Of a stretch of DNA of 64,000 nucleotides, positions 1-64,000 are shown in pieces. The stretch is taken from contig JAKMXF010000336.1 in assembly GCA_024704765.1 (NCBI GenBank), positions 62,001 through 126,000 of the forward strand, written 5' to 3'. How positions within the stretch are numbered: position 1 is the stretch's first letter; each line of letters begins with the position of its first letter. The notes beneath the pieces are model-generated. The model did no database searches, was not told where the DNA came from, and saw only the letters and a list, made by a program, of their open reading frames with translations. Source of the stretch: Oopsacas minuta (Eukaryota > Animalia > Porifera). The position numbers and the translations under genes were made by a program.

Positions 1-406
1 CCTTTTGAATACATGTTTTTACATTTGAGCAAACTATACTCTTCCCATATTATGTATTATTCCTGGTTGTATTTCACCTCTTATAGAGGATGCCTTCATG
101 TTATAACGACATCATACGCCCGAACTATCCCTCGATTTCTAGTTTTGCGATTAACATCAAATTGCTATTCTAATCGTTACGATATTCCACCTATTTCTGA
201 TATCATTAGTTCCTCTCCTTTAGGGAGATGCACATTAGTGCTTGGCCAAAAAATGAAATGAGATGTGAGCGCTCCTCATTAAAGCTAAGCTATTTCTTAT
301 AAAAAGTTGGCTCACGCGCCCCGATTATGTAGCAGAGGTTGCCATCAATTTAAGTCAAGTTTGACTACTGTACTATACTCGTAATATTCTCTTGAGTTTA
401 GTTCAG
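1..406 (+). repeat. 3' flank module of an NHL cassette whose gene lies just upstream of the window
   Basis: Same sequence as the flank following the NHL stop codons at 9360-9790, 18540-18985, 42790-43238 and 61110-61543 (e.g. ctcctcattaaagctaagctatttcttata). Confidence 0.85.
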
Positions 407-633
407 ATGTCTAAACCTGGGTTTTCCGGTAAACCTGAATCTGCTATAAAGCGTGCAGATGAGTTCATTGAAGTAGAGAAATACGACGATGCTATAGAAG
501 TTCTATTCGATGTTCTCAGGAATAAACGTAACAGAAATAAAGTGAATGAACAGGTTTAGTGATAATCAAATTCTGTCAGCTTTGTGTTGATCACGGGAAG
601 ACTACCTCTGCTAAAGATGGTCTCTATCAATTC
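407..633 (+). pseudogene. EIF3A: eIF3a N-terminal fragment, copy 1 (frameshifted, truncated)
   Basis: MSKPGFSGKPESAIKRADEFIEVEKYDDAIEVLFDVLRNKR...LCVDHGKTTSAKDGLYQF matches the eIF3a N-terminal pattern PENALKRANEF...ALDVLYDV...LCVDLRK...AKEGLYQY. There is a 2-nt loss after gaacag. Confidence 0.8.
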
Positions 634-1490
634 TTGTAATTCACTTTTACTACGTATATTTGACTGCTGAAGTGTGTAATGATTTTACTCGCTGAGCTAA
701 TTCCTGATTAACGCAATACAAGATTTAATTAGTTTGCAATATACAGTTACACCATTGTGGTATCAATGACAGCTCTGTAGTTAGTATAGCAAAGTATATT
801 TAAGGAAGATTATAGATAACTCTTCTTAGAAGACTTATTACCTAACAAATTCTACAAACGGAAAATTCCTATCATTAATCACGACACAATGGTTACTACA
901 AAGACTCGAGCAAACAACTTTTCAGCTTATACTTAACTAATACTTAGATCTTCCTTAGTTTTCTGTCCAATTAAGTATATACTAAGTATTGGTTAAGTAT
1001 ATGTGCATTGATGGAAACTTGGCAAAAACTAACTTAGTACTTAATTTCGAGTTAAGTTTAAGTTTTAGCTTAAGTTACGTAGTTTAGTGAATAAGGCCCT
1101 AGGGTCTAATATATGATACTCTCTATGAGTTATCAGCTCTCTCTGAATTACTACAACATCGTGCCATTACAATTATTTATACTGATAAAATGATTCACAG
1201 AACAATTCGATGTCTAGAAAACTTGATCGAGAATGGAGGGACTAGTTAGTGGAAAGAATATTCCGCGACAGATCTAATTCGCACAAACATATATTGTAAC
1301 GATTATATATCAGAATGTCAAAGCATGGAATATTCTGTATTCTACTATAAACTACCAGTTTGAAATTTCATGTAATTTTTGGAGATGATTGAAAAGGACT
1401 ATATTCGGGAAACTACCAAAGCATTAGACTATAAATAAGATTAAATCGATAGTATAAATGAATTTTGAAAAATTGAAAACATTTCAAGAT

Positions 1491-1565
1491 GTCCATAAAT
1501 TACAAAAGTCTATAAATTACAAAAGTCTATAAATTACAAAAGTCTATAAATTACAAATGTCCATA
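1491..1565. repeat. 17-bp tandem repeat (ctataaattacaaaagt), about 4 units
   Basis: Units read directly in the sequence. Confidence 0.9.
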
Positions 1566-2837
1566 CATTTGTCAATGTGTGGACATTTTGTAATTTATCA
1601 CGAAATATTTGTACTATTTTGCCCGATAACGAGTTTGTCTTAGTTAAATCTTTCCAAAATCCCATATACGTTATTGCTTTTAGCACAATTTTTCGTACAG
1701 TGGAAGCTGCCTGATGGTCGGGCTAGGTAGGCCCTGTGCTCCACTTGATTTTGAGCTGCCCTCCCTTTTAATATAAGTATGCCCATTTGAACCACCTGTG
1801 ACGTAATTGTACCCTACCAGTAGCAGCTGACTAGCGCGCCTCTGTGTACAGTATTACATAACACTGCTCTAATTGTGTATTAATGGTTTTCTTACAACAA
1901 AACAGTCCAATAGTCTTCTCCGTTTCTTTCTTTATCAAATTCATTATAATACTTTATTGTCCTCAATTTATGTTCGTATGTATAGTTGCTCTGTTCTCTT
2001 TTTGATTTATCTAAAAACTTATTTTCTGCATTTCTAAGTTACCTACACCAGACATACCCGGAAAGCTTTCCTTTCAACCTCTATAACAATATCGAACTGC
2101 GGATCCAAAGGTAGTCAAACATTATATTATCATATCATAATATTGCTCATTCGTAACTACGTATTAAGTATTTGGGGGTGCTCAAAGGATAGGCGTAGTC
2201 CGCGGATTGAAAAAGAGCGAAGTTACTAGCGCTCAGATCAGATTATCTTTGCTGCTGCCAGAAGTTCTCGCTAACTGACAGATTATATCTTCTGGAGTGT
2301 ATACTATATCCAATTCATTCACCTAAATAGAATAGCAAGAATTACAGTAACTCTGGGTTATATCGAAGTTCTGGGTATCCCGGATTCATTTCGTTATGAG
2401 CTGAGTAAATTAAATACTTTCAAGCAATAATGAGTAAAGAATCAATTAATGGGAGTTTCGTTAAAACAGATTAAACATAACGGAGCTTTTTGTAAGTTAA
2501 ATTGAACATTACTCATTTCCAGAACGACGGATGTATTCAGTGATAGATACGTGAATTATCTTAGTTTTCAGAGTAAAGCGAATATTTTTCTATTGAAAAT
2601 GAATTCGACATTGTATTGGAAGAAAATTGATATATTTGACAAAATATGACATAATAGGAATATTTTGAGTATCGAAAAGTTACATTAGACGCTGTCACAA
2701 TGTATCGAAATATTGAATTTTCCAGATAAGAAGCGTATTTGTGATTTCTTAAAGATTCATAACGGTAGTTGAGTACGAGAATTTGAGTGGGGTAAACTCA
2801 TTTTATAGATTTACAGACCTAATGTTTAGCATACTTA

Positions 2838-3072
2838 TCGTAGTCTGGGGCTACTTTGGCTTACTGGGTATGCTTTAGGGTAAATATTAAAGTTTTAAAG
2901 AAAGTAGATTAGATTCAGTGTTATAACTGAAAATGACAGGCCAAATTGTTAACGAATTTTCAAATATCGATAGACAATTTCGAATACAAATACAATATCT
3001 ATTCGATACTAAGAAAATTTCAATATTTGGGCTAAAGCAAACACAGTGGGGGAAAGTAGCCCCAGTTTACGA
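2838..3072. mobile_element. pogo/Tc1-like MITE, degenerate copy of 16875-17109
   Basis: Inverted ends ctggggctactttggc...gtagccccagtttacga; the interior is homologous to 16875-17109. Confidence 0.7.
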
Positions 3073-3649
3073 TACTCATAATTGGGAAGGGGCTACAGAG
3101 GATATTAATATAATATATAGGAAGAACCATGGATGTTGAATTTAATGAGAGTTTTGTACTTTGTTGTATTCGATGGATAATGAATTCAGAATCCCATGAA
3201 TATCGTATTACCTCGAATAATATTCGGGGCAATTAGATATTCCAAACCCCCTTGAGAGGGAAGTTTCAATTTTCCAAACACGATAATTTCCATATAATCC
3301 TATGTACTTGTATTATGTGTATTTATGTGAATAAAAATAAATCAAAATAAAGGAGAAATGACGGTTCACTTTAAGCAGTCATTCATTATAGGAGCTTCAG
3401 GGGGGCGAATAAATATTCGAGATAATACACTATCTCATGTCCTGAAATATATTGTATATCGTGCGTATCATCAGCACAGCCCGAGGCACGAATTGCGGAT
3501 GACAACTAAACAATAACAGCTCATTACTGATAGTCCGAATCATTGGGAAGGGGCGATAATTTCAATTTCGGGCATAGTCGCCGTGGCCACCATAGCCTCG
3601 CCACCCCAGGTAAATGAAGCTTGCTAGGAACAAATAGATATTAACTCAC

Positions 3650-4041
3650 CATCATAAACGGTACAATCTCAACAAGATCTAACATTACAGATTTTCCTGA
3701 GCAGATCTAGTCTGTGCTGAGCTATGCATCAGAGCTGGTTTATCATTTGAATAATTCAGAAATTTCTCCACTACAGAATGCAATAAATTCAAATTCTGAG
3801 AACAGATAATTCGGAATTGATAGAAACCATCTTCAGCAAAGGTAGTCTTCCCGTGATCAACACAAAGCTAACAGAATTTGATTATCAATAAACTCTGTTC
3901 ATTCACTTTATCTCTGTGACGTTTATTCCTGAGAACATCGAATAGAACTTCTATAGCATCGTCGTATTTCTCTACTTCAATGAACTCATCTGCACGATTT
4001 ATAGCAGATTCAGGTTTATCGGAAAACCCAGGTTTAGACAT
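3650..4041 (-). pseudogene. EIF3A: eIF3a first coding exon, copy 2 (premature stop and frameshift)
   Basis: ttcag|ATGTCTAAACC start, MSKPGFSDKPESAINRADEF..., tgt TAG stop, and an ATG|GTGAGT donor at the end. Confidence 0.8.
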
Positions 4042-4496
4042 CTGAACTAAACTCAAGAGAATATTACGAGTATAGTACAGTAGTCAAACTTGACTTAAAT
4101 TGATGGCAACCTCTGTATACATAATAGGGGCGCGTGAATCAACTTTGTATTTGAAATAGCTTAGCTTTAATGAGGAGCGCTTACATCTCATTTCATTTTT
4201 TGGCCAAGCACTAATGTGCATCTCCCTAAAGGAGAGGAACTAATAATATCTGAAAGAGGTGGAACATCGTAGCGAGTTTTTAGAATAGCAATTTGATGTT
4301 AATCGTAAAACTAGAAATCGAGGGATAGTTCGGGTTTATGGTGTCGTTATAACATGAAGGCATCCTCTATAAGAGGTGAAATGCAACAAAGAACAATACA
4401 TAATATGGAAAGAGTATAGTTTGTTCAAATGTAAAAAAAAGTAATTCAAAAGGAAACATAAACAAAGGTATGAACACTAGTCAAATAGAAAAATTA

Positions 4497-5345
4497 TCAA
4501 AAAATATTGAAACGATGTTCACCTCCTTCACAAACTACAATAACTCTTCCTCTGTTATCTACTGCAATACCAGAAGGACAAGCTATAGATATCTTGTGTA
4601 TCAAATCAAATTGAGAGTTGAAAATAGAAATAGAGCTAGAATAATATTCTGTAATAAGAATATTGTTAGAATTGTCAATATAGAAGAAGCAGAGATTCAT
4701 CAGCTGTAATCCATATCCTCTAGAAAGAATATTCTTATGTAGAATAAGATTATAGTTGTACAGATGAAGACAAGGATTAGATCGATCAAGAATATAAATG
4801 AATTCTTTTGTGAGTTTAACATCAACAGGAAATCTGAGGTTATCTTGTCCAAATTGTGTCTTGTAGGTAAGTTCCTTGGACAATATCTGAATACGATCAT
4901 TATCAGAATCACATATACATACCTCTCCGTTAGATTGATCGAATGTCAGCCCAAGAGGATCATAAAATTCCAATTCTCCTTTCCCAGGCTTCCCTATACT
5001 AGAAACAAACTCTCCATTAACTTGATAATTCAGAATACAGTTGTTAGCTTGCGAAATAAGAATTCTATCTCTACATATAGCTAACCCATATGGACAATTC
5101 ATCTTTCCTTCTCCTTCCTCATCTCCAAATTTGAACATAATCTTACCATTACAATCGAATACTTTCACACAATTATTCCCATAATCTGCTACATAGATAT
5201 CTCCTGTAGAATTATCAATAGTGACTCCTTGTGGACTATTAGTATTTTCGAATCCCCTTCTCCATTTACAAACACTGACTATAGGTTGTATCTTGCTCTT
5301 ATAGTCTACAGAGAATATTCTCTCTAAAGTATTAGCTGTAGCCAT
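4497..5345 (-). CDS. NHL-repeat six-bladed beta-propeller protein, propeller-only copy 1
   Basis: Open ORF with six xxPxG/IAV-D-x-IYV-D NHL repeats. The likely start is the MATAN ATG at 5345, 10 nt after a ttacag acceptor; the track ORF starts at an upstream TTG. Confidence 0.9.
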   Translation of the reverse strand: MATANTLERIFSVDYKSKIQPIVSVCKWRRGFENTNSPQGVTIDNSTGDIYVADYGNNCVKVFDCNGKIMFKFGDEEGEGKMNCPYGLAICRDRILISQANNCILNYQVNGEFVSSIGKPGKGELEFYDPLGLTFDQSNGEVCICDSDNDRIQILSKELTYKTQFGQDNLRFPVDVKLTKEFIYILDRSNPCLHLYNYNLILHKNILSRGYGLQLMNLCFFYIDNSNNILITEYYSSSISIFNSQFDLIHKISIACPSGIAVDNRGRVIVVCEGGEHRFNIF

Positions 5346-5497
5346 TAGTTCAGTTCTGTAACTAGAATAATGAAACAATTCAAATAATATAACTTATCTA
5401 TTTGACTATAAGTAATGAGAGCGACCTATACAGAGAGATATCAAATTTATATAATTATATGAATTATAAGAGAATACAGTATATTCCTCTATTCTGA

Positions 5498-6902
5498 TAG
5501 TAATATCTGATATGGTAGTCCTAACTTGTCCTCACATGCGACACATAGGGCCACTTAATGTTTGAAATGTGAATTACGTATTGATTCTCATTAGCACAGA
5601 ATTCTCTAAGGGAATTCTTTAGGTTTCCCACGTGGGATCTCTCACATGGGAATCGTTCCTATTTCCAACAAGTTATCCATAAGATTCCCTCTCATTCCTC
5701 AGTCAACCCGAGGGACGTCTCCACTGCGCATCGTGGGCTAACCCCCTTCGCAAGATCTCGTGCCCCAGGTCACCCCTTGGCTCAATATCCAAACTGTAAA
5801 ATTTCGCCTCCCTTTGCTCGCATAACAATTAGAAATGTCAACTTATGGGAATATACATATGTAACTAAAGGTCAATTATCAATATTAGAAATACAACTAA
5901 TAACTAATTCTGTAATCTTATTACGAATAACTGTAATAGTTTCTGGAGAGTTAGAAGTGGGGTTCAAGAGATGTAGGAAGTTATACTTCTGCGGTATGCC
6001 TTCCATTCTTGTGGTTTTACTTCCTTGATCTGGTGATATTGTACGTCGAGGGTGCGGTTCGACAAAACGATATAGGGCGATACTGCATTAGGGAGATTAG
6101 TACCCTTAACTTCGAGAAGTGGGGGACTTGGATCGCATCAGGCGTTCCATTAGTACTGCCAATGAACTCATCAATTATAAGAACTCTTTCGAACGAGTAC
6201 CCTTCAAAACAGCGCTCTCTAAGAGGTTTCTTGCAGAAGGATTGTCCGAATCCACGCAAAGTTGTAGTAGTTTTTCCAAGTCATGTGGAGCCATACATAT
6301 ACAACACTTGGGATTGGGCTGCATGGCTTTGAGTTTGAATGTATGAACTCGTACTCTTCGGGCTGCTCCCAGATGAGATCAAAAGAGAATGCTCCGTCGA
6401 CGAGTCGCTGATATATATTACTCTTTCTTTGGAGTTTCGACGGCGGGGGAGATCTTCTTGTGATTTCACCAGGGCTGTCGAGAGGGGGGTAGGCGGGGTA
6501 GTTACCTCGGGGTCCAGAGCCCGAGAAATTCTGTCTGTGAAGGTATGCATGGGCTTTATTGGCCGCATTAATAACTGGTACAAAAGAAAAATCCAGAGCC
6601 AGAAGGTAGTGAACTAAATCCCTAATCACCTCCCAATGGTACCCGCTAATAATTAGACCAATAAATAGTCCTATCACGTCCTCGTTTCTATACATATCTC
6701 CTTTTGAGCGCCATTTCGTATTTTTCTAAACACTGAATGCTTCCGAAAATTTCTAAAATTTCTAAAAAACTTGCACCATTGTTTAAAATCCGAAAATCCC
6801 ACGATCCATCTAGATATTGATTATCTAGGTCTGAAATAGTACGAAATAGTACAATAATTGTAAGTCTGAGAATAATGCAGAACACTAGGGTCCTAGATAT
6901 AA
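5498..6902 (-). mobile_element. About 1.4-kb insertion containing an endogenous CRESS-DNA-virus-like Rep
   Basis: It interrupts the cassette upstream region, which is contiguous in the paralogous copies (e.g. 8280-8340), and is more GC-rich than its flanks. Confidence 0.65.
5964..6695 (-). pseudogene. Rep-like HUH endonuclease plus SF3 helicase, disrupted
   Basis: Reconstructed across two frameshifts and one stop: VVYVW-GST*LGKTT (Walker A, GGA>TGA at 6281), FEGYSFERVLIIDEF (Walker B), CDPSPPLLEVKG (B'), YIVLSN (motif C) and AYRRSIT (Arg finger). Weaker HUH-like HYLLAL and AYLHR motifs lie upstream. Confidence 0.75.
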
Positions 6903-6937
6903 TTCCCCATATTTTTAATCATTAAAGAATATTTCAG

Positions 6938-7480
6938 GGCGAAATAGATCTGTCGCGGAATTTTCTGTCCAGCAGTACTAACCAGTCCTCCTGTATCAAG
7001 AAATATTTAGATAATCCAAGGAATTTTCATAATCGGAGGGTAAGTATGACATGCGTCAATGTGAAGTAGCTTCCTGACGCGTAGCTAACTAGTAGGTGAA
7101 CAGGGGTAAGGTAAGCCTTTGCTGTTTGAGAGTGCTGTAGTTTCTAGTAATGGAACAATCTTCCTATTACCCAATTCCCTAGAATGAGTGTGTAGTCAGC
7201 AGCGAATTCTAGAAATATAATCAAACACGATGAATATATGCAATCTGTATACATTCTCACAAAAGTATACATTTCCCGGTCCGATTAACCTTATCAGGGT
7301 TGTGTTTACTGATTTTTGAAAGAAGCAATTCTTTATGATAAATTCAGATGACAACTTTGATTCTGAATTGAGAACATGATCCTTCGGTCTCAACGAATAT
7401 GACACAAGGTCACGAGACATATATCCAGCTAGTGGAAAGTAAGATTATAAACTGTGGACTTTGGATGCAGCAAGATAGCC
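6938..7480 (+). pseudogene. 5' exons of unidentified gene X, divergent from NHL (dead)
   Basis: tttcag acceptor, exon GEIDLSRN..STNQSSCIKKYLDNPRN, gtaagt donor, short introns, then an exon reading ...LYTFSQK..FPGPINLIR...GHETYIQ..IINCGLWMQQD with stops. It is repeated in several cassettes. Confidence 0.55.
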
Positions 7481-7584
7481 TCTCCAATATACCAATACAA
7501 TGTACCCCAATATTAGAGCATTGGTCAGCATAATGTGCAAACTACCCGCCACAGGTTGTAGTGACTGAAGTATATATGCCAATG

Positions 7585-8274
7585 TATCAAATATGCTGAA
7601 TCTGATTTCACACATATGAATTTAACCTATCACGAAAATCTGACACAAAAAATTCTGAGTCAAAACTGACAAATAATACAATTAACCTCTACTATCTAGA
7701 TGCACCCAATGTCCACAGTTTATATTCTTCTCTCCACACGCTATACATATATCTCGTGACATCAGGCATATTCGTTGAGACAAAAGTATCATGCTCTCCA
7801 TTCAGAATCAAAGTTGGCATCTGAATTTTATCCTAAACAATTCCTTCTCTCAAAACTCAGTAAATACATTCCTGATAAAGTTAATCGGACCGATAAATAC
7901 ATGCTTTTGTGAGAATGTATACAGAAAAGTTTGCATATCTTTATCAAGTCATAAAACTTCACACTCGTTAAGTTGTCCGCACAATTCACTGCTGAAATTC
8001 GCTGCTAACTCCACACTCGTTATAGGGAATTGGGATCTAGGTACAAGATTAGCCATAACTAGAAGCTACAGCGCTCTCAAACAGTAATGGCTTAGCTTAG
8101 CCCTGTATACCTACTAGTTAGCCACGCGTCAGGAAGCTACTTTACAATGACGCCTTACGAATGTCATACTTGCCCACCTTTATGATAATTTCTGGGATCA
8201 TCTAAATATTTCTTGGTATAGGAGGGCTAGTTAGGAAAGCCAGACAGAATAGTCGGCGACAAATCAAATTCGCC
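7585..8274 (-). pseudogene. 5' exons of gene X, inverted copy upstream of NHL copy 2
   Basis: Reverse-complement homologue of 6938-7480 and 54436-55180. Confidence 0.55.
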
Positions 8275-8497
8275 CTGACAAATACTTTTGTCTTTAACGA
8301 ATAAATATATAAGAATGTCAGAGTATAGGGGAATATACTGTATTCTATTAAAATTCATATATTTGTAGATATTTGATATCTCTCTGTATAGGTCTCTGCA
8401 TTGATTTGTATTTATAGTTAGAGCTCATTACTTATAGTCAAATAGATAAGTTATATTATTTGAATTGTTTCATTATTCTAGTTACAGAACTGAACTA

Positions 8498-9358
8498 ATG
8501 TCTACAGCTAATGCTTTAGAGAGAATATTCTCTGTAGACTATAAGAACAAGATACAACCTATAGTCAGTGTTTGTATGTCTGGAAAGAGGCTAGAAAATC
8601 TTAATAGACCACAAGGAGTCACTATTGATAATTCTACAGGAGATATCTATGTAGCAGATTGTTTCAATAATTGTGTGAAAGTATTCGATTGTAATGGCCA
8701 GATTATGTTTAAATTTGGAGATGAGGAAGGAGAAGGAAAGATGAATGGTCCAATTGGGTTAGCTATATATAGAGATAGAATTCTAATTTCACAAAGTAGT
8801 AGCTGTATTCTGAATTATCACCTGAATGGAGAGTTTGTTTCCAGAATAGGGAAACTGGGTCAAGGAGAATTGGAATTTCAATATCCTCGTGGTCTGACAT
8901 TTGATGAATCTAACGGAGAGGTATACATATGTGATTCTAATAATAATCGTATTCAGATACTGTCCAAAGAACTTACCTACAAGACACAGTTTGGACAAGA
9001 TTACCTCAAATCTCCTCTTGATGTTAAACTTACAAAAGAATTCATTTATATTCTTGATGAATCTAATCTTTGTTTTCATCTGTACAACTATAATCTTATC
9101 CTACATAAGAGTATTTTTTCTAGAGGACGTGGATTACAGCTGATTTATCCCAAATTCTTCGATATTGACAATTCTAACAATATTCTTATTACAGATTATA
9201 ATTATACCTTTTCTTCTGACTATATTTCTATATTCAACACCCAATTTGATTTGATACACAAGATATTTATATGTTATCCTTCAGGTATTACAGTAGATAA
9301 CAGAGGAAAAGTTATTGTAGTTTGTGATGGAGGTGAACATTGTCTCAATATTTTTTGA
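8498..9358 (+). CDS. NHL beta-propeller protein, propeller-only copy 2
   Basis: Open ORF with six NHL repeats; MSTAN start after the acceptor. Confidence 0.9.
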   Translation: MSTANALERIFSVDYKNKIQPIVSVCMSGKRLENLNRPQGVTIDNSTGDIYVADCFNNCVKVFDCNGQIMFKFGDEEGEGKMNGPIGLAIYRDRILISQSSSCILNYHLNGEFVSRIGKLGQGELEFQYPRGLTFDESNGEVYICDSNNNRIQILSKELTYKTQFGQDYLKSPLDVKLTKEFIYILDESNLCFHLYNYNLILHKSIFSRGRGLQLIYPKFFDIDNSNNILITDYNYTFSSDYISIFNTQFDLIHKIFICYPSGITVDNRGKVIVVCDGGEHCLNIF

Positions 9359-9801
9359 TATATTTTTCTATTTTACTAGTGTTCATACCTTTGCATATGT
9401 TTCCTATTGAATATCTTTTTTTACATTTGAACAAACTATACTCTTCCCATAATATGTAATATTCCTTGTTGTATTTCACCTCTTATAGAGGATGCCTTCA
9501 TGTTATAACGACGCCATAAGCCCGAACAATCCCTCGATTTCTAGTTTTGCGATTAACGTCAAATTGCTATTTTAAATACTCGATACGATGTTCCACATAA
9601 TTCAGGTATCATTAGTTCCTCTCCTTTAGGGAGATGCACATTAGTGTTTGGCCAAAATATGAGATGAGATGTAAGCGCTCCTCATTAAAGTTAAGCTATT
9701 TCTTATAAAAAGTTAGCTCACGGTCCCCTATTATGTATACATAGGTTGCCATCAATTTCAGCCAAGTTTGACTACTGTACTATACTTGTAATTCTCATGA
9801 A

Positions 9802-9875
9802 ACTCAGCACAGACTAGATCTGCTCAGGAAAAATCTCTAATGTTAGATCTGGTTGAGATTGTGCCGTTTATGATG
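9802..9875 (+). pseudogene. EIF3A: eIF3a exon 3' remnant, copy 3 (most of the exon deleted)
   Basis: Only ctcagcacagactagatctgctcagg...ATG|GTGAGT is retained. Confidence 0.7.
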
Positions 9876-10966
9876 GTGAGTTAATATCTATTTGTTACTA
9901 ACGAGCTTCATTCACTTGGGGCGGCGAGGCTATGGTGGCTACGGGGACTAAGTCCCCGAAATTGTAATTATCGCTCCTTCTGGATGATCCCTGGACTATC
10001 AGTAATGTGCTGTTATTGTTTAGTTGCCATCCGCAATTCGTGCCTCGGGTGGTGCTGATACGCACGATATACAATATATTTCAGGACTTGAGTTAGCGTA
10101 TTACCTCGAATATTTATTCGTCCCCCTGAAGCTCCTAGAATGAATGACTGCTTAAAGTGAATCGTCATTTCTCCTTACTTTGATTTATTATTATTCAGAT
10201 AAATACACATAATGCAAGTACATAGGATAATATCGAAATTATCGTGTTTACAAAATTGAAACTTCCCTCTCAAGGAGGTTTGGAATATCTAATCGCCCCG
10301 GATATTATTCGAGGTAATACGATATTCATGGGATTCTGAATTCATTATCCATCGAATACTACAAAGTACAAAATTCTCATAAAATTCAACATCCATGGTT
10401 CTTCCTATATATTATATTAATATCCTCTGTAGCCCCTTCCCAATTTATGAGTATCGTAAACTGTGGCTACTTTGGCCCACTGGGTTTGCTTCAAGTAACA
10501 CCATGGACACTCATATCGTAGTATTTTGAGGAGAGTATAGAATTCTGAGATTTATGTATGTAACACGAATTGTACATGTGGTTCATTGTAATACTCAACT
10601 ATCTATACACTGGAGATGCAATGTGCCTTACAAATTACAATATTTCCCTATATACAGTTTACAAAGTGATAATTATTCACTTATTTTTGGATCGCAAAGT
10701 GACTGAATAACATTTTATTGATTTTTATAAAGTTAATAAGAGTTTCAGAGAGTGTATAAGTAAACATGAAACGTTACTATATTCAATGATCCATCGTCGT
10801 AAGCATAAAACATCTCTTTCTCTCTAAACTAATTGTGTCTTAATCAAGGTTGCAACCGAATAGTTCAATATTCGGATACCAACCGAATATCAGTATTCTG
10901 TATTCGGTTGGTCCAAACCGAATATTATCAGTATTCGCTTAAGCAACTATTCATGAATACTGATAT

Positions 10967-13405
10967 CACTGGGCAACATCAAATTTATTCCTCAAATGAA
11001 AATATATTACCTAGACTAACTTTGGGATGCTGATTCCAAATCTGAAATCAGAATTGGTCTATCACGTCAGGATTTCAAGATATGAAAATTCACGAAATTC
11101 GGATTTTGCATTGATTGGCACTATATTATAAGGTACTATACAGTACAAGTTAGGCCTATTGTACAATTTTCTTTCCCAGCGAATTGTTGGTCAACAATGC
11201 ATATTATGTACGGTTAATATTAACATTATTTTGTAAATGTAATATTCTATCTTTTGACAATTAATGCATTCTTGAGTGTTCTTGGCCATGGCTATAAGGA
11301 GGGGTTATTTAGCCTACTTACGGGTGGATTGTAGACTGTATCGATAAACCAACAACGTTACTGTTTCGCAGAATTTTTAGTTTGTAACTGATTGTGTATT
11401 TAAGCTTTTTGTTTACAATGAATACGAGCAGAAGACAATGCACGAACCACCCAGATAACTTCTGCTATATTTGTGGAAAATTTACGCCGAAGCCCCAGCG
11501 AAGAAATATTGCCAATCGTGTCAAGATTGGCTACAAGTATTACTTTGGTTGCAAAGTTGGTGACCAAGACAAGAACTGGGCACCTCACATCTGCTGTACC
11601 GTCTGCTATGCCAGTCTAATCCAATGGCTTAATGGAAAGAAGAAATCCATGCCATTTGCGGTACCTATGATTTGGCGAGAACCTGAAAACCATACGTCGG
11701 ATTGTTATTTTTGCACAACAAATATTGCTGGATTTTCGTCTAAAAATAAGTCGAAAATCATCTATCCAACATGCAAGTCTGCTCTAAAACCAGTAGAGCA
11801 TAATGCTGGCAATGGAATTCCTGTACCAATCCCACCTTCATCGGATACTATTGAAATGGATTCAACAGACGAAGTAGGCGTGGTAGATGCAGATTCCACT
11901 TCTGATTTTTCGGATCATGATGAAAACGACAAAATGATTCCCATGGGCCAGGCATTTTTGAATGACCTGGTGCGTGATTTATCTCTTTCCAAAGAAAAAG
12001 CTGAGCTTCTAGGGTCTCGCCTAAAGGAATTAAATTTGTTAAAGCCAGGAACAACAATTTCACATTTTCGTCGACGACATGCAAATGTTTCGGCTTACTT
12101 TAAATTCGAAGACTGTGTGTGTTTTTGCACTGATGTTGATTCACTCATGTATGAGCTTGGCCACGAACACATTAGCACTGAGTGGAGACTGTTCATTGAT
12201 TCCAGCAAAGCTAGTTTGAAAGCTGTCCTACTACACAATGGGAATGAAAAGCCTTCTGTCCCTATTACTCATGCTGTCGGCTTGAAGGAGACGTACGAGT
12301 CTATGGAAACCATCCTAAGGGTCATTGACTACCGGGCTCACGACTGGAACATATGTGGAGACCTTAAAGTTGTGTCACTTTTGCTCGGATTGCAGTTGGG
12401 TTACACCAAGCATATGTGTTTTCTCTGTCTGTGGGACAGTAGAGACGAGGCAAACCACTATGACACAACCGAATGGCCAATGAGAACTGACTACATTGTT
12501 GGAAGATATAATGTTAAGTGCAAATCCCTTATTGATCCCAGCAAAGTGTACTTGCCACCACTTCATATTAAACTCGGCCTGATCAAACAATTTGTGAAGG
12601 CAATGTATTTCAATGGAGATGGATTCCTACACATAAAAGAAAAGTTTGGTGCTATACTAAGTGACGCTAAACTGAGAGCTGGGATATTTGTTGGCCCCCA
12701 AATACGTGATTTGATGCGTGACCCAGTATTTCCATCCAAGCTTAATTCAATTGAATTGGAAGCCTGGAATGCATTTGTACAGATTGTACAAAATTTTCTT
12801 GGAAACTATAGGGCAGAAAATTACTCGGAACTAGTGGACAATTTGCTGGAATCATACCGCAAAATGGGCTGCAGAATGTCGCTTAAACTGCATTTTCTTC
12901 ATTCACACTTGGACTTTTTCCCATCAAACCTGGGTGATGTGAGCGACGAACATGGAGAAAGATTTCACCAAGACATCTCTGTGATGGAATCGCGGTATAG
13001 AGGTCGATTTAACCCAAACATGATGGGGGACTACTGCTGGTTTCTCCAGCGTGAAACTGACACTGAACATGCTCGAAAGAGCAAGTGTATAAAGCACTTT
13101 TGAGAGGATACAATGTTATTTTTGTCTGGTTTAATCATCCTGGGTTGTGTTAAATTGTGCAAAATGATAATCCTGTTATTTTCACTAGCAATCACTGTGT
13201 TTATTACATGTAATGTTTTGTTCTGCACAGCGAAAATTAGCCAAAAATGACAATTACGGGTTGTTGTGTGCATATGTCATATCTCAAAAACGTGACGTGT
13301 TAGAAAAAATCTAAGGCCAGATTTGGATTCAGCATGGCCATATTAGTCTAGGTAAACTTGAAACGAGCAAGGAATAAAAAATAAGTTGTAAAATGTTGTC
13401 CAGTG
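10967..13405 (+). mobile_element. Full-length Chapaev3-like (CMC) DNA transposon
   Basis: TIRs CACTGGGCAACAT / ATGTTGTCCAGTG, 3-bp TSD TAT, subterminal inverted repeats (ctagactaa...atgctga.tccaaatctg) and an internal transposase ORF. Confidence 0.85.
11418..13103 (+). CDS. Chapaev3-like transposase, intact
   Basis: N-terminal FCYICG...WAPHICC...DCYFC zinc motif; WRLFIDSS, CGDLKVV, LPPLHIKLGL, MSLKLHFLHSHLDFF and SDEHGERFHQDI motifs; no stops. Confidence 0.9.
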   Translation: MNTSRRQCTNHPDNFCYICGKFTPKPQRRNIANRVKIGYKYYFGCKVGDQDKNWAPHICCTVCYASLIQWLNGKKKSMPFAVPMIWREPENHTSDCYFCTTNIAGFSSKNKSKIIYPTCKSALKPVEHNAGNGIPVPIPPSSDTIEMDSTDEVGVVDADSTSDFSDHDENDKMIPMGQAFLNDLVRDLSLSKEKAELLGSRLKELNLLKPGTTISHFRRRHANVSAYFKFEDCVCFCTDVDSLMYELGHEHISTEWRLFIDSSKASLKAVLLHNGNEKPSVPITHAVGLKETYESMETILRVIDYRAHDWNICGDLKVVSLLLGLQLGYTKHMCFLCLWDSRDEANHYDTTEWPMRTDYIVGRYNVKCKSLIDPSKVYLPPLHIKLGLIKQFVKAMYFNGDGFLHIKEKFGAILSDAKLRAGIFVGPQIRDLMRDPVFPSKLNSIELEAWNAFVQIVQNFLGNYRAENYSELVDNLLESYRKMGCRMSLKLHFLHSHLDFFPSNLGDVSDEHGERFHQDISVMESRYRGRFNPNMMGDYCWFLQRETDTEHARKSKCIKHF

Positions 13406-14839
13406 TATTCTGTTCGATCGGTTTCAAACTTGATATTAATTACAGAATATTCGGAACAAGATGTCAGAGTTTAATGAATTAAATATATACAGTACCTAAA
13501 AATGAAATAATCAAACAAACATGTAAATTTACATTATTTCGATAAAATATACACATAATATAACGTGAATTTATCATAGAGAAGAAATTTCAAAAAAAAA
13601 ACTATTTTGAATTATCAAAAAATTGTGACTTCTATAATGTAGGAGTTTACTTGTATTTCATCCATTGGAACTATAACATTTCTATCCAGTGAACTAAAGG
13701 AAGAAGTAGCTTGGGTGAGATAGGTAGAGAAATCGCTTACAATGCCAAACGAAGAATATTGATACATAATGTCGTGACATGCGGTAGAGAAAGACAATTT
13801 AAACAATGGAGATATACATAACATGCTGGAGGAATGAGATGAGTCTTAATTAACATGACTACAGTAATTATCTTGTACCTTCGCCTGTTCTTTGAAATAA
13901 ATATATTATCTAATTGATAGAGGATATATTGGAGCTTGGCTATAACTGCGGAAGAATATTTTGGCTATCATCTATGCTAGCTAAATCTATATGTTGTTTG
14001 GCACGAGGAATATGAAATGAAAGCGATATAGTATAATAATCTTCAGATACAGATTTTGAGGAAATTTGATATAATAATGATTCAAATAGTCGAATATCAT
14101 TCATTGAATTAAGCGAAGTAGGGATACTTTGTCTAAGGAATCAGGCTGCTGATACAGATAAAAATGAATGTATTCCTAGAAAACTCCACTGAAATAGTCT
14201 TTCAACAAGACGAAGAAGAATAAACATAGAATTGTCAGTATGCCATACTAACCAATTGAATGGTAACACAATATAATTCAACTTAACTTATGATGAATTT
14301 ATGTTTGGATTAATACTATTATTATTTAAGAGATTCTATTTTAGTGTTTGAGCCACTCTTTTATACGTAAATATTCGTTAGTATATGTAACAACTTCAAT
14401 TTTACATCCAGCCGAAATCAGTATTTTCTAACAGTTATTTTCGGGCAAATATAGTAAATATAAATTATGGAAATATGTAAATCCCACATTATTTGCAATC
14501 TGAGAAATAGAACAACTGATAAGTACAAGAAACAAGTTTCGACTTTGCGTTATTATTCTAATCTTCCTTTTGGATTGTGGATCATTAAGCTAATTTCATA
14601 AAAGTATAAACAAATGGTAAGACTGACGGACACTGAAGCTTGATGGTTTCTTTGATCAGGATACTATTTAAATTTAAATTGGATATCAGTATAAGAATTT
14701 GAAAAATATTATTGTGAATTGCATTTCCTTTCTACAACTTTATAAGTCAGGTAAGCCTTGGGAAGGAACAAATGGATTGAAAAGTGATTTCGGGATAGTA
14801 CCAAGAAAATGATAAATTTCTATTTAATATTGCATTCAT

Positions 14840-16280
14840 AGGTCATCAGTCAGACAATGGTGGAGGTATTGTGCCAAATTGCATAAAAGTGGAAGAATAT
14901 ATGGAAAATTATTGCCACCAAATACCTGATGATGATGTAACAATCCTTAGAAAATACTGGTTACCCGTTACTGACATCTATAAAAGAAATGAGCAATGCC
15001 ATTTGGGTTTTAACTCTGTCAAGAAAGGTTATTAAAAGAATCAGTTAGAGAGAAATATATTGGCATGCTCGAGGATCAAATAATGAATGTGTTATCGAAT
15101 TCTTGAGAAAGTACACAAGTTTATCGAACCTAAAGTATCTGAAATGGAAGAACGTTACATACCACAGATATCAACCACAAGAGAAATTGGTATTTATGTT
15201 AATTGTAGCAAATGTCTTTCACTAAGGAATATTTGATGGAGAGAATTTTACGTCTACATACATGTACACATCACATTAGACAACCTAATGAAGAAACTAT
15301 CTAATAAGATAACAGTATATGATCTTCTGAGTATGTCAAAACTATTCTCTGCCATTGACAAAAGTTCTCTAGAAGAGATGAAAGTAATCGAATTAGTACC
15401 TTGTCTTATTCACACTAACTAATTTATAAATGTTACATTGTTATACGATGGATTCGTAATGACCGCATACCATACAGTAACCGAGGACAACTATGGTTAG
15501 TGTGCTAAGTCTGTATCTACAATATTTATTCAATCACTCAATGCATTGAAGAAAGGAGATAAGATTGTTATTACTAATCCATATTGTAAACTACCTGATG
15601 ATGGTTTTCATTTGATTCGACAAGAATCTCCCGATGAAGTTATTGTGACTTCAGAAGCAAGATTAAATCCTTAAATTTGGGGATGATTAGAAGAAGGAGG
15701 GAAACGAATAATACAAAGCAGAGAGCTATGAAAATGCAATCAGTTGCTATACTCTCGCAATTGATGTAGACAAAGTCAATCCTGTCTATTGGAACAATCG
15801 AGCTCAATGCTATATCCAGTTGAAACATTTTGCAAGATCTCTCTCAGCTGCAGAAACTGCCGGGAACTTGACACCACTGCTGACAAAAATCAATTTAGAA
15901 TGGCTGCTTCATGATCAGGGTTAGGAGATCACGAAAAGACCTGTGAAATACTACAAAATATCATAACAAATAATTCTAAAATCTCTTCCAGATATCAGAA
16001 ATAATAGAACTTATTAGGAAATACTAAGGGTAGATTTGACTTCAAAGAATGGCTAGCAAGGCAGAGCGAAGGGAAAATATTGAAATCGGCGAATATATTG
16101 GTCCAATCTATATAGAGATTTCCTCCACACATGGTCATGCAATGAGAACAAGTAGAGGTATTAAGAAAGAGAAGTTGAATTGTGTCTCAAAAGCAGCTGT
16201 CTTTCTCATTGAATCCAAAGATATGGATTTGAAGAATACCCAATTAATTGAGTCCATGCCTTTTGGTGAAATGGCTTAGT
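14840..16280 (+). pseudogene. Degraded TPR-SET family gene (pre-TPR and TPR region)
   Basis: MTAYHTVTEDNYG...NPYCKLPDDGFHLIRQESP followed by the TPR KEGNE..KAESYENAISCY...YWNNRAQCYIQL, with many stops and frameshifts. Confidence 0.65.
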
Positions 16281-16874
16281 ATAGAGTAAAATATGGGTAT
16301 ATATAAATGTAACAGAACTTATGCGCCACCCTGTATATGGCATATATATTATTGAATTATTTTGTAAGATCCACCTCCTTTGTAGCCGTTAAGAGAAAGT
16401 ACCTACATACAATTTTGAGATTTTGCTAATTTACAACAACAAAAGACAAAAACAACAATAAATTTACATATAAGAACCTGGAAAGTGAGAAATTCGGATT
16501 CAGCGTACTAAGTTACCCCTAGATAGCCATTTAGAGCTATCCTATCCATAAAAACAATCTACAATCAACAGAGAAACAACAATTGAGATTAAATAATATA
16601 GATATTGTTTACAATACCATATCCGGACTTAGCATACTTGATTACCCCAGTAGAGTCGTTGGAAGTGTGATTCTACCTCAATTTGGTTACTTTGTTTACT
16701 TTATATTCATAAAACAACAATAAATTTACACATGAGAAACTTGAAAATGCGAAATGCTTGTTTAGCGTACTATGTTACCCCTATTTAGCCGTTTAGAGCA
16801 AGCCTGTACGTATATTTTGAAATTTGGCTAATTTGTTTACTTTATAGTCATAAAAACAACAATAAATTTACATA

Positions 16875-17109
16875 CCATAAACTGGGGCTACTTTGGCCCA
16901 CTGGGTTTGCTTTAGCCCAAATATTGAAATTTGCTCACGTATCGAATAGATATAGTATTTGTATTCGAAATTGTCTATCGATATTTGAAAATTCGTTAAA
17001 AATTTGTCAAGTCATTTTCAAGTATAATACTGAATCCAATCTAGTTGCTTTGAAACTTTGATATTTGGGCTAAGCAAACCCAGTGGGCCAAAGTAGCCCC
17101 AGTTTACGG
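16875..17109. mobile_element. pogo/Tc1-mariner-type MITE, 235 bp
   Basis: About 45-bp TIRs (cc[a/g]taaactggggctactttggcccactgggtttgct) flanked by TA on both sides. Confidence 0.85.
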
Positions 17110-17559
17110 TATGATTAATCCAAAAGAGTGAAAATCTGATTCAGCATGTTCGATATATTTAGTCAAGTTTTATTGAATTCTTTTACTACCTTGATAAACC
17201 CGATAAATTCATAGTTATGCTATAATTTCAAAATTGCATATCGTAAATCCTATCCTTGACAACGGACAAACATACAAACAAAATGACAGAGAATCATTGA
17301 GATTTAATAATATAGATATACATATGCTTAATTACGTTCGAATTGTATAGATTGATTATTAACGGTATTCTAGGGTCACAATGTGTGAAACCGCTAGTAT
17401 TTTACCACTGTTTCAAAATGCATTATATGAATTAGCCAGCTTCCTGTGAAAGATATCAACAAAAACATTATAATGCAATTGTAACAAAATGAAAATAAAT
17501 TTTTGAGCCATAACAGAATATACTGTATTCTATTTAAATTCATATAATTATAGATATTT

Positions 17560-17682
17560 GATATCTCTCTGTATAGGTCTCTGTATTGATTTGTATTTAT
17601 AGTTAGAGCTCATTACTTATAGTCAAATAGATAAGTTATATTATTTGAATTGTTTCATTATTCTAGTTACAGAACTGAACTA
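17560..17682 (+). promoter_or_regulatory. Near-invariant 123-nt upstream arm of the short NHL genes, ending in a splice acceptor (representative copy)
   Basis: gatatctctctgtatagg...ttattctagttacagaactgaacta is identical or 1 nt different in 8 copies, has a MITE insertion in one and a deletion in one. Confidence 0.7.
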
Positions 17683-18534
17683 ATGGCTACAGCTAATACT
17701 TTAGAGAGAATATTCTCTGTAGACTATAAGAGCAAGATACAACCTATAGTCAGTGTTTGTAAAAGGGGAAAGGAATTAGAAAATCTTGATGGTCCACAAG
17801 GAGTTACTATTGATAATTCTACAGGAGATATCTATGTAGCAGATTACTGGAATAATTGTGTGAAAGTATTCGATTGTAATGGTAAGATTATGTTTAAATT
17901 TGGAGATGAGGAAGGAGAAGGAAAGATGAATGGTCCAATTGGGTTAGCTATATATAGAGATAGAATTCTAATTTCACAAAGTAGTAGCTGTATTCTGAAT
18001 TATCACCTGAATGGAGAGTTTGTTTCCAGAATAGGGAAACTGGGTCAAGGAGAATTGGAATTTCAATATCCTCCTGGTCTGATATTTGATGAATCTAACG
18101 GAGAGGTATACATATGTGATTCTGATAATAATCGTATTCAAATACTGTCCAAAGCACTTACCTACAAGACACAGTTTGGACAAGATAACCTCAAATCTCC
18201 TCTTGATGTTAAGCTCACAAAAGAATTCATTTATATTCTTGATCGATCTAATCCTTGTCTTCATCTGTACAACTATAATCTCATTCTACATAAGAGTATT
18301 CTTTCTAGAGGATATGGATTACAGGTGTTTATTCCATTTTTCTTTTATATTGACAATTCTAGCAATATTCTTATTACAGATTATACTTCTCACTATATTT
18401 TTATTTTTAACTCTCAATTTGATTTGATACACAAGATATCTATACCTGATCCTACCGGTATTGCAGTAAATAACAGAGGAAGAGTTATTGTAGTTTGTAA
18501 TGGAGGTCAACGACCTCGTTTCAATATATTTTGA
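17683..18534 (+). CDS. NHL beta-propeller protein, propeller-only copy 3
   Basis: Open ORF with six NHL repeats. Confidence 0.9.
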   Translation: MATANTLERIFSVDYKSKIQPIVSVCKRGKELENLDGPQGVTIDNSTGDIYVADYWNNCVKVFDCNGKIMFKFGDEEGEGKMNGPIGLAIYRDRILISQSSSCILNYHLNGEFVSRIGKLGQGELEFQYPPGLIFDESNGEVYICDSDNNRIQILSKALTYKTQFGQDNLKSPLDVKLTKEFIYILDRSNPCLHLYNYNLILHKSILSRGYGLQVFIPFFFYIDNSSNILITDYTSHYIFIFNSQFDLIHKISIPDPTGIAVNNRGRVIVVCNGGQRPRFNIF

Positions 18535-18985
18535 TAATTTTTCTATTATACTAGTGGTCATACTTTTGTTTATGTTCCCTTTTGAATAACTTTTTTTACA
18601 TTTGAACAAACTATACTCTTCCCATATTATGTATTATTCCTTGTTGTATTTCACCTCTTATAGAAGATGCCTTCATGTTATAACGGCACCATAAGCCCGA
18701 ACTATCCCTCGATTTCTAGTTTTGCAATTAACGTCAAATTGCTATTCTAAAGCTCAATACGATATTCCACATATTTCAGATATCATTAGTTCCTCTCCTT
18801 TAGGGAGATGCACATTAGTGTTCGGCCCAAAATATGAGATGAGATGTGAGCGCTACTCATTAAAGTTAAGCTTTTTCTTATAAAAGTTGGTTCACACACC
18901 CTATTATGTAACAGAGGTTGCCATCAATATAAGTCAAGTTTTACTACTGTACTATACTCGTATTATTCTCTTGAGTTTAGTTCAG

Positions 18986-19360
18986 ATGTCTAAACCTGGA
19001 TTTTCCGGTAAACCTGAATCTGCTATAAAGCGTGCAGATGAGTTCATTGAAGTAGAGAAATACGACGTTGCTATGGAAGTTCTATTCGATGTTCTCAGGA
19101 ATACACGACATAGAGTTTGGTGATAATCAAATTCTGTCAGCTTTGTGCTGATCATGGGAAGGCTACCTCTGCTAAAGATGGTCTCTATCAATTCCGAATG
19201 ATCTGTTCTCAGAGTTTGATTTTATTCCATTCTGTAGTGGAGAAATTTCTGAATTATTCAAATGATAAACTAGCTCTGATTGCATAGCTCAGCACAGACT
19301 AGATCTGTTCAGGAAAAATCTGTAATGTTAGATCTTGTTGAGATTGTACCGTTTATGATG
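18986..19360 (+). pseudogene. EIF3A: eIF3a first coding exon, copy 4 (deletion and frameshifts)
   Basis: MSKPGFSGKPESAIKRADEF...; internal deletion shared with copy 6; ends at a GTGAGT donor. Confidence 0.8.
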
Positions 19361-19569
19361 GTGAGTTAATATCTATTTGTTCCTACAAGCTTCATTTACT
19401 TGAGGTGGCGAGGCTATGGTGGCTACGGCTCGTCCTGTAGCGAATATTTAGCCTAGGACCTTAGGGTCCCAACAATAAAGCTAGGATACTAGGGTGTTGA
19501 AATTTTGCGATCAATACCCTACGGTCCTGTTTGCCCAGAGGAGCATCCGGCGCTCCTAGATAATACCTT

Positions 19570-20690
19570 ATATGAGATAGGTGGAAAGTATATTTCCAAA
19601 GTTGGCAAATAGGAGAAGAGAAAATTAGAGTTTAATTTTCCTTTTGGTATAGCTATTGATGATTCAAATGGAGATGTTTACAATTGTGATTACTGTCACA
19701 AAACCTCCATTACAAGTCTCAGTTTGGTATTGATATTTGAAAAAGGCTTGTAATATCAAACCCAATACAATAATATTAATGCTGGATACATCCAATCCTT
19801 GTATACACATTTACAACAAAGATCTAGTTCTCTACAGAAAAGTATCATTTCTAGATCAGAAGGATAGCAAGTGAGATCTCCCTGGTTCTTCTTCATAGAC
19901 AAATCTGATAATATTATAATTTCAGACTATGGTACCCAGGGCCGGATTAAAGCGGGGGCTGATGGGGCTGCAGCCCCTGGCCCATCGTAAAAAATAGGCC
20001 GTGTAGACATAGCCAAGAGTTAGTTTTGTTGACCCTAGAAGCACCCGGATTTCATAAGAAGACTTTAAGTTGATCCATGGCGAATTCTCATAGCAGGCTA
20101 AGTTCACTATTTTTTGAGAATGGCAATGATTTATGTAGATGTGTTTATGACTCAACATTGTTATATTAATTTTGGTCGTTAATCAATAGTCTATGTTATC
20201 ATTGTGAAATTAAATTTTGTCAGTAATTATTACTTTATGTTTGCGGTCCACTATGGGTCAGAATCGTTTGAATGCACTTTCTCTTCTGTGTATAGAAAAT
20301 GAACTTTTGCAAGAAATCGAAGTGCAGTCTACGATTAGAGATTTCGCAAGTCGAATAGCACGTCAAGTAACACTATAAAATATTTAAAATATTTTAGCTA
20401 CCAAATACATTAAAGTTGTTTTGTTATTTATAGAATTGTAAGGTAGGGGTAGGCGGCCTAATAATTTTGATGGGCCTACCTAGGCCCATCAAAATTATTC
20501 AGCTCCAGGCCAAATAGGCTGCTAATACGACCCTGATGGTACCAGTCCCATTTTATACTTAATTATGTATTCGCATTATCCAATAAGTTTCTATTCGGGT
20601 CCCTTCTGTTTCTACACAATTTGGAATTACAGTAGATGATAAAGATAGAATTATTGCTGTAAGCCAAGATAGTGCCAATTCTCTACAGAT
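19570..20690 (+). pseudogene. Divergent NHL pseudogene fragment (blades 3-6) interrupted by a MITE
   Basis: GKYISKVGK*EKRKLEFNFPFGIAIDDSNGDVYNCD...PWFFFIDKSDNIIISDYG...GITVDDKDRIIAVS. Confidence 0.7.
19937..20535. mobile_element. hAT MITE, 599 bp
   Basis: TIRs CAGGGCCGGATTA / TAATACGACCCTG, perfect 8-bp TSD ATGGTACC, empty site at about 59527-59534. Confidence 0.9.
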
Positions 20691-20855
20691 TTAGTTTTAT
20701 AACTTTTGTATTTCATATATACTAGGCCACGTCGCTTCCTCGGGCTACGCTGTTGCGAACTCTTCGTGTCTGCACTAGGCCCTACGGCCCTGAGTACATA
20801 AACTCATAATCTAGAACATCTGGTAACCCTGGCTGTCGCTTTGTCAGAAGAGGTA

Positions 20856-21049
20856 ACCCGGTGTAGCAGCTCAAATTAGCTCCCCGCCATATTGTACAGC
20901 AGGGTATAAACTAGGCTAGGCTGGTTAATAACCCGAGTTTAAACTGGGTTAGCCCAGATTAACCCCTTTTGAGGGTATAATCTGGGCTAGCCTAGTTTCT
21001 ACCCGGGGTATAACTGGGTTGGGAGGTTAATCTAGGCTGTGCCACCGGC
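20856..21049. mobile_element. Palindromic MITE (PIF/Harbinger-like); shorter copy at 59848-59969
   Basis: Inverted ends ccggtgtagcagc / ctgt[g/t][c/a]caccgg and internal inverted repeats (aactaggctag / ctagcctagtt). Confidence 0.5.
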
Positions 21050-21080
21050 CACCCCACTTTTGAAAGAACTTTCATATGTA

Positions 21081-21697
21081 CAGTGCGGATATACCATTAG
21101 GCTAAGTAGGCTATAGTCTTCGGCCCACTTATTAAAAGGGTCGTTCTTAGAGACTAAAAGTTTCTAAATTAGAAATATATTGGCAATTCGAACTTAAGAA
21201 GTTGAACTCCCTATCAATAATATACTCCTGGACACCATTACATTGATTTTAGTATAATTTGGAAATCTGTTTAGATTTAATTATCTTAATATTCTAGATC
21301 ATTCTATGATTCCAATATTTTCTATGGTTTTATTCTAGAATTCCTAACTAGATTATTAGATGAATATTCTAGCATTTCGAAATCTCTATTTGCTTGATTT
21401 AGTGGTTCTAATCAGTTCTAGAAAAGTGTATATTCTTCTTTCGTGTGATTTCAAAACTCAATTCAGTTCATTTTATATATTGTTTACTTTTGAAATATGT
21501 TATATTAACCATTATGCCACTTCAGGTCAGTCATTTATTCCCACCCAATATTGACAGAGACCCCTTCACTGTAAAATATGGCACTTTCTAGTTTGTAAAA
21601 TATTTGAAATTTGGGGGAGCACCGACCAATGTCGACCATATTCCGACCCACTTGTATGGCCCAGCCTTCAGGCCACTCCAGGGTAAATCCGGCCCTG
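21081..21697. mobile_element. hAT MITE, 617 bp
   Basis: Ends cagtgcggatatacc / ggtaaatccggccctg, degenerate 8-bp TSD (catatgta / catatcca), empty site at about 59992. Confidence 0.75.
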
Positions 21698-22203
21698 CAT
21701 ATCCAGAAAGATATACATGTATTCATTTCTATTCTGGAAACTCGTCCTATATACTTACATTATACAGTCCTTTGAACTCTCCTAGAGATTTAGTATGCTC
21801 TAGGGAATTGAGTTGTAGGAACAATATTGCGACATAACTAGAAGCTACACACGCTCAAACAGTAAAGGCTTACCTTACCTTACCGCTGTATACTTACTAG
21901 TTAGCTTCGCGTCACGAAGTTGCTCCACAAGCACTCCTGTACGCATGTCATACTTACCCACCCTTTATGATAATACCTGGAATTTTGAAAAGATTTGGAC
22001 TAGTTAGTACTGCCGGACAGAATAATCAGCATAGCAGAATATACTGTATTCTATTTAAATACATTTAATTATAGAAATTTGATATCTCTCTGTATAGGTC
22101 TCTGTATTGATTTGTATTTATAGTTAGAGCTCATTACTTATAGTCAAATAGATAAGTTATATTATTTGAATTGTTTCATTATTCTAGTTACAGAACTGAA
22201 CTA

Positions 22204-23049
22204 ATGGCTACAGCTAATACTTTAGAGAGAATATTCCTTGTGAACAATATGAGCAGGATACAACCTATAGTCAGTCTTTGTAAAAGGGGAGACGGGCTAG
22301 AAAATCTTGATAGACCTAGCGGAGTAACTAATGATAATTCTACAGGAGATATCTATGTAGCAGATTATGGGAATAATTGTGTGAAAGTATTCGATAAGAA
22401 TGGTAAGATTATCCGTAAATTTGGAGATGAGGAAGGAGAAGGACAGATGAATGGTCCAATTGGGTTAGCTATATGTAGAGATAGAATTCTGATTACCCAA
22501 AGAAGCGGCTGTATTTGGAATTATCAAGTGAATGGAGAGTTTGTTTCTAGAATAGGGAAACCTGGGAAAGGAGAATTGGAATTTTATTCTCCTCTTGGGC
22601 TAACATTCGATGAATCTAACGGAGAGGTATACATATGTGATTGTCATAATAATCGTATTCAGATACTGTCCTCGGAACTTACCTACAAGACACAATTTGG
22701 ACAAGACAACCTCAAATCTCCTCTTGATGTTAAACTTACAAAAGAATTCATTTATATTCTTGATCGATCTAATCCTTGTCTTCATCTGTACAACTACAAT
22801 CTCATTCCACATAAGACTGTTATTTCTAGATTTCCAGATCAATTACAGCTGGAAAATCCATGGTCCTTCTATATTGACAATTCTAATAATATTCTTATTA
22901 CAGATTCTACTTATCACTATATATATATTTTCAACTCTCAATTTGATTTGATACACAAGATTCCATCAAATAATCCTACCGGTATTACAGTAGATAACAG
23001 AGGAAGAGTTATTGCAGTTTGTATTGGCGGTAATCTCAATATTTATTGA
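22204..23049 (+). CDS. NHL beta-propeller protein, propeller-only copy 4
   Basis: Open ORF with six NHL repeats. Confidence 0.9.
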   Translation: MATANTLERIFLVNNMSRIQPIVSLCKRGDGLENLDRPSGVTNDNSTGDIYVADYGNNCVKVFDKNGKIIRKFGDEEGEGQMNGPIGLAICRDRILITQRSGCIWNYQVNGEFVSRIGKPGKGELEFYSPLGLTFDESNGEVYICDCHNNRIQILSSELTYKTQFGQDNLKSPLDVKLTKEFIYILDRSNPCLHLYNYNLIPHKTVISRFPDQLQLENPWSFYIDNSNNILITDSTYHYIYIFNSQFDLIHKIPSNNPTGITVDNRGRVIAVCIGGNLNIY

Positions 23050-24966
23050 TAATTTCTATTTTACTAATATTCATTCAATCATTCATGTTCCCTTTAGAAT
23101 AATTTTTGTTATATTTGAAAAAATTATACTCTTTCCATATTATATATTATTCCTTATTGTTTAGAGGATGCCAATATGCCATAAGTCCGGACTATCCTTC
23201 TATTTCTCGTTTTGCGATTAACATTTCTCTCCTTAAGGGAGATGCACAGTGTTGTTTTGCCGAAAAACGAGGTGTGATGAGGACGTTCTCATTAAAGTTA
23301 AGCTATTTCTTATAAAAACTGTAAACGTCTCCAGGATAGATGTAGTACCCGTGAATTCCTCAAAGCACCACTGAGATACTTTAAGGATTAACAATTCAAC
23401 TTTGAACTAATATTACCTTTTGTATCACATTTTTACTGCTTTTATTACACTCAGGGCATCAAAGTAGCACACTTCATTTAAGATTCAGGAGAGGAAGGTG
23501 GAGCGGCGATCAATTATTGAAGAACCGCGCTCCTATTTAATTGAAATGTTTTACAAATTTTATCGTTATTCTGTATGAACTTTAGTATTCTTGCTATACA
23601 AAGATGATGATAAGACACTTTGGTATAATTAACAATTTATTGAAATGGTTTGAAGTTGCACAATTAGCAATTTCCTGAATATACAATTGTTAAATTCATC
23701 CTCATTACTTCAAATGCAAATCTAACGTAAATCTGAAAGAATTAAAAGAAACGCGATCCATTTCGACTTGAGCGGATCCGAGTCCCCTCCTTTTCCGAGT
23801 TAGGAGCGGAGTGGGACCGCGCTCCAACAATTGAAGAGCGTTAAAACTGTGTATTTGATAGGCAATTCTAATATTCTCGTATAATTAAAATTGGTATATT
23901 TTGACTCGAATAGATGTATTAATGATAATGAATATTTAATACTAGCTAAATGATCAAACTTATGTCGGGTCGAGATGACGTCATCTGGTTTACAAACAGA
24001 GAAATATGTGGTAAAATACGTACCATTTGTCAGTTGTGTGATTATACAATATACTCCGCTTAATAGAGCAACAGAACCATATAATTGATACAAATAGTGA
24101 TACTATTCCGGGGCTATAGGAATCGGGTATTTACTACAAATTGGTTATACTAATTTGATAAGAATTTGAACGATTATGGGGTTATAATTGGATACTAGCG
24201 CGCTTCGCTTGCTAGGGCGGAAGTATACCTGAACTTTCCATATATTTTAACATATGTATGAAACAACTACATTTGTCAGTACTCTTGGATCCCTACGCGA
24301 CGGGATATACTCAGCACTATGTGGCTCGAGGTTCATTTTTCGAATTTATTAATATCCATGGTCTTTCCAAATTCCATTAAATGGCCTTCTGTGGTAATAC
24401 TCGAGCTCTTACATAACTTTTGGCTAGTAACCTCGGCACTCATGTTTCATGTATTAAGAAATTCTAAAACTTTCGAATTTGGAAATTTTGAATGCTTAAA
24501 TAATGCAAAGTTTATTGTATTTGAATTACATAAACATCCTCTTAAATCCAACTATAAAACATTGATACAACATTATTCATTATTACTACATACAAAATCG
24601 TTAAATTCACTTGGGAATAATAATCCAATTCTTCGCCTGATATGCTGGTATTTTGTAAACAAATATCTTAACACGAGTTGACATCCATCGTGAGATGATT
24701 GTTTCAGCAAAACTTACTAAAAATGCATTCTGAGTGAAGAATTTGCTGTTAAAATACACCCCAAACGTCACTATCATTTGGTTAGGCTTGCAGTTAACCA
24801 TAATGGGAGTTGTTGGGTAGAAAAAGACCTTGAATAAACTTGCGAACTGTGAGTCTCGAGATGAGACAGTCGGACATGTGGACTAACTTTATTGAGGAAG
24901 TAATTGGGGGAATAAACCATGCTAATTGAATTCCAGACAAAGATCGTTAAAATGCCTAGAATTACG

Positions 24967-25112
24967 ATCTGTGCCGACAGCTTAGTACATTAATTTAATG
25001 TTTTAAGTAGCACTTTAACTGGAGTCACTACAAAACCCAATACTCATCATGCCTCCAATTTATAGTGTCAATTCAAACAAATTTGATTAAATACTAAGCT
25101 GTCGGCACAGAT
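24967..25112. mobile_element. Small MITE; related copy at 58305-58475
   Basis: Inverted repeats atctgtgccgacagcttagta / tactaagctgtcggcacagat. Confidence 0.65.
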
Positions 25113-25165
25113 TGAAATTTTAGATTTTTGTTCGCTCCGCTAGTGGTAATTGTAAGAAAAAATAC

Positions 25166-25823
25166 GGGTTACTTATATGTCGGCTAACCGAAAAAACGGC
25201 TAACCTATTGGAAATCAAGTAATAATTCTTAACATACATTTAATTTTCCTTTTTACAGAATACTATTATTTGTACACGGATTGTATATGGCAGAGTCAAT
25301 TTATTATAGCAATGAGTTTTACCACAATATATTAAAATAAAAAATTATTATTAATAATAACTCAAGATTAGATTTCCTAAAAAAGATATTCGAATAACAC
25401 AAATAATTTAAGCTCTAGTAAACACCACACAACACCCAAAGAACAAAAACCGGCCTACAAATAAAACATACGCAATACAAACATAAATATATAACACAAA
25501 AGCCGTTCTTCAATCCAACCCAGGTGGGACCAATACAAATAATAATAAAAAGTTTTAAGGAACTCGGCAAAAAAGGGACTCGACTGTTTACCAAAAACAT
25601 AGCCAATAGAAAATATTATTAATGGTGATGCCTGCTCAATAGTAAGGACGTCCACCAAATAAACGGAAGCGGATATTTACCCAGATGAAAACAAAAAAGA
25701 AAAGACAATTTGACAAAAAATTGTGAACTTAATTGATTTAGTTAGTTAATGCATACTATTTCCAATAGGTTGGCCGTTTTTTCGGCTAGGCGACAATGTA
25801 GGCCGCCGACATATAAGTAACCT
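25166..25823. mobile_element. Non-autonomous TIR element, about 660 bp
   Basis: Ends ggttacttatatgtcggc...ccgaaaaaacggc.aacctattggaaat in inverted orientation. Confidence 0.7.
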
Positions 25824-26061
25824 GGAAAACATAATCAAATATCAAACTAGAAAAGTAATTATTCGTAGATGCAATTGATTGGAAACATATACTGGAACAA
25901 CAGGATTCTATAAAAGAAAAAATCTAAAGTTCTAGACACTGGAAGAATGAAATATGTAGAAAATGTTGCTGAAACTATCGAAAATATTGAAATTCTAAAT
26001 ATTCTTAACATGAAACACAAGTGAGTTGGAAGGACAACTAAGTGATAGCAATCTACCAGCA

Positions 26062-27089
26062 TTATGGAAGTTGGGATTTAATGCCCAAAGCACTACTCTC
26101 AACATATTTACTAATCATTTCAATGTATTTTGGCCCCATCCCATAACAACCTCCCACTACACCACATCCTAACTTTATCCAAGTCTTAACCTGCTCCAAA
26201 TACTCCTCTTCAGGAATATCAATAAGGTTGCAAACGTGTGCATCTTCCTTAAAACTTTTTTCAATAGAATTAGGTGATTTATTATTAATCGGAGCAAATC
26301 TATTAGCATAAGCTCCAAATACATCAACTGCATGTTCTTTGCCTAATCTTATCAGCACTGGTAGAGCAGCTGTGATGATATCCAGCCCTGCACAATTCAG
26401 AAATAACCCATTGATAAATCCTGGAAACTTACCTAATAGTTTCTCAAGTGCATCTTCCAACTTTTCACCACTATGCAGCTCCACAATATCACTGTTTAAA
26501 AGAGAGAATGATAGCCAAACAGGTAAATCTCTATCACCTAACATCCCATCTTTTTTAGCAGTCTGCACACCACTCAGTGCAGTTACAGCTTCGTCAATGC
26601 TAGACATAGTCTCGCATAGAAATATGTCAGTGTATGGATATAATACATGAGCAATCTTAACGTAACTTGATATAATCTCAGATTTTCAGGGAACTTCATG
26701 CCCATGTAACTGAATCCATAGGGAGGAATTGATCCCGCTACTCTAATCCTGGAAGGATTTTCTAATAATATTTTAGCCTTTTGTGCTTGCTCTTCTGCAA
26801 CTTTTATCAATTCATACATTTTCTCAGTGATATGCATTGATTACCTCAGCTCCAGCATTGATGAAAGACAAATGAGCTTTATAGACAGATTTTGACTGGT
26901 TTAGCTAGTGCGCAGCACTCCAAATATGTTGAAATCTGGATCTGGATAGTTGACATCTAATTCTCTTCCATTCTTTTTGGATGATTCTTCAACATTCTGC
27001 AATTCGTCTTCATGATCACTCATATCTTTATCAGTACAGGACTTACGTTTTCTTCGTCCTTTAGTTGATTTGTCTTCGCATTCGGACAT
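26062..27089 (-). pseudogene. Homocysteine S-methyltransferase family pseudogene
   Basis: GREL...WSAAH*L..V..AHLSFINAGAEVI, VAGSIPPYG, DIFLCETMSSIDEA, LFLNC, GAYAN and VVGGCYG (normally GGCC) motifs, with several frameshifts and stops. Confidence 0.8.
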
Positions 27090-27504
27090 ACTAATATTCC
27101 GATGAAAATAGAGTAGTACCTATATTTGAGTGAAAATTTTCAGAATAAAGTAAAGATTCTGGAAGATTAGGGTTGATTTGGGCATCATGGGCATTTTCAC
27201 CATGGCTCACAAAACAAGCTATGGACAAGGTATACACACAAATTTAACAAAATTATAAGGAGCGTCACCTATTGGATCTCGAAAATTCAGCATTATTGGC
27301 TAATGCACAGCGAATATCACAGTATCTATCAATATCGGGAAACTGACATGAAGTAGCCTGGCTAGCGAAATACAAAATTTATAATATAAAATGTTGGGAA
27401 TATAAGCGATAATAATAATTAAGTGAATCTCAAAATGAGCGAGAAAGGAATATCCAAAACTAAAATACCATGTCCTATTGGAAAATAACAAATCTTTCAA
27501 TAAC

Positions 27505-30500
27505 TTAAGGACTAATCAAATCAAATTGTTCTTTTAGACTTAAGAGAACTTCACGTTGTGAATAATTTCTCCAATAATCTAGATCTTCATTAGGAAGATA
27601 TTGATATCTATTTAGAAGAGCTGATTCGAATTGGCAAGTAAACCATTGCCAATATTTAGACTCAACAGCATCATCAGCCAGGATTTTCCAGTTTTCAAAT
27701 TCAACTCCGGCTTTGTAAAACTCCCTGAATCGATATTCCTTCCATTTAACGTGAAATACTAAATCATCACGTACACCTATAGTGCACTGATCAATAGACA
27801 TCACTCTAGTCATAGGATTACGTCTGCCATGTACTGCAGGAACACGGTGTAGTGAACCACAGTAATGTTTCTCATGACTCCCACTACTTAGCTGACAGGG
27901 TTCATTACATAAAGGACAACAGGCCTGACATTGCAATAAATTATCCATAAGAGTTTCAAATTCATCACTATAATCCAGATTTGTTTCGATCCAAAATGTC
28001 CATTCGAAATTCTCACTTAGATTATCCAATTTGTCTCTTAAGCTACTACATATCATAGAAACATCTTCCACAGCATAAGTATCCAAAATATCAAGATCAA
28101 TCAACCTGACATCTTTGATATATTTACAGATTCGTTTATGTAATTCTAATTTCCAAGAATCCCAGCCTTTGTATATCTCAAAAGCATCATTAGCTTGAGT
28201 AGAATATAGTATAAGTAGACATTCTGCTTTTTTTCTTATTATTTTGTCGATTTTATCATTATTACCTGGATTGTCAAGGTAATTCACTAACTTTCTTGAT
28301 ACCCAATTACGAATATAATTGTTAGGATGTTTAATATACTTGATGTGTTGATAAAATTTATAAGAAAGGCAAAGTTCTTCAAGAATATTGAACTGTATTG
28401 CAGCTTTATTTCGAAATTTGGAGTAATTATCTAAGAAAAAGCTTTCTACTGCAGATTTATTTAATTCATCTACCATGTGCGCCTTCATGCCTTCAAATAA
28501 TATTCGTGCCAAGTGAAGAGTACATGCCATATTGGTTTGGATGGATTGGGTAAGATTCTGAAAGAGTGAAAAGAATTTTTCCTTAGATTGGGTAAGATGG
28601 AATTGAATGGAGTATTTCTGAATGAATTTATCTTGAATCTCTTCTAAACGCGGTATTGCTCTGCAACATTGGTAAAATGTCATATCAAATAAGAAATCGT
28701 GTGAAAATTCAAAACATATAGAAAAGTTAGAAGAAGCTTCATGGCTATTGATGTCATGGAAAAGTCCTCTCACTTCAAAAGCAATTTCACCAAAGAAATT
28801 GGAGTCATAACCGTCTCGAGAACAAAATTTGTCAAATATAATATCACAATTGCGAGAGAAATCACTCAAATGGTCATAAAATGAACTAATTAATTGTTTG
28901 GTGGTGTGATCAATATGATCTCTCCTCCTTCTCAGTAGTGCATTCCACAAAAGTGGAAAATAGTCGATAGTATGACGAAATTATAATTTAAGGAAAAATG
29001 TTGTTCTTTAAAGTAGAAATGATCTATCCCAATCCTTTTGAAACCATTGCAATTATTGTAAATTGGACGACGAGCAAGATACCGAAATTGTACAAATTCA
29101 GTCCAATCTTTAAACAAAAATTGGACTAAATCCTTGCCAATATTTCGTTTTTCAATGAATATCTCCTCAACGCCAATATCAGAAACGCAAGCAGCCCAAC
29201 TATCATCAAATATCTCCTTTAGTTTTCGTTGAGGAAGAGGCGAATCTATATCTGCGTGTTCTTTTATAAAATTCTTTGCGTATTGTATCAATTTACTCTC
29301 GAATATATCGATCCTTTCTAACAGCTTCCGATGGTTGACAATTGATTCTCCTTCCTTTTTACACTTCTCGTAAGTTAACTTTCTAAGATTTTCCCTTGAG
29401 CAAATAAAGTTTTCGACTGTTCTTTGTTGCCATTGAGTAAAGATATCATACATAGTATTCGTAGAATCAAAAAAATCATCAATAATTTTATACTCCTCTT
29501 CTTTACAAAACTCAATGGAAACTCGATTTAAATCTTCAAAAAGTTCTTGCAACGTTTGAGGAATATCATTACAATTTGATAACTGATTCACAGCACTCAT
29601 TTGCCATGTAGAGATTTCCTTAGAGAATTTAAATTGCCACATATTAACTGCATTGTCTAGTTCTCGAGAAGCATTAATTTCTTGAACGTTCTTAAAATGA
29701 AAAACAAAGTTCTCATTAAGTATAGCGGCCCATAACTGAGTAATACTTGTAATTAGAGAAGATATAGATTTTGGTTTGAATGAGAGATTAAGTTTGCGTA
29801 TTCGCAGTATCCTAAGCTTGAGTTCGAATGCATTAGCACTATAGGAAAAGTTTACAGGAGCCATTGGTGGATCACCTCGAAACAAAGCTGGGAAATACAA
29901 TACATCATCCTCAGGGTGAAAATCAATCAGGTCAGAGAAACGTTTAATCGTGGATGATTTATTCTCGAGTTTGGCAGCAGCACAAGTCATTTCATTGAGT
30001 TTATGGATTAACGCGGCCCTGGCTGGGCCCAGTTTTTCGCCAGAACCTGTTGCAGTGACATTCTGATGAACAAACACACATTTGGGCTTAATCCATGTCA
30101 GTTTCATTCGAAGGAATGCGTGAATCGCGATTGGCAGGATATCTTCCATCTCAGTGGAAGTTTCTCCCATGATGTTAATTATTGTCAAATGACTAAGTCC
30201 AATTGCGAAAGTCGCGAGTTCATTGTCATGAAATCTGCTAGTTTCAGTGTCTAATTCTGGTGCACGTAATCCCTCTGTATCAAGAACAACTAGATAGTCA
30301 TAACCAAGTGTATCAATTATATCCTCAGCGACCTGTATCATCTGCATAAATATCCCTTTGGTACAACGTCCAGCTGAAACAGCAAAGTGCAAGCCAAACA
30401 TAGTGTTAAGTAAGGTACTTTTGCCACTACTCTGAACTCCAAGGATTGAGATTATATATAAACGTTTATTTCCGATTTTGGCTTTCAACTCATGCAACAC

Positions 30501-32748
30501 TTGAGACAGCCATACAATTGGTACATGTGACGCATCCCCATCTAGAATCTCAATTGGATAACCTTGAACGAGGATGTTAGCAGTAAACTTTGGTAATAGG
30601 CAAAAATCTATGTCAAAATTTGTATTTATGCATTCCCGTTGTTTGAGAGAAGCTTGTGTAAACGACTCATAAACCTGGGAAAATTCTCGGAAAATATGCT
30701 CAATACCCAATGACGATTTACTTAAGTTCTTAGCAGATTCTAGATAATTGTTCTCAAGTTTGCGAAGTTCTTTTTCATTGAGATCATCAGCTAAAGACGA
30801 ATGAAGAACTCTAGAAATGTCCTTATGTGCTTGATAAAGAGTAGGCATGTGTTCACTACAGATTACATTTAGTTCAAGTGTTAATCTATTCCATAGGAGC
30901 TCAGTGTGGAAAAGTCTGAAAAAACTTAACTCACATATTCGAAAGAGCTCGTAAAGAAAATTAGATCTTGTTTTATCAAGTAAATCAATTTGTGATTGCC
31001 TACATCCGTTCATTTTATCTCTCAATTCACTCTTGTATTTTTCTATGTCTTGATCTCCTCGCTTTTTCAATCGAATAGACTCTGCATAGTATTTTGACCA
31101 TTCTTCCCAGGGTTGACTTTGCAATGGAAAATACTTCTCCTTAATGAAACGCATGGGATCTTTGGTTGTTTGATTGGAATCAGCTATCAACTGCTTCAAA
31201 ATTAAACATATTTCAGCTTCTGTTTCCTTAATGTAAGATGCGTTACAATCCAAATCTATGCCATGGTCACATTCAAATACATGAGTAGCTAACGAACACA
31301 AATCTTCTACTGGGGTATTCTGAGAATGTAGATTAATTAGGCCGCAAAAATTATCTATATCTTTGGACCAGTTACTTCTTCCTAAGACAATGGTATGTTC
31401 TTTGTCAGCTTTCACATTCGGACAAGACTTAAGTATCTGTTTTGCTTCAGCAGTTAACGCAGGGAATACACACACAATTTTACTACTTGATTTATCGTAG
31501 AGATTTCTCAGTGAATCTATCTCAGTTTCATTTATGCCACCAGACCAGAAAAAAAGAAATATTTTGTTAGAAATTGTTTGAAGGAATTTAAGCTGTTTGA
31601 GGTGCTGCGCAGCATTACCTCTCAAATTTAAAAAAGTTATAGGATTGGCAAAGGTATTCGTGCCTTTGGCCTTTTTACGTGGCAGAGACCAAGATAGTTC
31701 AACTGTGCCGTCAAATAACAGACGAGATTTCGTACTTCCTGGGCTATTACAATGGAGAAAACAGTCATGGTCAAACTCAAGGATGTCATTGAGGATTTTA
31801 GACTTTGAAAATTCGTTCGATGAATGCTTACCAAATCGAATAAAACTGATAATCGGCATTGGTTCATTAAATAATATGGATTCTCTCGCTTTCTCGTTCT
31901 CAGCATCTTTCTTCCATTCACTTGAAAGGGATTGGAATGGAAAAGCAAAAATCTTAGGCTGACAAGTTGATGGATCAAGGATAATTAAGGGTAGAGAAAG
32001 TTTGCATTTGTCTAGTTTTTTTAGTATTTTTCGTTGAAATAGAGGATCAATTGAGAGATAAAGAAGAAGAAAAATATCCATTGGATGAATTTCTTTACCT
32101 GTCTCTGTAATTGCTTCTCCACCGATTGAATCGAAAAAACTATCAAGATCATCGCTTGCAGGAACAGGAGGCAAGTCTTGTACGGATTCTGGGAGGTCAA
32201 TTTTACGACTTGATGCATCTTCAAGGATTATCTTTTGCAACATAACTTGAGTCAAATTAGCCAAACTATGGGGAATTCCGGTATCAATGTCCTGCTTTTT
32301 AATGCTAATACCGGAAATGTAGTGGGTCAATCCTAGAAGCATTTGATTTTGGTCCAAATTTAGGAGTTCATGTAATTCAATGAAACCTAAACAAATATAA
32401 TCATAAGAATAAAAGCCGCGAAGTAAAAATGTTAAAAAGAAAATTGTATAGTCGATTCGCTAACTTACCTTTAGCTTGAACAGAACAATTCTTAAAATGA
32501 GGTGAATTTAACTGCGATATATTAAATTCGATTTGTTGGGACGATTCAACAGTTTTTGGGTTAATTACAGAAGTCTCTTCACAAACAACAGACAAATCTT
32601 CAGCCTCTATAGGTATATCATTTTCATCATCTTCTAGAAAACTTATATCTTCCAGATTTATTGGGATTTTAGTAGTATCTGCTTCCGAATCAGGTTCTAT
32701 CACAGTTTCAGGAAATTGGGCATCAGATTCAGCATGAGAACTCGCCAT
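27505..32748 (-). pseudogene. GVIN1: Very large inducible GTPase (VLIG/GVIN1/URGCP-like), 2 exons, one frameshift
   Basis: G1 GVQSSGKSTLLN, FAVSAGRCTKG, G3 DTEGL, HDNELATF and C-terminal CQACCPLCNEPC motifs. Exon 1 is 32748-32469 (AG|GTAAGT); an 82-nt phase-1 intron joins it in frame to exon 2 from 32386. There is a 1-nt frameshift at about 28979. Confidence 0.85.
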
Positions 32749-33201
32749 AGTTGGGTGCTAATGTATAGAATTTAGATTTTGTAATGAAGAAGATATTATG
32801 CAAGACAATTATATAGCGAATTATGGGTAGAAAATAAATATCGAATGGCTAAGAGATATATCAGAATTCATTCTATTAGGCGCATATAATTTAACTAATT
32901 TTCATAACTTGACATATTTAGACACAACGCCCTAATGTCAATAGTAAAGTACGGATTAATATAACATAGCTAGAACTTCAATGTTTAACTCTATGGAAGT
33001 TTATTTAGCGCTGGATATAGACAGTTAGACAGATTGACTAAACTTGTCCACAATTGTTGAACATTTAGAAATATATGTCAATGGTGGCAAAAATAGATAA
33101 ATGTATGTACGTATTTAATATTTAAATGTGATTAGTACTTCCATAGACATAGTACATGTAATAAGTGAGACTGTCAATATAGCATGAGAGGGGTTATAAT
33201 A

Positions 33202-34026
33202 TTATGTTATCCATTCAGGTTTTGACAAGTTAGACATAGATTTTATGCCCGGTGAAGAATCCAAGGATGTTTGCTTGGAAGATATTTTTCCGTATACCTT
33301 ATGGCTTTCATAATGCCTCTCATGTTCCCTTCTGGAGATCTCCTTGCTAGTTTCCGCTGACTGGATGCGTTTTAAGAGATTTAAATTTTCCTGTTCAATT
33401 CGAGTCAAGCGTGTTCTATTTATACTTGCTGGAACAACTGTGGATTTAATAATGCTAACTTGTCCATGAGAAGATCTAACTACACAAGGTTTGCTCTGTT
33501 TTATCTGTTTAGCAAGTCGTGAGTTTTCTCTCTCAACCTCCTGACGCCGAGATGCATTTCCGTAATTGTCAACTGGTGCTTGTGTCAAAGAATGTGTGTA
33601 AGGATTAGTCAATGTGACGTCATTAGATGGTTCAATGGTGGATTCGAAATTAAGCAGCGCATCCAAAATATCATGCAAATCTGACTTATCTTCATCTGGG
33701 TATAATGATGAAGTTTAAAATTCAACATTTGAATCTGATGCACTAGGATCTAAAGTGGATTCGTTGCTGTAGCTTGGAGGTTTGTTGGTAGATGGACTTA
33801 TGTATTTGGGAGCTATCTTATCAATGCTTTGAGATAGAGAGCTGTATCATTTAGGTGTTGATTCAAAAGCAGTGGTAGAGACTGGAGAAGTTGTGAGACT
33901 AGGTATTGAAAAACTTAATTCGATGTCTCCTTTCTTTACAGGAGATGGAACTACAATTTGAGATGCCTTAGGAGATGATTCCCCTATACTCCAGAACTTG
34001 TCATCATCGCTATGAGAATCATGCAT
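33202..34026 (-). pseudogene. CFAP97: CFAP97 (KIAA1430)-domain gene with two in-frame stops
   Basis: EVERENSRLAKQI...ASINR..RIEQENLNLLKRIQS...KPEW. ATG at 34026 is in frame, with TGA at 33847-33849 and TAA at 33715-33717. Confidence 0.65.
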
Positions 34027-34217
34027 TGCTACAGTTTTAAGAAATAAATAAGTAAATGCATTAATTCTGTTAAACGCAAAATCGAAATATGGGAAACGAG
34101 AGAATGGGCAAATCTAAACGATTAATTCCCATTTGCAATGTTCTGTTAATGCAATTGGGCAAGGGGGTAAAATATAATTAATAATTATACTAAAACATAC
34201 ATTCGTAAAATAAACAA

Positions 34218-35490
34218 TCAAAGCTTAGATTTAGTCGGATTAACAATGTCATCAAGAGAATCTGGAAAATTAATCATCCAGTCCTCCAGAGCATCCTGTA
34301 TCCCTCTGAACTTAAACTCAGGCAAAATGTTACCAATGCGGTTATTCGCTAAACTCGAGTTGAGAGGTCGTTTCGCAACAAGCGCAAGAAAAGAGTCCAC
34401 TTTCTCAATCAAGGTGTTTTCCAAGTTGAAGTTATTCGCTATCTTTAATGCCCAATCATACTTGCTAACTGATTCAGGTCCAGCTAAATGCATTACACCA
34501 CAACAGTCATGTACTAACAACTGAATAATACACTCTGCAAGGTCTACTGTGTACGTGGGTGTACTTACTACATGACTGAATGCTGGAAATTTCAGATTAT
34601 CCTTCAACTTTCTTACAACTTGACATGGAAAATTCTTGCTTAACTTATCAGGTCCGAATAGTGAGCTTGTTCTCACCACAAGATTATCTTTGCTTATGGA
34701 TAACACAAATTGCTCTCCTCTGTGCTTAGTTTGTCCATACACATTCAATTGAGAAATGGTATCCTCTTCCATGTATTTATCTCCATAGATAGGAAGCACA
34801 CCGCCAAACACGTAATCTGTTGAAATGTATATGGTTTTTGCGCCAATCTTTTTCGCTTCTAAGGATAACGAAAATACAGCATTATAGTTTATGTCATAAG
34901 CTTTATTCTGCGACTTTTCACAGCAGTCTACCATGTCATGGCTGCACAAATTATCACTATATTCCGGTGACATAGTTGCAGTAGGAATGGTAAGTAAAGG
35001 TATTCTCAGTAGAAGAAGAATTCAGATCCATTTTAACACAATGAGTATCAACTTTGTTATTACAATATGTTCCGTATACAACGTACTGCGATTGGTAATA
35101 TTTCTGTAATTTATAAGTTAAAATACTTCCCAACTGGCCTGAAGCTCCTATAAACAAGATGCGAGTTCTATGAGGAGATAATCCTTTGGGAAGATTGTCA
35201 GGTATCAATAATGCAGTATCTCTATCCTTAGGAGAAATCTCAAGTTTAGCTATATCAAGATGCCAGTGTACATTAACGAACGGATCATCAAATCTACAAT
35301 TGTCTTCAAGTGCTGGATTAAATGGCTGGCTCTGGCCGTAAACGACTAGAGTATCATTCTCTAGAGATAGAAGTGCATGTCCACAGTCTGCAGGTATATA
35401 CAATTGTTTGTGATTAATAAGGGTATACAATAAGTTACAATCCACTCTATGTATTTCCGTGTAAATTAAAGAGTCATTAGAATCCAGAGT
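34218..35490 (-). pseudogene. rmlD: RmlC-RmlD (dTDP-4-dehydrorhamnose epimerase-reductase) fusion, frameshifted and 5'-truncated
   Basis: The RmlC cupin tail (QLYIPADCGHALLSLENDTLVVY...RFDDP..VHW...ISPKD) runs directly into RmlD motifs (FIGASGQLG, IICAAMTW-VDCCE, YISTDYVF, YGQTK). There are 1-nt losses at about 35000 and 34931. Confidence 0.8.
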
Positions 35491-35796
35491 AAAAAAAGGG
35501 AAAAAAGGGAAAAAAGGACAAATTGAAAAAAAAGGACAGGTTGTCCAAAAACAGAACTGTCCTTTGTAAAAAAGGACGTCTGGTCACCCTGCTCTTTCTT
35601 CAATATCCAGGTCCACCGTATATAGAAAATATCTAGGAGTCATGATTATTATATTGGATTGCCTATAGACAAAATCATGCCACTCTTATGGAAAAACTGA
35701 AAATGAAATATCTCAAAAGTTTCAATGGCCCCCTATGGACTGGGTGGCCCCCATTGTAGTCAATAATTTCGTGCGGCCCCACTTTGAGAACCCCTG
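35490..35796 (-). mobile_element. hAT-type terminal fragments truncating the rmlC-like 5' end
   Basis: The minus strand reads CAGGGTGACCAGACGTCC at 35591 and CAGGGGTTCTCAAAGTGGGG at 35796, both typical hAT TIR starts. Confidence 0.55.
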
Positions 35797-36923
35797 TTTT
35801 ACACAATGTGATTATTGTGAAATTCTTGAATTTCTTTAAACAATATCAACAACTCGCAGAGTCATGTAATTCAAATTGTTAATTGGTAAAGGGTGTTTAG
35901 GGGTAGTACAGTCTGTAGTAGCGTTTCGAGACTGTGTATTTGGGGGTGCGAATTAATATGGATTGACATTGAAATTTATTAATTGCAGTCTCGTTGGATT
36001 GATTCGCCCAAACTCATCTATCACTTCATTGATGTCTACATCAATATCTCTATGCAGGTGAAGAAGAGAAAGTCCAGTCAATCGTTACAAATAACCAAAC
36101 AGAAAGACAGATGGATAAATAATCATTGAGATTTCAGAATATAGATTGTTGTTTGTCTGTTTATTTGTCTGTTTTTTTATCCGTTGTCAAGGAAAGGATT
36201 TATAATATGCAATTTTGAAATTGTAGCATATTTTTCGTGTGTACAAAGGTAGTAATAAGAATTCAACAAAACTTCACTAAATATATCGAACATGCGGAAT
36301 CCGATTTTCACACTTTTGGATTCATCACATGTAAATGTATGTTGTTTTTATATACATATTTCAAAACTGGGGTCAAATGATACATTCAACGACTAAAGTG
36401 GTATACTCGAGTATGCTGAGTCTGAATATTGTAAACAACATCCATATTCGTAAATATGAATCGTTATTTGCCTATTTGTTTGTCCGTTGAATACCTCGAG
36501 GCGCCATAGGCCGAGTTCATCGCGAATCGACGAGCCAAAGGTTCGAATAAAGTCAAATTTACATTAGAAATTATAGGGTCCTGGAACGAATATTTAGACT
36601 AGGGCATTAGGGTCCTGGGATAAAATTTTGGCCTGGGACCTCTGGAACCTTGGGATCCCAGAAATATTGCTAGGACACTAGGATCTTGGGATTTGCTATC
36701 AAGACCCTAGGGTCCTGAGAAAACTTCTCTAAATACGAGAATGTCAGAGAATAGCAGAATATACTGTATTCTAGTTAAATTCATATAATTATATAAATTT
36801 GATATCTCTCTGTATAGGTCTCTGTATTGATTTGTATTTGTAGTTAGAGCTCATTACTTATAGTCAAATAGATAAGTTATATTATTTGAATTGTTTCATT
36901 ATTCTAGTTACAGAACTGAACTA

Positions 36924-37775
36924 ATGGCTACAGCTAATACTTTAGAGAGAATATTCTCTGTAGACTATAAGAGCAAGATACAACCTATAGTCAGTGGATG
37001 TAAACTGGGAAAGGGGTTAGAAAATCTCCGCGGACCTAGAGGAGTAACTATTGATAATTCTACTGCAGATATCTATATAGCAGATCACGAGAATAATTGT
37101 GTGAAAGTATTCGATTGTAATGGTAAGATTATGTTTAAATTTGGAGATGAGGAAGGAGAAGGGAAGATTAATGGTCCAATGGGGTTAGCAATATCTAGGG
37201 ATATAATTCTAATTACACAAAGAAATGACTGTATTCTGAATTATCAAGTGAATGGGAAGTTCATTTCTAGAATAGGGAAACTGGGGAGAGGAGATTTGGA
37301 ATTTGATTATCCTTGTGGTCTGACATTTGATGGATCTAACAGTGAGGTATACATATGTGATTGTAATAATCATCGTATTCAGATACTGTCCAAGGAACTT
37401 ACCTACAAGACACAGTTTGGACAAGATAACCTCTATTCTCCGGTTGATGTTAAGCTTACAAAAGAATTCATTTATATCCTTAATCAATCTAATCCTTGTC
37501 TTCATCTGTACAACTATAATCTTATTCTACATAAGAGTTGTTTTTCTGGAGGAAGTGGATTAGAGCTGATGAATCCATCTTTCTTCTATATTGACAATTC
37601 TAGCAATATTGTTATTACAGATTATTATTCTTGCTTTATTTATATTTTCGACTCTCAATTTGATTTAATACACAAGATATCTATGGCTTATCCTTCCGGT
37701 ATTACAATAGATAACAGAGGAAGAGTTATTGTAGTTTCTGCAGGAGGTAAACGACCTCCTTTAAATATATTTTGA
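36924..37775 (+). CDS. NHL beta-propeller protein, propeller-only copy 5
   Basis: Open ORF with six NHL repeats. Confidence 0.9.
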   Translation: MATANTLERIFSVDYKSKIQPIVSGCKLGKGLENLRGPRGVTIDNSTADIYIADHENNCVKVFDCNGKIMFKFGDEEGEGKINGPMGLAISRDIILITQRNDCILNYQVNGKFISRIGKLGRGDLEFDYPCGLTFDGSNSEVYICDCNNHRIQILSKELTYKTQFGQDNLYSPVDVKLTKEFIYILNQSNPCLHLYNYNLILHKSCFSGGSGLELMNPSFFYIDNSSNIVITDYYSCFIYIFDSQFDLIHKISMAYPSGITIDNRGRVIVVSAGGKRPPLNIF

Positions 37776-38300
37776 TAATTTTCTATTTTACAGTTTACTT
37801 AAACCCGTTTATGTTTCCTTTCTAGAATAACTCATTTGTTACACTTCATTAAAGCTAAGCTATTTCTTATAAAACTTGGTGAAAAGTTGGCTCCCGCGCC
37901 CATATTATGTATACAGCGGTTGCCATCAATTTATCTCAAGTTTGACTGTTCTAATGTACTATATTCGTAATATTCTCATGAGTTTTATCTCAAACGCACG
38001 ACTGAAGATGCTTTAAGGATTAACAATGTAATATTCATCTAATATTCCCGTATTTATCACAATGTAATACTTATCTTATTGTGAACTTAGTACAAGTTTA
38101 GCAGCCCAGGATATACCCAATAATTTTCACAAACCCATTTTTATCCTAGGTTGAAAGTCTGAGAGGATTAGTACTGATGTTCGAGATGACCACCATAATG
38201 ATTTTCCATGTTTCATTCTTAGAGCAAAATTTATGAAACAACTAATACATTCTTCAGAACAATATCTCCATTAATGACTTCCACGTATTCTGATGTACTA

Positions 38301-39605
38301 CGAGGGTCAGTCCAAAAGTTTTGTCGTACAAAGGTTCTATTTTGTCTTCATTCAAATAAATACAACACTATATACTTAGATATCTATAATGACTCTACTA
38401 TTAATTTGAGCTATATTCAACACTCATTTTCTGAGTAGCGCTATTTTATCCATAAGCCTTATACAGATTTATTATTCCTGAATGGAACTGGAAATAAGGT
38501 ATTTTAGAGTCATGATCTTTTATGACTTTATGTGTAAGATATCAGTGGAGCAGAGTCATGATAACTTGGTGAAAGCTTTCCAAGATCCAGTTCCATCTAA
38601 GCGTACAGTGGAGCGTTGGTATCTAGATTTTAGGAGGGAGAGAATGTCACTACAAGATGAGGCTAGGTCTGGGCGACTTTCAACCGCCGTCACTCCAGAG
38701 ACTATTGCTGCTGCCGAGACATTAATCAGAGAGGATAGCCGCATTAACTATGAGCAGTTTGCTGAGACCCTAAAGATCGGGAAAGCCGCCATCAATACTA
38801 TTCTACATGATTATCTTGGTGTCAGAAGGCTTTGTGGGGGCCGATGGATCCCTCATAATCTCTCTGAAATGCAATTTGAGCAAGGGTAGAATGGTGCAAG
38901 TTTATGCTCAAGAAATTTAAAGGTGGAGAGTCTAAACGACTTTACGACATACTAACATGTGATGAGACATGGATTTATCAGTACGATCCGGAAACAAAGC
39001 GGCAATCTTTAATCTGGGTATTTCCTGGCGAAGATCCCCCTGTTAAAGTTCGCCGGGCTCGCAGCGTTGGGAAGAAGATGGTGACTGCTTTTTTCTGTAA
39101 GACTGGCCCCAGTATCAATAATTCCTCTCGAGGATTATCGTATAGTCAATGCTGATTGGTACATTAACAATTGCCTACCCAAGGCTTCCGAAGCTGGAGT
39201 TCTCGTCGCCCTAAGACCGGTATCAGACGACTTCTCCTTCACCACGATAATGCATCTGCACACACAGCAGCCAAAACATTGGACTTCCTGGATGAAAATT
39301 CGGTCCAGTTGGTATCGCATTGACCTTATAGTCCAGATTTAGCTCCATGCGACCCTTTCTTGTTCCCAACAATCAAGGAAACATCCGTGGAATAGGGTTG
39401 AGAGTCCTGAAGAGGCTCGTCTGGCATTTGAAGAGGCCATTTGGAGCCTGCCAGAGGAAAAATGGCATAATTGTTTCGACAGTTAGTTTCATCGTATGCC
39501 ACTTTGCATAGATTGTTGTGGTCGTTACTTTGAGAAACTGTGAAAGTTTGATTACATTTGTTATTATATTTTTTGTGTACGACAAAACTTTTGGGCTGAC
39601 CCTCG
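38301..39605 (+). mobile_element. mariner (DD34D) transposon, full length, inactivated
   Basis: 30-bp TIRs CGAGGGTCAG[T/C]CCAAAAGTTTTGTCGTACA and TA TSD. WIPHNL, TCDETW, HHDNA and PYSPDLAPCD motifs with 34 residues between the second and third Asp. Frameshifts and a TGA stop are present. Confidence 0.92.
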
Positions 39606-39646
39606 TACCATATCAAATATTTCTAAACTAATAGTTTATTTAAAGT

Positions 39647-39880
39647 GCGAAACTTCGAAGCTAGAAAGTTCGCAATTCATGTTTTTGGAACTCATTGAAC
39701 TGGTAAAGCAGGATGCCTCAACTATCCTGGGTATTCTACCGAGTTGTACGGAGAGTTACGGAGTTAATAATATAGATTATCTTAGTCAACATTTATTCGG
39801 ATTTGCTTCTGATGGTACGAGCGTTATACTTGGCAGAAATAGAGGTGTAGGAACACAGTTTGCCATAAAATATCCATTAT
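39647..39880 (+). mobile_element. hAT transposase fragment (KIAA1586/ZNF862-like)
   Basis: FLELIELVKQDASTI...LFGFASDGTSVILGRNRGV; homologous to 63092-63700. Confidence 0.7.
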
Positions 39881-40973
39881 TAAGCATCGTATATTATACA
39901 TTTAGAAAAGAATACTATAAGTCTGTAATCATAAACAATATTGGCAAATGAATAAAAATATTTTTGTTTTTATGAATATAAAGTAAACAAATTAGCCAAA
40001 TTTCAAAATATACGTATAGGCTTGCTCTAAACGGCTAGATGGGGGTAACACAGTACGCTGAACAAGAATTTCGCATTTTCAAGTTTCTCATATGTAAATT
40101 TATTGTTGTTTTATAAATATAAAGTAAACAAAGTAGCCAAATTGAGGTAGAATTACACTTTCAACGACTCTACTGGGGTAATCAAGTATGTTAAGTCCGG
40201 ATATGGTATTGTAAACAACATTTATATTATTTAATCTCAATTGTTGTTTCTCATTGAAATGTAAATATACTGTTGTTTTTATGAATAGGATTGCTCTAAA
40301 TGGCTATCCAGGGGTAATTTAGTATGCTTAATAAGAATTTCTCATATGTAAATTTATTGTTGGTTTATGAATATTAAGGAAACAAATTCGTAAAATCTCA
40401 AAATTTTATCTACATATTTGCTCTCAACGGCTACAAGGGGGGTTGATCTTACAAAATAATCCAATAATATATGTGCCATATACGTATATTTGTGATTTCC
40501 ATTGTTCTAAATATATCTATATTAGAATACTCAAAGGGGCCGTCAATTTGGAGAATAATAGACACCTCAAGGTGGTGCAATGCGACGAGTTCATCGCGAA
40601 GCGAATAGCCAAAGGCTCGTCTAATGAAAAGCAGCGCGATTGCGCTCAACATTTGAAGACCGTTAAGCTGTGTGTATGATAGGCAATTCAAATATTCTCA
40701 ATTAAATATAATTAGTAAATTTTGACTCGTATTAATGCATTAGTGATAGTTAATAATTGATACTAGCTATATGATCAAACTTATCTCAGGTCGAAATAAC
40801 ATTATCTGATTTAAAACAGAAATATGCGGTAAAACACGTACCATTTTCAAACTTTGTTATTAAAAAACTAGTACTACTTCAATTCCTAAGTTTACCGCTC
40901 CGCTGGTAATTTATCCATGTTTTCATACAAAATATACAAATTTTGTAATGATGAACTTCATCGCTCATTACTC

Positions 40974-41130
40974 ACTCAGATGCAGAGGCTCTCGCGAAAC
41001 TTGACACCACTGCTGACAAAATTCGATTTAGAATAGTTGCTTCATGGTCAGGGTTAGGAGATCACGAAAAGACCTGTGAAATACTACAAAATATCATAAC
41101 AAATAATTCTGAATCTCTTCCAGACTTCAC
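40974..41130 (+). pseudogene. TPR-SET gene fragment
   Basis: Near-identical to 15845-16000 (LDTTADKI.FR..ASWSGLGDHEKTCEIL). Confidence 0.7.
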
Positions 41131-41543
41131 TAAAGTATTGAACAGAACCATACAATTAATACAAATAATGATATTACTCGGGGCTATAGGAAATCGGGTA
41201 TTTACTACAAATTGGTTATACTGATTTGATAAGAATTTTAACGATTATTGGTTATAATAGGATACTAGCGCGCTTCGCTTGCTAGGACGGATGTATTACT
41301 TGTGTAAATCATTAACCATCAATATTACAATTATTCGAGGCTGAATACACCAAAATATATTTGGTTAGTTTCTATAAGAAATCTAAGCCAAACCAATTTG
41401 TTTATGTCTCCACTGAATTTATTGTGGAATTACAATAGACATTCTATTATATTCAAATGAATTCAGTTATTGAATTAGTAAACTTTCTATATTTAAATAG
41501 AGTATTTACTAAATCTATTATATTCAGTTACAGAACTAATCTA

Positions 41544-42785
41544 ATGGCTACAGGGAATCTATCGGAGAGATATGATGGATATGATAACTTTGTGTTAGAA
41601 TTGAGTCGAGTGAGAGAGAAGATTAAATGTAAATTCACAGAATTATCTGATTGCTTGAAAGAAAGAGAACATGAATTATATTGTGAGTTAGATAAGATTC
41701 TAGCTTCTTATCATTCTTATAGAAAGGAAGTTGAAGAGGCGAATAAGAAGAAAGAAGCACTTGAGAAACACAAAGAATTTCTTGAAAATGAATTACTAGA
41801 TTCTTCTGTTAGGGAAATACATGAACCTTTTCTTAGACAAGTTGTTCAAAAGCTAAATTCTATTGAGACTCCTATTGAACCAAAAAGTGTGCATTTTGAA
41901 TGTGATGTTGGTAAACTGTTTGATGAAGTTAAGAAACTAGGCAAATTGGTGGAGAGAATATTCTCTGTAGATTATAAGAATAAGATACAACCTATAGTCA
42001 GTGTTTGTGAATGGGGTTATGGACTAGAAAATCTTAATGGGCCTCAAGGAGTGACAATTGATAATACTACAGGAAATATCTATGTTGCAGATTGTTTGAA
42101 TAATTGTGTGAAAGTACTCGATAATAATGGCAAGATTTTGTCGAAATTTGGAGATGAGAAAGGAGAAGGAAAGATGTATCGTCCAATGGGGTTAGCTATA
42201 TGTAGAGATAGAATCCTAATTACACATCAAAGCTGCATTCTCAATTATCAAGTTAATGGGAAGTTTATTTGTAGAATTGGGAAACCTGGGAAAGGAGATT
42301 TGGAATTTGATTATCCTCGTGGTCTGACATTTGATGAATCTAACGGAGAGGTATACATATGTGATTCTGATAATAATCGAATTCAGATACTGTCCCAGGA
42401 GCTTACTTACAAGACACAGTTTGGACAAGATAACCTCGAATCTCCTCTTGATGTTAAACTTACAAAAGAATTCATTTATATTCTTGATCGATCTAATCCT
42501 TGTCTTCATCTGTACGGCTATAATCTTATTCTAAATAAAAGTTTGATTTCCAGAGGAGATGGATTACAGCTGAATATTCCCAGGTCCTTCTATATTGACA
42601 ATTCTAACAATATTCTTATTACAAATCATTCTGTTGTCACTTCTGGCTCTATTTCTATATTCAACTCTCAATTTGATTTGATACACAAGATATATATAGC
42701 TTACCCTACCGGTATTACAGTAGCTAACAGAGGAAGAGTTATTGTAGTTTGTGCTAGAGGTGAACATCGTTTCAATATTTTTTGA
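41544..42785 (+). CDS. Coiled-coil plus NHL propeller protein (full-length, TRIM71/Brat-like C-terminal architecture)
   Basis: MATGNLSER, then about 130 aa of heptad-rich helix (LSRVREKIKCKFTELSDCLKEREHELYCELDKIL...), then the same six NHL repeats as the short copies. Confidence 0.9.
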   Translation: MATGNLSERYDGYDNFVLELSRVREKIKCKFTELSDCLKEREHELYCELDKILASYHSYRKEVEEANKKKEALEKHKEFLENELLDSSVREIHEPFLRQVVQKLNSIETPIEPKSVHFECDVGKLFDEVKKLGKLVERIFSVDYKNKIQPIVSVCEWGYGLENLNGPQGVTIDNTTGNIYVADCLNNCVKVLDNNGKILSKFGDEKGEGKMYRPMGLAICRDRILITHQSCILNYQVNGKFICRIGKPGKGDLEFDYPRGLTFDESNGEVYICDSDNNRIQILSQELTYKTQFGQDNLESPLDVKLTKEFIYILDRSNPCLHLYGYNLILNKSLISRGDGLQLNIPRSFYIDNSNNILITNHSVVTSGSISIFNSQFDLIHKIYIAYPTGITVANRGRVIVVCARGEHRFNIF

Positions 42786-43238
42786 TAATTTTTCTATTTT
42801 ATTAGTGTTCAGACCTTTGTTTATGTTTCCTTTTGAATAACTTTTTTTTACATTTGAATAAACTATTCTTTCCATATTATGTATTGTTCTTTGTTGTATT
42901 TCACCTCTTATAGAGGATGCCTTCATGTTATAACGACACCATAAGCCCGCACTATCCCTCGGTTTCTAGTTTCCCGATTAACGTCAAATTGCTATTCTAA
43001 AAACTCGATACGATATTCCACATAATTCAGATATCATTAGTTCCTCTCCTTGAGGGAGATACACATTAGTGTTTGGCCAAAATATGAAATGAGATGTGAG
43101 CGCTCCTCATTAAAGCTAAGCTATTTCTTATAGAAAGTTGGCTCACGCGCCCCTTTTATGTATACAGAGGTTGCCATCAATTTAAGTCAAGTTTGACTAC
43201 TGTACTATACTCGTATTATTCTCTTGAGTTTAGTTCAG

Positions 43239-43612
43239 ATGTCTAAACCTGAATCTGCTATAAAGCGTGCAGATGAGTTAATTGAAGTAGAGAATTACGA
43301 CGATGCTATAGAAGTTATATTCGATGTTCTCAGGAATAAACGTCACAGAGATAAAGTGAATGAACAGAGTTTAGTGACAATCAAATTCTGTTAGCTTTGT
43401 GTTGATCACGGGAAGACTACCTCTGCTAAAGATGGTCTCTATCAATTCCGAATTATCTGTTCTCAGAATTTGAATTTATTCCATTCTGTAGTGGAGAAAT
43501 TTCTGAATTTTTCAAATGATAAACTAGCTCTGATGCATAGCTCAGCACAGACTAGATCTGCTCAGGAAAATCTCTAATGTTAGATCTGGTCGAAATTGTA
43601 CCGTTTATGATG
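43239..43612 (+). pseudogene. EIF3A: eIF3a first coding exon, copy 5
   Basis: 18-nt deletion between two taaacctg repeats, TAG stop and GTGAGT donor. Confidence 0.8.
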
Positions 43613-44777
43613 GTGAGTTAATATCTATTTGTAACTAACAAGCTTCATTTACTTGGGTGGCGAGGCTATTGTGACTACGGGGACTAAGTCCCCGAAATTG
43701 AAATTCTCGCCCCTTCCCAATAATTCCGGACTATCAGTAATGAGCTGTTATTGTTTAGTTGCCATCCGCATTCGTGCCTCGGGTGGTATTGTTACGCACG
43801 ATATACAATATATAACAGTACTTGAGATAGCATATTACCTCGAATATTTATTCGCCCCCTGAAGCTCCTAGAATGAATGACTGCTTAAAATGAATCGTCA
43901 GTTCTCCTTTATTTTTATTTATTATTATTCAGATAAATACACATAATGCAAGTTCATAGGATTATATCGAAATTATCGTGTTTACAAAATTGAAACTTCC
44001 CTCTCAAGAGGGCTTGGAATATCTAATCGCCCCGGATATTATTCGAGGTAATATGATATTCATGGGATTCTGAATTCATTATCCATCGAATACTACAAAG
44101 TACAGAACTCTCATAAAATTCAACATCCATGGTTCTTCCTATATATTATATTAATATCCTCTGTAGCCCCTTCCCAATTTATGAGTATCGTAAACTGTGG
44201 CTACTTTGGCCCACTGGGTTTGCTTCAAGTAACACCATGGACACTCATATCGTAGTATTTTGAGGAGAGTATAGAATTCTGAGATTTAAGTACCTAACAC
44301 GAATTGTACCTGTGGTTCATTGTAATACTCAACTATCTATACACTGGAGATGTAATGTGGCTTACAAATTACAATATTTCACCTATATACAGTATACAAA
44401 GTGATGATTATTTACTTATTTTTGGTTTAGCAAAATGACTGAATAACATTTTATTGATTTTAATAAAGTAATTAGAGTTTCAGGAAGTGCGCAAGTAAAC
44501 ATGAAGCGTTACTATATTAAATGATCCATCGTTGTAAACATAAAACATCTCTTTCCCTCTAAACGAATTGTGTCTTAATTAAAGAATATTTCGGAACAAG
44601 ATATCAGAGTTTAATGAATTCCATACATAAAACTTATTTAAGTAACACAGAATCTCAGCTCACATTTATCACCAAATTCCAATGAACCATATACACAATT
44701 CGTGTTACATACTTAAATCTCAAATTCTATACTCTCCTCAAAATACTACGATATGAGTGTCCATGGTGTTACTTAAT

Positions 44778-45500
44778 CAGAGGCGTCGATCTTGGGGGGC
44801 AAGGGGGCTCTTGCCCCCCAATATTATTTATCATTATTAACTTTTTCAATTTATTCTATTGGAGTTATACTATTATTGCCAATAATTTGGCTTTGTATAT
44901 ATTTGAATTTCAAAGACATACAACAAATTATCCAGCTTTCTTCACTTTATGTAGAGCACCAATTTTCTATTATTAATTAAATTTGTTCGCTAGAGAGTTT
45001 TAGTATTTAATATTTGAGTGATTATTTTGTATTGGTTCATTCTAAAGTGCTCTCGTTTGGTTTCTTAGCACAATTGGCTACACAGCCTTCACTCTCCAAT
45101 ACCTATATTTCGTAATATATATTACTACAGAATCATGGTTACTTGTATTAGATTTCAATAGATGTATTCATTCATTCGTTGATGGCAAATATTTGGACAA
45201 CAGTACAGCTGATCTGCTTCCCAGCCCTAAGCGACCAAGAATTCTACAGAGCTCTCCTAACCAACCTAGAGATATAACTTTTCCAATCGATCCAATAATT
45301 CATAGAAAATTTTTACCAATATGGTTCGATAAATACCCATGGTTAGAATGGGATATTCATCTGAATGCAGCCTTTTACTTGCAGACAAGCATACTCAATT
45401 GATTCAATTCGTAGCAGCAAAAGCGAAGAAGCATTTTTTCTAAAGGCTTTAAGAATTGGAAAAAGCTTTAGAAATTTTAAGACTCATGAAATATTGTTTA
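44778..45500 (+). mobile_element. Truncated hAT element with a TTF-type zinc-finger start
   Basis: CAGAGGCGTCGATC end; RKFLPIWFDKYPWLEWD...NAAF resembles the ZnF-TTF of ZMYM1-like hAT transposases. Confidence 0.6.
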
Positions 45501-45589
45501 AAGAAGTTAAAGAATTTCAAGATAATCTCATTCCGTAAAACATTCAAATCTCCTCTATCGAATGATATTAATCTCGTGAATATTTGACA

Positions 45590-46323
45590 AGTGAAAGTGT
45601 GTCAAATTTGTGACTGAAGTAAATATGCAAAATATATCAAATATGCTGAATCAAATTTCACACATTCGAATTAAACATATCACGAAAATCTGACAAAATA
45701 AATTCTGAGTCAAAACTGACATATAATACTACTAACGTCTACAGGCATCATCCAACGCCCACAGTTTATAATCTGATTCCCCTCACGCTGGACATATGTC
45801 TCGTAACCTTCAGCCATATTCGTTGAGACAAAAGAATCATGTTCTCCTTTCAGAATCAAACTTGGCATTGAATTTTATCATAAACAATTCCTTCTCTCAA
45901 AAATCAGTAAATACATTCCTGTTAAAGTTAATCGGTTAGGGAAATGCATGCTTTTATTTGAATGTATACAGAAAAGTTTGCATATCTTCCTCAACTATTA
46001 AACTTCATACTCGTTCAGTTGTCCGCATAATTCACTGATGAAATTCGCTGCTGACTCCACACTCGTTCTAGGGAATTGGGTTCTAGGAACAAGATTGTTC
46101 CATAACTAGAAGCTACAACACTCTCAAACAGTAAAAGGCTCACCTTACCTCTGTATACCTAGTAGTTAGTTACGCGCCAGGAAGCTACTTAGCAGTGACG
46201 CCAGTACGAATGTCACACTTACCTTCTGATCATGATAATTGCTGGGATTATCTAAAGATTTATTGGTATAGGAGGATTAGTTAGTACTGCGAGACAGAAT
46301 AGTCGCGACAGATCTAATTCGCC
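45590..46323 (-). pseudogene. 5' exons of gene X upstream of NHL copy 7
   Basis: Clear gaag|GTAAGT...taactaac.tactAG| micro-exon |GTGAG...ttctAG| structure, then LWNNLVPRTQFP...; contains stops. Confidence 0.55.
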
Positions 46324-46545
46324 CTGAAATATACTTTTGTCTTTAACGAATAAATATATAAGAATGTCAGAGCATAGCAGGATATACTGTATTCTATTTG
46401 AATTCATTTATGATAGATATTTGATATCTTTCTGTATAGGTCTCTGTATTGATTTGTATTTATAGTTAGAGCTCATTACTTATAGTCAAATAGATAAGTT
46501 ATATTATTTGAATTGTTTCATTATTCTAGTTACAGAACTGAACTA

Positions 46546-47415
46546 ATGGCTACAGCTAACACTTTAGAGAGAAAATTCTCTGTAAACTATAAGAGCAAGA
46601 TGCGACCTATAGTCAGTGTTTATGAAAGGGGAAAGGGACTAGAAAATCTTTATAACCCAAATGGAGTGACTATTGATAATTCTACTGGAGATATCTATGT
46701 AGCAGATTGCTCAAAGAATTGTGTGAAAGTATTCGATTGTAATGGTAAGATTATGTTTAAATTTGGAGATGAGGAAGGAGAAGGGAAGATGAATTCTCCA
46801 ACCGGGTTAGCTATATGTAGAGATAGAATTCTTATTTCACAAAGAAACAACTGTATTTTGAATTATCAAGTGAATGGGAAGTTTATTTCTAAAATAGGGA
46901 AACCTGGGAAAAGAGAACTGGAATTTGATCATCCTCGTGGCCTGGCATTCGATGAATCTAACGGAGAGGTATACATATGCGATTCTAATAATCATCGTAT
47001 TCAGATACTGTCCCAGGAGCTTACCTACAAGACACAGTTTGGAAAAGGGAATCTCAAATCTCCTCGTGATGTTGAACTTACAAAAGAATTCATTTATATT
47101 CTTGATCGATCTGAACTTTGTCTTCATCTGTACAACTACAATCGTATTCTACATAAGAGTATTATCTCTACAGGATATGAATTACAGCTGAGGATTCCCA
47201 TATTCTTCTGTATTGACAATTCTAACAATATTCTTATTACAGATTGTTATTCTAGCTCCATTTCTATTTTCAATTCTCAACTTAATTTGATAGACAAGAT
47301 TTCATTAACTTCTCCTGCCGGTATTACAGTAGATAACAAAGGAAAAGTTATTGTAGTTTACAAATGGAGGTCTACATCGTCTCAATATGTTTTGAAAATG
47401 TCTCTATTTTGCTAG
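46546..47415 (+). CDS. NHL beta-propeller protein, copy 7 (frameshift in the last ~15 codons)
   Basis: Six NHL repeats; a +1 shift after VIVV replaces the normal tail. Confidence 0.85.
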   Translation: MATANTLERKFSVNYKSKMRPIVSVYERGKGLENLYNPNGVTIDNSTGDIYVADCSKNCVKVFDCNGKIMFKFGDEEGEGKMNSPTGLAICRDRILISQRNNCILNYQVNGKFISKIGKPGKRELEFDHPRGLAFDESNGEVYICDSNNHRIQILSQELTYKTQFGKGNLKSPRDVELTKEFIYILDRSELCLHLYNYNRILHKSIISTGYELQLRIPIFFCIDNSNNILITDCYSSSISIFNSQLNLIDKISLTSPAGITVDNKGKVIVVYKWRSTSSQYVLKMSLFC

Positions 47416-49369
47416 TCTTCATAGCTTTGTTTCACTTTTCTTTCCTCCAATATTATGTATTATTCCTTATTGTTATTTCATATCTTATTGAGGATGCCTT
47501 TATGTTATAAAGACGCCATAAGCCCGCATTCTATTTCTCTCTTTGCGATTAACGTCAAATAGCCAAAACTTCAATACGATATTCCCCATAATTCAGATAT
47601 CATTAGTTCCTCTCCTTTAGGGAGATGCACAGTGGTGTTTTTCCAAATAACGAAGTAGGTTGTGAGTGCTCTTCATTTCAGTTAAGCTATTTCTTAGAAA
47701 ACTTAGTCGAAAGGTTAGCCCCGCGCCTGCCTCCTTCCCCTAAGCACCACTAGAGACTCTTCGAGGACTAACAATTTGATATTGATATAATATTGCCTTA
47801 TGTATCACATTTTTAGTGCTTTTATTACAGTCGATATTAGTTGTGATATATTATAGGATTTGTTAGTGAATTTCAGATTAGCGAGATGTCATGTACCATA
47901 CGATCAGTTGGTTGTAGTGTAACACCAATTTTGTGATTACAACGATACAACCTGAATCATTAGTAAACCCATGTTTAGGATTATTTATCCTCCATTACTC
48001 TACTAAACTTTATTCAATGCATGACTACTAAATCTGACTTCCAGTCAAAGGCAGGTAGAGTTAACAACTTGTCAACTGTCCTGCTTTCGACTGGAAGTCC
48101 AGGCAAAGTATAATGTCCGTTGAAATGTAAATATATTGTTGTTTTTGCGAATATTCAGGAAACAATTAGAAATATCTCAAAATTTACGTAGATACTTGCT
48201 ATCAACGGCTACAAAGAGAGTTCATCTTAGAAAATATATCAATAATACATGTGCCATATACGCATATTTGTGAATTACATCGCTCTAAATATATCTATAT
48301 TATAATACTCAAAGGGGCGTCAATTTGGAGAATAATGGATACCTCGATGCGTAATGTGGAGAGTTCATCGCGAAGCGACGAGCCAAAGGCTCGTAGTAAT
48401 GTATAACAAAATTGTAATTATACTATAGAAGATCCTCGGCTTGAACTCAGTGCCAAACATATTACTCAAATATACAAAACTAAATTATATCTAAAGATGA
48501 CAAAAATATTATTGCGAACTATGCACGCGAAACTTTATGTACCTAAAGATTCACATAAATAGTGAGGCGGCTCAGGCCGCCCGTGCTCCGCCGGCCCTGA
48601 CAAGTATACCGCTGTACGCATTAAACAGGTAGCCACTATATAGAGTTCATTGCAATGGGAATTCCTTTTCTATAAACTCTATTATTCTTCAATTATAATA
48701 CATCTACGTATTCGTTTCTAAAATTGGTAATTATGGAAATGAAATATAATCAATATACCTAAGTTGACTATTTCATTGGAAAAATTGGTCGCACATTTAG
48801 CCTTGTAAATCACAGAATATTTTATCAGAACAGCTTTCAAGCATTTCTTTTTACTTCTCACATAGGTGATAATCAATTATCTCAATTTTGTCGAGAAATC
48901 AATAAATATCAAGTAATACCTCATAAATGACTTTTCATAATTCTATCCACGAATATTATTTGTACTACCTTTCGGCTGGATAACTACTATTGTGTCCCAC
49001 TGTAGTAATTTGTAGAGCTCTACAAGATATTCATATATTTGTGATAATTATTGTTAAGTACTCATTCACAGAAATTTCTTTACATATGATCACAGCATTC
49101 TATACACTAAGGCAATGGCAATCTATTCAAATTCTGGACCATGGATGGCAATTACCCTGGACTTTCAAAATTTCAAATAATTATCCTAACGCTATTCTAA
49201 AGTGCTCTAATGTAATATTTGTTATATTTTAATGATTTACACCCTCCTAACCCAATTATAATTATCATATTAAAATACTTTAATAGAAGAAACACAATTC
49301 ATTATTCACAATACTGTACTAGATAAGTATATATCAATAAATACAGATAAAATGATAATAATTCATTTA

Positions 49370-49440
49370 CAGTGAAGCCTACCAAAGCGGGGAGGTTGAA
49401 CCCCCAAAGATTCGGTCCACCGCTTCGGGAGGTTCCACTG
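49370..49440. mobile_element. 71-bp pogo/Tigger-like mini-MITE
   Basis: TA|CAGTGAAGCCTACCAAAGCGG...CCGCTTCGGGAGGTTCCACTG|TA. Confidence 0.6.
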
Positions 49441-50105
49441 TATTGTCTGGCTCTTCGTTCTCTCACTCTCTCCACTCGTCATGCCGGCATGTAGTAATAG
49501 TTGAATACCGTAATCTATAACAAAATAACAAAGAATATTATGCATATTTTCTTACAAATAACTTACATATAGCTCAACAATTTAGAGATGAATTTTTATC
49601 AAATCAATTCAAAATTATATACTTTATATTCACGTTAGTATTAGTTAAGTATTTGCTACATTAGACAGCAAAAATTAAGTTAGTATTCACAAAGGAAAAC
49701 TAAGTACAAACTAAGTATTTAGTTAATTTCCCTTACGGAACTAAGTCTTTCTTAAGTCTAGTCTGGATGTAACTTAAATCAACATATTTGTATTATAAGA
49801 GTGTACTTTCCTAGGTTAGATGTTTTATCATATTTAAGATTCCTTCTTGTCATGTAATTCACTTTTATTACGAAAATTCGACTGCTGAAGAGAACTACCA
49901 CAGTATTTAACTATAAATATGATTAAATCGATATTATATATGAATTTTGAAAAATTGAAAACATTTCAAAATATCCATAAATCCCAAATAGGCTCAAATT
50001 TTCTAATTGATTTTCTATTTATTCCAAATTTTCCATTTACTGTTAGTGTACTATTTAAATTCATAAAATTATAGAAATTTGATATCTCTCTGTATAGGTT
50101 TCTGT

Positions 50106-50606
50106 CAGAGATGGAACCGGTCAGCTTTTTCATGACCCGACCCAACCGATCTGGTTTAAAACTCGACCCGACCCGACCGGCCGGTCGACTGGTCGACTGG
50201 TAACTTTAACTATGCACTGACTGGCCAAAAGTGTTGGAACACCCTGCCACTTGTGACACAAGTGGCACACGGCGAGAATATGTTGAATATTCTGTGGATA
50301 TAGCAGAAAGTAGAAAATCTCTTTTGCTCAAGTTTGATGAATTATTATTTATTCAAAAATGTATGAAATAATTTTCAATAATTTGTCTATAACTAATGTG
50401 GCATTTATATTGGTGCCATGTGCTAATTGTGGCCCTGGCGTTCGAATACTTTTGGCTAGGCAGTATATAATGGATGATTATACACATAAATCCTATTTAA
50501 TACAGAAGTTTTTGGTCAATATGATTACAGTATCAAAATCAGATTTACCATATTCAGAAATTATGACCGACCGGTACCCGACCCGACCCGACCGGTTCCA
50601 TTTCTG
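50106..50606. mobile_element. hAT MITE (501 bp) with a nested Tc1-like MITE (about 50215-50465), inserted in the conserved NHL upstream arm
   Basis: TIRs CAGA[G/A]ATGGAACCGGTC and 8-bp TSD gtttctgt / gtctctgt. The inner inverted ends are cactgactggccaaaagtgttggaac / gttcgaatacttttggctaggcagt. Confidence 0.85.
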
Positions 50607-50712
50607 GTCTCTGTATTGATTTGTATTTATAGTTAGAGCTCATTACTTATAGTCAAATAGATAAGTTATATTATTTGAATTGTTTCATTATTCTAGTTAC
50701 AGAACTGAACTA

Positions 50713-51699
50713 ATGGCTACAGCTAATACCTTAGAGAGAATATTCTCTGTGAACAATAGGAGCAGGATACAACCTATAGTCAGTCTTTGTAAAAGGGGAG
50801 AGGGGCTAGAAAATCTTAATTACCCAAATGGAGTGACTATTGATAATTCTACAGGAGATATCTATGTAGCAGATTGTGAGAATAATTGTGTGAAAGTATT
50901 CGATTGTAATGGTAAGATTATGTTTAAATTTGGAGATGAGGAAAGAGAAGGAAAGATGTATCGTCCGAATGGGTTAGCTATATGTAGGGATAGAATTCTT
51001 ATTTCACATAGAAACGACTGTATTCTGACATATCAACTGAATGGGAAGTTTATTTCTAGAATAGGGAAACATGGGAAAGGAGAATTGGAATTTGATTATC
51101 CTCTTGGGCTGACATTTGAGGAATCTAGCAGTGAGGTATACATATGCGATTCTGAAAATAATCGTATTCAGATACTGTCCAAGGAACTTACTTACAAGAC
51201 ACAGTTTGGACAAGATTACCTCAAATCTCCTCTTGATGTTAAACTTACAAACGAATTCATTTATATTCTTGATCGATCTGAACTTTGTCTTCATCTCTAC
51301 GACTATCATCTTATTCTACATAAGAGTATTATTTTCAGAGGAGATGGATTTGAGCAGATTAGTCTCATTTTCTTCTGTATTGACAATTCTAACAATATTC
51401 TTATTACAGATATTGCTTCTCGCTATATTTTTATTTTCAACTCTCAATTATATTTAATCCACGAGCTATTTATAACTTATTCTACCGGTATTACAGTAGA
51501 TAACAGAGGAAGAGTTATTATAGTTTGTGATGGAGGTGAACATTGTCTCAATATATTTTGTTGTTTTTATATTTTGCTAATATTCATACTTTTGTTTATG
51601 TTTCTATTTAGAATAACTATTTTGTTACATTTGAAGAAACTATATGTATCATACCTTTTTGACATTTCACATCTTATAGAGGTTGCCTTTAATTTATAA
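50713..51699 (+). CDS. NHL beta-propeller protein, copy 8, stop-loss with hydrophobic C-terminal extension
   Basis: Six NHL repeats; the usual TGA TAA after NIF is replaced by TGT TGT. Confidence 0.8.
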   Translation: MATANTLERIFSVNNRSRIQPIVSLCKRGEGLENLNYPNGVTIDNSTGDIYVADCENNCVKVFDCNGKIMFKFGDEEREGKMYRPNGLAICRDRILISHRNDCILTYQLNGKFISRIGKHGKGELEFDYPLGLTFEESSSEVYICDSENNRIQILSKELTYKTQFGQDYLKSPLDVKLTNEFIYILDRSELCLHLYDYHLILHKSIIFRGDGFEQISLIFFCIDNSNNILITDIASRYIFIFNSQLYLIHELFITYSTGITVDNRGRVIIVCDGGEHCLNIFCCFYILLIFILLFMFLFRITILLHLKKLYVSYLFDISHLIEVAFNL

Positions 51700-52145
51700 T
51701 GACGCCATAAATCCGCACTCTCTTTCTATTTCTGGTTTTGCGATCAACCCCAAATTTCTATCCTAAAACCTTGATACGATATTCTCCATAATTCAGATAT
51801 CATATGTTCCTCTCCCGTAGGGACATGTTCAGTGATGTTTTACCAAAAAACAAAGTGCGATGATGCCTTCCTCATAAAGTGGACTCGATATTTGTTGTGA
51901 CATATTATATAACTGGGTAGTGAATTTCAGGTTAACGAGGTGTCATGTACATAGACGTCGGACTTTTCATAATTCGGAATAAAGCTAACGGGGCCAGGCC
52001 CACGAGGCTTTGGGTTCATTACGTCATACATAGTGTGTCTCGTATAATAAGTCTTAAACATTTTATTTAGCCAACAACATTGAACAAAAGCATAATCTCT
52101 ATAGAGTTTGTACCAATTATATTCGCCGATTTCAATATTTTACTT

Positions 52146-52599
52146 GGCTCTGCCTTACTAGCCAATTCTTTGAAGTCAAATCTACCCTTAGCATTTCCTA
52201 ATAAGTTCAATTCTTTCTGAAGTCTGGAAGAGATTTTGGAATTATTTGTTATGATATTTTGTAGTATTTCACAGGTCTTTTCGTGATCTCCTAACCCTGA
52301 TCATGAAGCAGCCATTCTAAATTGAATTTTGTCAGCAGTGGTGTCAAGTTTCGCGGCAGTCTCTGCATCTGAGAGAGATCTTTCAAAATGTTCCAACTGG
52401 ATATAGCATTGAGCTCGATTGCTCCAATAGACATGATTGATTTTGTCTATATCAATTGAGAGGATATAGCAACTGATTGCCCTTTCATAGCTCTCTGTTT
52501 TGTAGTATTCGTTTCCTTCCTTCTTGCAATCATCCCTAGATTTTCATGGATATAATCTTGTTTCTAAAATCACAATAACTTCATCTGGAGATTCTTGTC

Positions 52600-52600
<1 letters not shown>
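52146..52600 (-). pseudogene. TPR-SET gene fragment (TPR region)
   Basis: KKEGNEYYKTESYE..ISCYILSIDIDKINHVYWSNRAQCYIQLEHFERSLSDAETAAKLDTTADKIQFRMAASWSGLG; homologous to 15620-16070. Confidence 0.75.

Positions 52601-52601
<1 letters not shown>

Positions 52602-52630
<29 letters not shown>
52602..52630. repeat. (TA)n microsatellite, about 14 units
   Basis: Read directly; it sits at the junction of the TPR fragment and unrelated sequence. Confidence 0.95.
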
Positions 52631-52633
<3 letters not shown>

Positions 52634-53367
52634 ATCTATCAGAATCTAGGCATGATTCGACTATAATTATTATATCGTGACCTCGAATGTTGACTAAAGT
52701 TCGTTGCATCTAGGATTCTTTCCTCCTGCCTTTGGTTAAATGTAACATAACTATCATGATAATTCCATGTAATACGTAGGTAAATCTCATCTGTATGCTT
52801 CGCTCTCTAAACTTTGGCTGATCTTTGATGAAACCAAACCTGTATTTTCCAGTATTATTCCAAGGTCAAATAATTCTTTCAGGATAAAACGAAGAGAGGC
52901 ATCACCTAAACTTTTTCCATAACTTTGTATTAGACTCAAAGTGGCCACCAACAATTACCTAGCCATCAATACAATTTGTCGAAATTGTGTCATTCAAAAG
53001 TTGGCTCGTTGTTGAGTTAAGGTAGAGACCATGGATGATAATTTTTAATGATTATTAAATTAGGGAACGCGGCATTAGTTCTATTCCTCTAGTAGTCATT
53101 AGTTCTAATTTTCTTTTGTAGACGTTAGTTCTACTTTTTCAATGTGTCCATTTAGGCGCTGCATTAGGTCGAATTAAGATGTTGTGATAGATCGAATATA
53201 TTTTAGCTATGTTGTCGATAGATCGATATAGCAAATGGATTTATAGAAACGAGGACTTGATAGGGAATAATACAAAATATGAAATAGTACAATTTGTTGA
53301 AATATAACAACTGATAATTCTAAAGGGAACATGAATGATTGAATGATTATTAGTAAAATAGAAATTA

Positions 53368-54222
53368 TCAATATATATTGAGATGACCTCCATAACAAAC
53401 CACAATAACTCTTCCTCTGTTATCTACTGTAATACCGGTAGGATAATCTATAGGTATCTTGTGTATCAAATCAAATTGAGAGTTGAATATTGAAATAGAG
53501 CCAGAAGAAATGATATCAGAAGAATCTGTAATAAGAATATTGTTAGAATTGTCAATATAGAAGTAATATGGATAAATCAGCTGTAATATATCTCCTCCAG
53601 AAATAATACTCTTATGAAGAATATGTGCATAGTTGTATAGATGAAGACAAGGATTAGATCGATCTAGAATATAAATGAATTCTTTTGTGAGTTTGATAAC
53701 AAGAGGAATTCTGAGGTTATCTTTTCCGAAATGTGTCTTGTAGATAAGTTCTTTGGACAGTATCTGAATACGATTATTATTAGCATCACATATGTATACG
53801 TCTCCGTTGGATTCATCAAATGTAAGACCACGAGGATAATCAAATTCCAATTCTCCTTTCCCAGGTTTCCCTATTCTAGAAATAAACTCTCCGTTCAATT
53901 GATAATTCAAAATACAGTGGCTACGTTGTGTAATTAGAACTCGATCTCGATATATAGTTAACCCAACTGGAAAATTCATCTTTCCTTCTCCTTCCTCATC
54001 TCCAAATTTAAACATAATCTTACCATTACAATCGAATACTTTCACACAATTATTCCAGGAATCTGCTACATAGATATCTCCAGTAGAATTATCAATAGTC
54101 ACTCCTTCTGGCCCATCAAGAAATCCTAATTCCTCTCCCCATTTACAACCACTGACTATAGGTTGTATCTTGCTCTTATAGTCTACAGAGAATATTCTCT
54201 CTAAAGTATTAGCTGTAGCCAT
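53368..54222 (-). CDS. NHL beta-propeller protein, propeller-only copy 9
   Basis: Open ORF with six NHL repeats. Confidence 0.9.
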   Translation of the reverse strand: MATANTLERIFSVDYKSKIQPIVSGCKWGEELGFLDGPEGVTIDNSTGDIYVADSWNNCVKVFDCNGKIMFKFGDEEGEGKMNFPVGLTIYRDRVLITQRSHCILNYQLNGEFISRIGKPGKGELEFDYPRGLTFDESNGDVYICDANNNRIQILSKELIYKTHFGKDNLRIPLVIKLTKEFIYILDRSNPCLHLYNYAHILHKSIISGGDILQLIYPYYFYIDNSNNILITDSSDIISSGSISIFNSQFDLIHKIPIDYPTGITVDNRGRVIVVCYGGHLNIY

Positions 54223-54435
54223 TAGTTCAGTTCTGTAACTAGAATAATGAAACAATTCAAATAATATAACTTATCTATTTGACTATAAGTAATGAGCTCT
54301 AACTATAAATACAAATCAATACAGAGACCTATACAGAGAGATATCAAATTTATATAATTACATTAATTCAAATAGAATACAGTATATTCTGCTGTGCTCT
54401 GACATTCTTATATTTAATCGTTAAGTATATTTCAG

Positions 54436-55180
54436 GGTGAATTAGAACAGTCGCGGAATATTCCGTCTGGCAGTACTAACTAGTCCTCCTATATCAAGAA
54501 ATCTTTAGATAATCCCATGAATTATCATAAAGGAGGATAAGTGTGACATTCGTACTGGCGTCATTGTTAAGTAACTTCCTGATGTGTAGCTAACTAGTAG
54601 GTATACAGGGGGAAGGTAGGCCTCTACTGTTTGAGAGTGCAGTAGCTCCTAGTTATGGAACAATCTTGTTCCTAGAACTCAATTCCCTAGAACGAGTGTG
54701 AAGTCAGCAACGAATTTCATCAGTGAATTATCGCATAACTTAACGAGTGTGGAGTTTAACAAAACTTGATGAAGATATGCAAACTTTTCTGTATACATTC
54801 TCACAAATACGTGCATTTCCCTAGCCTATTAACTTTATCAGGAATGTATTTACTGATTTGTGAGAGAAGGAATTGGTTATGATAAAATTCAGTTGCCTAG
54901 TTTGATTCTGAATGGATAACATGATCCTTTTGTATCAACGAAAATGGTTGAAGGTCACAAGACATATGTCCAGCGTGTGCAGAATCAGATTATAAACTGT
55001 GAATGTTGGATGCAGCAAGATATGCCTGTAGAGGTTAATACTATTATATGTCAGTTTTGACTCAGAATTTCTTGTGTCAGATTTTTGTGATATGTTTAAT
55101 TCAAATGTGCGAAATCAGATTCAGCATATTTGATATATTTTGCATATTTACTTCAGTCACAAATTTGACACACTTTCACT
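54436..55180 (+). pseudogene. 5' exons of gene X upstream of NHL copy 9
   Basis: GELEQSRNIPSGSTN*SSYIKKSLDNP..., then LWNNLVPRTQFP...LDEDMQTFLYTFSQ...GHKTYVQRVQNQIINCECWMQQD with stops. Confidence 0.55.
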
Positions 55181-56389
55181 TGTCAAATATTAACGAGATT
55201 AATATCATTCAATAGAGGAGATTTGAATGTTTTACGGAATGTGATTATCGTACAAATTCTTGAATTTCTTTAAGCAATATTAACAACTCGCAGAGTTATG
55301 TAATTCAAATTGTTAATTAGTAAAGAGTGTTTAAGGATACTAATTAATATGGATTGACATTGAAATTTATTTAGCTATACTTTGATAATAAATCAAACTT
55401 AGTAATGACTATTTTAATGTTTCTCAATCAGCTAAAATGTCAGACAATTGCAGTCTCGTTGGATTGATTCGCCCAAACTTATCTATCAAATCATTGATGT
55501 CTACATAAATATCTCTATGCAGGTGAAGAAGAGAAAGTCCAGTCAATCGTTACAAATAAACAGACAGACAGACGGACAAATAATCATTGAGATTTCGGAA
55601 TATAGATTGTTGTTTGTCTGTTTATTTGTCTGGTTGTTGTCCGTTGTCAAGGAAAGGATCTAGGGTATGCAATTTTGAAATTGTAGCATATTTTTCGTGT
55701 GTTTAAAGGCAGTATTAAGAATTGAACAAAACTTCATTAAATATATCGAACATGCGGAACCCGATTTTCACACTTTTGGATTAATCATATGTAAATGTAT
55801 GTTGTTTTATGAATATAGAGTAAACAAATTTCAAAATTGGGGTCAAATCATACTTTCAACGACTAAAGTGGTATACTCGAGTATGCTGAGTCTGAATATT
55901 GTAAACAACATCCATATTCGTAAATATGAATTATTATTTGCCTGTTTGTTTGTCCGTTGCATACTTCGAGGCGCCATGCGCCGAGTTCATCGCGAAGCGA
56001 CGAGTCAAAGGCTCGAATAGAGTTAAATTTGCATTAGTAATTATGGGGTCCTGGAGCGAATATTTAGACTAGGGCCTTCTGGGAAAAATTTTTGACCTGG
56101 GACCTCTGGAACCTTGGGATCCCAGAAACATTGCTAGGACACTAGGATCTTGGGATTTTGCTATCAAGACCCCAGTGTCCTGAGAATAACTTCTCTAAAT
56201 ATGAGAATGTCAGAGCATAGCAGGATATACTGTATTTTATTTACATTCATTTAATTATATAAATTTGATATCTCTCTGTATAGGTCTCTGTATTGATTTG
56301 TATTTATAGTTAGAGCTCATTACTTATAGTCAAATAGATAAGTTATATTATTTGAATTGTTTCATTATTCTAGTTACAGAACTGAACTA

Positions 56390-57178
56390 ATGGCTACAGC
56401 TAATACTTTAGAGAGAATATTCTCTGTAGACTATAAGAGCAAGATACAACCTATAGTCAGTGTGTGGAAAGAAGGGGGAAGGCGGCTAGAAAATCTTAAT
56501 TACCCAAATGGAGTGACTATTGATAATTCTACTGGAGATATCTATGTAGCAGATTGGGGGAATCATTGTGTGAAAGTATTCGATTGTAATGGTAAGATTA
56601 TGTTTATATTTGGAGATGAGAAAGGAGAAGGAAAGATGCTTCGTCCAGATGGGTTAGCTATTAGTAGAGATAGAATTCTAATTACAGATCATTGCTGCAT
56701 TCTCAATTATCAAGTTAATGGGAAGTTTATTTCTACAATTGGGAAGCCTGGGAAAGGAGATTTGGAATTTGATTATCCTCGTGGTCTGACATTTGATGGA
56801 TCTCACAGTGAGGTATACATATGTGATTCTAATAATCATCGTATTCAGATACTGTCCAAGGAACTTACGTACAAGACACAGTTTGGACAAGATAACCTCT
56901 ATTCTCCTGTTGATGTTAAACTTATAAAAGAATTCATTTATATTCTTGATCGATCTAATCCTTGTTTTCTTCTGTACAACTATAATCTCATTCTACATAA
57001 AAGTATTATTTCTAAAGGACCTAGATTACAGCTGATTTATCCGTATTTCTTCAATATTGACAATTCTGACACTATTATTATTACTGATTATTCTTCTCAC
57101 TATATTTCTATTTTCAACTCTCAATTAAATTTAATACACAAGATTTCTATGGGTGAGTTAATGTCTATTTATAACTAA
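56390..57178 (+). CDS. NHL protein, copy 10, truncated in blade 6 and fused to the eIF3a intron start
   Basis: Five complete repeats; at 57151 the sequence switches to ggtgagttaat..., which elsewhere follows the eIF3a exon. Confidence 0.8.
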   Translation: MATANTLERIFSVDYKSKIQPIVSVWKEGGRRLENLNYPNGVTIDNSTGDIYVADWGNHCVKVFDCNGKIMFIFGDEKGEGKMLRPDGLAISRDRILITDHCCILNYQVNGKFISTIGKPGKGDLEFDYPRGLTFDGSHSEVYICDSNNHRIQILSKELTYKTQFGQDNLYSPVDVKLIKEFIYILDRSNPCFLLYNYNLILHKSIISKGPRLQLIYPYFFNIDNSDTIIITDYSSHYISIFNSQLNLIHKISMGELMSIYN

Positions 57179-58644
57179 CAAACTTCATTTACTTGGGGTG
57201 GCGAGGTTATGGTAGCTACGGGGACTAAGCCCATGAAATTGACATTATTGCCCCTTCCCAATGATTGCGAGTTAGCTCACTAAATTATTCAATTCATTAT
57301 ATGTTGCTCTTAAGTCTTAACTCAAATGTGTAATTTATCATTCTAACTAATTTTGTGTTCTGAGGATAAGTCCTCAAGCTCGCTGACCATATATCCGTAC
57401 ATTATACAGTCCTTGGTATCATCTTAGACATATATGATGCGCTCGCGAATTAGGTTCTAGAAAGGAGATTTCTCCATACCTAGGGATACAGCCCACATTT
57501 CCCCATTTTACTCATTAGTTAGCTACGCTTCAGGAAGCTGCTTTAAAATCACTCATGTACTCATGTCATGCTTACCCACCCTTTGTGATAATTCCTGGGA
57601 TTCTGGAATGATTCCATTCAGGATTTCAATGTTTTAAATACATAAATTGCAATTTTAGACAATTATTTGCAAAGAATGGTACATATTTTTCGAGTTTCAC
57701 TTGATTCTTGAATTATTTCCTAAATTTCTTGTGAATCCCGAGCTGTACTTCTATTTTATGTTCTACAAATCTGCAAATCATTTATTCAGGCAAAAATGCA
57801 CCTTTTCTATAATAACGAAATCATGTATATAAATGCTTTCAGCTAATACTTCATCCCTGGTACTTTTACTGTTAGGCCTTATATTTATAGGCTATGGTTA
57901 AACAAATGGTTCTAGTGCTGTATATCATATGCAATCATTGAATATCTAACTTTTACAGTAGCCTTAATTATTTCTATTATATTTATGAATATAATATTTT
58001 CAAATTAACCATGGATTATTTAAAAGACATGTATTTGCCCGATTTTATAACATTGAATAATCGTAGAAGATTGTTCTAAACAACAAAAGAGGGTAATTCA
58101 ATACCCTGGTTACGAATTTGACACTTTTGAATTTGAACCAATGAAATCTCCTCCAGTATTTCCTTCTATTAATATTCTTTAATCAACTGATGTTTCTTAG
58201 AAACAAATTGAACATTATATGGACTATACAATCATAGTAAATTGTAAATAAATTGTTTGATGGATTTGAAATCCGAGCGGAGCGAGGAAAAAATATAAAA
58301 TTTCAACCTGTGCGGACAGCTTAGTCAATTAAATATAATTTGTTTTAAAAGTGGCACTATTAATTGGAGGCACTATGTGCATTGGGATTAAACCTAATCT
58401 CTTATTGTGCCTCCAATTAATAATGCCACTTATTATACAAATTGAATTTAATAGACTAAGCTGACGGCACAGGTTGTAATTTGTTTTTTGATATTTTTTC
58501 TTATTTCTTCTAATTAGTTTTCTTAGTATTATTCCTTTCTATAAACTCTATTATTCCTTAATTTTATTTCATTTACATATTAGTGAGATGCCTCTATGTT
58601 ATAACGACATCTGTGAGTACATGCTATCTTTTGGATTCTATATT

Positions 58645-58812
58645 CTGTGGAACCTCGTTAATACGAACTACCGGATAATACGAATTACTGGCTAAGATAA
58701 CAAATATTCACACAAATCTACTCCCAGCAATTCTTATTCAATTAATATTCTTACTGCTAATACAAATTCATTTTGGTCGTCCGTTTGTGTTCGTAATAAC
58801 GAGGCTATACTG
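58645..58812. mobile_element. pogo/Tigger-like MITE
   Basis: Inverted ends ctgtggaacctcgttaatacgaac / gttcgtaataacgaggctatactg|TA. Confidence 0.6.
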
Positions 58813-59169
58813 TATATAGTAACAGTTAGGGCTATTTAATATTTTCCAATAATTTGCCCCTTTTTGGCGCATTCATATAGTTACCAAAGTCCATCATTCA
58901 TACAATCATTCTGTATACATAGTTTGATGCTTGTATCATAACATAGACTATAAACTGAACTATCAGCTAGATGGAAGGTTTATTTCCCAAATTGATAGAA
59001 CTGAAGATTAAAATTAGAGGACCCTCCTCTCAAATTTTCATACGCCTATATCAGTAAATTAGTGTTACGATATAGGGGAAGATCCTCAATTTTCAGGCTC
59101 CTAACTATAATATCGTCAAAAATCGTGTTTACCCAGAGGAGCGTCCGGCGCTCCTAGATAATACCTTAT

Positions 59170-59680
59170 ATGAGATAGGTAGAAAGTATATTTCCAAAGT
59201 TGGCAAATAGGAGAAGAGAAAATTAGAGTTTAATTTTCCTTTTGATATAGGTATTGATGATTCAAATGGAGATGCTTACAATTGTGATTACTGTCACAAA
59301 ACCTCCATTACAAGTCTCAGTTTGGTATTGATATTTGAAAAAGGCTTGTCATATCAAACCTAATACAATAATATTAATGCTGGATACATCCAATCTTGTA
59401 TACACATTTACAACAAAGATCTAGTTCTCTACAGAAAAGTATCATTTCTAGATCAGAAGGATAGCAAGTGAGATCTCCCGGTTTCTTCTTCATAGACATG
59501 TCTGATAATATTATAATTTCAGACTATGGTACCAGTCTCATGTTATACTTGATTCTGTATTCGAATTTATCCGAAGAGTTTCTATTCGGGTCCCTTCTGT
59601 TTCTACACAATTTGGAATTATAGTAGACGATAAAGATAGAATTATTGTTGTAAGCCAAAATAGTGCCAATTCTCTACAGA
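59170..59680 (+). pseudogene. Divergent NHL pseudogene fragment (uninterrupted paralogue of 19570-20690)
   Basis: Near-identical to the 19.5-20.7 kb region minus the MITE. Confidence 0.7.
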
Positions 59681-60251
59681 TTTAGTTCTATAACTTTTGT
59701 ATTTCATATATTACTAGGCCACGTCGCTTCCTCGGGCTACGCTGTTGCGAACTCTTTGTGTCTGCACTAGGCCCTACGGCCCTGAGTACATAAACTCATA
59801 ATCTAGAACATCTGGTAACCCTGGCTGTCGCTTTGTCAGAAGAGGTAGCCCGGTGTAGCAGCTCAAATCAACCCCCCGCCAGAATATACCCAGGTATAAT
59901 CTGGGCTAGCCTAGTTTATACCCTGGGTTAAACTGGGTTGGGAGGTTAATCTAGACTGTTACACCGGCCGTCCCACTTTTGAAAGAACTTTCATATATAG
60001 AAAGATATAAATATATTCATTTCTTTCCTGGAGACTCGTCCTATATACTTTAACGATTAAATATAAGAATGTCAGAGCATAGCAGAATATACTGTATTCT
60101 AATTAAATTCATTACATCGTAGAAATTTGATATCTCTCTGTATAGGTCTCTGTATTGATTTGTATTTATAGTTAGAGCTCATTACTTATAGTCAAATAGA
60201 TAAGTTATATTATTTGAATTGTTTCATTATTCTAGTTACAGAACTGAACTA

Positions 60252-61109
60252 ATGGCTACAGCTAATACTTTAGAGAGAATATTCTCTGTAGACTATAAGA
60301 GCAAGATACAACCTAATGTGAGTCTTTGTATAGGGGGAAGGTGGCTAGAAAATCTTAAAAATCCAAATGGAGTGACTATTGATAATTCTACAGGAGATAT
60401 CTATGTAGCAGATTGGAGGAATCATTGTGTGAAAGTATTCGATTGTAATGGTCAGATTATGTTTAAATTTGGAGATGAGGAAGGAGAAGGAAAGATGAAT
60501 GGTCCAATGGGGTTAGCTATATGTAGAGATAGAATTCTTATTTCACAAAGTAACAACTGTATCCTGAATTGCCAATTGAATGGGGAGTTTATTTCTAGAA
60601 TAGGGAAACCTGGGAAAGGAGCATTGGAATTTTATGATCCTCTTGGTCTGACATTCGATGAATCTAATGGAGAGGTATACATATGTGATTACAATAATAA
60701 TCGTATTCAGATACTGTCCAAAGAACTTTCTTACAAGACTCAGTTTGGACAAGATAACCTCAAATCTCCTTTTGATATTAAGCTCACAAAAGAATTCATT
60801 TATATTCTTGATCGATCTAATCCTTGTCTTCATCTGTACAACTGTAATCTTATCCTACATAAGAGTATTCTTTCTAGAGGAGATGGATTACAGCTGAATA
60901 TTCCCAGGTTCTTCTATATTGACAATTCTAGCAATATTCTTATTACAAATCACTCTGATATCTCTTCTGGCTCTATTTCTATATTCAACTCTCAATTTGA
61001 TTTGATACACAAGATATCTATAGCTTATCCTACCGGTATTGCAGTGGATAACAGAGGAAGAGTTATTGTGGTTTGTAATGGATATGGACATCGTTTCAAT
61101 ATTTTTTGA
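60252..61109 (+). CDS. NHL beta-propeller protein, propeller-only copy 11
   Basis: Open ORF with six NHL repeats. Confidence 0.9.
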   Translation: MATANTLERIFSVDYKSKIQPNVSLCIGGRWLENLKNPNGVTIDNSTGDIYVADWRNHCVKVFDCNGQIMFKFGDEEGEGKMNGPMGLAICRDRILISQSNNCILNCQLNGEFISRIGKPGKGALEFYDPLGLTFDESNGEVYICDYNNNRIQILSKELSYKTQFGQDNLKSPFDIKLTKEFIYILDRSNPCLHLYNCNLILHKSILSRGDGLQLNIPRFFYIDNSSNILITNHSDISSGSISIFNSQFDLIHKISIAYPTGIAVDNRGRVIVVCNGYGHRFNIF

Positions 61110-61543
61110 TAATTTTTCTATTTTACTAGTGTTCATACCTTTGTTTATGTTTTCTTTTGAACAAACTATACTCTTCCCATATTATGTATTATTCCTTGTT
61201 GTATTTCACCTCTTATAGAGGATTCCTTTCTGTTATAACGACGCCATAATAAGCCTGAATTATCCCTCGATTTTTAGTTTTGCGATTAACGTCAAATTGC
61301 TATTCTGAAGCTCGATACGATATTCCACATAATTCAGAAATCATTAGTTCCTCTCCTTTAGGGAGATGCACATTAGTGTTTGGCCAAAATATGAAATGAG
61401 ATGTGAGCGCTACTCATTAAAGCTAAGCAATTTCTTATAAAAGTTGGCTCACACATCCTATTATGTATACAGAGGTTGTCATCAGTTTAAGTCAAGTTTG
61501 ACTACTGTACTATACTCGTAATATTCTCTTGAGTTTAGTTCAG

Positions 61544-61914
61544 ATGTCTAAACCTGGATTTTCCGGTAAACCTGAATCTGCTATAAAACGTACAGATGAG
61601 TTCATTGAAGTAGAGAAATACGACGTTGCTATAGAAGTTCTGTTCGATGTTCTCAGGAATACACGACATAGAGTTTAGTGATAATCAAATTCTGTCAGCT
61701 TTGTGTTGATCACGGGAAGACTACCTCTGCTAAAGATGGTTTCTATCAATTCCGAATGATCTGTTCTCAGAGTTTGAATTTATTCCATTCTGTAGTGGAG
61801 AAATTTCTGAATTATTCAAATGATAAACTAGCTCTGATGCATAGCTCAGCACAGACTAGATCTGCTCAGGAAAAATCTGTAATGTTAGATCTTGTTTTGA
61901 TTGTACCGTTTATG
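61544..61914 (+). pseudogene. EIF3A: eIF3a first coding exon, copy 6
   Basis: MSKPGFSGKPESAIKRTDEF...AKDGFYQFRMICSQ...AQEKSVMLDL; frameshifting deletion shared with copy 4. Confidence 0.8.
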
Positions 61915-62965
61915 GGGACAGATACGATCCTATTTCTGCATTAACAGAGCTCTCTGTTACATCAAACTGAGCCAGTTTGAAGCAACTCCCTCCGATGCTA
62001 CAGCTTCTGAAATAGATCCCGATGATACCAAATTCCATTACAGAGCAGCTATTTCTTGGTCAGGTATGGGTAATCACGTGCGTGCTATAGAGGTACTGAG
62101 GAATTTAGTAGTGCTAGCTAAAGATAATAGCGTAAAACAGAGTTTTGTGGATAGGGTGAGAGTTGAGGATATGTATCTAACTCAACAACACGTGAGATTA
62201 ACTTGCCAGACATGGAGCATATTGTGTTAGTTGGTCTCTCTGTACAAATGGCTGACTTTATCGGATCCATAACACTGAAAAAATCTAGCTTCACTGGTTG
62301 TGCTAAGAGAGGGTTATTCGCTACACGTGACATTAAAAGTGGAGAGGTGATACATATTTCTAAGGCAGCTGTCTATATTTGAGATTACAAAACCTGAAGT
62401 ATTTCCCTCTCTTGAACTCTTTTCTGATGAACCTGTCTCACCTCCATTCCAAATTCTCATCCATAAGTTTATTGATATAATGAAGACTTTTAAACTATTC
62501 GATTACAGAGTTTTGAAATTAGTTGAAAATAACAACACATCTCCATTCTATCATAACATCGACCTCTATACTGATAAGGGATATGATCTCGTGAAGGATA
62601 TGGATTATCCAAAATTCTCTATAGAGAAGATTCGCGACATTGCGATTAAAAAGGGAGGTGCGTGTAGTTTAGAAAGTGGCACCAATTTATCTTCTTCAGC
62701 CACTATAGGTGAAATGGTAAATAATGCTGTCTCACTAGGAGTTTGGTGTATTCGATCTTTATTGAATCACTCTTGTGTTGGGAATATTGTGAGAGTTGTG
62801 AAAGGAAAAGTTTCTTTGTTGAAAGTATTTAGAGACGTTAAAGCTGAAGAAGAACTAACAATCTCTGCAATTGACGGTGCATACAAAATGGAATTGAAGG
62901 GAAGAAAGGAAACTCTAAAACTATTAAACGCATACAATTGTAAATGTCTCCTCTGTAAGTATTAA
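61915..62965 (+). pseudogene. TPR plus SET-domain gene (SMYD-like C-terminal part), 5'-truncated and frameshifted
   Basis: TPR NRALCYIKL..., SET-N RGLFATRDIKSGE, LLNHSC, EELTISA (Tyr absent) and post-SET CKCLLC. Confidence 0.75.
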
Positions 62966-63091
62966 TCTGAACCAAACATCACATTTTGCTGTCTAATGTA
63001 GCAAATACTTGACTAAAACTAACGTGAATATAAGTATATAATTTATCAAAAATTTTTGAAGTGATTTGATATAATTAATCTCTAAATTGTG

Positions 63092-63700
63092 TCAGATCCA
63101 GATAACTCTAGACGATGGTTCAAGCAGTGCTAGAGAATGATATTCGGATATTTTATCGCAAACGCTCGCACCAGCAGAAGCAAATCCGAATAAATGTTGG
63201 CTAAGATAATCTATATTATTAATTCCGTAACTCTCCATACAATTCGGTAGAGTACCCAGGATAGTTGAGGCATCCTGCTTTGCCTGTTCAATGAGATCCA
63301 AAAACATGAATTTCGGACTTTCAAGCTTCGAAGTTTCACACTCTAGATAAACTACTAGTGTAGAAATATTAGACAGAGTAGTTGATTCATCAATAATTAA
63401 CACTATTTTGCCTTCAATTTCCTGTGTACGGAACAAATCTTAAGTATCATTTGGAACTTTATGTGATCAATGATTTCTGTTGCAGAGTAACGGGAATGAA
63501 AATCTACCCCAAGATCAGTGCCATTCAACTGTTGTAGCTCAACTAAATCGGGATGATCGGTATACGGTCAAAGATATTAAGCTGTTTGAATAATTCGTTT
63601 AGTGTCCTCTAATTGTAAACGTTTCAAATTATCTGTGCTTTTCAATACAGGACTTTTCTACACTTAGAAGACTTTCTTCTGAAATAGTGTGTGTGCGTGA
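63092..63700 (-). mobile_element. hAT transposase remnant (KIAA1586/ZNF862-like)
   Basis: YTDHPDLVELQQLNGTDLG..FHSRYSATEIIDHI, LIIDESTT and FLDLIE..Q.A..I...GFAS motifs; broken frame. Confidence 0.75.
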
Positions 63701-64000
63701 GAAGTTTGGTGTCGAACAATTTTCTTACGTAATGATTCCAATCTTGCTTCTTTTGTATCACCATAATAGTTAACAAGACACTCAGACAATTCTGTAGTGA
63801 CATAAACACCTCTTCTCTTATGCAAGGATAGACAAGACACTTTCTGCCATATTCAACACCCTAGAGTGCTATCTTTTCGAAATAACCATGGGTAATCCTT
63901 CTTTTTACTTTCCCACATATCGGGAGACCAAATATCTGGAACTCTAATCTCGCCAGAATCACTGCTAAAAGAGGCTTTCGTATTTATAGCAGGCCCAGTC

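Follow-up and report, generated by a model that had tools for sequence, protein, structure and literature searches.

What is achieved by a row of genes that keep one protein scaffold nearly fixed and differ from copy to copy at the same few positions? This question is raised by a locus of the glass sponge Oopsacas minuta, in which the window, that is, the whole 64-kb stretch of DNA analyzed here, contains 11 paralogous genes for six-blade NHL propellers that are small, clustered and single-exon. An earlier interpretation of the letters (the sequence-only reading) had reported 11 such open reading frames on a near-fixed scaffold; all are present at the coordinates it gave, and the variable motifs it quoted (the xxPx of blade 1, the two residues following AD and the strings of blade 2) proved correct in a MAFFT alignment. 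Ten of the 11 copies consist of the NHL domain only (about 282 aa), while the remaining one (c06L, 413 aa) combines a helical region with the propeller. The TTG starts of the open reading frames are mechanical: ten copies begin 33 nt into the frame, with the ATG that opens MATANTLER, and for c06L the most likely start is at 41544, giving 413 aa. Eight copies are intact, and three (c07, c08 and c10) have C-terminal lesions. Residue numbering and the structure model refer to c03.

4497-5345, minus strand: c01, NHL-only short gene, 282 aa, intact
8498-9358, plus strand: c02, NHL-only short gene, 286 aa, intact
17683-18534, plus strand: c03, NHL-only short gene, 283 aa, intact
22204-23049, plus strand: c04, NHL-only short gene, 281 aa, intact
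36924-37775, plus strand: c05, NHL-only short gene, 283 aa, intact
41544-42785, plus strand: c06L, long form, 413 aa, predicted helices followed by a six-blade NHL propeller
46546-47415, plus strand: c07, short gene, a 1-nt insertion 12 codons upstream of the stop puts the last 12 codons out of frame
50713-51699, plus strand: c08, short gene, a 1-nt deletion removed the stop and created a 45-aa read-through tail
53368-54222, minus strand: c09, NHL-only short gene, 284 aa, intact
56390-57178, plus strand: c10, short gene, homology lost after about codon 253 (near 57150), most of blade 6 missing
60252-61109, plus strand: c11, NHL-only short gene, 285 aa, intact
1-633, plus strand: 3' flank of a further unit, 89.8% identical to 18578-19194, its NHL gene lying upstream of the window

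As the last of these features indicates, the array extends beyond the window. Among the 120 matches listed, at least 44 belong to the family, and these are spread over at least 12 contigs; further arrays lie on JAKMXF010000339.1 and JAKMXF010000048.1, and the best matches are proteins of O. minuta (98% for c03). A parallel (sister) expansion was found in a second species, represented by ENA assembly ERZ25766962, where 72 proteins vary at the same positions; these proteins form their own clade, so that the families are monophyletic by species. An exhaustive representative search was swamped by giant multi-NHL proteins, which score through their summed repeats, and yielded no taxonomic information. 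A weak precomputed RAG1_RNase_H hint on a 710-aa gene within another NHL array was discarded, as a direct Pfam scan did not reproduce it.

Short and long copies alike match the Pfam NHL family PF01436 (83 bits, cut-off 20). The AlphaFold2 model of c03 (pLDDT 91.6) shows six blades and 24 strands, with the strand at residues 23-25 closing blade 6, and Foldseek aligned it with Thin, TRIM71/LIN41 and TRIM2/3 at TM scores of 0.83-0.87. Pfam detected NHL-type families only. It found no RING and no B-box, whether in the short copies or the long one, and no effector or signaling domain such as NACHT or HET. No signal peptide is visible, as the sequence-only reading had remarked, nor is a membrane segment, and the model shows residues 1-10 as disordered. 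In c06L a 72-residue helix (15-86) and two shorter helices are modeled N-terminal to the propeller. Neither Pfam nor a search of a 29-sequence profile against the PDB gave a significant match pointing to a TRIM-type origin of this helical region; the profile matched no TRIM coiled coil significantly (TRIM3, E=1.4). By tblastn, the DNA near the short copies contained no upstream exon with similarity to the long N-terminus.

Codon models, run with our own code and with branch lengths fixed up to a scale factor, gave a gene-wide mean dN/dS of 0.63. On a single tree the likelihood-ratio statistic for M1a/M2a was 100.8. Recombination inflates such tests, and with four segment-specific trees the statistics were 58.8 for M1a/M2a, 66.8 for M7/M8 and 50.0 for M8a/M8, with an omega of about 7-8 at about 3% of sites and 37% of sites in the class with omega=1. 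Twelve M1a null simulations with conflicting trees within segments, mimicking unmodeled recombination, yielded values between 0 and 4.75. A replicate on eight paralogues from two other contigs, which have common ancestry with the window copies and may also share conversion tracts with them, gave 41.3 and selected sites 28, 37, 39, 56, 100, 172, 188, 258, 273 and 277. Few sites are significant alone (posterior above 0.9 for omega>1 at six to nine), but about 25-30 positions vary strongly across the family, each top loop of every blade contributing one or two, a pattern far beyond chance. Targeted mutagenesis was considered and rejected: the substitution spectrum at the selected codons showed no single-base bias.

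The selected sites are not scattered over the propeller. When sites were classed by structure, omega was 1.43 in the top loops (interval 0.98-2.28, just including 1 for the pooled loops), which comprise the D-A loops (xxPx before strand A) and the B-C loops (the residues that follow [AC]D in strand B), compared with 0.36 in the bottom loops and 0.37 in the strands (permutation p=0.0004). Furthermore, 31 sites chosen solely by their entropy in the second species had an omega of 2.08 (1.23-3.79) versus 0.47 for the rest. The most strongly supported residues are contained in the following span:

17764-18393, plus strand: codons with posterior above 0.8 for omega>1 (c03 residues 28, 37, 56, 86, 102, 219 and 237)

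All seven lie in D-A or B-C loops or at the start of an A strand, and every site with posterior above 0.5 in the window analyses falls in a top loop or a strand, those located in strands being mostly first residues of an A strand. The variable sites thus map to the top face of a near-fixed scaffold, as had been proposed from the motifs. Their proposed coincidence with the RNA-contact positions of LIN-41/TRIM71 was also borne out: single-sequence HMMER alignments to the PDB were off the blade register, but a family profile aligned in register to TRIM71, and the matching LIN-41 contacts are C563/R564 preceding the Pro, S582 following ADR, R611 preceding the Pro of blade 2 and W660 following that of blade 3. 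A class of sites with omega above 1 exists and neutrality is rejected. Diversifying selection on the propellers, which the sequence-only reading had suspected, is upheld because it withstood the correction for recombination, the null simulation, the paralogue replicate and two non-circular choices of sites.

The paralogues also exchange segments. Their tree is star-like (PHI-like test p<0.0005), segment trees conflict, and separate trees raise lnL by 241. c02 and c03 share an identical 184-nt tract over codons 70-131 (GENECONV-like test, global p=0.0005); because the test counted gaps as matches, the results for c10 were discarded and only this tract was used. Several copies were duplicated together with a fragment of another gene, and the short copies share a near-invariant 5' block:

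18887-19287, plus strand: PCI/TPR-like fragment from the N-terminus of eIF3a, lying in the duplicated unit's 3' flank
17583-17742, plus strand: 5' block of c03, nearly invariant, from -100 to +60 relative to the ATG
17609-17685: 77 nt of c03 ending at the ATG, 100% identical across all ten short copies
5343-5419 and 54220-54296, minus strand: counterparts of the 77 nt in short copies
8424-8500, 22130-22206, 36850-36926 and 46472-46548: counterparts in short copies
50639-50715, 56316-56392 and 60178-60254: counterparts in short copies

The co-duplicated eIF3a fragment points to segmental duplication at the DNA level, and retroposition was rejected as the copying mechanism since the units include upstream DNA and the eIF3a fragment and their 3' extents vary. 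The conserved block consists of about 100 nt of non-coding DNA and about 20 codons, after which the coding sequence diverges. An Rfam scan of the whole window returned no match and the RNA fold of the block had a z of -0.71, so that an explanation by structured RNA is unsupported. An invariant 5' block beside a diverging body is a separate puzzle, bearing on how such families are regulated or homogenized.

The architecture of c06L, a long helix followed by an NHL propeller, is likely to be ancestral. The array may then have arisen from a gene with a long helical (coiled-coil-like) N-terminus and an NHL propeller, through a founder in which codons ~9-139 would have been deleted between two GGAGAGA repeats and new upstream sequence gained. 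The upstream DNA of the long copy has no similarity to that of the second species' gene, and the short-copy 5' block is absent upstream of the latter. The NHL-only form would subsequently have multiplied through segmental duplication of DNA, its copies evolving by birth and death and by segment exchange (gene conversion or recombination).

Could the variation simply be that of recent, decaying duplicates, with relaxed constraint on the loops and false positives due to gene conversion? Decay may indeed affect part of the array, because 37% of sites are at omega=1 and three of the 11 copies carry lesions, and recombination is clearly present. However, M8a/M8, which sets omega=1 against omega>1, remains at 50.0 with segment trees, against a peak of 4.75 in the recombinant null simulations; the bottom loops are as constrained as the strands; and the same positions vary in the second species. 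Open frames are retained: no copy has an internal stop over at least 253 codons, whereas neutral drift at the observed divergence would produce 2-4 stops per copy (P for all 11 open at most 5e-10). Stops and frameshifts at the neutral rate, as in an array of pseudogenes, were not found, the lesions being restricted to three copies and to the C-terminus. A purely non-adaptive origin is therefore very improbable.

As for the ligand of the top face, RNA is one candidate, the copies being RNA-binding regulators or viral-RNA sensors whose top face works as in Brat and LIN-41/TRIM71 and whose paralogues differ in RNA specificity: the nearest solved structures are TRIM-NHL domains that bind RNA, the positions that vary are also those of the LIN-41 contact motifs, and RNA specificity of NHL domains evolves fast (PMC5908797). 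Yet the top surface of NHL domains that bind RNA is strongly positive and contains several arginines (PMC9634614, PMC5908797), whereas the calculated pI is acidic (5.2-6.5) in nine of the 11 copies and the net charge of the top loops, counted from the sequence rather than computed as a surface potential, ranges from -6 to +3. At the positions that are hypervariable in both species, Trp (34-fold) and Tyr (3.5-fold) dominate the enrichment, with His and Arg at only 2.2-fold. Mostly acidic top loops and this residue bias favor protein-like ligands over RNA, and we infer that the propellers bind variable protein-like ligands; an RNA-directed function appears distinctly improbable. Of the proposal that the array encodes sensors under diversifying selection, the selection thus stands and the viral-RNA option is weakened. 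Alternatively, the copies could be adaptors for endogenous partners, for instance serving as substrate receptors for a ubiquitin ligase encoded elsewhere, with positive selection stemming from intragenomic conflict or repeated neofunctionalization instead of non-self recognition. The TRIM-NHL type of the domain and the missing effector domain of the short copies would fit such a role, and TRIM-derived proteins lacking part of the RBCC are known, for example Brat and Malin (PMC3503706). Dozens of young, species-specific copies, binding loops with an omega of ~4-8 and the parallel expansion seen in the second species are more usual in a conflict whose targets are external or change rapidly; this is not decisive, and we regard the adaptor role as rather unlikely.

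Our preferred interpretation, to which we assign a probability of about 0.6, is that of a tandem cluster of lineage-specific cytosolic NHL propellers whose positively diversified top face provides a repertoire for variable protein-like ligands, namely non-self or fast-evolving partners. Purifying selection holds the strands and bottom loops in place, and positive selection acts on the D-A and B-C loops, which together would form a putative ligand-binding face, so that one scaffold would come to present a repertoire of differing binding surfaces. The most likely role of the repertoire would be to recognize microbes, viruses, mobile elements or allogeneic tissue, and, lacking an effector domain, the short forms may act by themselves, as binders or adaptors.

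Glass-sponge tissue is one large syncytium. A tentative and, on balance, doubtful extension of the repertoire interpretation is that the NHL propellers serve as a cytosolic recognition system in allorecognition after fusion or in the detection of intracellular microbes or viruses, an animal counterpart of the fungal WD40 incompatibility propellers, and that the 5' block coordinates expression or recombination between copies. Immune and self-recognition molecules of sponges are poorly known and a comparable glass-sponge case is undescribed: both glass-sponge genome papers are silent on NHL genes, and in the literature searched we found no published description of the family, nor a paper connecting host NHL genes of hexactinellids with expansion or selection. 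A large, young, cytosolic family with a fixed scaffold and a selected face is a testable repertoire candidate in an early-branching syncytial animal, and, if confirmed, NHL would join LRR, Ig, SPRY and WD40 as a fold recruited for repertoire diversification.

Among known systems, the TRIM-NHL proteins (TRIM71/LIN-41, TRIM2, TRIM3, Thin/TRIM32, Brat and Mei-P26) share the six-blade propeller (TM 0.76-0.87, 22-26% identity) and the repeat motifs xxPxG and [AC]D-x-x-N-x-R/C-[IV]-x-[VI]-[FL]; the residues by which LIN-41 contacts its ligand occupy the positions that vary in the sponge array, and TRIM proteins also have a long helix preceding the propeller, like the one predicted in c06L. In contrast, the sponge copies have no RING or B-box, and ten also lack the helical region; TRIM-NHL proteins are few, conserved developmental regulators with basic top loops, whereas the sponge has dozens of tandem, fast-evolving paralogues with loops that are acidic or neutral by sequence counts. 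The antiviral TRIM5alpha and TRIM22 have positively selected variable loops in SPRY and a known ligand, the viral capsid, and they retain the RING, B-box and coiled coil, which are required for function. Like the sponge genes, they encode TRIM-related cytosolic proteins in tandem clusters with selection on surface loops of the C-terminal recognition domain, although this domain is SPRY in the former and, putatively, NHL in the latter. Conotoxin precursors and sea-urchin Sp185/333 proteins are secreted. They resemble the array in the near-invariant 5' flank and first codons, hypervariable body and mosaic exchange, but their conserved part is a signal peptide or leader, while that of the sponge genes is non-coding DNA plus codons of a predicted cytosolic protein.

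The WD40 propellers of HET-D/HET-E (NWD) in Podospora anserina are a fungal non-self recognition repertoire with a proven role in incompatibility, and positive selection acts there on residues of the d-a loop and b-c turn that lie on the top interaction platform (PMC1805685). The same two loop types are under positive selection in the sponge, on a propeller scaffold whose near identity is likewise maintained by exchange among members of the family, and both families are cytosolic (by prediction in the sponge) in hosts with syncytial tissue. The systems differ in the propeller family (WD40 versus NHL), in the NACHT and HET effector domains that HET-D/HET-E carry and the sponge copies do not, and in the unit of exchange, which is the single repeat, within or between genes, in the fungus and the whole domain in the sponge. 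Three features of the HET-D/HET-E repertoire are found in the sponge array: many paralogues sharing a scaffold, selection on the top surface (likelihood-ratio statistics of 41-101) and exchange among the copies.

A tblastn search of the whole window with the longest copy as query recovered exactly the 11 NHL ORFs that the sequence-only reading had described, together with two degenerate pieces from a distant NHL subfamily, and the motif strings quoted there proved accurate in an alignment. The window has ~34% G+C, sparse long ORFs and a eukaryotic character, and the protein of copy c03 (17683-18534, the reference for residue numbering) is 98% identical to an O. minuta protein. The TTG starts of the ORFs are a product of the ORF finder; in 10 copies the start codon is the ATG of MATANTLER. 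The 10 short copies encode proteins of ~282 aa in which Pfam shows NHL only. As already noted from the sequence, no signal peptide is visible in the proteins; a membrane segment is not visible either, and Pfam detected no effector domain attached to them. Eight of the 11 copies, numbered in window order, are intact; the long copy and the damaged ones are as follows.

c06L, 41544-42785: long copy, 413 aa; in the structure model one helix of 72 residues and two shorter ones lie N-terminal to the propeller
c07: 1-nt insertion 12 codons ahead of the stop
c08: stop lost through a 1-nt deletion
c10: homology ends after about codon 253

Homologues of 409-413 aa with the c06L architecture are the norm in ENA assembly ERZ25766962, from a second species with a sister NHL expansion, and the long form is therefore probably the ancestral architecture. 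Codons of about 9-139 are missing from the short form; in c06L this stretch is bordered by GGAGAGA on either side, and it was probably lost by microhomology deletion between these flanks. An apparently intact member of a subfamily diverged in this way lies at about L003:8690-9484, in DNA around another O. minuta NHL array; the two fragments in the window are:

19571-19948: about 33% identity to the main family, without a long ORF
59112-59527: about 25% identity to the main family, without a long ORF; 96.6% DNA identity to the preceding fragment

The units share DNA that starts ~140 bp before each ORF and reaches no further than ~900 bp beyond it, with 83-91% identity. Its downstream part contains an N-terminal fragment of eIF3a, which was copied with several units:

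18887-19287 (+): eIF3a fragment (PF22591)
1-633: eIF3a fragment (PF22591)
3' flanks of c01, c02, c06L and c11: eIF3a fragments (PF22591)

Some NCBI gene models join an NHL gene to eIF3a pieces and may be prediction chimeras. The array continues outside the window, since one more unit has its 3' flank at bases 1-633. The extent of the unit, the co-copied eIF3a fragment and the flank of this further unit point to array growth by DNA-level segmental duplication rather than retroposition. The cluster is interrupted by unrelated genes at 26-35.5 kb. Among the 120 best database matches, at least 44 O. minuta paralogues lie on at least 12 contigs, and two related loci were taken from the same assembly (GCA_024704765.1) for comparison. 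Other genes and elements in the window are listed here.

11394-13103 (+): 569-aa ORF between NHL copies, its N-terminal motifs Cys-rich, unmatched in Pfam; may be part of a mobile element
15615-17296, 39953-40483, 48125-48261, 52094-52603, 55611-55946: several unrelated interspersed repeats, 130-550 bp long and with 78-91% identity, recurring between NHL units and on two other contigs (JAKMXF010000339.1, JAKMXF010000048.1)
20217-20378 (+): short ORF weakly matching the dimerisation region of hAT transposase (E=0.06)
26062-26607 (-), 62480-62965 (+): ORFs with a homocysteine S-methyltransferase C-terminal part and a weak SET-domain match, flanking or interrupting the array; probably exons of ordinary genes
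27505-32357 (-): large URGCP/very-large-inducible-GTPase-like gene mid-array (PF25683, 394 bits; PF25496), read as one ORF of 1141 aa and another of 481 aa, whose 19-nt overlap suggests a frameshift or short intron
34218-35445 (-): two overlapping ORFs with parts of a dTDP-4-dehydrorhamnose 3,5-epimerase and of an RmlD-type reductase; together they resemble a bifunctional gene for rhamnose synthesis, here in the genome of an animal

Relatives of the URGCP/very-large-inducible GTPases in other animals are interferon-inducible. A 710-aa gene in another NHL array (L003:12370-14502, +) carried a weak precomputed RAG1_RNase_H match and was set aside, because Pfam run directly on it at E<=0.01 gave no match.

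The nucleotide tree of the paralogues is star-like and weakly supported. Informative sites are more compatible between neighbours than between distant ones (p<0.0005), trees of four 70-codon segments conflict, with a gain of 241 units in M0 likelihood, and a 184-nt identical tract is common to c02 and c03 (global p=0.0005). Because the paralogues recombine, segment-specific trees were fitted beside a single tree. Pairwise Nei-Gojobori means were 0.137 for dN and 0.217 for dS (ratio 0.63), and site models (Goldman-Yang, F3x4 frequencies, fixed branch lengths scaled) were run in purpose-written code on both kinds of tree.

Likelihood-ratio tests (LRT) of site models for the window copies, on four segment trees unless stated
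M1a vs M2a: 58.8 (100.8 on a single tree)
M7 vs M8: 66.8
M8a vs M8: 50.0

The diversifying selection proposed from the sequence was thus borne out in our own code by a class with omega>1 and by LRTs far above those of null simulations: 12 data sets simulated under M1a, with two conflicting-tree blocks per analysed segment, gave 0-4.75 in the identical pipeline. The segment-tree fit placed ~60% of sites at omega 0.12, 37% at omega 1 and ~3% at omega 7-8. A replicate with 8 intact paralogues of the two other contigs yielded 41.3 for M1a/M2a and 37.7 for M8a/M8. From the third-position divergence observed, neutral drift is expected to leave 2-4 stop codons per copy, and the probability of all 11 copies staying open under it is <=5e-10.

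AlphaFold2, given a 103-sequence alignment, predicted a six-blade propeller (pLDDT 91.6, pTM 0.90) in which blade 6 takes its last strand from residues 23-25, with disorder over residues 1-10. Its Foldseek neighbours are TRIM-NHL domains, namely Thin, TRIM71/LIN-41 and TRIM2/3 at TM 0.83-0.87 and Brat at TM 0.76, with sequence identities to the TRIM-NHL matches of 22-26%. Residues were classed by the strand order of the model, blind to variability, and what is called the top face is defined by strand topology and the TRIM71 motif alignment.

Omega by structural class
D-A loops: 1.27
B-C loops: 1.87
All top loops (D-A plus B-C): 1.43 [0.98-2.28]
Bottom loops: 0.36
Strands: 0.37

Top and bottom loops differed in a permutation test (p=0.0004). 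Sites with posterior >0.9 in the window were c03 residues 28, 37, 56, 102, 219 and 237 (residue 86 reached 0.82), and the replicate added 39, 100, 172, 188, 258, 273 and 277; all of these lie in top loops or the first residues of an A strand. In each of the six blades, entropy over 31 O. minuta and 72 ERZ25766962 proteins is highest at the same motif positions. For the window copies, 31 sites picked by entropy in the other species alone had omega 2.08 [1.23-3.79], and the remaining sites 0.47. Diversifying selection on the predicted binding face is supported.

An alignment of the family profile to TRIM71 is in register. For LIN-41, Kumari et al. (PMC5908797) report RNA contacts at Cys563/Arg564, which precede the Pro of blade 1, at Ser582, two positions beyond AD, at Arg611, which precedes the Pro of blade 2, and at Trp660, which follows that of blade 3. 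These residues coincide with the variable positions of the window family, and the structural claim of the sequence-only reading, that the variable positions are the RNA-binding top-face positions of Brat/LIN-41 NHL domains, therefore holds.

The short copies share a near-invariant block at their 5' end. The 77 nt ending in ATG are identical in 10/10 short copies of the window and in 3/9 copies on the two other contigs, with few-base differences in 6/9. Over 18 copies, divergence between -100 and +60 is 1-5%, compared with a dS of ~0.2, 72-77% identity in homologous DNA further upstream and 26-40% divergence in the 3' flank. The block matches no known RNA, its fold is not unusual, and it was found neither in the DNA of ERZ25766962 nor upstream of c06L, apart from ~34 nt at the ATG. 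It could be a promoter/5'UTR held uniform by conversion, or reflect very strong constraint; partial homogenisation through assembly polishing is also possible.

Positions hypervariable in both species are enriched 34-fold in Trp, 3.5-fold in Tyr and 2.2-fold in His and Arg, the usual composition of protein-binding hot spots. The pI is 5.2-6.5 in 9/11 copies and the net charge of the top loops, from sequence counts, is -6 to +3; the top surface of RNA-binding NHL domains is strongly positive (PMC9634614, PMC5908797). Given the acidic or neutral top loops and the residue enrichment, protein-like ligands would rank above RNA. The sensor role proposed earlier is plausible from sequence, RNA being the weaker option. 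The family appears undescribed: the two glass-sponge genome papers make no mention of NHL genes, and the literature searched gives no link between hexactinellid host NHL genes and expansion or selection.

The O. minuta and ERZ25766962 families are reciprocally monophyletic (support 0.99), which indicates either independent expansions or concerted evolution. By domain type the window proteins resemble TRIM-NHL proteins in their NHL propeller. However, Pfam found no RING or B-box in them, and the helical region, present in one copy only (c06L), has no demonstrable TRIM-like relationship by Pfam or profile search; for these reasons they are not TRIM-NHL proteins. In behaviour, the HET-D/E WD40 family of Podospora is the nearest case described. 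Its repeats are homogenised by exchange and are under positive diversifying selection at two parts of the top platform, the d-a loop and the b-c turn (PMC1805685). The NACHT and HET domains present there are missing in the window NHL proteins.
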